A DNA stretch of 64,000 nucleotides from Candidatus Marinacidobacterales bacterium (GCA_965219415.1 CBDCNP010000002.1:2656001-2720000), one strand, 5' to 3'; shown: positions 1 to 64,000, numbered from the stretch's first letter. Notes: a model not told the origin generated them from the letters alone. Numbers and translations are program-made.

Positions 1-756
1 GATGCCGGCGACGCCACACTGAACCCCTGCTCGGTGGCGGGCGACGCAGACTGCGCGGCGGGCGACCGGTTCGGCCCCTACCTCTTCACCAACATCACCA
101 ACATCCACCGCCCCTATGACGCGGACCAGCAGGTGCAGCGGTTCTTCGGCGAGCTCGCGCTGAGCGTCGGCCCCAGAGTCAACACGCAGGTCGCTGCGAA
201 CTACGAGTTCTACAATGTCGCCGGCCGCCACGTCAGCAGCTTCGACCCGAAGATCGGCGGGCGCCTGCAGGTGGCGGAGAACCTCCACTACTCGCTGGCG
301 TTCCGCGGCTCGGTGCAGACCACCTTCCGGACGCCGTCGCTGGACGACCTCAACACCAGCCCGCTGACGACCCTCGAGTGGATCTCGGAGACGGGCGCCT
401 ACCAGGCGGTGGACCGTTTCGGGCGCCCTGACCTCCTCCCCGAGCACGCGTTCACCTACAACGTCGGCGCCGTGCTCTTCCTGGAGGGAAGCATCGAAGC
501 GACGGTCGACTACTGGAGCTACGACTTCGAGAACGTGATTGGGTCGATGCCCTACGATGCCGTCACCAGCCTCTACAACAGCGACAATCCGGTGACCCAG
601 GAGGCCCTGTCACCATTCATCGTCTGTCCGGGAGGCAGGGCCTCGGACCTGATGCCTGAGAGCAGGTGCGCCGCCGCGAACCTTGAGCGTGTCCAGATCG
701 ACCTCGTGAATTGGCCGGGGCTCACGACCTCCGGGATCGACACGCACTTTGTCTAG
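1..756 (+). pseudogene. TonB-dependent receptor, partial beta-barrel; 5' end outside window, 3' truncated
   Basis: Barrel motifs FDPKIGGR, FRTPSLDDL, LLPEHAFTYNVG, TVDYWSYDFEN, GLTTSGID; stops before the usual C-terminal strands. Confidence 0.7.
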
Positions 757-889
757 TCAGTCACGATAACGGTCGGCGCAGTGCGTCGCGCTAAATGTGC
801 AATTTACGTCCGCTGCTAACATTCTTGAACGTTAGGCACGGCGTGGTCAGCCGCGGCAGGCATCGCCCAAAGAACTGCGTCTCTCGAAA

Positions 890-1184
890 TGAACCGCTCC
901 GGGTTTTCCGGAGATTGTTTTAGTTGAGTCTCGCCATCTCTAGCGAGCCTTCCTGCGACCGATAGTAGTTCATCTCGTACTCGACGGGGGCGACATTTCC
1001 GATCGGCTCCAAGAGTCGTTGCGTGTTGTACCAATGCACCCACTCGAGGGTGGCGAACTCGACGTCTTCGAGACCACGCCAGGGCCCACGTCGACGGATC
1101 ACCTCGGTCTTGTAGAGGCCGATGATGGATTCAGCCAAAGCGTTATCGTAAGAGTCGCCTCGGCTGCCGACGGACGGCTCAATC
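890..1184 (-). mobile_element. IS3-family element, right end plus OrfB C-terminus only (copy 1)
   Basis: TGAACCGCTCCGGGTTTTCCGGAGA terminus; near-identical to 20959-22276; encodes [11 protein letters not shown]...WYNTQRL. Confidence 0.9.
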
Positions 1185-3720
1185 CGGCAAGTTCAACTGG
1201 CATGAAGCGGTCTGGCATTTGCGTGTAGCCAGTCCCTCGAGCACTGTTCCAGCAGCTCTCCGACCCCGGCCGCCTGCAACCGCTCGGCCTGGTCGAGGTG
1301 CTGGACTGGACTTCCGCCGCGCTTGACCGGGTAGACCGGTCGTCGTTCTTCACCCGCTTTAGGGAAGGCGAAGAGGTGCCTTATTTCTACGAACCGTTCC
1401 TGGAATCCTTCGACCCTCATCTGCGTAAGCAGTTGGGGGTTTGGTTACACGCCGACCGAGGTGGTGCGCTACATGGTTGCCCGCGTGGACAAGGCGCTCA
1501 AGGATGACCTCGACATTTCAGACGGGCTCGCGGCAGAGAATGTCTACGTGCTCGACCCGTGTTGTGGAACCGGAGCCTATCTCACCGAAGTGCTGCGCCG
1601 CATCGCGGCCAATCTAGAGAGAAGGGGCCTGGGTGCGCTCACGGGCGCGCGGGTCAAACAGGCTGCAATGGAGCGTGTGTTCGGTTTCGAGATCATGCCC
1701 GCACCGTTCGTCGTCTCCCATCTACAGGTCGGGATTACCATGCAAGACCTCGACGCGCCGCTGGCGGAGGACGGAGTGGAGCGCCCTGGCGTCTTCCTCA
1801 CCAATGCGCTTACCGGGTGGGAGCCGAAAACGACGAAACCACTGCCTTTCCCTGAACTGGAGGAAGAGCGCGACCGTGCGGAGCGGGTGAAGCAAGAGAC
1901 ACCCATCCTCGTGATCCTTGGCAACCCGCCCTACAACGGCTTCGCCGGTATGGCCGTGGAGGAAGAACGTGAACTTTCCGAAGCCTACCGCACGACCAAG
2001 CGCGTGCGGCGGCCCGAGGGCCAAGGCTTGAACGATCTCTATGTCCGTTTCTTTCGCATGGCGGAACGGCGCATCGTCGAGAAGACGGGCCGGGGCGTCG
2101 TCTGCTTCATCTCCAACTACTCCTGGCTCGACGGGCTGTCCTTCACGGGGATGCGGGAGCGTTACCTTGAAGCGTTCGACGCGGTCCGCGTAGACAATCT
2201 GAATGGCGACAAGTACAAGACAGGCAAGGTCGCGCCCGACGGCACATCGGACCCCAGCATTTTCTCGACGCCGGGCGATCCGGTCGGTATCCAGGTCGGA
2301 ACCGCCATCACGACACTTGTGCGCAAAGCCGACCATGCTCCGGCCGGGGAAGTTGGTTTTCGCCATCTGTGGGGACAAACCAAGTGCGCAGAACTGATGG
2401 CCACGGCGGAGGAGGCACCGGGTACGCTTTACGAAGGCGTCGAGCCGGTCCTGCCGCTCGGCTTGCCGTTCGTGCAGACAGCGGTGAGCGAGGGCTGGTT
2501 TGACTGGCCGTCGCTGCCCGATCTGTTCCCGATCTCGTTTCCTGGCGTCAAGACGAGCCGCGACGGATTTCTCGTCGACGTCGATCTGGACCGGCTCAAG
2601 GCGCGGATCGCCGATTACTTCAATACAGATGTAAGCCATGAAGAGATCGCGCGACGCTATCCGAGCGTGATGAAGACCACGGCGCGGTTTGATGCCCGAG
2701 CAATCCGCGATGCGCTGCTCGCGCGCGGCGGCCCGACCGAAGACGGTTTTGTCCGTTTCACCTACCGGCCTTTCGACAATCGCTGGCTCTATTGGGAGGC
2801 GGATACAAAGTTGCTCGACGAAAAGCGTGCAGACTACCGGCCCCATGTGTTCGAGGGAAATGTGTGGTTGTCTGCCGCGCAGCATCGGCGGAAGGGTGCC
2901 GAAGAACCGCAATCTTGTTTCACGAAGCATATGGGCTCGCTGCATCTGATCGAGCGTGGCGCACTGATGTTTCCGGTCCGGCTTCGGAATGACGGCATCG
3001 GCGGTAACGACACGAAACGGTGCCCCAACCTGTCGGGCGCGGCGCAACGCTATCTCGAACGTTCTCGGCGCGAGCGTGGAAGATCTGTTCCACCACGTCC
3101 TCGCAACCCTCCACGATCCCACCTACCGCAAGGCGAACGCCGGGGCACTGCACATGGAATGGCCGCGCATTCCGCTACCAGGTTGGCCGGACGGTGCGGT
3201 AGAGGGCGCGGCGGAGGTGCTCGCCGCGTCAGCGGTGCAGGGTCGGGATCTCGCCCGGCTGCTCGATCCGGAGACGCCCGTCCCGGGTGTCACGCAAGGC
3301 GCATTGCGGCCGGAGATTGCCGCAATCGCCGTACCCACAACGACGGACGGACACAACATGACCGGCGACGATTTTTCGGTGACGGCAGGATGGGGACACT
3401 TCGGAATTGGCGACGCCGTGATGCCTGGCCAAGGCCGGGTTGTCGAGCGTCCCTGCACGCCGGAGGAGCTGGTCGCTTTGGGCGAGACAGTTGCCACTCT
3501 CGGCGAGACGACGTTCGACGTGTATCTCAATGCCCGCGCCTTCTGGCGCAACGTCCCTGCTTCCGTCTGGCGCTACAAACTGGGCGGCTACCAGGTTCTC
3601 AAGAAATGGCTCTCCTACCGTGAGCGCTCTATCCTCGACCGTCCGCTCAAACCCGAGGAAATCCAGCATTTTGCTGACGCCGGTCGGCGGATTGCGACGA
3701 TGGCGCTTACCCCCGTTTGA
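1185..3720 (+). pseudogene. Type ISP/IIG-like N6-adenine DNA methyltransferase with C-terminal specificity domain; 5' truncated by IS, frameshifts near 1440 and 3060
   Basis: YFYEPFLESFD, VLDPCCGTG (motif I), ILGNPPY (motif IV), YRPFD, YKLGGYQVLKKWLSYR spread across ORFs 1298, 1461 and 2989. Confidence 0.85.
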
Positions 3721-3929
3721 AAACACTGCCGCTAGCCGCTTAGGAGTCTACGCCAGAGCTTTCTGAATGGTGCGTTGACGCGCCCGATCGACCCAGACCC
3801 GATTCTGCGCCGGCCCCTGCTGGGATTTTCCACGTCGCTGAAGACCCGACCTGTCGCTCGTGTCAGAAAATGCGAACGGAGCCGAAAGCTCGAATCCTGG
3901 AGGCGATCTCGAAATTCGCGGAGACCCGC

Positions 3930-4010
3930 CGGCGCCACCGGCGTCTTAGGAACGTGGAGAGGCTCGCTCGTGCGACTGTTTTCGAATATCCGGCTTATTT
4001 GTTCTGGACG
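3930..4010 (+). mobile_element. Internal remnant of the type-B rve element 5' region
   Basis: Reverse complement of about 16850-16922, and partly of 6710-6742. Confidence 0.6.
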
Positions 4011-4544
4011 CCAGGGCTGACCCCTAGGCGGTCGTGGAGATCCTCGCCTATTCGAACGAGGTGACACCAATACCCTAGGAGGGTGACCTTACGACCGGCG
4101 ATTCGAGTTCCCCAGTACGCGCAGGAAAACACCGTCCAGAAAAAAATGCCACGTTCCGAAGCGAAGCTCTGGATCCGGGCCTGGGGAAAGATGGACATCA
4201 AGGAAGCCTGGGCCGCAACTGGACCAGAACGTGCTAGCCGGCTACGCCACGGTAGCTCTGGCCTCGATTCTGGACCCCTCGGGTGACCTCTTTTTGGCGG
4301 CCGCACGACCCGGTCAGCGCCCGTTCTCCTATTTGGGCGCAAACATGGCACTCGAAAATCGAGATTAGAGACGAATACCGAAAATGAGGCCCATTCAGCC
4401 CTTCTAGCGCGTCTCTGGTGCCACCTGATCCTGCAAAACGCCGCCAACCGCGCGGAAAATCTCACCCGTCTCTGCAGTGCCACAATTTGCCAGACTGGGT
4501 GGCGGATGGTGCAGTTTGGAGCTAGCCGGTCTCAGCTGGCAGCC

Positions 4545-4710
4545 ATGAATAACAGGGAATTTAGGCTATTTGGGGGCTGATTGGGCCGTTTTTTGCATGT
4601 GGTAACCCTCTATATTTCAGATGGTTAGATAGCAATTCCCTGTTCCGAAATAGCAGGGAATTTGAGATGACCGAACAGGGAATTGCTCTGGAAGAACAGG
4701 GAATTGAGAT
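4545..4710. repeat. Cluster of (A)CAGGGAATT direct and inverted repeats
   Basis: AACAGGGAATTT, AATTCCCTGTT, AGCAGGGAATTT and two AACAGGGAATTG; part is recopied inverted at 27197-27324. Confidence 0.8.
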
Positions 4711-4799
4711 GAGCAGCACGTGACGGGTTGGTTAAAGAAGGGTGCGATGAAGTCCCGCCCGGAGTTGCGTCTGATTCCCAAGCTCAGGCGATACACCCA

Positions 4800-5441
4800 T
4801 CAGGGCAACCTTGTGCCATTCCTCGGAGGAGGCGTGGGTAGCATCGCCCAGCTAATGCACCGCTCGGCATCATCAAGCCAACTTGCCGCACCGGGATCCT
4901 TAAGCAGGGGTAGTCCAAGCTTGACCAGACAACAAGGCAAATCCAACTCCTCCGGTAGCTCCGTCCCCAACCAGCGCACGCCCTTTGCTGCGCCCTCAAT
5001 CGTCCAGGCTGTCACGCACTGAACCATGACCCGGTGCTCGGGTCCCTGGATGAGCCACCCCACTGCGCCGACCCAGGTGTTCCTGATGCTTAGAAAGTAT
5101 TCGGGGAATCCGGGTAACGGCACCGCTTGCCCGCCGGTGGCCACCTTGATGATGGACTGCAACGCAGCCAATGTCTCGGAGCGAACATCCGAGCGTGGCA
5201 TCTGGAACACGTGGTGCGTCGATAGGTGGTAGTGGTGCATCATCGACTCGCTGGCGAAGGAATGTCCAAGGGTAGCAACCCGTTCGCCAACATCTCCCTC
5301 GCCCGTTGGCTCCTCCGGCCGAATTGGTGGGGGTTCTGGAACCTGCAATGCTTTGGTTTCCGTCGGATTCTCAGTGTCCGCCTTCGCCCGCTTTTTACGC
5401 CGGGCACGTCGCCAGCGTGCATCCGTCGTTCGGTAGGACAT
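4800..5441 (-). CDS. Hypothetical protein downstream of HU
   Basis: ORF from MSYRTTDARW; duplicated at 28199-28710. Confidence 0.5.
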   Translation of the reverse strand: MSYRTTDARWRRARRKKRAKADTENPTETKALQVPEPPPIRPEEPTGEGDVGERVATLGHSFASESMMHHYHLSTHHVFQMPRSDVRSETLAALQSIIKVATGGQAVPLPGFPEYFLSIRNTWVGAVGWLIQGPEHRVMVQCVTAWTIEGAAKGVRWLGTELPEELDLPCCLVKLGLPLLKDPGAASWLDDAERCISWAMLPTPPPRNGTRLP

Positions 5442-5461
5442 TCCGAGGCGTCGCTTGTGAG

Positions 5462-5761
5462 CTACTTCTTCGGTGAGACGACGGCGTCCAGGCAAGCTTT
5501 CGCTACTCGAAACTTGACTACCGTCTTTTTCGGGATTCGAATCTGTTCGCCGGTCCGGGGGTTGTGTCCCTTGCGCGCCTTTCGTTGCGCCTTCACGAGT
5601 TTTCCAATTCCGGGAATGATGAACTGGCCCGTCCGCTTCGTCTCTTTCGCCGCGAGATCGGCAATCGACTTGAACCATGCCGCGGCCTGCTTTTTCGGAA
5701 CCTGCATCGCTTCCGACATCTGGGCCACGATTTGGGTTTTGGTCATGGGTTTTTTCGCCAT
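5462..5761 (-). CDS. HU-family histone-like DNA-binding protein
   Basis: MTKTQIV...IPGIGKLVKAQRKARKGHNPRTGEQIRIPKKTVVKFRVAK. Confidence 0.92.
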   Translation of the reverse strand: MAKKPMTKTQIVAQMSEAMQVPKKQAAAWFKSIADLAAKETKRTGQFIIPGIGKLVKAQRKARKGHNPRTGEQIRIPKKTVVKFRVAKACLDAVVSPKK

Positions 5762-5989
5762 TCCTCAAGTCTCCTCCGTTTTGAAGCTAACTCAACGTTA
5801 GCCGGTGCACCCACCGCGTGGGCGACCGGAGGTTGGTGCTCGAGCTTCGAGCGAAACTCAAACGGCACTATTTTAGTGGCGTTACACGAAGTTAGCAAGC
5901 CAGAACGGTGTTGGTGCGGTGCTTCCGCCATTAAGTGTTGGTGAGATGACGCTAAGATTTTACGGTGCATTAATTACAGCTAAAATAGA

Positions 5990-6082
5990 GCTCGTGACCT
6001 TCGCTGCGCGCTAAATAGAGCGTAAGCGCCTCTTTTGCAAAGGGATGCGTACACATCACCAACAGTAAACAGCGCAAGCACC
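5990..6082. repeat. 93-bp segment repeated at 27994-28086
   Basis: GCTCGTGACCTTCGCTGCGCGCTAAATAGAGCG...CAGCGCAAGCACC, about 2 mismatches. Confidence 0.85.
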
Positions 6083-6124
6083 GCGCGGGTTAGACCTACC
6101 ATAGTCGGCTGCTTCTGGCCGATT

Positions 6125-6246
6125 TTCTTTTTTGCGGATCACAAGAGACGAGAGCGCGAACAAACGACAAAATCATGCCGGCATGGTCCCGGCAGACCGG
6201 AGACTAATCAAGTTCGGTGCGCCCGGATGAATAAATAGAAGGCACA
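6125..6246 (-). mobile_element. Two stacked rve-element ends (type B ending 6143, type D ending 6246)
   Basis: TTTTTGCGGATCACA; CGGATGAATAAATAGAAGGCACA, with a ~75-bp copy at 32092-32168. Confidence 0.7.
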
Positions 6247-6578
6247 GGTGGCTCAAACTGTTAAGCGACGAGCGGCGGAAGAAAATCTCGGACGAGGTCC
6301 GAACGGCCAAGGAGAAAGACGAGTTTGTCAGCGAGATCGTGTTCGCTCAACTCTCGGACAAGGCCACGATCGTACGCAAGCAGAGGCTGGTCTCTGGCAG
6401 TGGGACACAACTGCGACGCGATTTCAAAGACATCTGTAAGCTGCGCGATTACATCGCTCATGCAAACTACTATGCCGAGAAACCTGAAGCTGCTCGTCAA
6501 GTCTGCGAGGTTGTCAAGAAGATTCGCCGGATCCAAAAGGACCTGCTTACGGAAATCGAAGATCAATCACTCCCCTGA
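6247..6578 (+). pseudogene. C-terminal fragment of a HEPN (RxxxxH) protein, probably Swt1-like/CBS-HEPN
   Basis: ...FKDICKLRDYIAHANYYA...; homologous to 33857-34122. Confidence 0.55.
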
Positions 6579-6597
6579 AGAGATCGGCCGTGGAGCC

Positions 6598-6827
6598 CGT
6601 CCTGTGCCAAAACTCGGCCCTTTTGAAATAGACCATAAATCAGCATCTTGGTGTCTGTGTTCGCGACCGGGCCAAGGGCCGTAGGCTTTACAATCGTCTG
6701 GCCCGAGGGAGCCTCTCCACGTTCATAAGACGCCGGTGGCGTCGTCGGGTCGATCGGCGCGAAAGCAGCTGAACATGGCAGGTCTAAACCGCGCAATCAA
6801 CGCTGGATCGACTTTTTGCGGAGCACA
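6598..6827. mobile_element. 230-bp hybrid mini-element (type-A left end, type-B right end)
   Basis: Begins CGTCCTGTGCCAAAACTCGGCC, ends GGATCGACTTTTTGCGGAGCACA. Confidence 0.75.
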
Positions 6828-6880
6828 GTGAGCATCGAAAAGTCCACCACCCCCGGTGGGAGGAGCGCACGTAGGCAAAG
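6827..6880 (-). pseudogene. 54-bp diverged pilM fragment
   Basis: Encodes LCLRALLPPGVVDFSMLT versus LCLRAPLPPGVVDFSMLT at 63482-63535. Confidence 0.8.
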
Positions 6881-7135
6881 ACCATGTACCCACGCCCACG
6901 GTCGGCGAAGCGGGCAACTGGCAAGCGAGAGCGGTCACTGCGAGGCACCCGAGAGTTTCATGCGGTCGATATACTCAAGGAACTCGATCTTGCGGCTGAA
7001 ACGGTGGACATTCTTGGCGATTCGGCGAAAGACCTGAAGGCCGTGATGAGCGAATCGGGTCACGACCTCACCCTCGTCGATCTCAGCGCCGTGATGGACG
7101 AACCGTGACCGAAGTGAGTAGGCTTCCTTAACATC

Positions 7136-8570
7136 GAAAGTGTGCCAATCTCAGTTGGGAATTGAAACGGCTCCAAACCCCGTGGTTTGATGGCGTTGGA
7201 CAAAACAAAATCAAGCCGCGAAGAAAGGAGCCGAGATGGGAAGTCTGCTACGTTCGGTCAAGAAACGCAAGAAGTCGCGTCGTTTGGGTGAGGTCGAGAT
7301 GGTGAGGCACGAGGATTACGGGGAACTCGCGCTGGACGCCAAGGTAGAGATGATCCGTTGGTTGGTCCCCCTTGGTCTAATGCACGTTCACGAGTTGCTC
7401 GACGACGAAGTGAAGGCGTTGGCGGGAGAGCGATACTCTCGCAAGGACGAGCTGGAGCGCGGTCGCCGTCCCGGAAGCAACCCGGGCACGGTAGGGCTTG
7501 GCGGCCAGCGGGTACCGATCCGTGTGCCACGGGTTCGGAGCATCGAGGGAGGAGAGATTCCGCTTCGCTGCTACGAGGCGGTGAGCCACGGCGGTGAGGT
7601 GAATGATCTTCTGCTGAAACGAGTTCTCTACGGAATCTCTTGTCGCAACTACGAGGCGGCAGCGGAAGCGATTCCGGGCGCCATCGGGCTGTCGAGCTCA
7701 ACGGTGTCCCGAGGGTTCGTGCAAGCGAGCGCTGCGAAGCTGCGGGAGATGCAGGAACGGGATCTGACCGGCGAGGATGTGGTGGCGCTGTTTCTGGATG
7801 GGAAGACATTCGCCGAGGCAACGATGGTCGTGGCTCTGGGCATCACGCTTTGCGGGGAAAAACGCTTCTTGGGCTTCGTGGAGACGGACACGGAGAACGC
7901 GCAGGTGTTGACGCCGTTCCTGCGTTCACTGCTCGAGCGGGGACTCGATATCTCCCAGGGTCTGCTGGTGATCATCGACGGCGGCAAGGGTCTCCAAGCG
8001 GCAGTCAAGAAGGCATTCCGTAAGCGGGCCCTGATACAACGCTGCCAGTGGCACAAACGTGAAAACGTAGTGAGCTACCTGTCCAAGGGCGAGCAGGCGT
8101 CATGGCGCAAGCGGCTCCAGTGGGCCTACAACAGGCCGGAGTACGAAGAGGCCCTCACTGCGCTCGAGCAACTCCACGGTGAGTTAGAAGAGCGGAACCA
8201 ATCCGCAGCTGGCAGCCTGGAGGAAGGCCTCGAGGAGACGCTGACGTTGCATCGACTCGGCGTGCACGCGGTGCTGGGCCGTTCGTTCAAGACGACGAAC
8301 TGCCTTGAGTCCGTCAATGCTCTCGTCGAGGAACGCTGCGCGAAGGTCGACCACTGGAAGAACTCGAGCCAACGCCAGCGCTGGTTGGCAACGGCGCTCG
8401 TAGACATCGAACCGCGCTTGAGGAAGGTGGTGGGCTACCGCCATCTTCCCAAGCTTCGCGAAGCTCTCAAGCGGGAACTGAAGATCGAGGCGAAGACATC
8501 AACCGTATCGAAGAAGAAGGTCGCTTAAACGTGAGCCGTGGAGAGTTTCAACTAAGAATGGGCTTGACTC
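7136..8570 (+). mobile_element. Complete IS256-family element with 8-bp TSD TTAACATC
   Basis: TSD at 7128-7135 and 8571-8578; imperfect 22-bp TIRs; intact transposase. Confidence 0.92.
7236..8528 (+). CDS. IS256-family DDE transposase
   Basis: LFLDGK, IIDGGKGL, QRCQWHKREN, TTNCLESVN motifs. Confidence 0.93.
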   Translation: MGSLLRSVKKRKKSRRLGEVEMVRHEDYGELALDAKVEMIRWLVPLGLMHVHELLDDEVKALAGERYSRKDELERGRRPGSNPGTVGLGGQRVPIRVPRVRSIEGGEIPLRCYEAVSHGGEVNDLLLKRVLYGISCRNYEAAAEAIPGAIGLSSSTVSRGFVQASAAKLREMQERDLTGEDVVALFLDGKTFAEATMVVALGITLCGEKRFLGFVETDTENAQVLTPFLRSLLERGLDISQGLLVIIDGGKGLQAAVKKAFRKRALIQRCQWHKRENVVSYLSKGEQASWRKRLQWAYNRPEYEEALTALEQLHGELEERNQSAAGSLEEGLEETLTLHRLGVHAVLGRSFKTTNCLESVNALVEERCAKVDHWKNSSQRQRWLATALVDIEPRLRKVVGYRHLPKLREALKRELKIEAKTSTVSKKKVA

Positions 8571-9870
8571 TTAACATCCTTCAAGGCGGCCGTCCGTTCC
8601 TGTACCGTGTCATAGGCAAACATCGCTAGTCGTTCGCTCAAGTTGTGAAGAAATAGGCTCCGAACTGTCTCGAAGCAGAATCGATTCCAGCCCGGCGCAG
8701 TACCAGATCATCTTCTCTCTGAGATCTGGCGTGAGTGCCGCCCGACCGAACGTGACCAAACCCATCAGAAGTGCCTCCTCGAACTCGGTGCGTGAGGCAC
8801 GCGCGAGGATATCGCAAACTTCCGAGAGGCAGACATCGAGCAAAATGTCACGCAGTTCGTCGCTAAGTACCATCGTCCTCGGGTGGTCAATGATCGCCCC
8901 GGAAGTGCTCAGCAACTTCCCCGTGGGGTCGGTAACGAAAACGCGGTTCGCCCGCCGCGGTGCGTAACCCCAGCGAGAAACCCTTGATGTGACCCCAGGG
9001 GGTGTGAAGAAGCGAAGCACACCGACCGCCAACTCAACTCGCTCACAGGCGATTTCTTGTGCTCGAATCGGCTCTCCGAAGACGCTGGTCTCCGCTACTG
9101 CGAGACCCTGAAAGTCTTGGCGCATCGATCGGCACAACTCAGCATGTGCTCCGGCAGACGGGCTATCAACCTGCTTGGATTCAAGCTCTTCGAAGATGTG
9201 CTCTGGGAAGGTCGACAGCGTGACCGATCCGAGCGTCAGCGGGGACTGCACATGGAGATCAGACACCGGGAAGAGTAGTCGGTGTTCTGCTGCCGCGCTC
9301 TCCAACGCCTGTAAGAGGTAGTCTACGCACCCCGTGGAACCCTGTCCACGGTGGCGCTCCATCACCCACTCGAAGATCTGCGTGCGCAAGAACTCAACAC
9401 TCGCCGTTGACTGGAACGGTCGGACCCTGGCCATCGACAACGCGAGGGCCTCCAGCTTCTCGTAGTCCGGTCCGATCAGACCTGTGCGCAAGCCTCCAGG
9501 CTCGGCGACGGCGATACCCGTTGGCCTTCCGTGGCGGTCCCGCCAGCCCAGATGGACATCGCCGTCGATGTCTGCGTCGGTAAGCGTTGGCCCCGTGAAA
9601 ACGTTTGGTGTGAAGCTAGGGCGTTCCCGAGAAGGGGCATCTCGGAACGTAGCAACACGGCCGAGTAGACTCCGTCCCAGCTCTTCGAACCGCCTTCTGG
9701 CATCCGCGTGCAACTGCTCGCTCAGGTGGCCCATGGCGTAGGGTTCTCTCGCGGGAAGAGTCGGCGTCTCGGAGCACTACCGCGCCGGTCTGTGCCGCCG
9801 GCGTGCGCGGAGCACGACGGTCCGAAGACGGATGGTCCTGCGCCGTGTACCCGGTGCATGTGCGGTAGTC

Positions 9871-11054
9871 TCATGCAAGAGTGCCACGCGCCGACCCGTC
9901 GCTCCGGAACATCTCAGACGTGAGAGAAGTCATCGGGGTAGCAGCAACTCCCGTGCTGGACTCCCCCACGTGGGCGACCGCGCGCGCCGCATCGACGATC
10001 TCCGCGAATCGGCGTTGAAGATCGAGCGATGGAAGAAACACGCCGCAGGTTCTCACATCGGAGGTTGTAATGGTGTTGAGACCGGACGTGGTCTTACCAC
10101 GTCGCAGCAGGTGCTGGCGCCCGGACGACGAATTCAGGTAGGCAGCGGCGAATGCGGGCACAAGCCGGGAATTGTCAGGGCGCGCCCGGATGAGGTGGTT
10201 TTGGTGCACACAGCTCCGGATGTGACCATCCCATACCGCGACCCTGCCGATCTCGTTGGCGTTTCCGTGGCCCTCGACGATCAACAAGTCGCCTTGCACC
10301 AACCGGGTTCGCATGAGTTCACTTTCGGTGAGACGGATGAGCTTGATGTCGTCAAGAGCAAGCCGATCTCGAAGCACGTTCGCTACTCTGAGATACGGCG
10401 CTTCCATCGGGTAGACGCTTCGCTTCTTCGTGACCTGCAGCCCTCCCTGCACGTCGCACACGTCGCCAATCCCGCGTTGTGGCCAGCGCATGGGGTTCCG
10501 GCCTGGATCCCCGAACATCCTGATGAACAGCGCCGGCACGAACTCCCGCCAACACTCCGCGGTTCGCTTCCGCAGCCTCTCGATCCTGGCGGCCCGGTTC
10601 AGGATGTCCACGATCCGCCTCTGCTCGTCGAGCGGGAGAAGAGGAATTGGAAGTGATTTGAGATCCTTTTGCCTTCGTAGCGATTGGGTGCTTCCTTGTC
10701 CTTTGGCAACGAGTTGGGGTTCGCGGTACTTGATCATCCAGTGCACGAAATCACGGAGCGCTACAGTTTCATCGGGACGAACAGCCGCCAAGCCTCCGCC
10801 CGATGCAGCATCGCTCTCCTGCGATATTTGTAGGACCTATCGGAGCACGAACTGAAATGAGGATGTCGCCAGCTTCGGCGATCTTCCTCGGGGCCACACA
10901 CCACTTCCGAGCGATAGGACTAACCTTCTCCGAAGTCTGCCTTTCCCTGAAAAAAAGGTAAACCCAAGCCGTTCTCGTTGTGTGTACTGCCCGGAGGCGA
11001 CTGGCCAGCGGTGATAGTCGCGACTTCTCCGAGCGGGACTACATCTATACTCAT
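9871..11054 (-). pseudogene. hsdS: Type I RM specificity subunit, N-terminal region frameshifted
   Basis: IPLLPLDEQRRIVDIL, LFIRMFGDP, PSLDLQRRFAEIV; start MSIDVVPLGEV overlaps hsdM stop. Confidence 0.85.
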
Positions 11055-12684
11055 GTACCAGCCGCCTCCCGCACCGCATCGGCCAGTTCGTCGATCTCCC
11101 CAAGAATATCCGTCTCAATGGCCCGCAATTCATCCAGGATTTCCAGCGGGTCGCGGTGTTCGACCTTCGAGCGATTCTGCGGCCGGTGGCGCCCTGCGCT
11201 CAAGTTGAAGTCGGTAGCACGAATAGCGTCAGCTCCAGCGAACCACCACTTTTCGGTCCAGTCGGCATCCGGGTCGCGGTTTCTCCATTGCTGTCGGCGC
11301 TCCTCCCGGTCTCGGAACGCCGCGATCAGCCCGGGCAGATCGTCCTCCTCAATCGGGGTGTCGTGGTTGGCGTCGAGCTTGAAACCGTCATTGTCGGCGT
11401 GCAGGAACATCACCCGCTGGGTCGCGCCGCCCTTGCGAAAGACCAGCACCGAGGTCTTGACGCCGGAATAGGGATTGAATACTCCTCCCGGCAGGGAGAG
11501 CACAGCCTCGACCGTGTTGTTCTCGACCAGTCGGCGGCGCAGCTCCTTGTGCGCTCCGGTCGAGCCGAACAGCACGCCTTCGGGCACCACGACACCGCAG
11601 CGACCGCCCTCCCTCAGGTGGTTCAGCATGTATTGCAGGAACAGAAGCTCGGTCTGCGCCGTGCGGCCAATTTTGACTTCCTCGACGATGCGGTCCTTGT
11701 CCAACCGCCCGGAAAAGGGGGGATTGGCCAGGATGACATCGAACCCATGCCCCGGCAGACCAAGCTCTGCCTTGGCAGTACGGTCAAGGGAACGGGTCAA
11801 TGCGTCTCGGCGCAGAACGCGCACCTTCTCCAGACCACGCAGGGTTCAGGTTCATGGTCGCAAGGCGGACCATCTGCGGGTCCACATCGGCCCCATAGAA
11901 GGTCGCGTCGTGAAGTCGGCGCACCGCGTCCCGGCTCAGCATATCGCCGAGGCCGCGCCGGGCCGCCTTGCCATCGGCTTCGACTTCCTCGATGCCGGCG
12001 GGTGACGAATTCGCCAGCCGGATGTGGTCCCATGCGCCGACCAGAAATCCGGCCGTACCCGCTGCCGGGTCGAAGATCGTCTCCCCGATCCGGGGATCGA
12101 CAAGCTGGACCAGGGCACGGATCACATGGCGAGGGGTACGGAACTGGCCGAGTTCGCCCGCTTGCCGGATCTGGCGCAGCACGTGCTCGAACAGGTCGCC
12201 TTTCGTGTCTGCGTCTACCCGGTCAAGATGCAGGTCGTTCAACTTGGCTGACCACTTGGGTGAGCACCGTCGGCTCATCAATCACCAGCCGCGCTCCGTC
12301 CATGAAGTCCGTAACGCCTCTGGCCGCAAGTTCGGCATGAAACGGAAAGACTTCCTCCCGCACCCAGTTCACTAAGCGCTCGCCGTTGAGCGCATACGCC
12401 CAGGAGGATCAACGCAGGAGTTCGCGCGGAACGACCTCAACACCTGGCTCGCGGGCATTGCGCGGGTTGCGCAGGTTCCAGTTGCCCTCGAAGGCACTGA
12501 CGTGGGGTTCAGCGCCCGGCCGCCTCGCGGCACGCACGCGCGCAGCGTCCGCCGCCTCGTACATGTAAAAGTAGATCAGAAAGCTCAGTTGTTCGGCGTT
12601 CTGGGCGGGGTTTGGGTAACCACCGCCGAACAGGTAGTCGCGGATGCGGTCGATCCCGTGCCGAAGTTCAGGAGTCATGGGCAT
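11051..12684 (-). pseudogene. hsdM: Type I RM methyltransferase subunit with stop and frameshifts
   Basis: GQFRTPRHVI, FDPAAGTAGF, ILANPPF, VVPEGVLFG in ORFs 12409, 11784 and 11051. Confidence 0.9.
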
Positions 12685-12697
12685 CTGAATGCTCTCG

Positions 12698-14842
12698 CTA
12701 AGCCATGGGGCGACTGCCACCGGACTGATCCGTCGCGTCAGCATGGCCGAAGACCGTTGCGTTGAGCCCGGCAATCAGCCTGCCAAGGGATTCCTCGCCG
12801 CCGAACACTCGCCGCGCCTGGTCGTATCCTCCCAGGGCGGTGAAGGGGTGCTCATCGAAATCGTAATCCACGAAGGATTCGATGTTCAGGGCATCAGCCT
12901 TCACCCGGCTACCGATCAGCCCCGCCCATCGGGCCTGTTCGGCAGTGGTGAACCCTTGCTCGCCTTGCCAGGCCTCGATGCGCAAGCCGACTTCGGCCGC
13001 GAGCGCCTCGTGCTCCGGCGTACGTACGATCCGGCCATTCTCGTCGAGAGTCACCCACTCGCGGGTCGCGGGATCGATATGGTCGTCCACATCGAGGGTC
13101 AGCAGGATGCGCGGATCGTCCGGCCCATCCCGCTTTGTCCTTTCCTTCACGACGCCGCCATCCATGCCGTCATCGTCGTCGCCATGGAAATCCGTCACGC
13201 CCACGAAATCAAAGATCGTGAAGCCGGTCTTGCCGATGTGCTCGGCCTTGCGCGTCCCACGCCCCCGCATCTGGCGGTAGAGGATACCGCTCTTGGTGAA
13301 CCGTGCCATTACCAGATTGACTACCTCTGGGCAGTCGAAGCCGGTATCGAGCATGTTCACACTGACCAGAATCTGGGGAAACTTCTCCTCCTTGAAGCGC
13401 TTGATGATCGCGCTCGTATCCGGTCCGGGACCGTCGCCCACGTCGCTCACCACAAAATCCGCGAAACGTGTCGTTGGATGCGGTTTCAGATCCGCGAAGT
13501 GCTCATCGAGCATCTGCGCCAGCGTCTCCGCATGGCGCCTCGTTACGGCGAACACAATGGTCTTGCCTCCAGGAAGGAAAACGCCTGATCCCATCCTTAC
13601 CCATGAACCCCTTCTCGAAGCAGTCACGATACTCGCGCACCATGGCGCGGTTGCGCTCGGGAATCGTGAATTTCCGTTCCAGCGCTTGCGGGTCCACGGT
13701 GATGCTGTCCGATTCGGCGAACAGTTTCTCGAACTCAGCCTTTGCGGCGGGGGCCATGGCGCTCCAGTCGAGTTCGTCGCGGCCGACCGCGAACCCATCA
13801 TCGGCAGCGGTCTTCACCGTCATCGCCTTGTAGATGCGATAGGGAACGAGATGGCCGCCTTCGATGGCCTGCCGCAGCGTGTATCGGAAGGTCGGCTCCT
13901 CAAGCTCGAAAAAGCGCAGCGTGTCGCGCACGAACAGGCCGTCCTCGGCGTCGGCGGCTGCATCCGCCTCGGCAGTGCATGGTGTGGCGGTCAACCCCAG
14001 TTGAATGCTGTCGAAATGCCGGAGCACGCCACTCCACTTGCCGTATATCGAGCGGTGGCATTCATCGGTAATCACCAGATCGAAGTAGCCAGGCGACAGT
14101 TCCCGGTACTCTGCAATCATCGTCTGCAAAGTCGCAATCGTGATCCGCTTGGCGCGGTCGAACCCCCGGCCAGGGCGCAACACATGGCAGGGATAATCGC
14201 GGAGATGGTCCGTGAAGGCATCCTCAGCCTGTCCCGCTAGGGCGATCCGGTCCACGAGGAACAGGACGCGCGTGACAAATGCCGGCCTCGAACAGGCGCT
14301 TGACAAAAGCCGCTGCCGTCCGGGTCTTGCCGGCGCCGGTTGCCATCTCGACCAGCAGTTTGCGGCGTCCGCGCAAAATCTCGGCCGACAGCACCTCGAT
14401 GCAATCGATTTGGTAGTCACGATCGACAATCCTGCTGTCGATTGCTACGCTGGACAGGTCTCGGCGAACCGTGCGCACGGCAATCCGCCGCTCCAGGTCA
14501 TCCTGCGAATAAAGGCCTGCGATCTTTCGGGCATGCGTGTTGGTTTCGCGGGTCTAGGAACCATACTTCCTCGCCGTTTGAAAGGAAGACAAACGGAACG
14601 TCGAGTTGTTCGGCATAGTGGCAGCCCTGGTCGCGGGCATCGACGGGATTGATGCTGGCGCGCTTGGCTTCAAGTGCCGCCATAGGGCGCCCGGACCGGT
14701 CGCAGAGCACGTAGTCGGACTGTGTGCCGTCCGGCAGCGCGCATTCGAAGCGGACACTCACGCCGTCAGTGAGATCCCAGCCGGCATCCCTCAGCAGGGC
14801 GTCGATCTTGACGCGGGAGAAGGCTTCGGTCGTTCCGCTCAT
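12698..14842 (-). pseudogene. hsdR: Type I RM restriction subunit (EcoEI-like), multiple frameshifts
   Basis: ALEAKR, MATGAGKT, DECHRSIY, GLTATP, MLDTGFD, QMRGRGTR. Confidence 0.9.
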
Positions 14843-15261
14843 GCGTCGTCCCATGGATTGAAGAGTTCGACCCCCATATCCTCGAAGTCCCGAACGTTGC
14901 GCGTCGCCACCGCCATGCCGCGTGCCCGGGCAATTGCCGCGATCTGGCAGTCCGCCGGTGCGACGGCACGCCCTGCGAACCGGCGCTTGGCGGCGATATT
15001 CGCATAAGCACGCGCCGCCCCGCTGTCGAACGGCAATATGCGGTTCTCGAAGGCGGCGTGCAGCATCGTCTCGATATCTGAGACGAGCGTTTCCCGGCGC
15101 TGGCCTGCCGACATGATCGCGGCTCCATAGCGCAGTTCGGATTCGCCGATCGCCGAGAAGAACAGGTCCTTGACGGGGTGCTCGGCAATCCACGCCTCGA
15201 CTGCGGGGTCCGGCGACGTGCGCATCAACTCCGATACGACATTGGTGTCGAGCAGGATCAC
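14839..15261 (-). CDS. vapC: PIN-domain toxin (VapC/FitB)
   Basis: ILLDTNVVSE, DCQIAAIA, ATRNVRDF, NPW. Confidence 0.92.
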   Translation of the reverse strand: MILLDTNVVSELMRTSPDPAVEAWIAEHPVKDLFFSAIGESELRYGAAIMSAGQRRETLVSDIETMLHAAFENRILPFDSGAARAYANIAAKRRFAGRAVAPADCQIAAIARARGMAVATRNVRDFEDMGVELFNPWDDA

Positions 15262-15271
15262 GGCTGTTCCC

Positions 15272-15514
15272 TCAATCGAAGGATGGTGGCTCACGACCTA
15301 CATCGCGCGGTGGCAACTCCAGGTCCACACCCTTGGAAGGCCCGAAATGCACACGGATGATGTCTGCTAGGTTATAAGAACTTGGCCTGCGTTCGACCGC
15401 ATCCCGCAGGATCAAGCGCGCCTCCTCTTCCATGGAACGGCCGTTGCCCGCCGCACGGACGCGCAGCCGCGACTTCACATCGTCGTCGAGATTGCGGATA
15501 GTAATGCTGGCCAT
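15272..15514 (-). CDS. FitA-like ribbon-helix-helix antitoxin
   Basis: MASITIRNLDDDVKSRLRVRAAGNGRSMEEEARLIL, directly upstream of the PIN gene. Confidence 0.9.
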   Translation of the reverse strand: MASITIRNLDDDVKSRLRVRAAGNGRSMEEEARLILRDAVERRPSSYNLADIIRVHFGPSKGVDLELPPRDVGREPPSFD

Positions 15515-15615
15515 CGTGACACCTCCTTGCGTCGAGTCTATATTATGATTGCGCTGCAATCAAGACCGCTTCCCCTGCATCCATCCGGAGTGTGGGAATA
15601 TTAGAATTCGGAGGC

Positions 15616-17006
15616 TGTGATCCGCAAAAAAGAAGATCGCGTATTGACGGGCAGACAGCCATGGGAGTTGAGGTCCTGAGAACTCGTGTTCGCCTCGGTG
15701 GAGGTTCTGCACTCTGTCGCCGCCGAGCCACCGACGCAATAACGTGCTCAAGAAATAACGCATTATTCGCCGCGAGAGGCTAGCTCAGTCAGGCGACGCG
15801 TGACAACCGGTAATCGTGATGGAGCCCACCAAGGACCGGCCTCGAGGCAACGACGCGCTGGGCGGGTAATCGATGTCGGTGCTGGTCCCGGTTTCATCGG
15901 AAGCTCGACACAGGGGGTGGGAAGGCGTGGGCCGAGCGATGAATGTGGTCTCGCCCGATTGTAGTACTCACGCCATTTGGTCAAGAGTCGGCGAAGATGT
16001 TCCTCTGACAGCGGTATCAGAAAATCCAAGCACTCCCGGCGTGTGGTGCCGATGAGTCTCTCACAGTAGGCATTCGCCTGCGGTGCTCTGCGCGGCGTCC
16101 TCAACGGCCGAACACCCATCCCCCGGACGGAGCGGCGGAGGTTTGTTGAGAACTTGTCATCGCGGTCCACGATGACGAATCGATAGTCGTGCTCGCACCC
16201 AATCACCTCCCGGAACTGTTGCAGCGTCCACTCCGCGGTCGGATGCGCCGTCACGTTGAAGTGAAGCATCTTGCGGGTGCCGATTTCCATGATGACGAAG
16301 ACGTAAAGCACGCGAAAGCTGACGGTGACTACGTTGAAAAAATACGCAGCGACGACCGCTTTTGCGTGATTCCGCACGAATGTCGCCCAGCGATGCGACG
16401 CATTGCGCCGGTCCGGGCTGCCGTCATCTCGAATGGGTATGTACTTCCGAACGGTGCGCGGCGAGACGCGGATGCCAAGCTTGACGAGGAACTCGTTGGC
16501 GATTCTCTCTTCGCCCCACGTGATGTTCGTGACCGCCATTTCGGCGGTTCGTTTTTTTAGATCCTCTGGTAGTGTTGGACGTCTTTTGGGCCGAGACTTC
16601 CAACGCCAGAACAGCCGAAACCCTTTCCTGTGCCACAGAACAAGCGTATCGGGCTTGACCACGATAAGGGCTTCCTTCCAGTCGAATAGCCTCGCGAGAG
16701 TCGCCATCGTGAGCCGTGTGGCCTTATCCGTGCGCCGAGGCGCTTGCTTACGCTCGACAAAGAACGGGAGCTGCTTCCGAAGGAAAAGGTTCTCTGCGGC
16801 GAGGGCGCTGCGCGAGCGGCATAGGTTGCGAGCGAACGCGATGGCGTCCAGAACAATAGACCGGATATTCGAAAACAGTGGCACGAGCGAACCTCTCCTC
16901 GTTCCCAAGACGCTGGTGGCGTCGTCGGGTCGACCGGCACGAAGCAGCCGAGCATGGCAGCTCTAAACCGCGCAATCAACGCCGGATCGACTTTTTGCGG
17001 AGCACA
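15616..17006 (-). mobile_element. Near-complete rve-integrase element (type B, IS481-like TGT...ACA ends)
   Basis: 15-bp TIR TGTGATCCGCAAAAA / TGTGCTCCGCAAAAA enclosing the transposase; no TSD seen. Confidence 0.8.
15763..16908 (-). CDS. Integrase-core (rve) transposase; first catalytic Asp apparently replaced (AAYFF) and C-terminus probably frameshifted
   Basis: WGEERIANE, IVDRDDKF, PQANAYCERLIGTTRRECLD, YNRARPHSSLG. Confidence 0.8.
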   Translation of the reverse strand: MGTRRGSLVPLFSNIRSIVLDAIAFARNLCRSRSALAAENLFLRKQLPFFVERKQAPRRTDKATRLTMATLARLFDWKEALIVVKPDTLVLWHRKGFRLFWRWKSRPKRRPTLPEDLKKRTAEMAVTNITWGEERIANEFLVKLGIRVSPRTVRKYIPIRDDGSPDRRNASHRWATFVRNHAKAVVAAYFFNVVTVSFRVLYVFVIMEIGTRKMLHFNVTAHPTAEWTLQQFREVIGCEHDYRFVIVDRDDKFSTNLRRSVRGMGVRPLRTPRRAPQANAYCERLIGTTRRECLDFLIPLSEEHLRRLLTKWREYYNRARPHSSLGPRLPTPCVELPMKPGPAPTSITRPARRCLEAGPWWAPSRLPVVTRRLTELASRGE

Positions 17007-17302
17007 GCTAGCGAATTCGTGGAACTTCAAGCGATTCGGGTCCGATTCCGCCTTCTGTGAGACGAAGCTTCCTCCCGCAAAGCCGAGCTTTGAGGACTCT
17101 GTTCTCCCCGAGCAAGTAGACCATAGCGGCCTGTTGGTCACGCTGGAGCCAACCAGCGATGACGACCACCAACAATATAAAGGGCTGGATCGGCGTGCTC
17201 ATGACCGAGGATTTTAGCTTCCATGGGCGAACCAAGCCTAGACACCTCTCATCCGAAACGTCCCGGCCCGCAGGTCTTGAGTTTGTATTTTTGGACACGA
17301 CG
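17007..17302 (-). mobile_element. 5' remnant of a type-C rve element (end CGTCGTGTCCAAAAA)
   Basis: MSTPIQPF...AGWLQRDQQAAMVYLLGENRVLK; end also at 22417 and 24069. Confidence 0.7.
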
Positions 17303-17519
17303 GGCTTCCCGATGGTAGAAACGTAGCAACCCCGATAGGTCACATAACCCTTCGCGGGAAGTGTGCAGGAGCGCGTAGTGCGGGAAAGCCGTACGCTGCG
17401 TGCGATGTGGCCGGGGCTGGAAACGGACTTACGGTGCGGCTAGTGAGCCACTCCCACAGGAAACGGGGAGAAACAGATAGGCCGCGCCTACGGAGCACCG
17501 CGCCAGCCCTCGACCCTAC
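17303..17519 (+). ncRNA. Group II intron 3' remnant (domains V-VI)
   Basis: DV GAGCGCGTAGTGCGGGAAAGCCGTACGCTGCGTGCG; DVI GGGGCTGG...CCAGCCCTCGACCCTAC end. Confidence 0.82.
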
Positions 17520-17750
17520 CGGGATAGGCGTCCAGCACGACCTTCACGGTGAGCGCGTTGTAGAATTTGATCCAGTACGCCATCTGCTCCGCACGGATGT
17601 ATTCCCGAGGGTCAATCTCTTCCAGGTATTCGAGGTATCCAGCCAGCTTCGCCGCGTCGGCGGGATTCGCTGCAAGCGCAGCATAATAGACGAGATTGAC
17701 GCCCGCGCGGTCGGGGTCGACGTAGCCGTCCAGGATCTCCTGCAACGGGT
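17520..17750 (-). pseudogene. DUF547-family protein fragment interrupted by the intron
   Basis: VNLVYYAAL...YLEYLEEIDP...EQMAYWIKFYNALTVKVVLDAYP. Confidence 0.7.
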
Positions 17751-17794
17751 CCGGGGCGACCCTGGGTGCCCGCCTACGGTCTTGAGAAAACGAG

Positions 17795-18049
17795 TTACGA
17801 ATCCTTGGTCTTGAGCTGGGCTTTGTTTTCTTGAATGAAGGCGCGGATGTCATCTGTCATCTCAAGCAGTTTCTCCCACTGCTCCTTGTATAAGGTCACC
17901 GGGAAACGGCCCAGTCCGTAAACGGAGACGCCGCCCTTTTGGCTGACTTTGAGGGAGAGCTCTTTTTCACTGCGCTTCTTGAGCGTTTCATTCTCAGCTT
18001 GCAAGCGCTCTAGTTCTTTCTTCATTTCTTCCGGTGTCATGTCGCTCAC
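17795..18049 (-). CDS. Small conserved-looking hypothetical protein
   Basis: GGAGG RBS; LKVSQKGGVSVYGLGRFPVTLYKEQWEKLL. Confidence 0.75.
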   Translation of the reverse strand: MSDMTPEEMKKELERLQAENETLKKRSEKELSLKVSQKGGVSVYGLGRFPVTLYKEQWEKLLEMTDDIRAFIQENKAQLKTKDS

Positions 18050-18204
18050 GATTTGCCTCCGTGCTTTCGACTGTGTCGCCTCTATCCGATGAAACAGATG
18101 AGTCCCCGAGTGAGACACTAAAACGTAGCCCTGCCCCATCCCCGTCCGCGTACGATGCGGCCGGGCTTCGCTGGATAATAGCAGGTACGAGATTCGCCCA
18201 AGAC

Positions 18205-18263
18205 CGTACGAGATGGCCCGTACGTCGTACTGCTCGGAGCGGGAGCCAGCCGAGCCGCGTTCC
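18205..18263 (+). pseudogene. SIR2-like N-terminal motif fragment
   Basis: Translates GPYVVLLGAGASRAAFP, cut by the element end at 18264. Confidence 0.5.
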
Positions 18264-18345
18264 CGTCCTGTGCTAAAACTCGGCCCTTTTGAAATAGGCC
18301 ATAAATCAGCAGCTTAGTGTCTGTGTTCGCGACTGGGCCAAGCCC
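18264..18345 (+). mobile_element. Type-A rve element end (partial)
   Basis: CGTCCTGTGCTAAAACTCGGCCCTTTTGAAATAGGCC... Confidence 0.85.
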
Positions 18346-18472
18346 GAATTCTGATCGTTCGTGCATAGCATTTGTCGAAGGTCCTCACTCATTTTCTGGT
18401 GCGCTCAGCCTGGAGATAGGTCGCGTCGGTAGGACAGGGCCAGGACGCGCAGGCGGCCCCGTACTGTGATGC

Positions 18473-18656
18473 TGAACTGCGCCGAGAATCCCGGAGAGTG
18501 TTTTAGTTGAGTCTTGCCATCTCGAGCACGTTATTGCGTCGGTGGTCTGGCGGCGACAGCGTGCTGTATTTCCAACGCGTCGAAGAAGAGTTCGCAGGAC
18601 GTCGCTCTCATGGCTGTCTGTCCATCGATACGGGATCTTCTTTTTTGCGGATCACA
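18473..18656. mobile_element. Diverged IS3 right end fused to an inverted type-B rve end
   Basis: TGAACTGCGCCGAGAATCCCGGAGAG... followed by the reverse complement of about 15616-15748. Confidence 0.7.
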
Positions 18657-18734
18657 GCTGACCGACACGTACTTGAGTCCCCGCACCTCGACACCGACGG
18701 AGGGCTTGTACTTCAGATACGGCAGCAGCTTCAC

Positions 18735-20186
18735 GATGCCACCTCCTCCCAGGCTGGTCGCCTACTGACTCTGCGCACTCGCAACAGTTCTGCCTACAAG
18801 GGGCTCTATGCGTTGCTGATGCGTGACGGCGGCCGTGCCGCACTGGCGAGCCGATTGAGGCACAGGCTTTTTTCGACGACAAGATCGACATTGGGCTCCG
18901 CCGCCTCGCCACGGACCAGGGCGACGACCTCCGGTAGATCCCGCGCAAAACGGCTCTCAATAGCGCCGCCGTAGAGTTCGCCCAGCACACCGCACCAATA
19001 CCATCGTGCAATCTTGCGCCGCGCTCCCTCCGTTCTCACCGGCTTTGCCGAGGTCAGTAAAAATTGCCGCCAGGGGCACGAGCTGGGTACGGTAGGGCAG
19101 ATCGCGTGCCTTGAATATCTTCTGCCCGTGCAGAAAGCGCGCTGCTCGTACGAAGCCATCTTCCACCCGGTCGGCCCAGTCCTGCCAGTCCGCGACCTCG
19201 AGCTTAAGGATGTCCTTGCGCTTGCAAGTGATGCCAGGCGCCTTGTCCGTGGTCGTGCCGCCATCGAGCGCAGCGCGGCGGCGCGTTTGCGTCACTAGCA
19301 GCGACATGGCCTGGAGGAAGTCGTCGCTCTGCAGGTTGCGCAGCACCGGATGTTGAGTTTTTAGCCGAGTCTCGCGGCCGTTCCAGTCGTCGCGAAGCTG
19401 GAAGTCGTCTGCAGCGAACGAGGCTGTGAGCAGTTCGAACACAGTGAGCGCCACGCCGCCGGTATTGACGCGCTCAAAGACCAGGCACACCGCTTCCTTG
19501 GGGGTTTCCTTCTTTAGCTCAATGACCGGCACCTGGTACTGTTCGAAGCGCTTGATCACCTCAAGTTCGAACTCGTTGAACAGGCGCATCTCGTCCGTGT
19601 CAAAGCTCCAGTGCTCGCTGTAGGCTTGGCGCCACTTGGCACTGCCGAAGATCCGGTTGACGGGGAAGAGATCGACCGCGTACTCGCGCTCCGGGCTCGT
19701 CACATCCAGAGTGATGTCGCCGCCGAAGGCCTTGACCAAGCGGTCCTCGGGCACGCTCAGCACCACGTCCTCCTGGTCGGCTTCTGGGCGGACGGCTCCC
19801 TTCATGTCGATGTAGTACCAGCGATGGATCGGCTTGCCCTTGGCATCTCTGGTCTCCACCGCTGACTGACTCTTGAGGGCCTGGTAGAGCGAGGTCAGCC
19901 GTTGTTGGCCGTCGAGGATGAGAACCTCAGGCGCGATTTCGCGCAAGCGAGTGTCGGCCCCGGCCAGCGGTCGGGGCTTGAAGCGGATGTGCTCGCCGCC
20001 AGTCTGGAGCAGCATCACCGCGCCGATCGGGAAGGACACTGAGACACTCGCGAGCAGGCTCTTGATGTGCTCGTCGTCCCAGATCCAGCCGCGCTGGAAA
20101 TCGGGAAGCTGCAGGCTGCCGCGGGCAGCGAACCCGAGCAGGTCTTGCAAGGGTGTTTTGGTGCTGTCAAAGCTGGCGCCAATCAT
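18735..20186 (-). pseudogene. GmrSD-type DUF262 protein, frameshifted and truncated, with the distal ~160 bp inverted
   Basis: LQLPDFQRGWIW, ILDGQQRLTSL, VFERVNTGG; continuation RLLTLRTRNSSAYKGLYALL lies on the + strand at 18735-18892. Confidence 0.85.
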
Positions 20187-20329
20187 GGGCTTACTCCATT
20201 GCTATCAGTCACCTCGGCGAGCCGATCGAGAATCTCGTGCTGCAGTGGGTGCTTCTGTCATGAGCTGTTGGCAGCCAAGCTCTAACCCGTGCGCGTGGTA
20301 AAGTTTGAGCCTGATTTCTAGAGACATGG

Positions 20330-20600
20330 TTTCTCTCATAGACAAGGTCCACGCAATGAGTGTGGTTCATCGGAATCGCATGGTCGCGCTCCGTCGACCG
20401 TCTAGCAGCGCCTCACCCGTATAAGCGCACCGCCCGCAGAACCAGTCGAGCGTCCGGTCCCATTCCAGTTCCGTCAGGCCGCCCAGCTTCTCCCCAGCGT
20501 CCGAGAGGATGACGCGCATAGATGCGTTTGCGGCATCGCCTGGATTCCATTTTCTGGTCTGCTGGGCTATTAGCTGAGCCTCCCGGCACGTATGTCTTCG
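20330..20600 (-). pseudogene. HNH endonuclease-like remnant
   Basis: EWDRTLDWFCGRCAYTG, then after a frameshift ERDHAIPMNHTHC. Confidence 0.5.
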
Positions 20601-20958
20601 ACTCTAATTTAGCGATGCCATGACAAGGGCCGCAAATTACCTCCGCCACCAGATACGCGCTTGTATCGCCAGGACTGCTTCCTACAATGACCCCCGGAAG
20701 CCGCGCAACAGGTCTGGAACCGTTTCATCGCGTTCGGGTTTCAGTGAACCTGTAACAGAGGGCACACCAAATCCTCTTAGCGCGGCTTGGTTACTTCGAG
20801 TCGGATGCCTGCGGCCCGGCACAGGAATTCCAACCTATCGGAGACTCGCTTCCAGCCGGCGTGCGTATCCACGTAATAGCCGCCGACGAGCTTGGCTGTC
20901 CCTTTGTTTACTTGATTCGGATTATTGATATACACAAGTTCTGGAGTTTCAGCGATAT

Positions 20959-22276
<1,318 letters not shown>

Positions 22277-22417
22277 ACGCCAACAAGGTCAAGGGCTGGA
22301 GCGGTGTGCTCATGACCGAGGATTCTAGCTCCCATTGGCCAACCAAGCGTAGACACGTTTATTATGAAACGTCCCGGCGAGCCGGTCTTGAGTTCGTTTG
22401 TGTTTTTGGACACGACG
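22277..22417 (-). mobile_element. Type-C rve element 5' remnant
   Basis: Homologous to about 17180-17302; ends TTTTTGGACACGACG. Confidence 0.75.
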
Positions 22418-22434
22418 ACCACTGACGAAACCAT

Positions 22435-23988
22435 ATGGCTGAGGTCCCGAAGGTCGACTACAAGCTGGGTCAGGACAACGTCCAACTCCTCGGCCTCGAC
22501 ATCCACAATCCGGTCTTCGTCGTCTCCAGTCTGACCATCATCGCGTTCGTTTCAGGCGTGCTAGTGTTCCAGGCCGGGGCGGCGGCCGCCTTCGGGGCGC
22601 TGCGCGCATGGCTCATGTCGACCTTCGACTGGGTGTTCATGAGCGCGGGCAACCTCTTCGTGCTCTTCTGCCTGATGTTGGTGGTAACGCCGCTCGGCCG
22701 CGTGCGTCTGGGAGGCGCGAATGCCCGGCCGGACTACTCCCGCTCGGCTTGGTTCGCCATGCTGTTCGCTGCCGGGATAGGCATCGGCCTGATGTTCTTC
22801 GGGGTGTCGGAGCCGGTGGAGCACTTCCTGCAACCGCCGCTCGGTCTCAAGGCGACCGACACGGCGGCAGCCCGCCTCGGCTTGGCCAGCGCCATCTACC
22901 ACTGGGGAATCCATGGGTGGGCCATGTACGCAGTGGTGGCGCTGGGGATTGCCTTCGCATCGTACAACCTCGGCCTGCCGATGACACTACGGTCGGCGTT
23001 CTATCCGCTCATGGGGGATGCGGTGTGGGGCCGGTTCGGCCACGGCATCGACACCCTCGCCGTCTTCGCCACGCTCTTTGGGCTGGCCACGTCGCTCGGC
23101 CTGGGTGCCCAACAGGCGGCGGCGGGGCTGGCCCACCTGTTGGGCGCGCCGGCGACCAACACCACCACCACCCAGGTGCTGCTGATCGTCGGCATCACCA
23201 GCATGGCGCTGGCGTCGGTTGTTAGCGGGATGGAGAAGGGCGTCAAGCGGCTGAGCGAGGCCAACCTGCTGCTCGCCCTGCTACTGCTGGCGTTCATGCT
23301 GACGGTCGGACCGACGCTCGACATTGTCACCGGCACCGTGACCAGCCTCGGCCAGTATCTCGCGGCGATCGGCCCCCTCAGCAACTGGGTGGGCCGAGAG
23401 GATCTCGACTTCATGCACGGCTGGACTGTCTTCTTCTGGGCCTGGTGGATCTCATGGTCCCCGTTCGTCGGTTTGTTTATCGCGCGGGTCTCGCGCGGCC
23501 GGACGGTGCGCGAGCTGACTGCCTGCATGCTGATCATCCCGACGCTGGTTGCCGCGATCTGGATGAACGCCTTCGGCGGGACTGCGGTATCGCAGTACGT
23601 TGACCACGGTCATCCCGAGGTGATCGCGGCGGTGCAGGCGCAGCAGCCGGAGATAGCCCTGTTTACGATGCTGGAGACGCTGCCGCTTGCGAACATCACG
23701 TCGTTCCTCGGCATCGTGCTGATTGTAGTGTTCTTCGTCACATCCTCCGACTCTGGATCGCTGGTCATCGACACCGCCGGCGGCAAGCTGGATGCGCCAG
23801 TCGCCCAGCGAGTGTTCTGGTGCGTTCTCGAGGGGATCATCGCCATCGCGCTGCTGCTCGGCGGCGGCCTCGTGGCTGCACAGGCAGCCACCCTCGCCAC
23901 CGGCCTCCCCTTCGCTTTGGTGCTGGTCGCCATGTGCTACAGCACCTGGAAGGGGCTGCGCGCAAGCACAGTGGGCAGGGCCAGTTAA
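22435..23988 (+). CDS. BCCT-family (betaine/carnitine/choline) transporter
   Basis: WFAMLFAAGIGIGLMFFGVSEP, HWGIHGWAMY, WTVFFWAWWISWSPFVGLFIARVSRGRT, FFVTSSDSG. Confidence 0.95.
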   Translation: MAEVPKVDYKLGQDNVQLLGLDIHNPVFVVSSLTIIAFVSGVLVFQAGAAAAFGALRAWLMSTFDWVFMSAGNLFVLFCLMLVVTPLGRVRLGGANARPDYSRSAWFAMLFAAGIGIGLMFFGVSEPVEHFLQPPLGLKATDTAAARLGLASAIYHWGIHGWAMYAVVALGIAFASYNLGLPMTLRSAFYPLMGDAVWGRFGHGIDTLAVFATLFGLATSLGLGAQQAAAGLAHLLGAPATNTTTTQVLLIVGITSMALASVVSGMEKGVKRLSEANLLLALLLLAFMLTVGPTLDIVTGTVTSLGQYLAAIGPLSNWVGREDLDFMHGWTVFFWAWWISWSPFVGLFIARVSRGRTVRELTACMLIIPTLVAAIWMNAFGGTAVSQYVDHGHPEVIAAVQAQQPEIALFTMLETLPLANITSFLGIVLIVVFFVTSSDSGSLVIDTAGGKLDAPVAQRVFWCVLEGIIAIALLLGGGLVAAQAATLATGLPFALVLVAMCYSTWKGLRASTVGRAS

Positions 23989-23998
23989 CCCTGCCACG

Positions 23999-24069
23999 CG
24001 TCCTGTGCCAAAACTCTGCCCTTGGTGGATAGAGTCTTCGAGGGTTCGGTTGTATTTTTGGACACGACG
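23999..24069. mobile_element. 71-bp hybrid mini-element (type-A and type-C ends)
   Basis: CGTCCTGTGCCAAAACTC...TTTTTGGACACGACG. Confidence 0.7.
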
Positions 24070-24459
24070 GGCTCGTGTCCTTGTTTGTCAACTACCGCCA
24101 AATCTCACGAAAGTAGCCGGTGAATCTCGGTCAACGTAGCCACCTGGAGCGAAGGCGTGGTCGGTCAAATGCTTGAAGCGCTTGAAGTCCTTGATTATGG
24201 CGCTCTTGAACTTCATCTTCGTCCCTCTATCGCGGTAGCGGTTTTCGTTGCCATGGCTTTTCGTCCTAGCTGGCAGCGGCCAAGCCGGTGATGGCCTAGC
24301 GCAAGCCTTCCAGGTGAGCCGCGTCTTGCCGTAGGGGTCACTCCTCCATGGGTCAAAATCGCACGTCAAGGCGCTAAGGGTGCTTCTTAGGCCGTAGCAA
24401 GCGGATGACTGAGGTGTGCGACTGACCCCGAGGCGCTTGGCGATCTCCCGCCGGCGGGC

Positions 24460-25097
24460 TGCCTTGGTGCACAACTCCGATAGAGGCCGAGAGCTCGCTT
24501 GGCCCCGACTCCCATCATCCGATCATCTCGCTATCAGGCATCCCGAGCGCCGTCATGGTGTTGAGAATCTTGCACCCGATCCTTGCCTCACCTCTCTGTG
24601 CCGCCAACCCTTCTCGCTCGCATCGCTGAGCCCACGATAGCCTTGTAGCGATGGAACGTTGTCTCGACTTTGCTCCGTTTGCTGTAGCCCGATTCTGTGT
24701 GCCACTTTCGTTTGCCGAGCCGAGCTTGTGCTGCAATGTTGCGATTGCGCTGTCGGCTGCTCGCCGGCCCCGATGCGAGCAGGGCGCCCTTGCGCGGCGG
24801 TATCAGCACCCTCGGCGAGCGATGAGCGCTGTGATTCTCGATTGCCTCATAGACGCCGCCGGCGTCGTATGCGGTGTCAGCTCTGGCCGATGAGATGGGA
24901 CTGTCGATCTGTCCGACAAGCGATGCAACCCGCGATGAATCGCGGGCTCTTTTGCTCGTCAGCTCGCCGGCGACGACTTCGCCACTCTGCTCGTCGACAC
25001 ACAGATGGAGCTTGCGATAGTCCCTGCTCTTTTGTGCTCTGCGCAGCTGGCCGGCGTGGACAGCGAGACCGCTGCTGTCGAACAAGATGTGCAACGG
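24460..25097 (-). mobile_element. IS5-family (IS903-like) 3' half, truncated by a type-A end
   Basis: Near-identical reverse complement of about 41980-42620. Confidence 0.9.
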
Positions 25098-25925
25098 CGT
25101 CCTGTGCCAAAACTCGGCCCTTTTGAAATAGGCCATAAATCAGCAGCTTAGTGTCTGTGTTTGCGACCGTGCCAAGGGCCGCAGGCTCTACAATCGTCTT
25201 GGGCGGACGGGTCGTCACCAGGCAGAAGACCACGTAGGCGAGAGCGAATATCCAAGCGTGTTCCTGAATCTGTCGCAGCGATAGCGCCCCAATGAGCCTT
25301 GATGAAGGTGCTCCACGGCATACTCTTGCTCCGCTCCGGGGCAGGCGCGATACCGTGCTCGGCGAGGGCCCCCTTGATGGTGTTGCGCCCAAGTTCATAT
25401 CCGAGGTTCTTGAGTGCGCCCTGCAGGCGCGTATATCCGCATGTCGGGTTCTCCCGTGCCACACGTACCATGAGCTCACGGACGTCTTTCGCCGTGGGAG
25501 GTCGGCCTGGACTCCGGTTCTTGGTGCCATCGTACTTGGCTGCGATGAGGTAGCGGTACCAGCGCAGCAGCGTAGCGGGTGTGGCAACGGACGCAATCTC
25601 GGCCAGCATCCAGCGGCCCAAGGCCTGGGCCTTGACGGCGAGCCTACGCCGGTCGTCGTCGGAGAGCCTGAGACGTTTGCCCCGAACCCGGCTCGGAGCA
25701 CACGGTTCTCCTCTCGCAGTTAGTCAATCACGTCCTGCTGCTGGCGGTTGACCTAGCCAGAACGAGCAGTAAGAATTGCACATGGTAGGTCATCATGGAG
25801 CTGAAGATAACACCCTCGGGCCAGACGATTGTAAAGCCCACGGCCCTTGACCTAGTCGCAAAACACAGACTCTAAGTGGCTGATTTATGGCCTATTTCAA
25901 AAGGGCCGAGTTTTGGCACAGGACG
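25098..25925 (-). mobile_element. Internally deleted type-A rve element with ~100-bp imperfect inverted repeats
   Basis: 25098-25199 matches the reverse complement of 25823-25925; transposase remnant [32 protein letters not shown]. Confidence 0.85.
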
Positions 25926-25930
25926 GGGTG

Positions 25931-26004
25931 TCTCGGACAGTGAGGTCAAACGCATCCGCCGTTTCATCCGCGAGCCGTACGGAATGGTATTGGTGACGGG
26001 GCCC
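25931..26004 (+). pseudogene. 74-bp diverged pilB fragment
   Basis: 66/74 nt identical to 62561-62634 by manual alignment. Confidence 0.88.
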
Positions 26005-26019
26005 GAGCACGAGTCGGGA

Positions 26020-26454
26020 TCATCCGCCGATGCCGTCGGCAGAGAGGTAGGCGTCGAGCGAGTGGAGCTCCTGCGACAGGTCGTCGACCATGTTCCTCAA
26101 CAAGTGTCGCGTCGATAGCATCCCGGCGACGTTCCCCCCGCGGTCGATGATGGGAAGATGGCGAATGTGGTTGCTCGTCATCATCGCGAGAGCCTCGCGA
26201 TGATGCATGTTGCTGGCAGCAACGATGGGCGGCGAGGTCATCACGTCGCGGATTGGGGTCTCATCCAAGTGGCTTCCTTTGGCCACCACACGCTTCAGGA
26301 GATCGCTAGCGGTGAAGATGCCCTTCGCCGATTGGTTCTCCACCACCACGACTGCGCCGGCACCGCAGTCAACCATTGTTTCCACGGCGTGTCGGACCGT
26401 GGACTCGGTTCCGATCGTCACCGCCGGAGTCCGGGCGATCTTGAGCAGCTTCAT
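26020..26454 (-). CDS. Tandem CBS-domain protein
   Basis: GAVVVVE..GIFTASDLLKRV, DVMTSPP, IRHLPIID; GGAGG RBS. Confidence 0.9.
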   Translation of the reverse strand: MKLLKIARTPAVTIGTESTVRHAVETMVDCGAGAVVVVENQSAKGIFTASDLLKRVVAKGSHLDETPIRDVMTSPPIVAASNMHHREALAMMTSNHIRHLPIIDRGGNVAGMLSTRHLLRNMVDDLSQELHSLDAYLSADGIGG

Positions 26455-26849
26455 AAACTGGCCTCCTTGTCTCGCACCCTCGGCGTGGCGCTGGACGCGA
26501 TCCCCGTACGGGCGTTCAGTTAGGCAACCGAGAAATCAGGTATAGCGTGCCTCCTCACGAGTAGGGGGAGGGCGACTTGTAGACGTAGATCTTATACACC
26601 AATAAGCGGTCGGATTTCAACTCCAAGTCACATCGCAGCGCTGCTACTTCGACGTGAAAACATCTGGGTGTGGGCTCCGAGATATTGGGTCTGGGAACTA
26701 GCTCAGGGTTCGGGTTCCGGTTGCATTCTGGTGAGGAGGCGCCCGACGATTGCAGACCTGCTCGCATCGCGCTACCGTGGCGATGCTGGTCGTTTCCCCA
26801 CGAGACCGCACTTGCAATCAGCGCCCCCTCGACTTGGGACGGAAAGCCC

Positions 26850-27200
26850 ATGAACGCCATCGACCGTCCCTTTGCAAAAATCATCAATGGAGCCTCCCAG
26901 TTCCTAATCCCCGTCTTTCAGCGCGACTACAGTTGGAACGAGGCGGAGTGCAAACAGTTGTGGCAGGACATCCTCCAGATCGCATCGGATCCGTCCGAGC
27001 GAAGTCACTTCCTGGGGTCCGTCGTCTACATCTCGACGGGGGACACATCGGCAGCATTCACTCGCTGGCTCCTGATTGATGGTCAGCAACGCGTCACCAC
27101 GCTGACGCTCCTCCTGGCAGCGCTTCGCGACCACATCGCCGAAAGCGGATGGTCCGGGACCGATGATGGGCCCACCGCGAAGCGTGTCGAGGCGTACCTG
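26850..27200 (+). pseudogene. DUF262 (GmrS-like) N-terminal fragment
   Basis: FLIPVFQRDYSW, HFLGSVV, LIDGQQRVTTL. Confidence 0.85.
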
Positions 27201-27324
27201 TTCGGTCATCTCAAATTCCCTGCTATTTCGGAACAGGGAATTGCTATCTAACCATCTGAAATATAGAGGGTTACCACGTGGAAAAACGGCCCAATCAGCC
27301 CCCAAATAGCCTAAATTCCCTGTT
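27197..27324 (-). repeat. Inverted copy of 4551-4679 (CAGGGAA repeat block)
   Basis: Direct reverse-complement match with a few mismatches. Confidence 0.85.
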
Positions 27325-27329
27325 TTTCC

Positions 27330-27490
27330 CCTCCTGTGCCAAAACTCGGCCCTTTTGAAATAGACCGCAAGAGCGAACCTTTCGACGTTTACAATGACGT
27401 CGGATCACCTCATCCGTTCGTCGCGAAACGGCCAATCCTTGCAGCTCTAAACTGCGGAATCAACGACGGATCGAGTTTTTGCGGAGCACA
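27330..27490. mobile_element. Hybrid mini-element (type-A and type-B-like ends)
   Basis: TCCTGTGCCAAAACTCGGCC...GGATCGAGTTTTTGCGGAGCACA. Confidence 0.7.
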
Positions 27491-27509
27491 GGTAGTTGGT
27501 TCCTATATG

Positions 27510-27887
27510 TTATGTCGTGTTCGCGAGGTCGTACTCGCGTACAAGCACGTCGGCAGGAAGGTTCCATCCGATCGACAGGGCTCGGATCATCGGCAGAGTG
27601 AGCGGGCGCTGCTGTCGGTTGAGCACTTCCGAAGCACGTGGCTGGGAGCCAATCAGCGCTCCGAAGTCTTTCTGGCGCAGGCCACGGGCCTCCATGACGT
27701 GCTCAATCGCCGAGATCGGATCCGGTGCCTCTATCGGCCAGCGCTCGGCTTCGTAAGCTTCTACAAGGGTAACGAGAACCTCAAGTTTGTCGCTTTCGGG
27801 CGTGTCCGGCGCGGCGCCCATCAGGCCGTCGATTGCGGTTAACGCGGCGTCGTAGTCGGCTTCGCTCTTGATCGGTTTGATGTTCAT
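27510..27887 (-). CDS. higA: HigA-family HTH antitoxin
   Basis: IKPIKSEADYDAAL, LVEAYE, PDPISAI, RPLTLPMIRAL. Confidence 0.9.
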   Translation of the reverse strand: MNIKPIKSEADYDAALTAIDGLMGAAPDTPESDKLEVLVTLVEAYEAERWPIEAPDPISAIEHVMEARGLRQKDFGALIGSQPRASEVLNRQQRPLTLPMIRALSIGWNLPADVLVREYDLANTT

Positions 27888-27896
27888 GTTGCACTC

Positions 27897-27995
27897 CTAG
27901 GCATTGGATGCATCGACCGCATCGTATTCGGCGTGCGTTCCCACGAAACGCACGAATCCGATCCGGCTCGCATAGTCGAAACGGACGACAAGCGC
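27897..27995 (-). pseudogene. higB: HigB toxin C-terminal remnant
   Basis: LVVRFDY...FVRFVGTHAEYDAVD. Confidence 0.8.
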
Positions 27996-28176
27996 TCGTG
28001 ACCTTCGCTGCGCGCTAAATAGAGCGTAAGCGCCTTTTTTGCAAAGGGATGCGTACACATTACCAACAGTAAACAGCGCAAGCACCCCTCAAGCCATGCT
28101 TGGGGACAATCGAGTTTAGGGCCTCAACCATGACACGTACTTCTTTGTCATCGCTTGGATAGACGGCACTGCAACG

Positions 28177-28954
28177 CCAAGCTCAGGCGATACACCCATC
28201 AGGGCAACCTTGTGCCATTCCTCGGAGGAGGCGTGGGTAGCATCGCCCAGCTAATGCACCGCTCGGCATCATCAAGCCAACTTGCCGCACCGGGATCCTT
28301 AAGCAGGGGTAGTCCAAGCTTGACCAGACAACAAGGCAAATCCAACTCCTCCGGTAGCTCCGTCCCCAACCAGCGCACGCCCTTTGCTGCGCCCTCAATC
28401 GTCCAGGCTGTCACGCACTGAACCATGACCCGGTGCTCGGGTCCCTGGATGAGCCACCCCACTGCGCCGACCCAGGTGTTCCTGATGCTTAGAAAGTATT
28501 CGGGGAATCCGGGTAACGGCACCGCTTGCCCGCCGGTGGCCACCTCGATGATGGACTGCAACGCAGCCAATGTCTCGGAGCGAACATCCGAGCGTGGCAT
28601 CTGGAACACGTGGTGCGTCGATAGGTGGTAGTGGTGCATCATCGACTCGCTGGCGAAGGAATGTCCAAGGGTAGCAACCCGTTCGCCAACATCTCCCTCG
28701 CCCGTTGGCTTCTGTTCGCCGGTCCGGGGGTTGTGTCCCTTGCGCGCCTTTCGTTGCGCCTTCACGAGTTTTCCAATTCCGGGAATGATGAACTGGCCCG
28801 TCCGCTTCGTCTCCTTCGCCGCGAGATCGGCAATCGACTTGAACCATGCCGCGGCCTGCTTTTTCGGAACCTGCATCGTTTCCGACATCTGGGCCACGAT
28901 TTGGGTTTTGGTCATGGGTTTTTTCGCCATTCCTCAAGTCTCCTCCGTTTTGAA
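28177..28954 (-). repeat. Copy of 4778-5785 with a 230-bp deletion, creating an HU::hypothetical fusion ORF (28199-28930)
   Basis: Near-identical sequence; bases equivalent to 5312-5541 are missing. Confidence 0.9.
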
Positions 28955-29860
28955 CCGCCCCGGGTTTTCCGGAGACTGTTTTAGTTGAGTCTCGCCATCT
29001 CTAGCGAGCCTTCCTGCGACCGATAGTAGTTCATCTCGTACTCGACGGGGGAGACATTTCCGATCGGCTCCAAGAGTCGTTGCGTGTTGTACCAATGGAC
29101 CCACTCGAGGGTGGCGAACTCAACGTCTTCGAGACCACGCCAGGGCCCACGTCGACGATCACCTCGGTCTTGTAGAGGCCGATGATGGATTCAGCCAAAG
29201 CGTTATCGTAAGAGTCGCCTCGGCTGCCGACGGACGGCTCAATGCCCGCCTCGGCGAGCCGCTCGGTGTAACGGGTCGAGACGTACTGCACGCCGCGATC
29301 GCTGTGATGCACCAATGGATCTTCTGGGTTTAGTCGGCGCTCGTGCAGCGCCTGCTCCAACGCATCGAGAGCGATGCCGGCAGTCAACGATGTCGTCGCT
29401 CGCCAACCGACGATGAGTCGAGCGAAGACGTCGATGACGAAGGCGACATACACGAAGCCGCGCCACGTGGCGATGTAGGTCAGGTCCGAAACCCAGAGCT
29501 CGTTCGGGCGTGTGGCGTTGAAGTCGCGCTCCACGAGGTCCATCGGGTGAGCGCCGCTCGAATCCGGCTTCGTCGTCTTGAATCGACGTCCACGGACCGC
29601 CCCCTGGAGACCCATTTCACGCATCAGACGGGCCACCGTGCATCGAGCCACGTCGCGGCCCTCACGGCACAGCTGACGCCAGACCTTGCGCACGCCATAC
29701 ACGTCAAAGTTCTCTTGCCGTACACGACGAATCTCGCCGCGGAGTTGGACGTCGCGCTTCGCTCTCGCTGGCAGGCGGCTTGGGTCCTTCTCTCTCGCTT
29801 TCTGCTCGTAAATAGGTCGACGGGGCGATCGGAAGCATCCGGCAGATCGGCTCGACCCCG
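28951..29860 (-). mobile_element. IS3-family copy 3, lacking orfA and the left end
   Basis: Matches about 20959-21870. Confidence 0.92.
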
Positions 29861-29899
29861 TTCAAGAGGGGGGTTTCAGGCGGTCAAGCGCTAATTTTC

Positions 29900-30295
29900 C
29901 TGTCAAATCTCCGCATGGTTCCCCGAGCTCGGTTAAGCTACTGATTCCTCCGACGTGAGTTGTGGAAGAAGCTCGTTGCGAAGTTCCTCGACTTTCCTTG
30001 TCGTGAGGACATCCGTACTCACACGGCGCCATTTGCCGGCGACGGCCAACAGGACAGCAAAAGAGAGTTTCATCGCGGCCTCCTCGGTGAAGAAGTGAGG
30101 GATTACCTTCGTCCGACGTTTGTGCTCTCCGAAGGTGCGTTCGAGCAGGTTCGCCGTTCGAAGCCTTTTATGGAAGTCGAGGGGCCTGAAGACACGTTTC
30201 GAGGGTCTCCTCCATGCACTTCATCGCATTCGAGAATCGTTGACGGTACCGAGCGAGCACTTCCCGGCCCGTCTTCAGCTCTTGCTTGTAGCTCT
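29900..30295 (-). pseudogene. IS256-family transposase C-terminal remnant
   Basis: NLLERTFGEHKRRTKVIPHFFTEEAAMKL. Confidence 0.6.
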
Positions 30296-30299
30296 GGCC

Positions 30300-31835
30300 A
30301 AGCTCGCCGTCGGAAAACGGTTACCAGGAGAGCTTCAACGGTAAGCTACGCGACGAACTGCTCAACGGAGAGATTTTCTTGAAGGAGTGGGCTTGATCCG
30401 GTTTCGTAGACGGTTTAGTTAAGCTGGCGAAGTCCTCATCCGTCGTTCAAACTCGGCCGGACTGACCTGGCCGAGGGTCGAGTGTCGTCGTCTCTGGTTG
30501 TAGAATACCTCGATGAAGTCGAAGAGGGCCATCTTGGCCTCGCCGCAACTGAGGAAATGCTCCCCAAGCTCGTGCTTGACCGTGGAGAACCAGCTCTCGA
30601 TGACGGCGTTGTCGTAGCAGTTGCCCCGTCGGCTCATGCTCCCGGTCATGCCATGCGTCTCAAGGAGACGTTGGTAGTCTTTGCTGGCATACGGACTGCC
30701 CTGATCGGAGTGATGCAAGAGCCCCGCGGCCGGTTGGCGACGTTTCAGTGCCATCCGCAACGCCTTGATAACCAGGTGACGGTCGTTAATAGCACTTACG
30801 GCCCACCCAACGAGGAATCGCGAGTAGAGGTCGAGGAGCGCCGCGAGATAAAGCTTCCCGCCGCTGCCGATCACGAACTCGGTCGTGTCCCCGACCCACC
30901 GTTGGTTCGGCGCATCGGCGACGAAGTCTTGCCCGAGCACATTGGCCGCGACGGGCTGGCCATGACCGCTTACCGTCGTGCGCTTGAAGCGTTTGCGTAC
31001 TCGAGCAATGAGGCCTTCTGCCTGTTTCAACCGAATCACCCGCTTCCGACTCACTCGATACCCCTGCTCGTGCAGGTCGTGATAAATCCGCGGACTCCCA
31101 TAGGTGCGGCGACTCGCCTCATGGGAGGCACGAATCAACACGCGCAACTGGCGGTCCCGGCGCGCGTGGGCCGACGGCGGCCGACGTACCCAGGCATAAA
31201 AGCCACTCCGAGAGACGTTGAGAATCTGACACAGGTGAACGACCGGTACGGTGGCCTTCTCCGCCTGGATGAACGCGAATCTTACTCGCTCTCCTTCGCG
31301 AAGAAGGCCGCGGCTTTTTTTAAAACGTCGCGCTCCACCCGCAACCGCCGATTCTCTTTGCGGAGCCGCCGAAGCTCCTCGCGTTCCACGCCCGTCAAGC
31401 CCGTCCGGCCCTTCGTCCGATCGGCCCGGGCCTGACGGACCCAGTTGCGAAACGCCGATTCGGTGAGGTCAAGCTCCCGGGCCACCCGACCCACGCTCTG
31501 GCCCTCATCAAGCACCAGCCGGACCGCGCCTGCCTTAAACTCGTCATCAAACTCCCGGCGGGGTCGCCGGGGCTGCGTTGTCTTTGCCATTGTGGACATC
31601 GTATCCGCCTTTCAGAAAGTGTCCACGAAACTGGATCAAGCCCAGAGGTCAAGGTCGTGATCGAAAGGTGGCGGCAAGAGTTCAATCGCCTTAGACCCCA
31701 CAGCTCGTTGGGTTACCGACCGCCGGCGCCGGAAACGATTTGGTTGAAACCGGCTCCGCTACGCCGGCTTCAACCAGCTCTTGTCAGCACCGAATGACTG
31801 AGATACAACGTGGTACTAACCGTGGGGTCAGATCA
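30300..31835 (+). mobile_element. IS3-family (IS407-like) 3' remnant interrupted by a second IS3
   Basis: [22 protein letters not shown] left of the insert; VVIERWRQEFNRLRPHSSLGYRPP right of it. Confidence 0.7.
30388..31644 (-). mobile_element. Complete IS3-family element with 3-bp TSD GAG; orfA 31282-31599, orfB about 30419-31285
   Basis: TIRs TGGGCTTGATCC(G/A)GTTTCGT(A/G)GAC; WVGDTT, HHSDQGSPY, DNAVIESWFSTVKHE. Confidence 0.92.
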
Positions 31836-32168
31836 GCACTCCGCGAACGAGTTCAAATCCGGGCTCCGTGCGGGCAGCTTGACGGGCGCGACGCCAACCG
31901 CCTCGATGGTCCGGTAGAACGACTCGCAAAACTTCGAGTCCCGGTCGTGAATGAGGTATCGGCTTGGGGACAGAAAGCCGACATCTGCCATGGTCACGTT
32001 GCGAGCCACTTGAGTCAATCCATTCGTTCGGATGCGGCGTGATGCCGGCGATGTGGACTCGACGGGTAGCCAGGTGTATGAAGAACAGACGAAATCATGC
32101 CGGCATGGTGTCGGCAGACTGGAGACTAATCAAGTTCAGGGCGCGCGGATGAATAAATAGAAGGCACA
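31836..32168 (-). mobile_element. rve transposase fragment plus type-D end
   Basis: YLIHDRDSKF, LPARSPDLNSFAE; ends AATAAATAGAAGGCACA. Confidence 0.7.
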
Positions 32169-32240
32169 CCCAGACGACCAGTATATGAGTCACCTCCAGT
32201 CATTCCTTTGGAAAACGACCGTCTATCTTTGCAACCTCTC

Positions 32241-32864
32241 CTAATCTTCAGACGTGTAGGTGAAATTCTTGGCGAAACCGCATCGGCCGCTCACTTCCCA
32301 ACGCAACGGGGCATCGTCCACTCGAAAACGGTCGGCCACGATTTCCTGTCCCGGCTCGTCGGCGCCCGGAATCCCACAGAAGACGGGTGCGTCGGAGACG
32401 GCCGGCCTCGCGGTCCTCGCCCGAACGAAGTCCGCCACCTCCATTGTCTCCCCGCGCGGGGTGTGGTCGAGCGCGATACGGGCCGAACGCACCGCATAGA
32501 CGTCGTTAATGGCGTGAGCGAAGTTGCGGAGAGTGCCGCCACCTCTTCGGCCCAGGAAGATGTCGGTGAGCACCTCTTTTTGCTTGGGGCCAGCCGATTC
32601 GTCTAGGTAGAGAACCACACGCCACGGCGGCCACTTCGAGCCCGCCCGCGACGGCGCGCTTCTTTCATAGGTACCAGCCAGCACAACCGAAAGGGTGGAA
32701 AGATCCGTCTCTCCTGAGCGCCCCTCGCGAATACGCCAGGAAAGGGCAAAGTCGCACGTGTCATACGAGGCACGACGAAGATCACGATGGACTCGGCAAG
32801 GGCATACCGCCTCGCAATTGCATACTTCATAGTAGGTTCCCGTTAGATACCAATCTTCTTTCAT
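32241..32864 (-). CDS. DUF1326-family protein
   Basis: W.LTGTYYEVCNCEAVCPC, WRVVLYLDESA, DIFLGRRGG. Confidence 0.8.
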   Translation of the reverse strand: MKEDWYLTGTYYEVCNCEAVCPCRVHRDLRRASYDTCDFALSWRIREGRSGETDLSTLSVVLAGTYERSAPSRAGSKWPPWRVVLYLDESAGPKQKEVLTDIFLGRRGGGTLRNFAHAINDVYAVRSARIALDHTPRGETMEVADFVRARTARPAVSDAPVFCGIPGADEPGQEIVADRFRVDDAPLRWEVSGRCGFAKNFTYTSED

Positions 32865-32881
32865 GCTATGCAGCCATCATT

Positions 32882-33260
32882 TCATGAGAAGCCCGGGTAG
32901 AAAGCCGGAAACCACAGCACTGCTATCGCCAAGACGAAGCAAGCCGCACCGACGGCTCGCGGAAACGCCTCGCTGGTCGTCCACGTCTTTTCGATCGCGC
33001 GACGACGACGCTCAAAATCATCATAGCCCCGACGTTCATGACACCGAACACGAACATGAGAACCATCAATGCCCAACAACAGCCCAAACAATAGGCCCCG
33101 TGATGGGCTCCGACCCGGAAATGGCGAAAAGGTCCACGCCAGGAGGCGTAATCCAAGAGTAACGAGAACGGGACCCGGCATTGGGTGAGACATTTATATT
33201 TGAAAGAGCTCAGTTGATAGACGCCTGAGACCGCGAAGATAATAGCCGCCACAACCGTGG
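32882..33260 (-). pseudogene. DUF2182-family membrane protein, C-terminal fragment, frameshifted
   Basis: GVYQLSSFKYKCLTQCR, GAYCLGCCWALMVLMFVFGVMN; usual partner of DUF1326. Confidence 0.8.
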
Positions 33261-33284
33261 CAGAGTAAGCGCCTCCCAGTAGCT

Positions 33285-33856
33285 CGAGGGGACCCGCTAT
33301 TCACCGAAGCGGTACGTGGGCTGTTGAGAGGTTCAGGCGTGAAGCCCCTCCGCCTTCCCGCTAATAGTCCGAATCTGAACGCATATGCGGAAAGATTCGT
33401 TCTCTCCATACGTGGAGAGTGTCTCGACCGCTTCGTACCTCTCAGTGAGCGACACCTGCGGACAGCAGTAACCGAATACGTCGTGCACTATCACACAGAA
33501 CGGAACCACCAAGGTCTCGGCAACGAGCTCATCACACCTCTGCCGGCAAGCCCGACTGACGCTGGCCCCATCGTGTCGCGAGAGCGACTTGGGGGCATTC
33601 TCAAGTACTACTGCCGTGCCGCCTAGATTGTGGCCGGGACGGTAGCCCCTCGGTGGACTCGACCGGTGTAGCGTGGAAACACAGCTTCAGGAACACGCTT
33701 GGATATTCGCTCTCGACCAGGTGGTCGTCTGCATGGTGACGACCCGTCCGCCCAAGACGATTGTAGAGCCTACGGCCCTTGGCACGGTCGCAAACACAGA
33801 CACTAAGTCGCTGATTTATGGCCTATTTCAAAAGGGCCGAGTTTTGGCACAGGACG
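33285..33856 (+). mobile_element. 3' part of a type-A rve element with its right end
   Basis: [45 protein letters not shown]; ends GTTTTGGCACAGGACG. Confidence 0.85.
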
Positions 33857-34122
33857 CGATCAGCAGGGCCAAGCAGAAAGACGGATTCGTCAGCGAGATC
33901 GTCCTGACCCATTTTTCAGACAAGGCCACCATCATATGCAAGAAGGGGCTAGTTCCCGGAAGTCCCTCACAGCTGAAATGCAATTTCCACGCGATCCGTG
34001 AGCTACGCAATGATATAGCCCATGCAAATTACTATGCCGAGACGCCTAAAACGGCTCTTAACGTCTGTGCGGTGGTCAGAACAATTCTCCAGATCAATGA
34101 GGACATGCACGTCAGCAGTTAG
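33857..34122 (+). pseudogene. Second HEPN (RxxxxH) C-terminal fragment
   Basis: FHAIRELRNDIAHANYYA; paralog of 6247-6578. Confidence 0.55.
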
Positions 34123-34614
34123 AAGGAGAGGTACGCTCCAAAGCTAAAGCAGAAAAAGGCGCCAGAGAGAAGACAAGATTTTTGTGCAAAGGCAGAATTC
34201 GATCTCAAATGGCGGTTCCAGTCACGGCTTCATGGTTGGCAAGGTTAGACGACAGAGTTGTGTCATTGAGTTCCACAAGGCATCGAATGGTGTCGTCTGT
34301 TGACTATGATCATCCGGCGTTGAACTTCGACAGTACTTCGAATGTGAGGTTGAAGATTCCGGTGAGGATCTTTCTGCTTACAAGATCGTGGACTTTACGA
34401 TTTTGGGATCCGATTAGAAGAAGCCTATGAAGCCACAACGAAAAATAGGCAGGACCAATCCCTTCAACAGGACCGATGTTTGGCGAAGGGCCCGGTGACC
34501 GCCGGATCTGTCCCGCTTCTTGTGGAAATAGGAATGGCGTAACCTCCGAATTAACCAAAACCAAACCGCACATGGAAAGGCGAGGAGGAGGATTACGCCA
34601 TGAAGAAGCCTACC

Positions 34615-34646
34615 CGTCCTGTGCCAAAACTCGGCCCTTTTGAAAT
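34615..34646 (+). mobile_element. Type-A end stub, cut by IS3
   Basis: CGTCCTGTGCCAAAACTCGGCCCTTTTGAAAT. Confidence 0.8.
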
Positions 34647-34647
34647 G

Positions 34648-35961
<1,314 letters not shown>

Positions 35962-36115
35962 GTACCCGTCCAGATTAATCCGGATCAATGATGATGAGAG
36001 ACTACTGGACTGAGTTCATGTTTCAGGCCTACGTGAATCACCGAACGGAAGTCATCTTCCTCGCGGGGTTGCCCGACGTTGCCAAGAGTCGGCTGCACTC
36101 GCGGGTCAACACCCA

Positions 36116-38854
36116 ATGAGGCAGCTTTTCCACGATAGTGCCACCGGGGCCAACGCCACCCTTCTTTGCGGATTGACCCCGAGCGGCCGCATTGACGTCC
36201 ACCCCGGCTCGCCCGATGAGGGCACGAGCCTGTCCGCCGCAGTGCAACGGCGCATTATCGATGCGTTCAACGTGGGGCGCGGGCATGGGGTGTTGCATCT
36301 GGGAGCGGGAGAGCTGAGCACCGACCTTCACCCTACGCTTTCGTACTGGCGCGACATCGGGAAGGCCTTGGTGGTCAGGGTCTGTGGCGGGTTGGATCCA
36401 ACCGACCCAACGTCTCTGGTCGTGCCCGAGCCCGCCCCGGACGAGCTCTCGGATTTCACCCAGGCGGCCCCTCCCATGCAGGGCGCCGAGCTGATCACAC
36501 CCTCGATGCTCGGCGAGCTGTGGCGCGACATCGGGAAGGCCCTGACCACCGAAGCAGCACGGTTTGAGCTTGGCGTCCAGGGATACCTGAAGAAGCAGGG
36601 CTCGGTATGGAACGTGGTCGGCCGGGTCTGTTTCCACCTGGCCGAGAACAAACGCGACCCCTCGTATCCCTTCGCCTTCATCGCGACCTATGTTCACAAG
36701 GTCTCCAAGGAGGCCAAGCCTCAGCACCTGCCCCTCGGGCGAGCGCTCAAGGACTACGCCGGGGCGAAGAACCGACAGAAACTACTCGCGCTGCTCTCTC
36801 CCTTGTCGCGCGCGGCCGGGCAGAGCGCGTTCATCCGCGAGCTGGTCGACTCCGGCGACATCTACCACCCCCTGTCCTGGAGACCCGCGGAGGCGCATCA
36901 CTTCCTCTGCGAGATCGCACTGTACGAGCAAGCCGGTCTCGTTGTGCGCATGCCCGACTGGTGGGGAGCCAAGAGTCACCCCCGTCCCAAGGTCTCCGTG
37001 TTGGTGGGCGGCAAGGCGCCGTCGACGCTGGGTATGGACGCGCTCCTGGACTTCGACGTCAAGCTGACCCTCGACGGCAAGAATCTGTCGACGAGGGAGA
37101 TCGAGATGCTGCTCGCAGCCAGCGAGGGTCTGGTGCTGGTCAAGGGGAAGTGGGTCGAGGTGAACCGGGACAAGCTCGGCGCGGTTCTCGAACAGTGGCG
37201 GGACGTGCAAAAGCAGGCCCAGGCCGGCGGAGTCAGCTTCGGCGAGGCCATGCGCATGCTGGCTGGCGCCGAGCTCGATGGCGACGACTCGAACGGCACC
37301 GAGGACGCTCGACAGGAATGGTCGGAGGTCATCGCAGGAAAATGGCTTTCGTCAAGGCTCGACGCGCTGCGCTCGCCTGAGCTCCGGGCCGAGATCGACT
37401 CGGACGCGGGCTTGCGGGGCGAGCTCCGTCCCTACCAGAAGCTCGGTGTGGAGTGGCTCTGGACCCTGCGCGGCCTGGAGCTCGGCGGCTGCCTTGCCGA
37501 CGATATGGGCCTGGGGAAAACCATCCAGGTGCTCGGTGTGCTGTCCATGAGCCGGCGCAACAAGGAGAAGGGTACCGACCTCCTGGTCGTGCCGGCCTCG
37601 CTCGTCGACAACTGGCGCCTGGAGATTGAACGCTTCGTGCCCCAGATGAAGTTTCTCATCGCCCACCCGTCGCGCATCCCCTCGCCCGAGCTCAAGAAGC
37701 TGCCAAAGGAGAAGGTGGATGCCCACGACGCGGTGATCACCACCTACGGCACCGCCATGCGGACCGAGTGGATGAAGTCGCATGCTTGGCGGAACGTAAT
37801 CCTCGACGAGGCCCAGGCCATCAAGAACCCCAGCGCCAAGCAAACCAGGGTGGTCAAAGCACTGGACTCGCGGTGGCGCCTAGCCCTCACCGGCACACCG
37901 GTGGAGAATCGCCTCGGCGACCTGTGGTCGATCTTCGACTTCCTGAATCCGGGGCTGCTAGGCTCGGCGAAGGCCTTCAATGGCCTGTGCAAATCCATGG
38001 CGTCGGGTAAGCAAGGAGGCTACGCGCCGCTGCGCAGGCTGGTGCAGCCGTATATTCTAAGAAGGCTCAAGACCGACAAGAGAGTCATTGCCGATCTGCC
38101 CGACAAGACCGAGGTCAATGCCTACTGCCTGCTGAGCAAGCGCCAGGCCGCCCTGTACAAGCAGTCGGTCGATGAGATGAAGAGGGTCATCGAGGAGCTG
38201 GAAGGCATCGAGCGGCGCGGTATGGTCCTGGCCTTTCTGATGCGCTTCAAGCAAATCTGCAATCACCCGTCCCATTGGCTCGGCGACGGAAGCTACGAGG
38301 CCGAAGACAGCGGCAAGCTCGCCCGGCTGCGCGAGCTTTGCGAGTCCATCTCCGCGCGCCAGGATAAGGTGCTGGTCTTCACCCAGTTCCGCGAGATGAC
38401 GGCGCCGCTGTCTCGCTTTCTGACCGAGGTCTTCGGTCGCGGCGGCCTCGTGCTGCATGGCGGAACGCCGGTCAAGAAGCGCCAAGGGCTGGTAAACAGG
38501 TTTCAGGAGGACGACCGGGTACCGTTCATGGTCCTTTCTCTAAAGGCTGGCGGTACTGGGCTCAATCTGACTGCGGCGTCCCATGTCATCCATTTTGACC
38601 GATGGTGGAACCCGGCGGTTGAAAACCAGGCCACGGACCGCGCCTTTCGCATCGGCCAGAAGAAGAACGTACTCGTTCACAAGTTCATCTGCCGGGGCAC
38701 GGTGGAGGAACGCATCGACGAACTGATCTCCGGGAAGCAGAAGCTCGCAGGCAAGCTCCTTTCAGGTGGTGCGGAGTCGGCCTTGACGGAGATGAGCAAC
38801 GAGGATTTGATCTCTATGGTGTCCCTCGACTTGAGCAGCGCCTTGGAGGAATAG
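36116..38854 (+). CDS. SNF2-family helicase/ATPase
   Basis: LADDMGLGKT, ILDEAQAIKN, LTGTPVEN, SLKAGGTGLNL, WWNPAVENQATDRAFRIGQ. Confidence 0.95.
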   Translation: MRQLFHDSATGANATLLCGLTPSGRIDVHPGSPDEGTSLSAAVQRRIIDAFNVGRGHGVLHLGAGELSTDLHPTLSYWRDIGKALVVRVCGGLDPTDPTSLVVPEPAPDELSDFTQAAPPMQGAELITPSMLGELWRDIGKALTTEAARFELGVQGYLKKQGSVWNVVGRVCFHLAENKRDPSYPFAFIATYVHKVSKEAKPQHLPLGRALKDYAGAKNRQKLLALLSPLSRAAGQSAFIRELVDSGDIYHPLSWRPAEAHHFLCEIALYEQAGLVVRMPDWWGAKSHPRPKVSVLVGGKAPSTLGMDALLDFDVKLTLDGKNLSTREIEMLLAASEGLVLVKGKWVEVNRDKLGAVLEQWRDVQKQAQAGGVSFGEAMRMLAGAELDGDDSNGTEDARQEWSEVIAGKWLSSRLDALRSPELRAEIDSDAGLRGELRPYQKLGVEWLWTLRGLELGGCLADDMGLGKTIQVLGVLSMSRRNKEKGTDLLVVPASLVDNWRLEIERFVPQMKFLIAHPSRIPSPELKKLPKEKVDAHDAVITTYGTAMRTEWMKSHAWRNVILDEAQAIKNPSAKQTRVVKALDSRWRLALTGTPVENRLGDLWSIFDFLNPGLLGSAKAFNGLCKSMASGKQGGYAPLRRLVQPYILRRLKTDKRVIADLPDKTEVNAYCLLSKRQAALYKQSVDEMKRVIEELEGIERRGMVLAFLMRFKQICNHPSHWLGDGSYEAEDSGKLARLRELCESISARQDKVLVFTQFREMTAPLSRFLTEVFGRGGLVLHGGTPVKKRQGLVNRFQEDDRVPFMVLSLKAGGTGLNLTAASHVIHFDRWWNPAVENQATDRAFRIGQKKNVLVHKFICRGTVEERIDELISGKQKLAGKLLSGGAESALTEMSNEDLISMVSLDLSSALEE

Positions 38855-38899
38855 AAGATGCACGAACGCGCTCGTCACAAGAAAGCGTGAGGTGAGCTC

Positions 38900-39745
38900 A
38901 TGGGCTGGTACTCGTGGCGCCCTTACGTCTCCGTGGCAGCGCGCCGCCGTCATGCCGCGAAGAGGGTCGCTAAGATGAAAAAAGCCGGACGCGAGATCTC
39001 ACCGATCGAGATCGTGGGCCGCAAGATCGCAACCACCTTCTGGGGTGATGCTTGGTGCAAGAACCTCGAGTCGTACAGCGACTACTCGAACCGCCTGCCT
39101 CGCGGCCGAACCTACGTGCACAACGGTTCGGTGATCGATCTTCAGATCGAGGCGGGGCGTGTGCGATCTCTCGTCAGCGGCTCCGACATCTATGAGGTGG
39201 ACACCCAGATCAAAAGCCTGGCGAAGAAGCGCTGGACCGACATCAAGGGCCAATGTGCAGGCAAAATCGACTCGCTGGTCGAGCTGCTGCAGGGCTCCAT
39301 CTCCAAGGGCGTGATGGAGATCGTGACCTGCAAGGGAGAGGGATTGTTTCCTGCCCCTCGGGAGATCTCGCTGAGTTGCTCGTGCCCCGACTGGGCGACC
39401 ATGTGCAAGCACGTGGCGGCGACGCTCTACGGCGTAGGCGCACGCCTCGACCACGAGCCGGAGCTGCTGTTCACCTTGCGAGGTGTCGACCCAGCCGAGA
39501 TGGTGGAGGCCGCCGTCGACCAGCCACCGACTGGAGACAAGTCCCGGAGTGGCAGGGTGCTCAAATCCGACAGGCTGTCATCGGTCTTCGGTGTCGACAT
39601 CGATATGGGTGGGGTCTCTGATGACGATCTTGCGCCGCTCGCCAAGAAGAGTCGGCGCGCTGGGCAGACCGGAAGGAAACCAGGTAGGCGTTCTACCTCG
39701 TTCAGGAAGCCGACGGCTCGCGCCGGGACGCGCAAGAAAAAGTAG
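38900..39745 (+). CDS. SWIM zinc-finger protein
   Basis: RLPRGRTY, CSCPDWATMCKHVAA (CxCx6CxH), LFTLRG. Confidence 0.92.
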   Translation: MGWYSWRPYVSVAARRRHAAKRVAKMKKAGREISPIEIVGRKIATTFWGDAWCKNLESYSDYSNRLPRGRTYVHNGSVIDLQIEAGRVRSLVSGSDIYEVDTQIKSLAKKRWTDIKGQCAGKIDSLVELLQGSISKGVMEIVTCKGEGLFPAPREISLSCSCPDWATMCKHVAATLYGVGARLDHEPELLFTLRGVDPAEMVEAAVDQPPTGDKSRSGRVLKSDRLSSVFGVDIDMGGVSDDDLAPLAKKSRRAGQTGRKPGRRSTSFRKPTARAGTRKKK

Positions 39746-39808
39746 AAGGGTGCGACAATACCGCCTGCCCTCCACGAGTGGCCCCAGGACAGGTCTCGTA
39801 GCTCCCGA

Positions 39809-40003
39809 GGCGTTGTTGCACCGCTCTTGGCTGAGAGCGAAATCTGCCTATGGTGGTGGCCGGGGTATGTTTGACCATGAAGTATCCCAAGCGCAGTCGG
39901 TACAAACACGCGAAACAGAAGAAGTACCACGTTCGCAACTGGGCGGAATACAACGAAGGCCTGCGCCGCCGGGGCGATTTGACGGTCTGGTTTGACGAGG
40001 AGG
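39809..40003 (+). mobile_element. IS5 (IS903-like) left end and N-terminal remnant
   Basis: GGCGTTGTTGCA start; YHVRNWAEYNEGLRRRGDLTVWF. Confidence 0.8.
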
Positions 40004-40077
40004 TCCACGGCGTGTACCCGCTGTAGAATTCCCCGGTGCGCAACGCGATGACGTTCTCGTCCGGGTAGGTATTGAAC

Positions 40078-40197
40078 GGCACTGTCAAATTGAGGTCTCA
40101 AGCCCGGAGTGGGTCGCTAGATAATGGGGCTTGAGCACACCGCGTTGCCAACATCTCGGGGTCGGATTGGCCCTGAATGCCTCAATTTGACAGTACC
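40078..40197. mobile_element. 120-bp MITE with IS6-like TIRs
   Basis: GGCACTGTCAAATTGAGG / GGTACTGTCAAATTGAGG (17/18 match). Confidence 0.75.
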
Positions 40198-40271
40198 GGA
40201 GATGGCCCTGATCTCGGCGTGTTGCGCTTCTGTGGACCGTTTCTGCTACGAGATGAGGAGCCGCTGTTCCC

Positions 40272-40375
40272 CGTCCTGTGCCAAAACTCAGCCCTTTTGA
40301 AATAGGCCATAAATCAGCAGCTTAGTGTCTGTGTTTGCGACCGGGCCAAGGGCCGTGGCCTTTACAATCGTCTGG
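40272..40375 (+). mobile_element. Solo ~104-bp type-A end
   Basis: Full CGTCCTGTGCC...TTTACAATCGTCTGG block. Confidence 0.85.
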
Positions 40376-40449
40376 GAGGTCCTTATTTGTCTCGGATTTG
40401 GCCTAAACCAAGATCCGGCAAGGCTTGAGGAGCATCCTGTTCATCCTCG

Positions 40450-40562
40450 TCACCCGGCGCGTTCTTGATGGCCTTGAGCTGCTCCGTCACCTACCCCGAG
40501 ACGAGCGAGAGCACAAGGATCCGGTGCGACCTCATGTGCTGGTGATCGACGAGAACAACCGC
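40450..40562 (+). pseudogene. Possible McrB-like AAA fragment
   Basis: RPHVLVIDENNR resembles the McrB Walker B (VLIIDEINR). Confidence 0.4.
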
Positions 40563-40588
40563 AGTCATCGGGCCTCCATGAGGAGGCT

Positions 40589-41380
40589 TCAAATCGATGG
40601 AAGATCCGACGACGATATCTTCTGGATGTTGCCATCTGGGCCGTGAGCCTTCTCCGCCGCCCGGCGAATAACCGTCTTGATGGCCTCTTCTAGAAATCGG
40701 TGGTCCTGATATGTCAGATCATTGTCCTTGCCGCTCGCCTTTCTCGCTTGCTGGCCGCCTCTCTCCGAGGAAAGGTGGCCGATCTTGTTGAGCACCTCCA
40801 ACTCTATCCGATACATTTCAGATGCCAACTCCCTACACTTTTTCTTCTCGTTGCTTTTCTTCTTCGTTGAACGTTCAAGTATGGTCAGACAGAAATAGGC
40901 CATGCTCGCCAAAGGTTCTCTGTCCTGGAGATAACCCATGTAGCGATCATACATGGTCTGCACATCGGGGATGAGCTTGAGTCCCGATGATGGTGGCGAA
41001 GGATAAGGTTTTGAAACGGCAGCCATAACGCTTACCTTCGGTACCCCGCTCGTGATGCTCACGGACGCATCCTTCACACCCGGTGTCACCGGTGTCGGCT
41101 TCCGGTCCTCAATCTGCGCCTTTTTAAACTTTAACTTGAAATAGTTCGGCCCTTCCCGAAGGCTAGCGTCGAACTCCCAAACGCGGATGTAGTCTTCAAT
41201 GGCTTTCCGTGCAGCGTCTTCCGTCTCGTAGTGTTCCTTGAATTCAAAGCGCACTTGCTCATTCACGATCTCGACACGAAAATCTCTCTCTTCGTGATCG
41301 ATTGGCTCCGCCTCGCCATAATCAACCCCCCGACCATGTTCGATTTGGTAAAGCAATGCGACTACATGAGGATCGTTCAT
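40589..41380 (-). CDS. Hypothetical protein immediately downstream of an hsdS remnant
   Basis: Intact ORF from MNDPHVVAL; visibly lower GC than surroundings. Confidence 0.75.
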   Translation of the reverse strand: MNDPHVVALLYQIEHGRGVDYGEAEPIDHEERDFRVEIVNEQVRFEFKEHYETEDAARKAIEDYIRVWEFDASLREGPNYFKLKFKKAQIEDRKPTPVTPGVKDASVSITSGVPKVSVMAAVSKPYPSPPSSGLKLIPDVQTMYDRYMGYLQDREPLASMAYFCLTILERSTKKKSNEKKKCRELASEMYRIELEVLNKIGHLSSERGGQQARKASGKDNDLTYQDHRFLEEAIKTVIRRAAEKAHGPDGNIQKISSSDLPSI

Positions 41381-41531
41381 TGAACTACCCCGGGAATGTG
41401 TGCCGAGGGGCGACGGCACCTCGTGTAGGAGGGCGTCAAGCAGGCGGCAGCGGGTATCATCGCCACTAGCGAGGCTTGCCCCCAGTGGGTCACAGAGCGT
41501 CATCAGTTCATCGACTTTGGCGACGATACGG
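41381..41531 (-). pseudogene. hsdS: C-terminal remnant of a second HsdS
   Basis: HRIVAKVDELMTLCD...TRCRLLDALLHE. Confidence 0.75.
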
Positions 41532-42620
41532 TGCCTTGGTGCACAACTCTCGATCTCGGTCCACAATTGTCCTGTACTCGCGGATACGAGGTTCCCCATG
41601 AGCATTTTCAAACGCACTCAGCGGAAGTATGTGAAGAAGGCCTATCGCGTGAGGAATTGGCGTGAATATGAGGCGGGTCTACGCAACCGCGGGAGCCTGA
41701 CCGTCTGGATCTCGCTCACCGCCGGCAAGCTTGTGAACTGGGACGCGCCCCGGCCAAGGAGGAGGAAACCGGGCCGTCAACGCAAGTACTCGAACCACGC
41801 CATCGAGACGGCTGTCACCCTGGGCATGGTGTTTCATCTGTCATCTAGGCAGAGCGAGGGATTGCTGCGGTCGTTGTTCGCTCTGATGAAGCTAGACAAT
41901 GATGTGCCCGATCACACCACGATCTCGAGGCGCAAGCCGAAGCTGGGTAAGGTCCCCTTCTACCCAGTCAAGCAGAAGACGCCGTTGCACATCTTGTTCG
42001 ACAGCAGCGGTCTCGCTGTCCACGCCGGCCAGCTGCGCAGAGCACAAAAGAGCAGGGACTATCGCAAGCTCCATCTGTGTGTCGACGAGCAGAGTGGCGA
42101 AGTCGTCGCCGGCGAGCTGACGAGCAAAAGAGCCCGCGATTCATCGCGGGTTGCATCGCTTGTCGGACAGATCGACAGTCCCATCTCATCGGCCAGAGCT
42201 GACACCGCATACGACGCCGGCGGCGTCTATGAGGCAATCGAGAATCACAGCGCTCATCGCTCGCCGAGGGTGCTGATACCGCCGCGCAAGGGCGCCCTGC
42301 TCGCATCGGGGCCGGCGAGCAGCCGACAGCGCAATCGCAACATTGCAGCACAAGCTCGGCTCGGCAAACGAAAGTGGCACACAGAATCGGGCTACAGCAA
42401 ACGGAGCAAAGTCGAGACAACGTTCCATCGCTACAAGGCTTTATCGTGGGCTCAGCGATGCGAGCGAGAGGGTTGGCGGCACAGAGAGGTGAGGCAAGGA
42501 TCGGGTGCAAGATTCTCAACACCATGACGGCGCTCGGGATGCCTGATAGCGAGATGATCGGATGATGGGAGTCGGGGCCAAGCGAGCTCTCGGCCTCTAT
42601 CGGAGTTGTGCACCAAGGCA
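41532..42620 (+). mobile_element. IS5-family (IS903-like) element, transposase frameshifted near the C-terminus
   Basis: Perfect 18-bp TIR TGCCTTGGTGCACAACTC; YRVRNWREYE, PDHTTISRR, DSSGL, GYSKRSKVET; no TSD. Confidence 0.92.
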
Positions 42621-42834
42621 CATCATCGCCGCTTTTTCTCCCAGCGGAGAGAGTCTCGATGGTCCCGCTCACTTCTACCACCGACTCTTGCTCACCGAGC
42701 TCCTATACGGTGGACACAAGACGCTCGGGGACGCCGTCCTCGCCGCGCAGTCCAAGTTTGCAGAGTCGGGAGGGTACCTCGAGCTCCTCAGCATCTATCA
42801 CCTGTTTGGGGATCCGGCGATGTCGCTTCACTAG
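42621..42834 (+). pseudogene. C-terminal fragment of a C25 (gingipain-like) peptidase
   Basis: TLGDAVLAAQ...YHLFGDPAM. Confidence 0.6.
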
Positions 42835-42838
42835 CCGA

Positions 42839-43882
42839 TCACTGTGGAGCTTGGACCGGCTCGGGCTGCGCGTAGCGGGCGAAAGCCATATCCACGATGT
42901 ACTGAATGAGCTGCGGGTACGTGCGTCCGGTGCCTCGCCAGGCCATTGAGAACTCGGTGAAAGAAGCGAGCCATGGGTTGGGGTTCACTTCGAGGACGTG
43001 CACCGTGCCGTCCGTGGCCAATCGAATATCGACCCGACCGTAGTCGCGGCACTTCAACGCCTGGTACGCCGCTACCGCGGTTTCCTTTAGAAGCTTCTCG
43101 GTCTCCACCGGAAGATCGTCCGGTATGAAAGCCTCGGTGACTTTATAGAGCTTGGTCTCCTTCAACCACTTGACTTCGGTACCCGCGATCTTCGGCACAT
43201 CGCCGGGAACCCGAGAAAGATCCAACTCCACCAGCGGCAGTGCCTCTGGCCTTTCGTTCCCCACTACGCCCACGTAAATCTCGCGACCATCGATGTACTC
43301 TTCGATCAAAGCGGGGCTGTCGAAGCGGGTGTGAATGTAGTCGATGCGATGCATCAACTCCTTGACACTCGAGACAACCGATCCGGTGTCGATACCGATG
43401 GACCCATCCTCGGCCTGGGGCTTCACGATCAAAGGAAAGGAAATATCATCCGCCCAACCGGTCTTACCTCGATAGGAAACGGCGAAATAAGGAGTCCGGA
43501 TGCCGTGAAACGAAAGGAGCTTTTTCGCTAGTGTCTTGTCCTGGGCCAAATGCAAGGCGTGAGGACCGGCCCCGGTGTATTTCTTCCCCATGAGGTCCAA
43601 GTAGGCGGCGATGTGCATGTCCTTGGTGTCGTCACCGGCGTAGGACTCCGAGAGATTGAAAATGAGCGTCGCCTCGCATGAGGCCAACTTGCCGAGCGAC
43701 TTGGGTTCACCGTCCAGGACACAATAAAAAGGTTGGTAGCCTAGCTTCTTGAGAGTGGCGTAGACCTCTTCGTGAACTTCCTTCTCACGTTTGCGAGGCT
43801 TGCTTCCGCGCGGTTTCTCTGGCGGCGCATCGTCATCATCCCACCAGATATCGTAGAGAACCGCGACTCGCTGTTTGGGCAT
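42839..43882 (-). CDS. D-Ala-D-Ala ligase-like ATP-grasp protein
   Basis: FNLSE, YTGAG, QDKTLAK, FPLIVKP..EDGSIGI, EEYIDGRE, YGRVDIR, LEVNPNP. Confidence 0.9.
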   Translation of the reverse strand: MPKQRVAVLYDIWWDDDDAPPEKPRGSKPRKREKEVHEEVYATLKKLGYQPFYCVLDGEPKSLGKLASCEATLIFNLSESYAGDDTKDMHIAAYLDLMGKKYTGAGPHALHLAQDKTLAKKLLSFHGIRTPYFAVSYRGKTGWADDISFPLIVKPQAEDGSIGIDTGSVVSSVKELMHRIDYIHTRFDSPALIEEYIDGREIYVGVVGNERPEALPLVELDLSRVPGDVPKIAGTEVKWLKETKLYKVTEAFIPDDLPVETEKLLKETAVAAYQALKCRDYGRVDIRLATDGTVHVLEVNPNPWLASFTEFSMAWRGTGRTYPQLIQYIVDMAFARYAQPEPVQAPQ

Positions 43883-43930
43883 GACCTTCCGGGATGAGTC
43901 GAATTGTACACTACTTCTGCCTACTTCTGC

Positions 43931-44983
43931 CTACTTCTGAAAGACCTCGGTCCCTCGATGAAACGAAGCCCAGGCGAACCACATGGGACTGAACGTGGCG
44001 ATGGGCTGGAGCCGGGAGCCCGCGAGGGGACCTTCGACAGCGAGTCCCGAGAGATTCCAAAGCGTTCCGGTCCCCACATCCCGGAGCTCGAACGGGAATC
44101 CGTTTGCCGGAGAGACCTCGAAACGGAGGACCTCGCCATCCACGGTACGGCCGAAGGGAAGCGCCATCTGGGAGTCCTTGTCGAAAACCACCAGCACTGG
44201 CTCTCCATTCACCTCGTCGTTGACCGCGGCGCGCTGTCCCAAACCCTCATAGGGGTAGGCGCGTGCGACACCTCCTTTTACGATGCCCAGTACGAGCTCC
44301 TTCATGCGCAGTCGGGGATCTATGAAGGTGTGGGGGAAGAGCAACTCGGTGTCGTCGAGCTGGTCGTAGTTCCCGTAGGGATAGCGGTTGTAGTTTCGAT
44401 CGAATCCGGTGTTGAAACTCACCACCGTCGTTTCTGGCTGCAATTCCTTCCACGCCTTCCAAGTGGACTGGACGACGGGGAGCAGCTTGGGCCTCGTCTC
44501 GGCGAAATCACCGCAGATCGAGCTCACCCGCATTTGCGACCAAAGGCTGTCGGTGGCGCGGTCGAACATGATGAGATTGTTGTCGAAGAGAAGGCCACTC
44601 ACCCCGAAATTCTGGGACGAGCCGCCGATCACCGGATCATGCACCATCGCGCTGCCGGTCAGTGGGCAGAAGCTCACGACAATGGCCTTTCCCCCGAGGA
44701 TGTCATTCACGACCTCATGCCACCAAAAGACGTTGTGGGGATAGGCGCGGGCCTCGCCGTTGATTGCGACACCGACCACGAGGTCGCTCCCGGTGAGGAA
44801 ACTATCTCCGTCGAACGCTGTTACCGCGTCGGGCGTAGTCGGGGCGGGAATACCGTCTTTTCCGGGACCCCCGTTTATGATCTGCTCGGCGGGGATCGTG
44901 CAGTTTTGTGCTCGAACCGGCCCCATCAAGGGAGCCGCGCCAGACAGAGTTGCGATGAGGATCGCTGCAAGTCGTGGTGTCAT
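43931..44983 (-). CDS. DUF3179-family secreted protein
   Basis: GGPGKDGIP, ARAYP, HEVVND, FCPLTGS, GVSGLL, DRATDSLWSQ, WFAWASFH. Confidence 0.85.
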   Translation of the reverse strand: MTPRLAAILIATLSGAAPLMGPVRAQNCTIPAEQIINGGPGKDGIPAPTTPDAVTAFDGDSFLTGSDLVVGVAINGEARAYPHNVFWWHEVVNDILGGKAIVVSFCPLTGSAMVHDPVIGGSSQNFGVSGLLFDNNLIMFDRATDSLWSQMRVSSICGDFAETRPKLLPVVQSTWKAWKELQPETTVVSFNTGFDRNYNRYPYGNYDQLDDTELLFPHTFIDPRLRMKELVLGIVKGGVARAYPYEGLGQRAAVNDEVNGEPVLVVFDKDSQMALPFGRTVDGEVLRFEVSPANGFPFELRDVGTGTLWNLSGLAVEGPLAGSRLQPIATFSPMWFAWASFHRGTEVFQK

Positions 44984-45115
44984 GGATGTCTTCCTCCTAC
45001 ACTCTAAAGATGCCGCAATTGGGCTCACCGGGCTGTTAGGTTTCCGACACTTTTTTCGGGGCTTTCGAGGTAGTTCTTAATTAATGATAGTAGGCAGGTA
45101 TCGGAGTATCACGAA

Positions 45116-45959
45116 ATGAAGTCTCGTCTCCTGCCGGCGATGGTTCTGAGTGCGGCAGCACTCATTGCATCAGCGCAACCGGCTCTCGCGGGCGCATGGA
45201 TCTATCCCAAGGGCGTGAACTGGTTCCGTATCGGCTTCGCCTATCAGAACACCGACGAACGCTACTTCCTGGACGGCGAGAGAATCCCCTATTTCTTCGA
45301 CGGAGAGAGCGAAGTCTCCGCCGCATTCTTCGAGTACCGACTCGGACTCGGCGCCGGCTTCGAGGCCCTATTCCAATTGCCTGTCTACGACATCCGATTC
45401 GACGATTTCGCAGACAACCGAAGCTCCACTGGAATCGGAGATGTCAGAGCAGGCGCGCGTTGGAACTTCGTTCAAGACGCGCTCGTCGCCACGGTTGGAG
45501 CGGGCGTCAAGTTTTCCACCGGCGAGTTCGTCAACGATGCCGAGATCGTGCCGGTGGGCGAAGGTCAATACGACTTCGAAGTCGATGTAGAGGTGGGTCG
45601 CTCCCTGTGGCCGCGGCCAGGCTACGTCAACGGCAAGTTGGGTTACCGTTTCCCGAACCGAGAACAAGGAAAACGGCATCGATCCGGGGGACGAGATCTT
45701 TTGGAGCTTGGAGGGCGGCTACCGATGGATCCCCAACGTCATGTTCAAGGGTCTCGTTCGTGGGGTCTACGGCTTCGACGCCCGGAGCTTCGGGCTCCCC
45801 ATTGCGACGCTGCGGCGGGAAGTGATTTACCTAGAACCAGGAGTCATCTTCGCGATCTCGCCCACTCAGAGTATCGAGTTCACGGTGCCGGTCAGTGTCC
45901 GCGGACGAAACTGGCCGGCGGGTCCGATTCTGAACGTCGGCTACTACCAGACGTTTTAA
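45116..45959 (+). pseudogene. Putative outer-membrane beta-barrel protein, one frameshift near 45655
   Basis: Signal peptide; ORF 45116 joins the frame of ORF 45708, ending GYYQTF. Confidence 0.6.
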
Positions 45960-45964
45960 GCAGG

Positions 45965-48238
45965 CTAGAAACGGAAGAGTCGTGTGAACTTGATGATCAA
46001 GGATTGTGTTTCTAGCCGCGGGATTCCACGTGGGTCGAGCCGGAGCGTGTCTCGGCCGTCGCTATACACGATGAAGAAGTCGCTACCCGGCTGATACTCC
46101 CACCGAAACCGGATGTTGGTCGCCGCCAATTCATCGGAAGAGTTGTATTGGATCAGGGCTCCCAAGAAGATGCGCGGCGAGATCATATAGTTGACCCGCA
46201 ACCGCGCCACATCGGCGGTAAAGCTGCCTTCGGGCAGATCGACCCAATTGAAGGAAAGCCTGGGCTCGAGGGACAGCTGTTTGGTCAGCTCCCACCGGCC
46301 GAAGTAGAACAACTCGGTCTGATCGCCACTATAAAAGCTCCCCCGCGCTAGGCCGATCCAGCCAGACACCCTCCGTTGTGGGCCGAATCGGAACCCAGCC
46401 TCGTAGCGGTTGAATCGGTACTCGCCGATGGGAATGATCACATCATCGGTGATGTCGAACTCCTCATCCAAGAACTCGAAGTTCTGGGTATACGAACTGA
46501 AGAAGCGATCACCACTCTCGAAATCAATACCGAACGAGAATTGAGCTTGTTGCGACTCGAGCTGCCTGTTTCCATTATTGATGGTGTAGTCGAAATACCC
46601 TTCGATCGTGAACTTCCGTATCGCGTCACTCCACTGTGGGCGGGGATTGAATCGCAGTTCTGCGAAACTCTGCTGAATGTCATCCCGGCGCAAGAAACCG
46701 ATCTCGGGGTTGAAATTCTCCTCCACCACCAAGTGCTCGGCCTCAAAACCCCATGAATCGCCGCCGTACTGGAAGCGGCCGCGATAGCTGGCGTTGTCCC
46801 CACTCAGGCCGGTCGTCTCGCTTCGCGCGTAATAGGCATTGATATTCACGTTCTGGTAAAAGGTGAAGTTCCCGTCGACACCCAACAATTGGTTCGAATC
46901 GTTGGTGTCGTTGGCTTCGAAGACAGGCGACCGGTACGTGCCGATGATTCCAATGTTGCTGCGGCGGAGGACGTCTCGTTTGACCCGTACCACACCGAAA
47001 TCAGTGGTGGGGATCGCCAGCTGCGGGAGCTCATCGGTCTGAATCGCCAGGAGCCCCAAGGTGTAGGCTCCGGCGCGGCCGGTGAGCCGCGCGCCGGCGT
47101 TGATGGGTACTACCTCTTCATCGTAGAGCCCGATCTGTCGACTGAAAAACATAATCGGGGTGTTGTCGGCACGCTCGAAGCTTTGCCTGGTGCCGACTCC
47201 ACCGAAAGCGAAGATATCCTTGCCCTCCAGGAAGAAATCACGTTTCTCTGGAAAGAAGAGACCGAACCGCGTCAAGTTAACCTGCTGCTCGTCGGCTTCC
47301 ACTTGGGCGAAGTCGGTGTTCAATGTGAAGTCGAAAGTCAACCCACGAGTGACTCCATACTTGAGATCGAAACCGACGTTGCCGTCGAGCTCGTTCTCGA
47401 ACAGGGGGTCGGCCTCGAAATCGGTGTCCGCCGCGGCGGTGGCGTAAGGCTTGAGCTCGAGGTTGATGGCCCTAGAGGGTGTTTCGAGACCGACCATGGT
47501 CGCGGCCTGAGAAAGTTTGGCGATACCACCTTGGCGGAACGCGGCGGCAACCGGCGTCAGGTAGCTCGTTTCGTTTTTCCACCTGACGATGCGTCTAAAA
47601 TTGATTCCCCAAATCTCCGAATCGGCCCCTCGGTAGCGAAGCGATCGAAACGGGATCTTTATCTCCACCAACCAGCCCCGCTCCCAGCGACCAGTCTTGA
47701 CGTCCCACACCGTGTTCCAGTCCGAATTGAGATTCCTCTCGTCGGTGACTTGGGCGTCGAAGATCGCGCCCAACGGATTGGTGTAGAAGAGGAACCCGTT
47801 CCGCCGGTCGTAGAAAGTATCGAAGATTACCGCAAAATTCGCGTTATTAAAGATGTTCCGGTTGTCTCGCCGCATCTCGTTGGCCACGATTTTTTCTGGC
47901 TGGCTGTCCCAACAGCGGGCGGAAACATAAACGTTGTCGTCGTCGAAGAAGACCCAGACCTCGGTCTGTTCGGTCGCCAGCTCGCCCTCGAGAGGTTCCT
48001 GCTGAATGAACTCCGTCATCGACGGAACCTGTCTGTAGATGAGCTCCGCGAGGCGACCGTCGACAACGATAGGCTCGGCCAAACGGGTGGCCCTCACCGT
48101 GACCCGGCCTTGGGTGTCGCGGCTCAACACCGCGGGGGGTATCGGTGCCTCGGGGCCATCGATGGCAGTGTCCTTTGCCCAAACGGAGGGGCTAAGGGCC
48201 GTCAGCGCCAGGAAGACACAGACAGCCCCTTGCGCCAT
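45965..48238 (-). CDS. CBM9-like/DUF5916 outer-membrane protein
   Basis: IVVDGRLAE, EIKIPFRSLRY, NTDFAQVEAD, FFPEKRDFFLEG; terminal F. Confidence 0.85.
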   Translation of the reverse strand: MAQGAVCVFLALTALSPSVWAKDTAIDGPEAPIPPAVLSRDTQGRVTVRATRLAEPIVVDGRLAELIYRQVPSMTEFIQQEPLEGELATEQTEVWVFFDDDNVYVSARCWDSQPEKIVANEMRRDNRNIFNNANFAVIFDTFYDRRNGFLFYTNPLGAIFDAQVTDERNLNSDWNTVWDVKTGRWERGWLVEIKIPFRSLRYRGADSEIWGINFRRIVRWKNETSYLTPVAAAFRQGGIAKLSQAATMVGLETPSRAINLELKPYATAAADTDFEADPLFENELDGNVGFDLKYGVTRGLTFDFTLNTDFAQVEADEQQVNLTRFGLFFPEKRDFFLEGKDIFAFGGVGTRQSFERADNTPIMFFSRQIGLYDEEVVPINAGARLTGRAGAYTLGLLAIQTDELPQLAIPTTDFGVVRVKRDVLRRSNIGIIGTYRSPVFEANDTNDSNQLLGVDGNFTFYQNVNINAYYARSETTGLSGDNASYRGRFQYGGDSWGFEAEHLVVEENFNPEIGFLRRDDIQQSFAELRFNPRPQWSDAIRKFTIEGYFDYTINNGNRQLESQQAQFSFGIDFESGDRFFSSYTQNFEFLDEEFDITDDVIIPIGEYRFNRYEAGFRFGPQRRVSGWIGLARGSFYSGDQTELFYFGRWELTKQLSLEPRLSFNWVDLPEGSFTADVARLRVNYMISPRIFLGALIQYNSSDELAATNIRFRWEYQPGSDFFIVYSDGRDTLRLDPRGIPRLETQSLIIKFTRLFRF

Positions 48239-48357
48239 GGCGCGCCGAATTGAAATAGATTTTCCGATTGTCGAGATCCGATAGTAAGTTGCTGGCTCCA
48301 AGCTCCCTAGCGGAGGCAGAGTATAGCAGCGGGACCCGGCCGATATCCATACCCGTC

Positions 48358-48432
48358 TGGTGGGCGGTACAGGATTTGAACCTGTGACATCTTGCTTGTA
48401 AGGCAAGCGCTCTCCCACTGAGCTAACCGCCC
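48358..48432 (-). tRNA. tRNA-Val (TAC)
   Basis: GGGCGGTTAGCTCAGTGGGAGAGCGCTTGCCTTACAAGCAAG...GGTTCAAATCCTGTACCGCCCACCA. Confidence 0.96.
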
Positions 48433-48585
48433 CGAAGTCCAACTGCCCTCCTAATATTAGCCCATGGAGCAAGTGCCACGCTTCAATTTGACAACCTCCG
48501 ATGTTTGACGAAACGCCAAACGCATGTCATCATGGGGTTTCCACGGTGTGCATCCCCCAACCCACCGGAAGAAGGAGCATCACGC

Positions 48586-49312
48586 TTGCGCTTAAAAGCC
48601 GATCTTCATTTGCACACGGGTGACGACCCACTCGACTACGTGGCACATTCCAGCGAAGAGATGATTGACCATGCGGCCCAATTAGGGTTCGACGTGATGG
48701 CAATCACCAACCACGACTTCATGAGCCACTCCGAGGAGCTCGCCGACTACGCGTCCTCTCGAGGCATCGTGCTGGTGCCCGGTGTCGAGGCGACCATCGA
48801 GAATCGCCATGTGCTTCTCTACAATTTCAACTACTGGGACGCCCCGCCCAGCACCTTCGAGGAGCTATATCGGCTACGCCAAGACAATCCCCAGATGTTG
48901 GCAATTGCTCCGCACCCGTTCTTCCCCTCGCAGTTTTGTCTGCAGGGCAAAGCTGCTCGAGCACCTGGAGCTTTTCGACGGCATCGATTACAGCCACTTC
49001 TACACGAAGAACATGAACTTCAACAAAAAGGCGGTAGATCTGGCGCGGCGGGCGGGTCGACCGCTGGTCGGGACGTCGGATTCGCACTTTCTTTGGCAGA
49101 TGGGTGCTACGCTCTCATTCATCGAGACCAAAGAGAAATCCCTGCCCGCCATCCTGGATGCGCTCCGGCAAGGCCAGGTCGAGGTTCATACCGACCCGCT
49201 ACCGGTGGCCGATGTGCTTCTTAGGCTGCGAAAGTATCCTTCGCTGAAGGTAAGGAGACTCGCGCGCCGCAACGGATACCGTTCCGGGGGCGAGATACTC
49301 GCGCTGCGTTAG
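48586..49312 (+). pseudogene. PHP-domain metallo-phosphoesterase, frameshift near 48945
   Basis: ADLHLHT, AITNHD, PGVE, APHPF, GTSDSH split over two frames. Confidence 0.8.
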
Positions 49313-49410
49313 TTCCGACACCCCCACCAGCTCAAAAACTTCGCGGTCTCTTCAGCCGACCCTTCGTTCCGCCTCGCCTTTTTAACGGACACCCTCACTG
49401 TTGATATAGT

Positions 49411-50322
49411 GTGGGTGTGATGAGATCGGCTTTTGCGGTACTAGCGGTTGCCCTATTGACCTTAGCGGTCACCCCCTCCTGGGCAGAGGAGGCGATCGAC
49501 TGCGCCGCCGCTTTAGAGTTGAGGTTGAGCACGGTAGAACCGCCTCAGGGCGCCATTATCCTCCTCGAAGTCAGTAGTGAATTCCCCGCGCAGGTCAAGG
49601 CTACCTGGGCCGACCAGTCGCTATACTTCTGGCGAGAAGGCGACTCTCACCTCGCCCTGTTGGGTGTGGATCTCCGCCGTAAAGCCTCTCAAATTCCACT
49701 TACTGTGGAAACGAAACAGGGCAACGGTGAAAGGATAGGCTGTAGCACTCCGGTCACCATTCGGGACGGAAACTTCGTGGTCCAGAAAATCACGGTGCAA
49801 AAGAAGTTCGTCGATTTGAGCGCCGAAGACCTCGAAAGGTCGCGAAGAGAAACGAATCAACTCCTAAGGATCTTTCGGGCTGCGACGGCCGCGCGACTCT
49901 GGGATGGAAGCTTCCAGCTCCCGGTGAAGGGCGTCCAAGGGTCGGGCAGCTTCGGTAAGAGGCGGGTCCTCAACGACCAACCACGCTCGCCGCACAGTGG
50001 TGAAGACTTCCCTGCCCCTTCGGGAACACCGGTGCGGGCTCCGCAGCGTGGTCGCATCGTCCTGGCGAGCGACCTTTTCTTTTCCGGGAAAACCATCGTC
50101 CTCGACCATGGCTTGGGACTCTACACGTTCTACGGCCACCTGGAATCGATGAGCGTCGACAACGGGCAGGTTGTGAAAACCGGCGAGGTCATCGGCCGAG
50201 TCGGGGCGACGGGTCGCGTCACCGGCCCTCACCTTCATTGGGCCGCCCGGCTCAACAAGGCTCGCGTCAATCCGCTGGATCTCTTGACCATCGTTCCCAC
50301 CGCCAAGCCTCCTACCGAATAG
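49411..50322 (+). CDS. M23-family peptidase
   Basis: HSGED (HxxxD), YGHL, TGPHLHW. Confidence 0.92.
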   Translation: MGVMRSAFAVLAVALLTLAVTPSWAEEAIDCAAALELRLSTVEPPQGAIILLEVSSEFPAQVKATWADQSLYFWREGDSHLALLGVDLRRKASQIPLTVETKQGNGERIGCSTPVTIRDGNFVVQKITVQKKFVDLSAEDLERSRRETNQLLRIFRAATAARLWDGSFQLPVKGVQGSGSFGKRRVLNDQPRSPHSGEDFPAPSGTPVRAPQRGRIVLASDLFFSGKTIVLDHGLGLYTFYGHLESMSVDNGQVVKTGEVIGRVGATGRVTGPHLHWAARLNKARVNPLDLLTIVPTAKPPTE

Positions 50323-50517
50323 CGGTAACGAATCCAACAAAGTAGACACGTTGTCGCCGCTAAGGGACAGCACTTCCTGAAAGCCACGTCCAAACCCTCA
50401 ATTCGTAAGTAAACGATGGCGCGGCCGGTGGCATAGATAGTGCTGTATCGGTCGGCGGATGTTGGGACACTATTTTTCTTGCAACTTCGAATCACAACAC
50501 AGAAAGTCGAGGTACAG

Positions 50518-51060
50518 ATGTTCAGAAAGCCTATCTTCGCAGCCCTGGGATTCGCGCTCTTGCTAACCAGCCCGGTCTTGGGCCAAACGACACAGACACT
50601 GACTCAGGGCGGTATCGAGAGCAATTTTCTAATCGCTCCGGACTACAAGTTCACCGAGGTGGACGGAGAGTTCGCCGGCTTGGCGGGTTTCTACGGAGGA
50701 TGGCTGATCAATCAGAAATTCTTGGTTGGCGGCGCCGCCTATTTTCAGACCAACGGAGGCAACGAGTCCGATATGAAGTACGGGGGCGCGGTCCTCAAGT
50801 ACTTCTTCAATCCGACCCGCGTCGCCAACATTTCCGTAAGGGGTTTGGTCGGCGCCGGTAGAGCGAACCTGAGTCAACTTCGACGGGCTCCCTCTTCGCG
50901 GTCGTTTTCCCGGTCGCGGCAACTTCGGCTTGGGAAATCTCGATTTGGGGAACCTCGACAGCCTGATCGGGCGGTTCGGTGGACGTTTCGACGACGTCGA
51001 CCTCAGCAGAATCCTCAACGTGGAAGAGACGTTTTTAGTCATGGAGCCAGAGGTCAACGT
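50518..51060 (+). pseudogene. Outer-membrane protein, frameshifted and truncated
   Basis: Signal peptide, YGGWLIN, FLVMEPEVNV. Confidence 0.55.
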
Positions 51061-51063
51061 TCA

Positions 51064-51204
51064 TTTGGAACTGCGCCCGCAAACCGCGCCGGGAAGTTCT
51101 CTTGACGGGAGCCGGCAAGTTCATCATCGCCTTGAATCGCTTCTTCCCCGGGGCGGCGGACTGGGTTCTCTCGCGTTACATGAAGCTACCGGTGCGTAGT
51201 TGAC
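51064..51204 (+). pseudogene. Displaced SDR C-terminus
   Basis: IWNCARKPRREVLLTGAGKFIIALNRFFPGAADWVL. Confidence 0.65.
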
Positions 51205-51334
51205 CGGGCCGAGCCGGAGCTTGAGGCCGTTACTTCGGAGGGTTCATCGCCCGCTCGTCGTAGGCCAGTCGTATCTTGGCCTCGACCTCGGGGTGTTTCG
51301 AGAAAATCCCGTGGAGGTTGTCGCGGCTGAGGGG

Positions 51335-51606
51335 TCGATCGGGAGGCCACGGAGCGCGCTCGCGAGCACATGGTGGGAGTGGCCCCGTCCTCGCCATCGA
51401 TAGCTCTCTTCAAAGACGGCAAGCTCGTGCACATGCTAGAGCGACGCCAGATCGAGCGGATGACCGAGCAAGACGTCGCCCAGAATCTCGCCGCCGCGTT
51501 CGACGAGCACTGCTCGCGCCAGGGACCCTCCGTCGCTCCGGAGGTATACGAAAAGGCAAGAAACCGCCAGTTTCCGCTCTACGGTTCTGGTGGCGGCCAA
51601 CCCTGA
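51335..51606 (+). pseudogene. BrxA/BrxB bacilliredoxin-family C-terminal half
   Basis: DREATERAREHMVGVAPSSPSIALFKDGKLVHMLERRQIE. Confidence 0.75.
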
Positions 51607-51659
51607 CGCACCTGCCGCGAATCATCCTGCGACGCGTTGGAGGGGCCATCCGATGAGAT

Positions 51660-51872
51660 CGCGCGCCGCTCACCTACGAGACGTGGCGTGCCGTGCGCCT
51701 TGTCGTGGATAACCGGCACGCGTTCGGTTGAAGCCGCCAGGAGGCGATCGATTACTTCCAGACCCATGCAGCCAAGACAGAGCACTACATTGTTAGTCAG
51801 ATCGCTCGCTTCATCGTATGGCCCGGCCAAGCGCTCGCCCATAAGCTCGGGGAGCTGAACATCAAAGAAGAC
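51660..51872 (+). pseudogene. DUF885-family fragment
   Basis: LTYETWRAVRLVVD...SRQEAIDYF...IVWPGQALAHKLGEL with an internal stop. Confidence 0.7.
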
Positions 51873-51907
51873 ATCGAGTCCTACATCGCGGCCGAGAAGC
51901 CAACCCC

Positions 51908-52580
51908 ATGACAGCGAGCGAGGCGGAGAAGCCTCGCGGACTGCGGGCCCTCGTAACCGGGGCGTCGAGCGGGATTGGGGAAGCCACCGCCTACCGTTTC
52001 GCTCGAGCGGGAGGGCGCCTCGCGCTGCTGGCCCGACGGAAAGCCCATCTCGAGCGAGTCGCATCCCGGGTGCATGAGCTCGGAGGTGAAGCGTTGGTGC
52101 TCGTGACCGACGTCGCCTCTCGAAAGGCGGTCGCGGATTCGGTGGCTCGTGCCGAGCAGGCGTTCGATGGGTTGGACGTCCTCGTGAACAACGCCGGTTT
52201 CGGAATCTACGCTTACCTGGAAAACGTCCGTGAGGAGGACCTTCGACGGGTCTTCGAGGTCAACACGTTTGGCGCGCTCTACACGATTCGGGCCGTTCTC
52301 CCGGGAATGAAAAGGCGTGGGAAGGGTGTTATCGTGAACGTCTCATCGATCGTAGGCAAGAGAGCTCTTCCGATGACGGGCGCGTACGGGGCCACGAAGT
52401 TCGCGCTGCAAGGGTTGTCCGAATCGCTTCGTTTAGAGCTCAAAGATACCGGAGTCGAAGTCTCCGTAGTATGCCCCGGCTACACCGACACGGAATTCTC
52501 TGAAGCCACAATCACCTATGGCTTTCCGAGAGGAAAGCCGCGCCGCGAAGCCATGAGCGCCGACGAAGTGGCGGAAGTTC
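51908..52580 (+). pseudogene. SDR oxidoreductase lacking its native C-terminus
   Basis: TGASSGIG, NNAG, YGATK; homology ends at MSADEVAEV. Confidence 0.8.
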
Positions 52581-52716
52581 ATCGCCCTCGAAAGTCTTCG
52601 AACCTCCCTGGGAAGATTGAAACATGGTACCACATCCCTTTTCATGCCTCCTCCCCGTCGGATATACTCGACGCTCAACGACTTCGACCTCCCGGAGGAA
52701 CCATGAGGCAGACTTT

Positions 52717-54879
52717 ATGAACTCGAGAGCTCGTCGCCGAACACGCCCACGCCTGGCCAGCTTCTGCTCGCTGGTTCTCCTAGCGGGGATCTCACTGAGC
52801 ACGGCCTCCGAGGAACCGGCTCTCCGAGGCTTCGTGGACGATGAGGTAGCTTCACAACTCGTGTGGGAGAATCGCTACCGCGAGCTCCCCGAACCGCAAA
52901 ACATACGGTCGTACATGCAGTCCATCTCGGAAGAACCTCACCATGCGGGAGGACCCGGCAGCAAACGAGTAGCTGAATATATCTTGTCGAAGTTCGAGTC
53001 CTGGGGGCTCACCGCTTGGATCGAGGAGTACGAGGCTCTGATGCCCATGCCGACGGAAAGAGTCCTCGAGCTCCTCGAGCCGGAAACTTTCACCGCGAAG
53101 CTGGAAGAGCCCGCCTTGGCGGAAGACAAAGATTCTTCTGATAGCGATCAGCTGCCTCCTTTCAACGCGTACGCCGCGGACGGTGAGGTGACCGGCCAAC
53201 TCGTTTATGTCAACATCGAGGTACAAGGGAAGATCGTCATCGCCCGGTACGGTCGTAGCTGGCGAGGTATCAAGGCGAAGCTAGCCTGGGAGCATGGTGC
53301 CATCGCGTGCCTCCTCTACTCCGACCCCGAGGACGACGGCTATCGAAAAGGCGACATCTATCCGGCTGGCCCTTTTCGGCCATGGGGAGGTGTGCAGAGA
53401 GGCAGCGTAATGGATATGCCCATCCATCCGGGAGACCCGCTAACCCCAGGCTGGGCGGGCGAGAAAGGAGCTCGGAAGCTCGCGATTTCCGAGACGCGCA
53501 CTCTGATTCCGATCCCGGTTCAGCCTCTTTCCTATGCCGACGCCGTGCCGCTTCTGAAATATCTGCGGGGACCGGTAGCACCGGACGAGTGGCAGGGAGC
53601 GCTTCCCATTACCTACCACGTGGGCCCCGGCCCGGCGAAGGCGCGCCTCAAGCTCTCCTTCGACTGGCAAGTCCGGCCAGTGTACAACGTGCTCGCACGC
53701 ATCGACGGCCACGTTTTTCCCAATGAATGGATCATTCATGGCAACCACCACGACTCCTGGGTGAACGGCGCGACGGACCCGACAAGTGGCAACGTCGCCT
53801 TGATGGAAACGGCGCGCGCATTTTCCGAAATGGTCAAACAAGGTTGGGAGCCCAAACGGACCATCATCTTTGCATCTTGGGATGCGGAGGAGTGGGGCCT
53901 GATCGGCTCTACCGAGTGGGTGGAGAAGCACGCAGACGACCTTCGAGAGAAGGCGGTCGCCTATATCAACACCGATTCGACGGGCAAAGGGTGGCTCTCT
54001 ACTGCGGGCAGCCATTCCCTGCAGAAGCTCGTGAGTCAAGTCGCCCGCGATGTCTCCGATCCTCAAAGCGGGAAAAGCCTTCGCCAGGCGGCGCGCGAGC
54101 GGCGCATCGAGCAGGCAAAAACCGATGAAGACAGAGAAAAAATTGAAAAGCGTGTCGACCTCGCGCTCAGCGCATTGGGCTCCGGCTCGGATTACACCGC
54201 GTTTCTGGATCATCTCGCCATCGCGTCGCTGAACTTCGGATTTGGTGGGGCAAGTAACGGCGGGGTCTACCACAGTGCCTACGATTCCTTTGACTGGTAC
54301 ACGCGGTTCTCCGACACCAGCTTCGAATACGGGAGGGTCCTTTCTCGGGTCGTAGGAACGACCATCCTTAGATTAGCGGACGCTACCGTGCTCCCCTTCC
54401 ACTTCACCGACTATGCAGAGACCTTGGAGCAATACATCGACGAGATCGAAAAGACTCGCGAGGAAATGAAGGACCCGCCCGCTGTCGATCTCTCCACGGT
54501 GCGGGCCGCCGTCGAAGAGCTCCGCCGAGCCGGCGAGTCTTACGAATCCGCGTTAGCCCGTTTCTCGATCGTGAACGCGAGCTCGCTTCAGCCGGAGGCG
54601 GCCGAGCTGGCTAGGCTCAATCGCCTCCTCTACACCTCGGAGAGGCTGTTGGGCTACGAAGACGGGCTTCCCGATCGCGAGTGGTTCCGGCACCAGGTCT
54701 ACGCACCCGGTTATTACACGGGTTACGGTGTCAAGACTCTCCCTGGAATCCGGGAAAGCCTAGAGCAAAGGTCGAAAGAAAATTTGGACCGCTACGTCCC
54801 GATCGTCACCAGTGCCATCCGACAATTGGCGGGGCAAGTGAACGAAGCACAAGTCATCTTACAAAGCCTCTCCCGGTAG
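52717..54879 (+). CDS. M28 peptidase (glutamate carboxypeptidase II/transferrin-receptor-like)
   Basis: GNHHDSW, GATDPTSG, WDAEEWGLIGSTEW, GSGSDYTAF, YHSAYD. Confidence 0.9.
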   Translation: MNSRARRRTRPRLASFCSLVLLAGISLSTASEEPALRGFVDDEVASQLVWENRYRELPEPQNIRSYMQSISEEPHHAGGPGSKRVAEYILSKFESWGLTAWIEEYEALMPMPTERVLELLEPETFTAKLEEPALAEDKDSSDSDQLPPFNAYAADGEVTGQLVYVNIEVQGKIVIARYGRSWRGIKAKLAWEHGAIACLLYSDPEDDGYRKGDIYPAGPFRPWGGVQRGSVMDMPIHPGDPLTPGWAGEKGARKLAISETRTLIPIPVQPLSYADAVPLLKYLRGPVAPDEWQGALPITYHVGPGPAKARLKLSFDWQVRPVYNVLARIDGHVFPNEWIIHGNHHDSWVNGATDPTSGNVALMETARAFSEMVKQGWEPKRTIIFASWDAEEWGLIGSTEWVEKHADDLREKAVAYINTDSTGKGWLSTAGSHSLQKLVSQVARDVSDPQSGKSLRQAARERRIEQAKTDEDREKIEKRVDLALSALGSGSDYTAFLDHLAIASLNFGFGGASNGGVYHSAYDSFDWYTRFSDTSFEYGRVLSRVVGTTILRLADATVLPFHFTDYAETLEQYIDEIEKTREEMKDPPAVDLSTVRAAVEELRRAGESYESALARFSIVNASSLQPEAAELARLNRLLYTSERLLGYEDGLPDREWFRHQVYAPGYYTGYGVKTLPGIRESLEQRSKENLDRYVPIVTSAIRQLAGQVNEAQVILQSLSR

Positions 54880-55086
54880 GACCGAGGCAAGAGAGACGCG
54901 ACGGGACGACCGTAGGCGCTCGAGGACTGCGAGGACGCGGTACACGGCGCCGCGAGGAACGTTCACCGCTGCGGGGACCCGCACGGACCTCGAAATACGG
55001 CCTGTTGGTTGAGCAGGCAGGCGCCATAAAAGCCACCCCAGCACTCAAGAGAAAGCGCGACCGGCTCGTGTCGTTTCTGTTGCTGG

Positions 55087-56270
55087 ATGTCCGAAGCCTC
55101 TGCTACACTTTCACTAATGCGCTTCCCCGGCAGCAAGCTGCTCTCCCAAGACCTGTCGACCGAGACCACACCCCTCGAGAGCGTCACAAGGCAATGCGAG
55201 GACGTCAACCTCTCGGGCTACATGGAGATCGCTTTCGGTGACGCCGAAGGACTGATCCTGTTTTACTTGGGAGAGCAAATCAACATCATTTATCGCGCAG
55301 GAAATGAAATCTCGGTCTCCAATGAGGCGATGCTCAAATTGAGAAACGCAGCGAGCCTGAAAGAAGCCAAGGTCTCGGGTCTACGAGTTACCGCTGGACA
55401 TGGCTCATATGCTGCGGGGCCTTTCCAACCGCCAGGAGATCTTCGGACAGATCTTCGCATCCCAGCCCCTCCGGGATCTTCTTTCGAAGTTGGAGAAAGA
55501 AGGGCACACCGGCTCCCTAGAGGTGATCACCAACAAGGGCACCGGAATGATCCTGTTGGTGCGGGGCCGATTCTCGAACGGCTACTTCGAAACCACCGGC
55601 GGCGTCACCTTCGAGAAGGGCGAAGCCATGAACAAGGTCTTCGAAGCTCTGGACGCGCCCGAAACTTCGGCCCGGGTCTTCCAGTCCGAGTTCTCGTCGA
55701 ACATTTGGAAAGCCCGCCATGAAACGCAACGGGCTAGGTCCAGCCGTCTCCATGAGATTCTCGAGCAACAAAGACCGCAGGAGCCAACCTCGGCGAGCTC
55801 ACCGCCTCCGGAGCCGGTTGCAGAGCCAGAAGCGGCCCAACCAAAGAGGAAGGTTACCGACCGAAAACCGCTCCAGCAGAAAGTCCTCAGCGCCATCCGC
55901 GAGCAGACTCCGTCCATGCTGGCATCCTTCTTCTTCAACCTCAGCACCGAAGAGATCGAATTGGAGCAAGTGGGGTTTCCGAAGGAGACCGAGGAGCAAC
56001 TCATCATCGAAAAGCTACCCGCTTTCGTGAAGTACTTGGAGAACCTCGCTTCCATGAAAGACGAGGACCATGTGGAAACGCTCTCCCTGAGCACTGAGAA
56101 CTTCTACGTGATCGTGAAGTGCATACCGGGAAACGGGGCGAGGGTCTTGCCCTCATCACCGACAAGAGCCAGCCGGTCGCCTTGGCCAGCGCGCTCCTCC
56201 TGAACTCCGCGCATCGGTACGTGGCCATGGTGAGCGGAATATTGCTTTAGACTTGCCCGCCGTAGCTGGT
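55087..56270 (+). pseudogene. Hypothetical protein with two repeated domains, frameshifts near 55380 and 56130
   Basis: ORFs 55087 and 55400 are contiguous and share an (S/T)G.(M/L)E...G.IL pattern. Confidence 0.55.
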
Positions 56271-56294
56271 GTGGACTCCCTAGCGAAGGCGGGT

Positions 56295-57050
56295 TCAGCC
56301 CACTAGCACCGACCCGCCGTTCACGTTCAGTATTTCTCCGGTAATGTAAGTCGCCAGCTCGGAGGCCAGAAACACGACCGCTCCCGCAATTTCGTCGGGC
56401 GTTCCCGGTCGCCGAAGCGGTATCGTTGCCTCCACCACCGCGCGTTCGGGCGAGGCAAACGTCTCCGCGGTCATATCCGTTGCCACCCACCCCGGGGCGA
56501 CACAGTTCACCAAGATCCCGTGCGGAGCCAGCTCGAGCGCCAGCGACTTCGTGAAACTGATAACGCCCCCTTTGGACGCCGAGTAATGGGAATAGAACGC
56601 TTCGCCCCTTTGACCGGAAGTCGAAGAGATGAGAACGATACGACCAGATCTGCGAGGGATCATCACACGGGCCGCGTGCTTGGCGACCAGGAACACCCCT
56701 TTGAGATTCGTGTTCAGGGTCTCGTCCCATTGATCAACGGTCATCTCGGGAAGAACCGCCTTCTTCCAGACCCCCGCATTGGCAACGACCGCATCGAGTG
56801 CCCCAAGTTGCGACTCCGTTTGAGAGACGAGGTCCCGCACCGCGTTCTCCTGAGCCACATCGGCCTGGAGAGCGATCGCGCGGCCCCCCTTGGCCTCGAT
56901 GCCTCGGACGACGTCCTTCGCCTTTTCCCGCCGGGTCGCGTAACTAACTGCCACGCTGGCTCCCGCCGAAGCGAACCAAGCCGCGATGGCCTCTCCGATT
57001 CCTCGGGAACCACCCGTCACCAGTGCCACCTTACCCGTCAAATCGATCAT
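56295..57050 (-). CDS. SDR oxidoreductase (FabG-like)
   Basis: TGGSRGIG, NAG, YSASK, VAPGWVAT, YITGEILNVNGG. Confidence 0.92.
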   Translation of the reverse strand: MIDLTGKVALVTGGSRGIGEAIAAWFASAGASVAVSYATRREKAKDVVRGIEAKGGRAIALQADVAQENAVRDLVSQTESQLGALDAVVANAGVWKKAVLPEMTVDQWDETLNTNLKGVFLVAKHAARVMIPRRSGRIVLISSTSGQRGEAFYSHYSASKGGVISFTKSLALELAPHGILVNCVAPGWVATDMTAETFASPERAVVEATIPLRRPGTPDEIAGAVVFLASELATYITGEILNVNGGSVLVG

Positions 57051-57085
57051 GGGCTCGCCCTCCGCGCGGACGGGCGATTATAGCT

Positions 57086-57195
57086 CGCCTACGCCGTGGC
57101 AGATTTCATGACTGGCCACGGCTACGGCGAGGCCTCGCCGACCGACTCCGCCCTGCAGGCTTCGTCGAGTCTCGCCGAAGCGAAGGGTAGGCGGC
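57086..57195. repeat. REP-like palindromic cluster
   Basis: CGCCTACGCCGTGGC...GCCACGGCTACGGCG hairpin; closing TAGGCG. Confidence 0.45.
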
Positions 57196-57289
57196 AGTTC
57201 GCCGATCGAGATACAAGTGCGAAGGAAGGCGGGCCTGCGATTTCTCCCGCCGTCCGCCGGGACCCTTCTGTTGAGGCGTCGCGCGGCCT

Positions 57290-57973
57290 GTGATAATTTG
57301 TCCCGGTTTGGCGAGCCGCTTGGGTTATCTCATCAGCTTCGAGGGAATCGAGGGGTGTGGCAAATCGACTCAAGCCAAGCTCCTAGCAAAGCGACTGGAG
57401 AATAGCGGCCGCTCTTGCCTGCTGACGCGAGAACCAGGAGGCACTCAGATCGGCAGAGAGATTCGGAAGGTTCTCTTGCACCCGGCCCACCATCGGATGG
57501 TGGCGGAGGTCGAGTTGGCGCTGTACTTCGCGGATCGCGGTCAACACCTTGAAGAGGTCATCCGTCCGGCGCTCGAAGAGGGCCGGATCGTGATCACGGA
57601 TCGATTCACCGATTCGAGTATCGCCTACCAAGGATACGCGCGCGGTTTGTCGCGCCGGTTGATCCGCTCGTTCGATCGGTTGATGACCGGCGAGTTTCGT
57701 CCTCGCTTCACGGTCCTGCTCGATCTGCCGCCCGAGCACGGCCTGCGTCGTGCTCGAGTTCGCAACCGGAGAAGTCGCCAGAGTCGCACTCAGGGTCGTT
57801 TCGAGCTCGAGCGGCTCGAGTTCCACCGCAAGGTTCGCAAGGGGTATCTACAGCTCGCTCGCCAGGAGAAACGGCGTTTCGTAGTCGTGCCTGCCACCGG
57901 TAATCGACTCCAGATTCACGAGGACATCTGGAAGCGGCTGGCTCCCCGAGTGTCTCGCTTGAGCCGGTCTTGA
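57290..57973 (+). CDS. tmk: Thymidylate kinase
   Basis: FEGIEGCGKSTQ, TREPGGT, DRFTDSSIAYQG. Confidence 0.95.
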   Translation: MIICPGLASRLGYLISFEGIEGCGKSTQAKLLAKRLENSGRSCLLTREPGGTQIGREIRKVLLHPAHHRMVAEVELALYFADRGQHLEEVIRPALEEGRIVITDRFTDSSIAYQGYARGLSRRLIRSFDRLMTGEFRPRFTVLLDLPPEHGLRRARVRNRRSRQSRTQGRFELERLEFHRKVRKGYLQLARQEKRRFVVVPATGNRLQIHEDIWKRLAPRVSRLSRS

Positions 57974-58028
57974 TGCTCCAGTCGAACGGTCGCGGAAGCA
58001 TCTCCGCAAGCCGCGTGCCACGAAAAAG

Positions 58029-59069
58029 ATGTCTTTCTCGCAACTAATTGGAAACCGTTCGGCGCTCGATCGCCTACGGAAAATGTTGGCTCGCGGCCAG
58101 GTTCCTACCAGCTTGCTCTTCAGCGGACCCGACGGCGTGGGAAAGCTCGATGCCGCGATGAACCTGGCCAAGGCGCTAAATTGCGCGCAGGCCGTCGATG
58201 GCGGTGACGAGGCTTGCGACGAATGCCCCGCCTGCCGGCGCATCGATTCGGGAAGCTTCCCGGACGTGCGCCGCATTGCGCCAGAAGGAGCCGGGGGGCA
58301 GATCAAAGCGGAAGCCGTGCGACCGGTGGTGAGCGAAAGCCCCTTCCGACCCTTCGAAGGCAGGAAGCGTGTGTATATCATCGAAGTAGCCGACCGCATG
58401 AACCCCACCGCGGCCAACACGCTGCTCAAGACACTCGAGGAATCGCCGTCTTGGATCGTGGTCGTGCTGCTTACTTCGCACGAGGCCGCCATGCTCCCTA
58501 CGCTACTTTCCCGTTGCCAAAAGATTCGCTTTCTTCCCCTGCTCCCGGAGGAAATTGCAGACCTCCTCGTCTCGCACCATGGGTTTTCAGCCGAGGATGC
58601 CAACCTAGCTTCGTCGGCCTCGGGCGGGAGCCTCGCCCGAGCGCTGGCCACAAAAACAGACGAGCTGGTCGAGTTGCGTGCTGAGGCCATGGAAGTAGCG
58701 AACATGCTGGCCGACGCCCCCGGCCGTGCGGAGTTGTTTGCGCGGGCCGACCGGCTCGCCAAGCACAAATCGCTGATCGATGTCGTGCGATTGCTGGTGG
58801 GACTCCTCCGGGACATCTCTTGCATCGCAGGCGGTGAACAGGGTTCCGTCGTGCACTGGGATAGCGAAGACCTCGGACTCCTCGCTTCGCGCGTTCCGCT
58901 CGAGTTATGGCTCGAGGCCTTCGTCCTGGCCGAACAATCGCTCCAAGATCTCGCGGTGCGCTACGCGAACAAGAGAATCACCCTCGAACGCCTGTTTCTA
59001 GCGCTTTGCGGACTTCAGGGGCGGGGCATGCAACGCCAATTTGCCGGCGGAGGGAGCGCCCCACGATGA
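58029..59069 (+). CDS. holB: DNA polymerase III delta' subunit
   Basis: LFSGPDGVGK, CDECPAC, AANTLLKTLEE, TLLSRCQ; follows tmk. Confidence 0.93.
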   Translation: MSFSQLIGNRSALDRLRKMLARGQVPTSLLFSGPDGVGKLDAAMNLAKALNCAQAVDGGDEACDECPACRRIDSGSFPDVRRIAPEGAGGQIKAEAVRPVVSESPFRPFEGRKRVYIIEVADRMNPTAANTLLKTLEESPSWIVVVLLTSHEAAMLPTLLSRCQKIRFLPLLPEEIADLLVSHHGFSAEDANLASSASGGSLARALATKTDELVELRAEAMEVANMLADAPGRAELFARADRLAKHKSLIDVVRLLVGLLRDISCIAGGEQGSVVHWDSEDLGLLASRVPLELWLEAFVLAEQSLQDLAVRYANKRITLERLFLALCGLQGRGMQRQFAGGGSAPR

Positions 59070-59350
59070 GAGACTCTACGAGAACGAAGGCGAACCGCCG
59101 GCGAACACCGCTGTCCGATCGACACTTGCGCCCCCTCGGGCTTGGTGCTAGACTCCTTGCAATCTGTTGGCGAACTTCAGATTAAGCCTCGGCAGGACCC
59201 AGTCCGGTTAGAGAAACCGGTGTTTCACAGCAGGCCGAGGGGCCGCTCTTACCTAAAACGTGTTAAGTCGGCGTGCCCTCGGGGTTGTCGAATCTCCTAT
59301 TCCCGAGAGCGCCAGTTTTTCGGGCCGGAAGACAGATGAACAGAGGAACC

Positions 59351-59659
59351 GTGAATCGAAAGCTGATTCGTCCCAACCTAACGGATATCAAAGACCAGAT
59401 GTCTTCCAAGCCGGTGCGCCGAAAACCGGTCCCCCCGGAGCAAACCAACGCGGAGAGCTTCTACTACATCAAACAGATGAACAGCAAGACCCCCGTGGTG
59501 CTGGTACTGCAAGATGGAGAAGAGCTCAGAGGGGTGATCGAGTGGTACGACAAAAGCTGTCTCAAAGTGAACCGCATCGACAAGCCCAACATTCTCATCT
59601 TCAAGCACAACATCAAGTACATGTACAAGGAGAACGAGGTAAAGGGCGAGAACGATTAG
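59351..59659 (+). CDS. hfq: Hfq-family RNA chaperone
   Basis: Sm fold: VLVLQDGEELRGVIEWYD...LIFKHNIKYM. Confidence 0.85.
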   Translation: MNRKLIRPNLTDIKDQMSSKPVRRKPVPPEQTNAESFYYIKQMNSKTPVVLVLQDGEELRGVIEWYDKSCLKVNRIDKPNILIFKHNIKYMYKENEVKGEND

Positions 59660-59820
59660 TGTCCTGCATCAGTGGATCGTTGCCTAAAGCTCGAGGCCAT
59701 TTTGTGGGCTGGCGAGGCGTGACGACGACGTCATATCTGGATATTTCTAGGAGCCACAACGAAGCCAGCGCGCAAAAGGGGCCGAGATTTAGGTGACGAG
59801 TTACTGATACAGGGCACTAA
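59656..59820. mobile_element. 165-bp palindromic MITE/REPIN-like element
   Basis: TTAGTGTCCTGCATCAGT... pairs with ...ACTGATACAGGGCACTAA; arms about 58 bp. Confidence 0.75.
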
Positions 59821-59824
59821 CTTC

Positions 59825-60301
59825 TTAGCGGTTTCGCTCCTTCAGCTCCGTCTGCACTTCCCGTTTCAAATCCCTCTCCCGCACCGCGGCACGCCGATCG
59901 TGGTGTTTCTTGCCCTTAGCAAGGGCCAGTTCCACTTTCAAACGCCCCTTGCGAAAGTAGATGCGTGTCGGAATGAGAGTTAGCCCTCTTTGGGAGATCT
60001 TTCCGATGAGTCGGCGGATCTCCCTTCGGTGGAGGAGAAGCTTACGGGGCCGGAGCGGTTCATGGTTCTCGTAGAAGGCGTGGGAATAAGGACTGATGTG
60101 ACACTGCATTAGATAAAGCTCCCCGTTTTTCTCGGCGGCGTAGCTATCCTTCAGGTTCACTCTCCCTTCGCGGGCGGCCTTGACCTCGGTGCCTTGAAGC
60201 ACCAAACCGGCCTCGAAACGGTCCGTCAACTGATAGTTGTAGCCGGCCTTGCGGTTCACGGCCACGATTTTCACGGCCGGGTCGCTCGACTTATCTGCCA
60301 T
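59825..60301 (-). CDS. smpB: SsrA-binding protein
   Basis: NRKAGYNY, EAGLVLQGTEVKA, RKLLLHRREI, AKGKKHHDRR. Confidence 0.96.
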   Translation of the reverse strand: MADKSSDPAVKIVAVNRKAGYNYQLTDRFEAGLVLQGTEVKAAREGRVNLKDSYAAEKNGELYLMQCHISPYSHAFYENHEPLRPRKLLLHRREIRRLIGKISQRGLTLIPTRIYFRKGRLKVELALAKGKKHHDRRAAVRERDLKREVQTELKERNR

Positions 60302-60477
60302 CCGTTGAGGGCTCCTGACTGTAAAGGACTCGATTGTGGTCACTTATCGCCCCGAGCCCAAAGGGGCGATCCCGGTGCCAGCGAGTGGTCTGTGCTATAA
60401 TAAACCGCGGGTGCATCCTCGTAAACTTCGGAAGGAACAGGAGTAATGGTCGCTAGTCGACCGGCTCGCACGCCTCG

Positions 60478-61692
60478 ATGAGCCAATTCATTTGCAAAGT
60501 CGGTACCAGCGGCGGCGACATCATGGAGATTGCCCGCCGGGCCGACGACGAAGGCTCGGTGAGACGCGAGCTTTCCGAGAGCGGATACCACATTTTCTCG
60601 GTGCGTCGTTCCTTCGGCTTGGCCCCGCTCTTGTCCGTGTTCCGACGTGGACCCGGCCGGATCAAGACCACCGAGTTCATCATTTTCAACCAGGAGCTCG
60701 CGGCGCTATTGAAGGCGGGCCTGCCCTTGCTCCAGTCGCTGAACATCATGCTCGAGAGGATGAAGAACCCTCAGCTGCGCGGAGTGCTCACCGACGTTCG
60801 CGACAAAGTCAAAGGCGGGATCTCGTTGTCCGAGGCCTTCGCCTCGCACGGCGATCTATTCCCGCGCATCTACTCTGCTTCCCTACTGGCGGGAGAAAAG
60901 AGCGGTAGCCTGGAAGCGGTCATTCGCCGCTACGTCCAGTACATGAAGCTGACCGAAGGTACCAGAAAAAAAGTGGTCGGGGCACTCATCTATCCGGCCT
61001 TCCTCTCCGCGGTCCTCGTGTTGGCAGCGTCGGTGCTTCTCTTCCACGTCGTTCCTAGATTCGGCGGGTTCTTCGAAAACTTCGGTGCCGATTTGCCTCC
61101 GCTTACGCTCGGCCTTCTCTGGTTCGCAAGCTCAGTGCGGGCGAATGCTTGGTTGATCTTGCTCGCTCTTGTGTTTGGTGGCACTGCTTTCTACGTCTGG
61201 TCTCGTCAAGAAAGCGCGAAAAAGAAGATCAACCATTCGAAGCTTAGGTTTCCTTACTTCGGCCAACTCCTGCGCCTCTTCGCGACGTCTCAACTGACGC
61301 GTTCGATCTCGACTCTGCTCGCCGGCGGCATCCCGCTGGTGCAGTCGATCGAGATTTCGGCCGGGTCGATCGCCAACCGTTTTCTCGGGCAAACGGTGGA
61401 GCCCGTCGCGGATCGGGTCCGGGAAGGCAAGTCTTTTGCCGCGAGCCTCGAAGGGACCGGTCAATTCTCCAACATGGTCATCGAAATGGCCAAAGTCGGA
61501 GAGAGCACCGGGAGCCTGGCGGACATGATGGGCTCGGTCGCCGACTTCAGCGACGAGGAGATCGACCATCGACTGAATATCATGATGGCCATGCTGACAC
61601 CGGTAATGCTCGTCGTGATGGGAGGGTTCGTGGCCTTGATCCTATTGGCCCTTTACCTACCCCTTTTCGGTCTAGCCGGCGTCATGCACTGA
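60478..61692 (+). CDS. pilC: Type IV pilus/T2SS platform protein (PilC/GspF)
   Basis: QELAALLKAGLPL, AGEKSGSL, ALIYP, VGESTGSL, LYLPLF. Confidence 0.92.
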   Translation: MSQFICKVGTSGGDIMEIARRADDEGSVRRELSESGYHIFSVRRSFGLAPLLSVFRRGPGRIKTTEFIIFNQELAALLKAGLPLLQSLNIMLERMKNPQLRGVLTDVRDKVKGGISLSEAFASHGDLFPRIYSASLLAGEKSGSLEAVIRRYVQYMKLTEGTRKKVVGALIYPAFLSAVLVLAASVLLFHVVPRFGGFFENFGADLPPLTLGLLWFASSVRANAWLILLALVFGGTAFYVWSRQESAKKKINHSKLRFPYFGQLLRLFATSQLTRSISTLLAGGIPLVQSIEISAGSIANRFLGQTVEPVADRVREGKSFAASLEGTGQFSNMVIEMAKVGESTGSLADMMGSVADFSDEEIDHRLNIMMAMLTPVMLVVMGGFVALILLALYLPLFGLAGVMH

Positions 61693-61704
61693 GGTCCCCA
61701 GCAA

Positions 61705-63357
61705 ATGGTGAGAGAGCCCAACGCGGAGAAACCCTCCACTCAGCTCGACGTGGATCCCAACCAAACGCCCGAGGAAGCAATGGCGGCTGAGATTCAGCAG
61801 GCCCAGGATCTCGCCGCCCGATGCCGGCTGCAGTACGTCGATCTCGAGCACTTCCAGCCCGATCACGACCTGTTTCGGAGTGTTCCGGTGGAGCTGATGT
61901 TCCGCTACAACTTCCTACCCTACCGGAAGGAAAACGACAACCTGGTCGTCGTCACCTCCGATCCCACGAACGTACCGGTGTTGGACGAGATCTCTTTGCT
62001 CTTGAAGACGCCCATCCGTGCCTCAGTGGGCACCGAGTCCGCTATCCAGGAGCTCCTCAAGAAAAGCCAGAGCGCTCAGCGCGTCTTGGAAGAGGCCTCG
62101 GAAAGCTTCACCATGCAGATCGTCCGGGATGACGAGGACAGCGAGGAAACCCTGTCCATCGACCGGCTGACCGATACGTCGAGCCCTATCATCCGTCTCG
62201 TGGACTCCACGATCTACAACGCGCTGACCAAGCGCGCCTCCGACATCCATATCGAAACCCGAGACGAAGAGGTGGTCATCAAGTACCGGATCGACGGCGT
62301 CCTGCAGAAAGCCATGAAGCCACTCACCAAGGCACAACATTCGGAGATCATCAGCCGCATAAAGGTCATGGCCGAGCTCGACGTGGCGGAGAAACGCGTC
62401 CCGCAGGATGGCCGATTCCGCTTGAAGGTGAAGGGTCGTAGCATCGATTTCCGCGTTTCCATCATGCCCAGCATTTATGGGGAAGACGCGGTGATCCGGA
62501 TCTTGGACAAGGAGTCCATCAACGAGCAGTTCGCGGAGCTGCGGCTGGACATCTTGGGCTTCTCGGAAAGTGAGGTCAAACGCATTCGCCATTTCATCCG
62601 CGAGCCCTATGGAATGGTGCTGGTGACGGGACCCACCGGGAGCGGCAAGACCACCACTCTCTATGCGGCGCTGTCGGAGATCTACAACGAGGAAGACAAG
62701 ATCGTCACCATCGAAGACCCCGTGGAGTACCAACTCAAGGGCATCACGCAAATCCCGGTCAACGAGAAGAAGGGCCTCACCTTCGCGCGCGGCCTCCGCT
62801 CCATTCTCCGCCACGACCCGGACAAGATCATGGTGGGAGAAATCCGCGATTCGGACACCGCGCAGGTCGCCATCCAGTCCGCTCTTACCGGACATCTGGT
62901 TTTCACCACCGTTCACGCTAATAACGTCTTCGACGTGGTTGGACGTTTCTTGAACATGGGCGTGGAGGCGTACAATTTCGTCTCTGCGCTGAACTGTATC
63001 CTCGCACAGAGGTTGTGCCGCACCATCTGCCCGGCGTGCCGGACGCCGGTTCACGCTTCGCGCGAGCTCCTCGAAGAATCCGGATTGGATCCGGAGCGCT
63101 GCCGGGATCACGAGTTCTTCCGGGGCGAGGGCTGCCTGCAATGTAACGGTACCGGGTATAAGGGACGGCAGGCGATCTGCGAGCTATTGGATCTTTCCGA
63201 CAACGTCAGGGAGATGCTCATCGACCGACGGCCGAGCACCGACATCAAGCGGGCGGCCAAGGAGGAGGGCATGCTCTTCTTGCGCGAATCGGCTTTGGCC
63301 AAGGCCTTCGATGGTCTGACCACGCTGGAAGAGATCAACAAGGTTACGTTTGTCTAA
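61705..63357 (+). CDS. pilB: Type IV pilus/T2SS assembly ATPase (PilB/GspE)
   Basis: ASDIHIE, PQDGRF, GPTGSGKTTT, LRHDPDKIMVGEIRD, two CxxC. Confidence 0.94.
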   Translation: MVREPNAEKPSTQLDVDPNQTPEEAMAAEIQQAQDLAARCRLQYVDLEHFQPDHDLFRSVPVELMFRYNFLPYRKENDNLVVVTSDPTNVPVLDEISLLLKTPIRASVGTESAIQELLKKSQSAQRVLEEASESFTMQIVRDDEDSEETLSIDRLTDTSSPIIRLVDSTIYNALTKRASDIHIETRDEEVVIKYRIDGVLQKAMKPLTKAQHSEIISRIKVMAELDVAEKRVPQDGRFRLKVKGRSIDFRVSIMPSIYGEDAVIRILDKESINEQFAELRLDILGFSESEVKRIRHFIREPYGMVLVTGPTGSGKTTTLYAALSEIYNEEDKIVTIEDPVEYQLKGITQIPVNEKKGLTFARGLRSILRHDPDKIMVGEIRDSDTAQVAIQSALTGHLVFTTVHANNVFDVVGRFLNMGVEAYNFVSALNCILAQRLCRTICPACRTPVHASRELLEESGLDPERCRDHEFFRGEGCLQCNGTGYKGRQAICELLDLSDNVREMLIDRRPSTDIKRAAKEEGMLFLRESALAKAFDGLTTLEEINKVTFV

Positions 63358-64000
63358 GCAACGACTTCGCCAGCTAAAGCGATGGCTCTTGGAGCCGGAG
63401 CCGCCCGGAGTGGGAATCGAGTTTCGCCGGGACGAAATCATCGTGGCTCGCTTCGGTGACAACGGACATGGCGAGATGGACCTTTGCTTGCGGGCCCCTC
63501 TCCCGCCAGGAGTCGTCGACTTCTCGATGCTTACTCCCAACCTTAGCGAAACTGAAGCGCTCGGCCAATTCCTCCGACAGCTCTTCGAGGAGGCTGGCAT
63601 CCAAGGCAACCGCGTGGGCCTCACGCTGCCCGACATTCTGGCCCGCATTTCGGTACAGGAGCTGCCCGAGACTCCCCGCTCCCGCACCGAAGCCGAAGAG
63701 CTACTCCGTTTCAGGATGAAGAAGGCGCTCCCCTTCGAGGTGAGTGACGCCAGGCTCGCCTTCCAGCCTCTTCCCGGCATCAACCCCACCTTCCTCACCG
63801 GCATCTTGCACGAGGAAGTCGTCAGCCAATACGAGACGCTCTTCGATGGGCTCGGATTCCACGTGGGGGTCATCGAGACCTCATCGCTCAGCCTGCTCAA
63901 GCTTTGGGAGGGCGTGGTCGTCGAGAATCTGACACCGGAGCAGGACTATCTTTTTCTCAACCTCGAAGAAACCTACTTCACATTGACCCTCGTCCGGAAC
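63350..64000 (+). CDS. pilM: PilM-like protein, runs off the window end
   Basis: Open frame overlapping the pilB stop; LPPGVV, VGLTLPD, LLRFRMKKALPF. Confidence 0.7.
   Translation, partial: MSKQRLRQLKRWLLEPEPPGVGIEFRRDEIIVARFGDNGHGEMDLCLRAPLPPGVVDFSMLTPNLSETEALGQFLRQLFEEAGIQGNRVGLTLPDILARISVQELPETPRSRTEAEELLRFRMKKALPFEVSDARLAFQPLPGINPTFLTGILHEEVVSQYETLFDGLGFHVGVIETSSLSLLKLWEGVVVENLTPEQDYLFLNLEETYFTLTLVRN

Follow-up and report, generated by a model that had tools for sequence, protein, structure and literature searches.

The 64,000-nt stretch of DNA analysed here (the window; Candidatus Marinacidobacterales bacterium, GCA_965219415.1, CBDCNP010000002.1:2656001-2720000) forms part of an accessory island that contains restriction, helicase and transporter genes and is saturated with rve_3 elements and ordinary insertion sequences (IS). 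Units of the rve_3 family lie at breakpoints and leave no insertion footprint; they therefore seem to act on the island by cutting and reshuffling, not by simple insertion. We infer a transposon swarm whose ends probably join new DNA singly, with deletion and reshuffling of modules as the outcome.

The repeated end motifs of the window represent terminal inverted repeats. They belong to several related IS481-like IS with rve_3 transposases and to short non-coding derivatives of these. Full-length IS span 1.35-1.43 kb (1,348-1,431 bp) and contain a single rve_3 DDE transposase gene; complete A-A, B-B and C-C elements each encode one such gene and no recombinase. The miniature derivatives are non-coding, 55-320 bp long, and have hybrid ends in some cases. 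Pfam searches of the transposases retrieved rve_3 (1.5e-9 to 1.3e-16), HTH_32 and HTH_21. Their best NCBIfam match was IS481, with 99, 82.8, 93 and 103.9 bits for the four subfamilies, all short of the cut-off of 224, and their IS3 scores were 69-81 bits against a cut-off of 160. The A transposase is 53% identical to that of C and 32% identical to that of B. The closest relatives on plasmids reach at most 42% identity and bear no annotation other than 'integrase core domain-containing protein'. The sub-cut-off scores, the rve_3 and HTH_32 domains and these uninformative annotations bear out the first-pass annotation, which had proposed a poorly described family of integrase elements. Our literature search, which did not cover ISfinder, returned no paper on this transposon family and none for 'Marinacidobacterales'.

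End motifs were present at all 20 places listed for the window, far above chance. All nine type A ends were recovered with at most two mismatches (shuffle expectation 0.11), including two variants, one reading CTAAAA (18264) and one with a CCT start (27330). All six type B (0.25 expected), three type C (0.18) and two type D ends (0.11) were also recovered. The four types first described thus stand, the count being 20 instead of about 19, and so does the pattern common to types A-C, YGT-N6-CMAAAA, whose 16 exact matches (1.11 expected) are all listed termini. Ten termini belong to five complete two-ended units and ten are solo ends, scattered among ordinary IS of the IS256, IS3 and IS5 families as well as genes for defence and transport (Table 1). 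A fifth end type, seen elsewhere beside a 446-aa relative of the transposase, does not occur in the window.

Table 1. Termini, mobile elements and cargo of the window, in positions counted from its first letter
Feature	Position	Strand	Basis or remark
Type A ends	6598, 18264, 23999, 25098, 25925rc, 27330, 33856rc, 34615, 40272		motif search, <=2 mismatches
Type B ends	6143rc, 6827rc, 15616, 17006rc, 18656rc, 27490rc		motif search
Type C ends	17302rc, 22417rc, 24069rc		motif search
Type D ends	6246rc, 32168rc		motif search
Solo type B end fragment, 58 nt	6086..6143	-	motif; repeat depth ~31
Solo type D end fragment, 95 nt	6152..6246	-	motif; depth ~143; 89% like 32080-32168
Two-ended A-B unit, ~230 bp, non-coding	6596..6827	+	motifs
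IS256-family IS, simple insertion (control)	7136..8570	+	8-bp TSD TTAACATC
Unique 7-kb cargo	8571..15612	.	depth 0; no match in 5 relatives
Type I restriction R gene, three pieces, in 7-kb cargo	12698..15193	-	Pfam
Full-length B-B IS	15613..17007	-	381-aa rve_3 transposase (15763..16908)
Solo type C end fragment	17054..17302	-	motif
Solo type A end fragment, CTAAAA variant	18261..18342	+	motif
Solo type B end fragment	18528..18656	-	motif; inverted repeat of 15614-15667
Cargo: GmrSD-type restriction gene	18957..20186	-	
IS3-family IS, 1,315 bp	20962..22276	-	this copy without TSD
Type C end fragment, abuts transporter module	22280..22417	-	motif
Cargo: complete BCCT transporter gene	22435..23988	+	
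Two-ended A-C unit, 71 bp	23999..24069	+	motifs
IS5-family fragment, cut by A end	24460..25097	-	
Two-ended A-A unit, 828 bp	25098..25925	+	A-type IS with internal deletion, HTH part only
Two-ended A-B unit, 161 bp	27330..27490	+	motifs
IS3-family IS, ordinary	30388..31645	-	orfA 31282..31599, orfB 30419..31147; family has 3-bp TSD in 12/20
Solo type D end	32080..32168	-	motif
Cargo: DUF1326 gene	32241..32864	-	
A-type IS end piece, 568 bp	33289..33856	-	C-terminal rve_3 part of transposase (33324..33626)
A-end stub, 35 nt	34612..34646	+	cut by IS3-family copy 34647-35961
Cargo: SNF2-family helicase gene	36116..38854	+	module trimmed differently by A ends in three genomes
Solo type A end	40269..40375	+	motif; joined to right edge of helicase module
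IS5-family IS, intact	41531..42620	+	

The ends had been said to border rve transposase pieces, and this applies to types A and B: B ends surround an intact rve_3 gene, and A ends adjoin a C-terminal rve_3 piece (33324..33626) and an HTH piece (25148..25621). It does not apply to the C end at 22417 or the D end at 32168, where the rve genes beside and near the ends are ordinary IS3-family genes (NCBIfam IS3, 234 and 280 bits) and not the C or D element's own. Likewise, the description of cargo as starting or stopping right at the termini fits the BCCT gene, while other cargo lies 70-770 nt away or is cut within a gene (25926).

The family has 1,199 termini in this 8-Mb genome, a metagenome-type assembly with a contamination estimate of 8.45%. 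Nearly all of them lie within islands of contigs C3 and C2; on C3, 1,094 of the 1,108 termini are concentrated in 28 of the 57 100-kb bins. Two apparent termini on a further contig (C1:150588 and C1:1382009) were rejected as chance one-mismatch matches inside coding DNA. Units fall into classes of fixed length, namely A-D of 147 bp (67 copies) and 178 bp (37), B-B of 93 bp (23), A-A of 316 bp (14) and ~1,427 bp (13) and C-C of 128 bp (9), and A-B units of ~220 bp also occur outside the window. Compared in pairs, the 45 A-D copies that measure exactly 147 bp show a median identity of 98.0%, and 25 pairs are identical. The B-B element of the window is the sole full copy in the genome; GC stands at both of its flanks, too short to count as a target-site duplication (TSD). 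Related long-read metagenome-assembled genomes contain the same elements.

Inspection of the flanks of the five two-ended units in the window revealed no TSD, as had been stated for its ends. Genome-wide, none of 294 two-ended units had a TSD of 2-40 bp, and there was no excess of direct repeats at boundary offsets of up to +/-6. The possibility that same-type pairs elsewhere might have TSDs was also examined, and neither these nor mixed pairs (A-D, A-C, A-B) did. As controls, an IS256-like element showed an 8-bp TSD in 22 of 29 full copies in the same genome (five of seven within the islands, by best-fitting repeat), and an IS3-family element a 3-bp TSD in 12 of 20 (8 of 13 within the islands). 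The 1,315-bp IS3-like family kept its TSD in just one of six island copies. A young IS5-like family was not used as a control because its TSD was not found at any offset. TSDs are likewise missing from a second short repeat, which belongs to a different family (165 bp, 149 full copies). Other families here thus share the TSD-less state with the rve_3 family. Age is not the reason for the absence, since A-D copies are near-identical and the IS fragments cut by termini are mostly 95-100% like their consensus (26 of 30 IS3, IS5 and IS256 fragments, the other four being 79-95%). In the window, the cut IS5 copy matches the intact copy at 41972-42620 with 100% identity in the two stretches compared (24460-24611 and 24639-25107).

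The ends are breakpoints between unrelated DNA, as first proposed, and tests of continuation and of paralogous flanks agree on this. None of 107 testable units had both flanks adjacent in any unbroken paralogue. The expected continuation was found within 3 kb for 20 of 273 unit ends, only one at about zero offset, and within 60 kb for 48 of 558 termini. Genome-wide, no complementary half-sites were detected beside other termini, save an artefact of two abutted pairs; the same two pairs account for a peak at +3 in this search, which resembles a 3-bp TSD and does not reflect target sites. The DNA before the ends carries a motif, ACCC for type A, AC(C/G)(C/G) for C and (C/G)(C/T) for B and D, which is real and derives from the target DNA. 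One IS3 site (ATGGACCC, up to the join) was struck independently five times, and its far half was lost each time.

It is unlikely that the family inserts as ordinary IS481- or IS3-like elements and that later homologous recombination among the ~1,100 copies, or adjacent deletions, erased the TSDs and separated the flanks. According to the available part of PMC11708052, a TSD is usually missing because IS copies have recombined or because an adjacent deletion has occurred. The extreme repeat density of the islands and the 1,315-bp IS3-like family, with its single TSD, also speak for such secondary events. However, TSDs and contiguous flanks are absent throughout although the A-D unit is young, while ordinary IS of the same islands retain their TSDs. 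Reciprocal events should, moreover, leave the complementary half-sites that we did not find, and homologous recombination acts poorly on units as short as 147 bp.

Cargo modules shared between genomes of different families are 98-99% identical, and their homology ends at or near termini. One case is the BCCT transporter gene, which lies between two C termini of the same orientation (22417 and 24069), with a C end 17 nt before its ATG and an A end 10 nt after its stop codon. This module is 98-99% identical in three other genomes, where its neighbours differ. The junction of the transporter with the A-C unit is common to the window and the genomes G003 and G018, and that of the C end with the transporter to the window and G003; an alignment of 80 kb of G003 around the transporter to the window recovers nothing in common beyond the 2.1-kb module and ordinary IS. 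In the helicase module, A ends have joined independently three times, each time in another genome and at another point. A 2.5-kb unit bordered by a C end and an A end contains non-transposase genes and is present in several copies. A 553-aa serine recombinase gene and a DUF2924 gene are also enclosed by a C end and an A end; tblastn with the recombinase gave 38 matches in the genome, six of which span at least 513 of the 553 residues at 97-100% identity.

The near-identical modules with different neighbours, the transporter between directly oriented C termini and the multi-copy 2.5-kb unit would fit an IS26-style capture array, in which an end-mediated deletion frees a circle of element and adjacent DNA that re-enters beside another copy. 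We nevertheless consider this improbable: in the assembled contigs, no circle, cointegrate or end-to-end junction was seen, abutted termini are scarce (2 of 352 outward-facing neighbour pairs), flanking elements are mostly fragmentary, of unlike types and in mixed orientation, and many cargo genes are cut short. Nor does the transposase belong to the IS6 family, Pfam and NCBIfam pointing only to rve_3 and IS481/IS3-like proteins. IS26/IS6 elements resemble the present ones in bordering unrelated cargo, truncating genes and IS and lacking TSDs as single copies, and differ in the transposase family and in the mixed type, completeness and orientation of the flanking copies here.

The location of the multi-copy recombinase gene between C and A ends, the initial CG of those ends and the likeness of target sites to the end would be compatible with the ends serving as sites for this large serine recombinase, recombining with pseudo-sites without any duplication. 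This is very unlikely, given that full A-A, B-B and C-C elements encode rve_3 and not the recombinase, that B and D ends start with TGTG, that the first two target bases at empty sites are CG in a minority only (C 38%, G 57%) and that insertion by a recombinase would leave the flanks contiguous. An assembly artefact, with false junctions from path switching at repeats, is hardly credible: although the metagenome-type assembly, its contamination estimate, the repeat-dense islands and public-run contigs too short to bridge the junctions (31-letter rule) leave room for it, the longer and more uniform IS256-like and IS3-family repeats of the same islands keep matching TSDs (5/7 and 8/13), the transporter junctions recur in separate assemblies, and path switching would not yield a target motif at the joins. 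Apparent joints in the public-run contigs proved to be other genomic copies of the ends and not the window junctions, and the gaps in coverage at 32575-32985 and 34219-34600, in three runs, carry no weight either way.

Among known systems, the family is like IS481 in its length of ~1.35-1.43 kb, beside about 1-1.4 kb in IS481, its single ORF and its rve-fold DDE transposase with an N-terminal HTH. Of its ends, to be compared with the TGT...ACA of IS481, those of types B and D start with TGT. It differs in its scores (83-104 bits vs 224), in A and C ends that start CGTC, with TGT five bases in, in its extreme copy number and in its miniature units with mixed ends. IS481 members make TSDs of 2-15 bp, mostly 6, according to the consulted portion of PMC10045372, in contrast to the 294 units here. 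The IS3 family has two ORFs joined by frameshifting and a 3-5-bp TSD, and the true IS3 elements of the window score 234-280 bits, unlike the 69-81 bits, single ORF and missing TSD of the present family. The short non-coding units recall MITEs, as they have the ends of a coding IS and copy numbers from tens into the hundreds, but they lack TSDs and simple-insertion sites, and many join ends of different IS types. REP repeats tagged with CGTC, described in the accessible text of PMC3733652 as high-copy, TSD-less 20-40-bp palindromes without a dedicated transposase, are similar in their initial CGTC, copy number and lack of TSDs; we dropped this identity, as the CGTC-starting ends here are inverted repeats around an rve_3 gene. 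The closest precedent comes from Pseudomonas fluorescens SBW25, for which the part of PMC11708052 available reports a de novo IS481-family copy without TSD at a duplication or rearrangement junction between non-neighbouring DNA, the other four copies having 4-bp repeats. There it is a single laboratory event, whereas all 294 units follow this pattern here.

With unrelated genes separated by short, imperfect inverted-repeat units and the BCCT gene framed within 10-17 nt, the island has the appearance of an integron. However, the window encodes no tyrosine recombinase (all 12 Phage_integrase profile matches fall elsewhere in the genome), the units carry IS termini, and the cargo, which lies in both orientations, often spans several genes or is broken. 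Half of the window termini form complete small units and IS are interleaved among them, so that the ordered cassette or capture array envisaged in the first-pass annotation is not supported. Its simpler alternative, nested insertion plus adjacent deletion, comes close to the reading favoured here, but the plain-insertion step was not found for this family.

Under one-end joining, the transposase would join element ends to motif sites singly, or in step with a rearrangement, candidate reactions being adjacent deletion, intramolecular attack or joining at a break. Each event would give an end a new neighbour at the cost of the intervening DNA. Repeated events would trim cargo to gene edges and re-assort modules, and the island would thus come to resemble a cassette array with no need for a dedicated capture system. 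The direction of change, deletion as opposed to replacement, is suggested by a comparison of genomes that contains no outgroup. The 45-67 copies of the 147-bp unit are hard to reconcile with one-end joining if the unit never makes a simple insertion. The accepted view is that IS481 and IS3 elements insert through a concerted attack and make TSDs, and we know of no IS481 or IS3 mechanism that predicts single-end joins. It is conceivable, and we propose it only tentatively, that the normal reaction of the rve_3 family, a widespread one, is single-end joining next to ACCC-like sites without duplication, not simple insertion, and that the family is a deletion and shuffling engine that trims and re-assorts defence and transport modules and spreads them among the genomes of sponge-associated Acidobacteriota.

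TSDs are regarded as a signature of DDE transposition, and their absence is usually put down to later decay. Here, a young high-copy family is TSD-less in 294 of 294 units while neighbouring IS retain TSDs, and every testable unit sits at a breakpoint. With its hundreds of events, the family lends itself as a natural system to a question left open in the available part of PMC11708052, that of transposases moving in step with rearrangements. If true, single-end joining would explain how, in symbiont-type genomes, accessory islands are cut back to the edges of genes and come to be exchanged module by module.

All motif positions listed in the first-pass annotation were borne out in the window, which carries 20 termini in total. 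Type A occurs at 9 places (0.11 expected from shuffles), type B at 6 (0.25), type C at 3 (0.18) and type D at 2 (0.11), and all 16 exact window matches to YGT-N6-CMAAAA (1.11 expected) are listed termini. The window corresponds to G000:C3:2656001-2720000, and the pattern extends to the whole genome, whose 8.05 Mb in three contigs hold 529 A, 189 B, 233 C and 248 D motifs (1,199 altogether, at up to one mismatch). These termini are clustered: 1,094 of the 1,108 on contig C3 lie within 28 of its 57 100-kb bins, and 83 of the 86 on contig C2 are in the first such bin. Contig C1 has only five motif matches, of which the two inspected both proved to be chance matches within coding sequence. The A-D element families occur only in islands of C3 and in the initial 100 kb of C2, with virtually none on the 2.07-Mb C1; IS256- and IS3-like copies are present on the three contigs alike.

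Across the genome, neighbouring inward-facing ends form two-ended units of sharp length classes. A-D units (one A and one D end) measure 147 bp (67 units), 178 bp (37) or about 90 bp (6), B-B units 93 bp (23) or 55 bp (10), A-A units 316 bp (14) or about 1,427 bp (13), C-C units 128 bp (9) and A-C units 120 bp (8). The 1.43-kb A-A element contains a single 371-aa gene with rve_3, HTH_32 and HTH_21, the window's B-B element a 381-aa rve_3 gene, and a 1,348-bp C-C element elsewhere in the genome a 371-aa gene; the A transposase is 53% identical to that of C and 32% to that of B. D ends mainly partner A ends, in the 147- and 178-bp units; a full-length element bearing D ends on both sides was not found. 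From the element genes, the relatedness of their proteins and the length classes, the four types represent the terminal inverted repeats of sister insertion sequences and of miniature derivatives, some mixed-ended. A fifth end type, which starts CGTCTGGTCAAAATA and is absent from the window, also has the YGT-N6-...AAAA build; it flanks a 446-aa transposase relative (L111, a stretch at G000:C3:3435800-3437800, about 370-1570) and also interrupts IS3- and IS5-like copies at other loci.

IS481 is the best NCBIfam model for all the transposases, at 83-104 bits against a 224-bit cut-off, and IS3 is the next (69-81 bits, cut-off 160). With the IS481 score so far under its cut-off, and with the best matches on annotated plasmids at most 42% identical and named only 'integrase core domain-containing protein', the earlier description of a poorly described integrase-element family stands. 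A protein search identified 7,996 of 8,000 scored candidates as relatives; among the 120 matches listed, most are 343-391 aa long and some bear the JGI name 'transposase InsO family protein'. Matches are present in 13 of 21 same-order genomes, counting the window's own and the unpublished G007, and in four of the 21 the scored matches, 93-95% identical, number roughly 95 or more. The element-bearing records have the title 'MAG: Candidatus Marinacidobacterales bacterium'.

The reported lack of target-site duplications (TSDs) held genome-wide: at 294 two-ended units, with boundaries shifted by up to 6 bases either way and shuffled pairings as the baseline, no excess of direct repeats of 2-40 bp was found. 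As a control, an IS256-like element showed an 8-bp repeat at 22 of 29 full copies (TTAACATC at the window copy) and, when scored by the best-fitting partial repeat, was positive in 5 of 7 cases in islands and 23 of 25 outside. For a 21-copy IS3-family element, 12 of 20 copies were flanked by a 3-bp repeat (8 of 13 within islands), and for a 1,315-bp IS3-like element 5 of 13 were. Age does not explain the missing TSDs, since pairwise identity among the A-D copies of exactly 147 bp (n=45) has a median of 98.0%, with 25 pairs identical. For the IS5-family element (29 full copies, median identity to the window copy 99.5%), a TSD was undetectable at any boundary offset tested. A 165-bp repeat of another family, with ends GGTGCTTCC...GCAAGCACC, has 149 full-length copies in the genome, 145 of them in islands, and likewise shows no TSD.

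Unbroken paralogues served as a proxy for empty sites, many flanks falling inside other multi-copy elements. Both flanks were adjacent (≤40 bp) elsewhere in the genome for none of the 107 units with paralogues for both; the smallest flank-to-flank distance was 55 bp, and ten distances equalled the unit's own length and thus represent copies of the filled locus. The expected continuation was found within 3 kb past the unit's other end for 20 of 273 unit ends with paralogues, at approximately zero offset in one only, and within 60 kb for 48 of 558 termini, without a regular partner. No complementary half-sites were found beside any terminus genome-wide, the only peak being an artefact of two abutted pairs. 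Judged from these flanks, the units are breakpoints rather than insertions. The joining events are recent: young IS families have copies truncated by termini (17 IS3-like, 10 IS5-like and 3 IS256-like fragments, 26 of the 30 at 95-100% to consensus and four at 79-95%); the window's IS5 fragment is 100% identical, over the stretches compared, to an intact copy 17 kb away in the opposite orientation. Ordinary insertion, with later recombination or deletion erasing the sites, is weakened as an explanation by the total absence of intact sites in a young family while neighbouring IS retain theirs.

At G000:C3:4879624-4879921, two A-D units in head-to-tail order are separated by 3 nt (GGG), and a 32-nt C-end stub follows after an identical spacer. 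The arrangement is reminiscent of the junctions formed by abutted ends in IS3-type circles, but it occurs in just 2 of 352 outward-facing neighbour pairs.

The sequence just outside the ends is non-random: A ends are preceded by A (67%), C (59%), C (88%) and C (78%), C ends by A, then C/G, C/G, and B and D ends by C/G, then C/T. Empty paralogues continue past the site with N, G/C, T/C at A sites and with N-C-T-T at D sites. In five copies of an IS3-like element, an A end directly follows ATGGACCC; the outer flanks and A elements differ, so the site was hit five separate times, each time with loss of the distal portion of the IS. The motif outside the ends thus belongs to the target.

Ten window termini are both ends of five complete units, and the other ten are solo; ordinary IS are interspersed among them (Table). 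A good part of the named cargo is of defence type (ISP-like restriction-modification, a broken type I R subunit, GmrSD and SNF2 helicase/DUF3670), and the island looks like a defence island.

Table. Coordinates of units, ends, other repeats, cargo and junctions (window positions unless stated; a slash marks the join)
Feature	Position	Remarks
A-B unit	6596-6827
Full B-B element	15613-17007	rve_3 gene
A-C unit	23999-24069
A-A unit	25098-25925	internally deleted A element, HTH part alone kept
A-B unit	27330-27490
Solo A ends	18264, 33856, 34615, 40272	33856: 568 bp of element retained, including rve_3 C-terminus; 34615: 35-nt stub, cut by IS3-family copy
Solo B ends	6143, 18656
Solo C ends	17302, 22417
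Solo D ends	6246, 32168
IS256-family IS	7136-8570
IS3-family IS	20962-22276, 28951-29859, 34647-35961	28951-29859 a fragment
Second IS3-family element	30388-31645
IS5-family IS	24460-25097, 41531-42620	24460-25097 a fragment
165-bp repeat of another kind	5918-6082, 27991-28086
Type ISP-like restriction-modification gene	1461-3623	cargo
Type I R gene	12698-15193	cargo, three pieces
GmrSD gene	18957-20186	cargo
BCCT transporter, CBS protein and DUF1326 genes		cargo
SNF2 helicase with DUF3670	36116-38854	cargo
Helicase A-end join, window		...GTTCCC/CG
Helicase A-end join, G003	72 nt farther out than window's	...GATACCG/
Helicase A-end join, G002	36064, opposite side	...CAACCC/ on other strand
Serine recombinase/DUF2924 unit	L099 (G000:C1:1117600-1125100) 2086-4589	no transposase; C3 copies e.g. 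3532550-3534208, 5101166-5102824

The transporter module (the BCCT gene region, 22430-23992) is 98-99% identical in three other genomes, G003, G018 and G002, with different neighbours. The G002 copy has neither the C end nor the A-C unit, the G018 copy has the A-C unit past the stop codon and other DNA beyond, and the window and G003 additionally have the C end 17 nt upstream of the ATG. The helicase module (the SNF2 helicase region, 35962-40273) is shared with G003 and G002 at 99% identity, and its edges show three separate A-end joins, one per genome; at each, the flank is present in genomes without the join and the DNA beyond differs. Module edges would thus have been cut back independently at ACCC-like sites, which would be why cargo starts and stops at termini. 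An IS26-like capture array accords with these modules shared between genomes, but circles, whole direct copies and order are lacking. The proposed cassette array was not upheld; a better reading of the region is an accessory island full of repeats in which transposon ends mark where DNA was cut and joined anew.

The idea that a serine recombinase uses the ends as its sites is raised by a 2.5-kb unit with a C end at one side and an A end at the other, which carries a DUF2924 gene and a gene for a large serine recombinase of 553 aa. The recombinase has 38 matches in the genome, many truncated, and in several copies the distance between the C end and the recombinase stop codon is always 146 nt. 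However, the full A, B and C elements carry rve_3 genes, and the B and D ends differ. Assembly error at the junctions is unlikely given the TSDs of the control IS and the recurrence of junctions in separate assemblies, as seen in the module comparison.

What is established is a set of IS481-like element ends with no duplication, non-neighbouring flanks, a target-derived motif and recent, repeated events. Most likely, the transposase would attach ends to new sites individually or coupled to a rearrangement, which may be intramolecular attack, adjacent deletion or joining at a break; every joining event would swap one flank and lose the intervening DNA. This reading requires the 147-bp unit to multiply without ever making a simple insertion, which counts against it. 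Joining events of the proposed kind do exist: an IS481-family copy that arose, with no repeat, at the junction of a duplication has been described (PMC11708052). IS481 members are otherwise described as generating 2-15 bp repeats (PMC10045372), unlike the present family, which is without TSDs. The finding bears on the question of TSD-less, rearrangement-coupled transposition.
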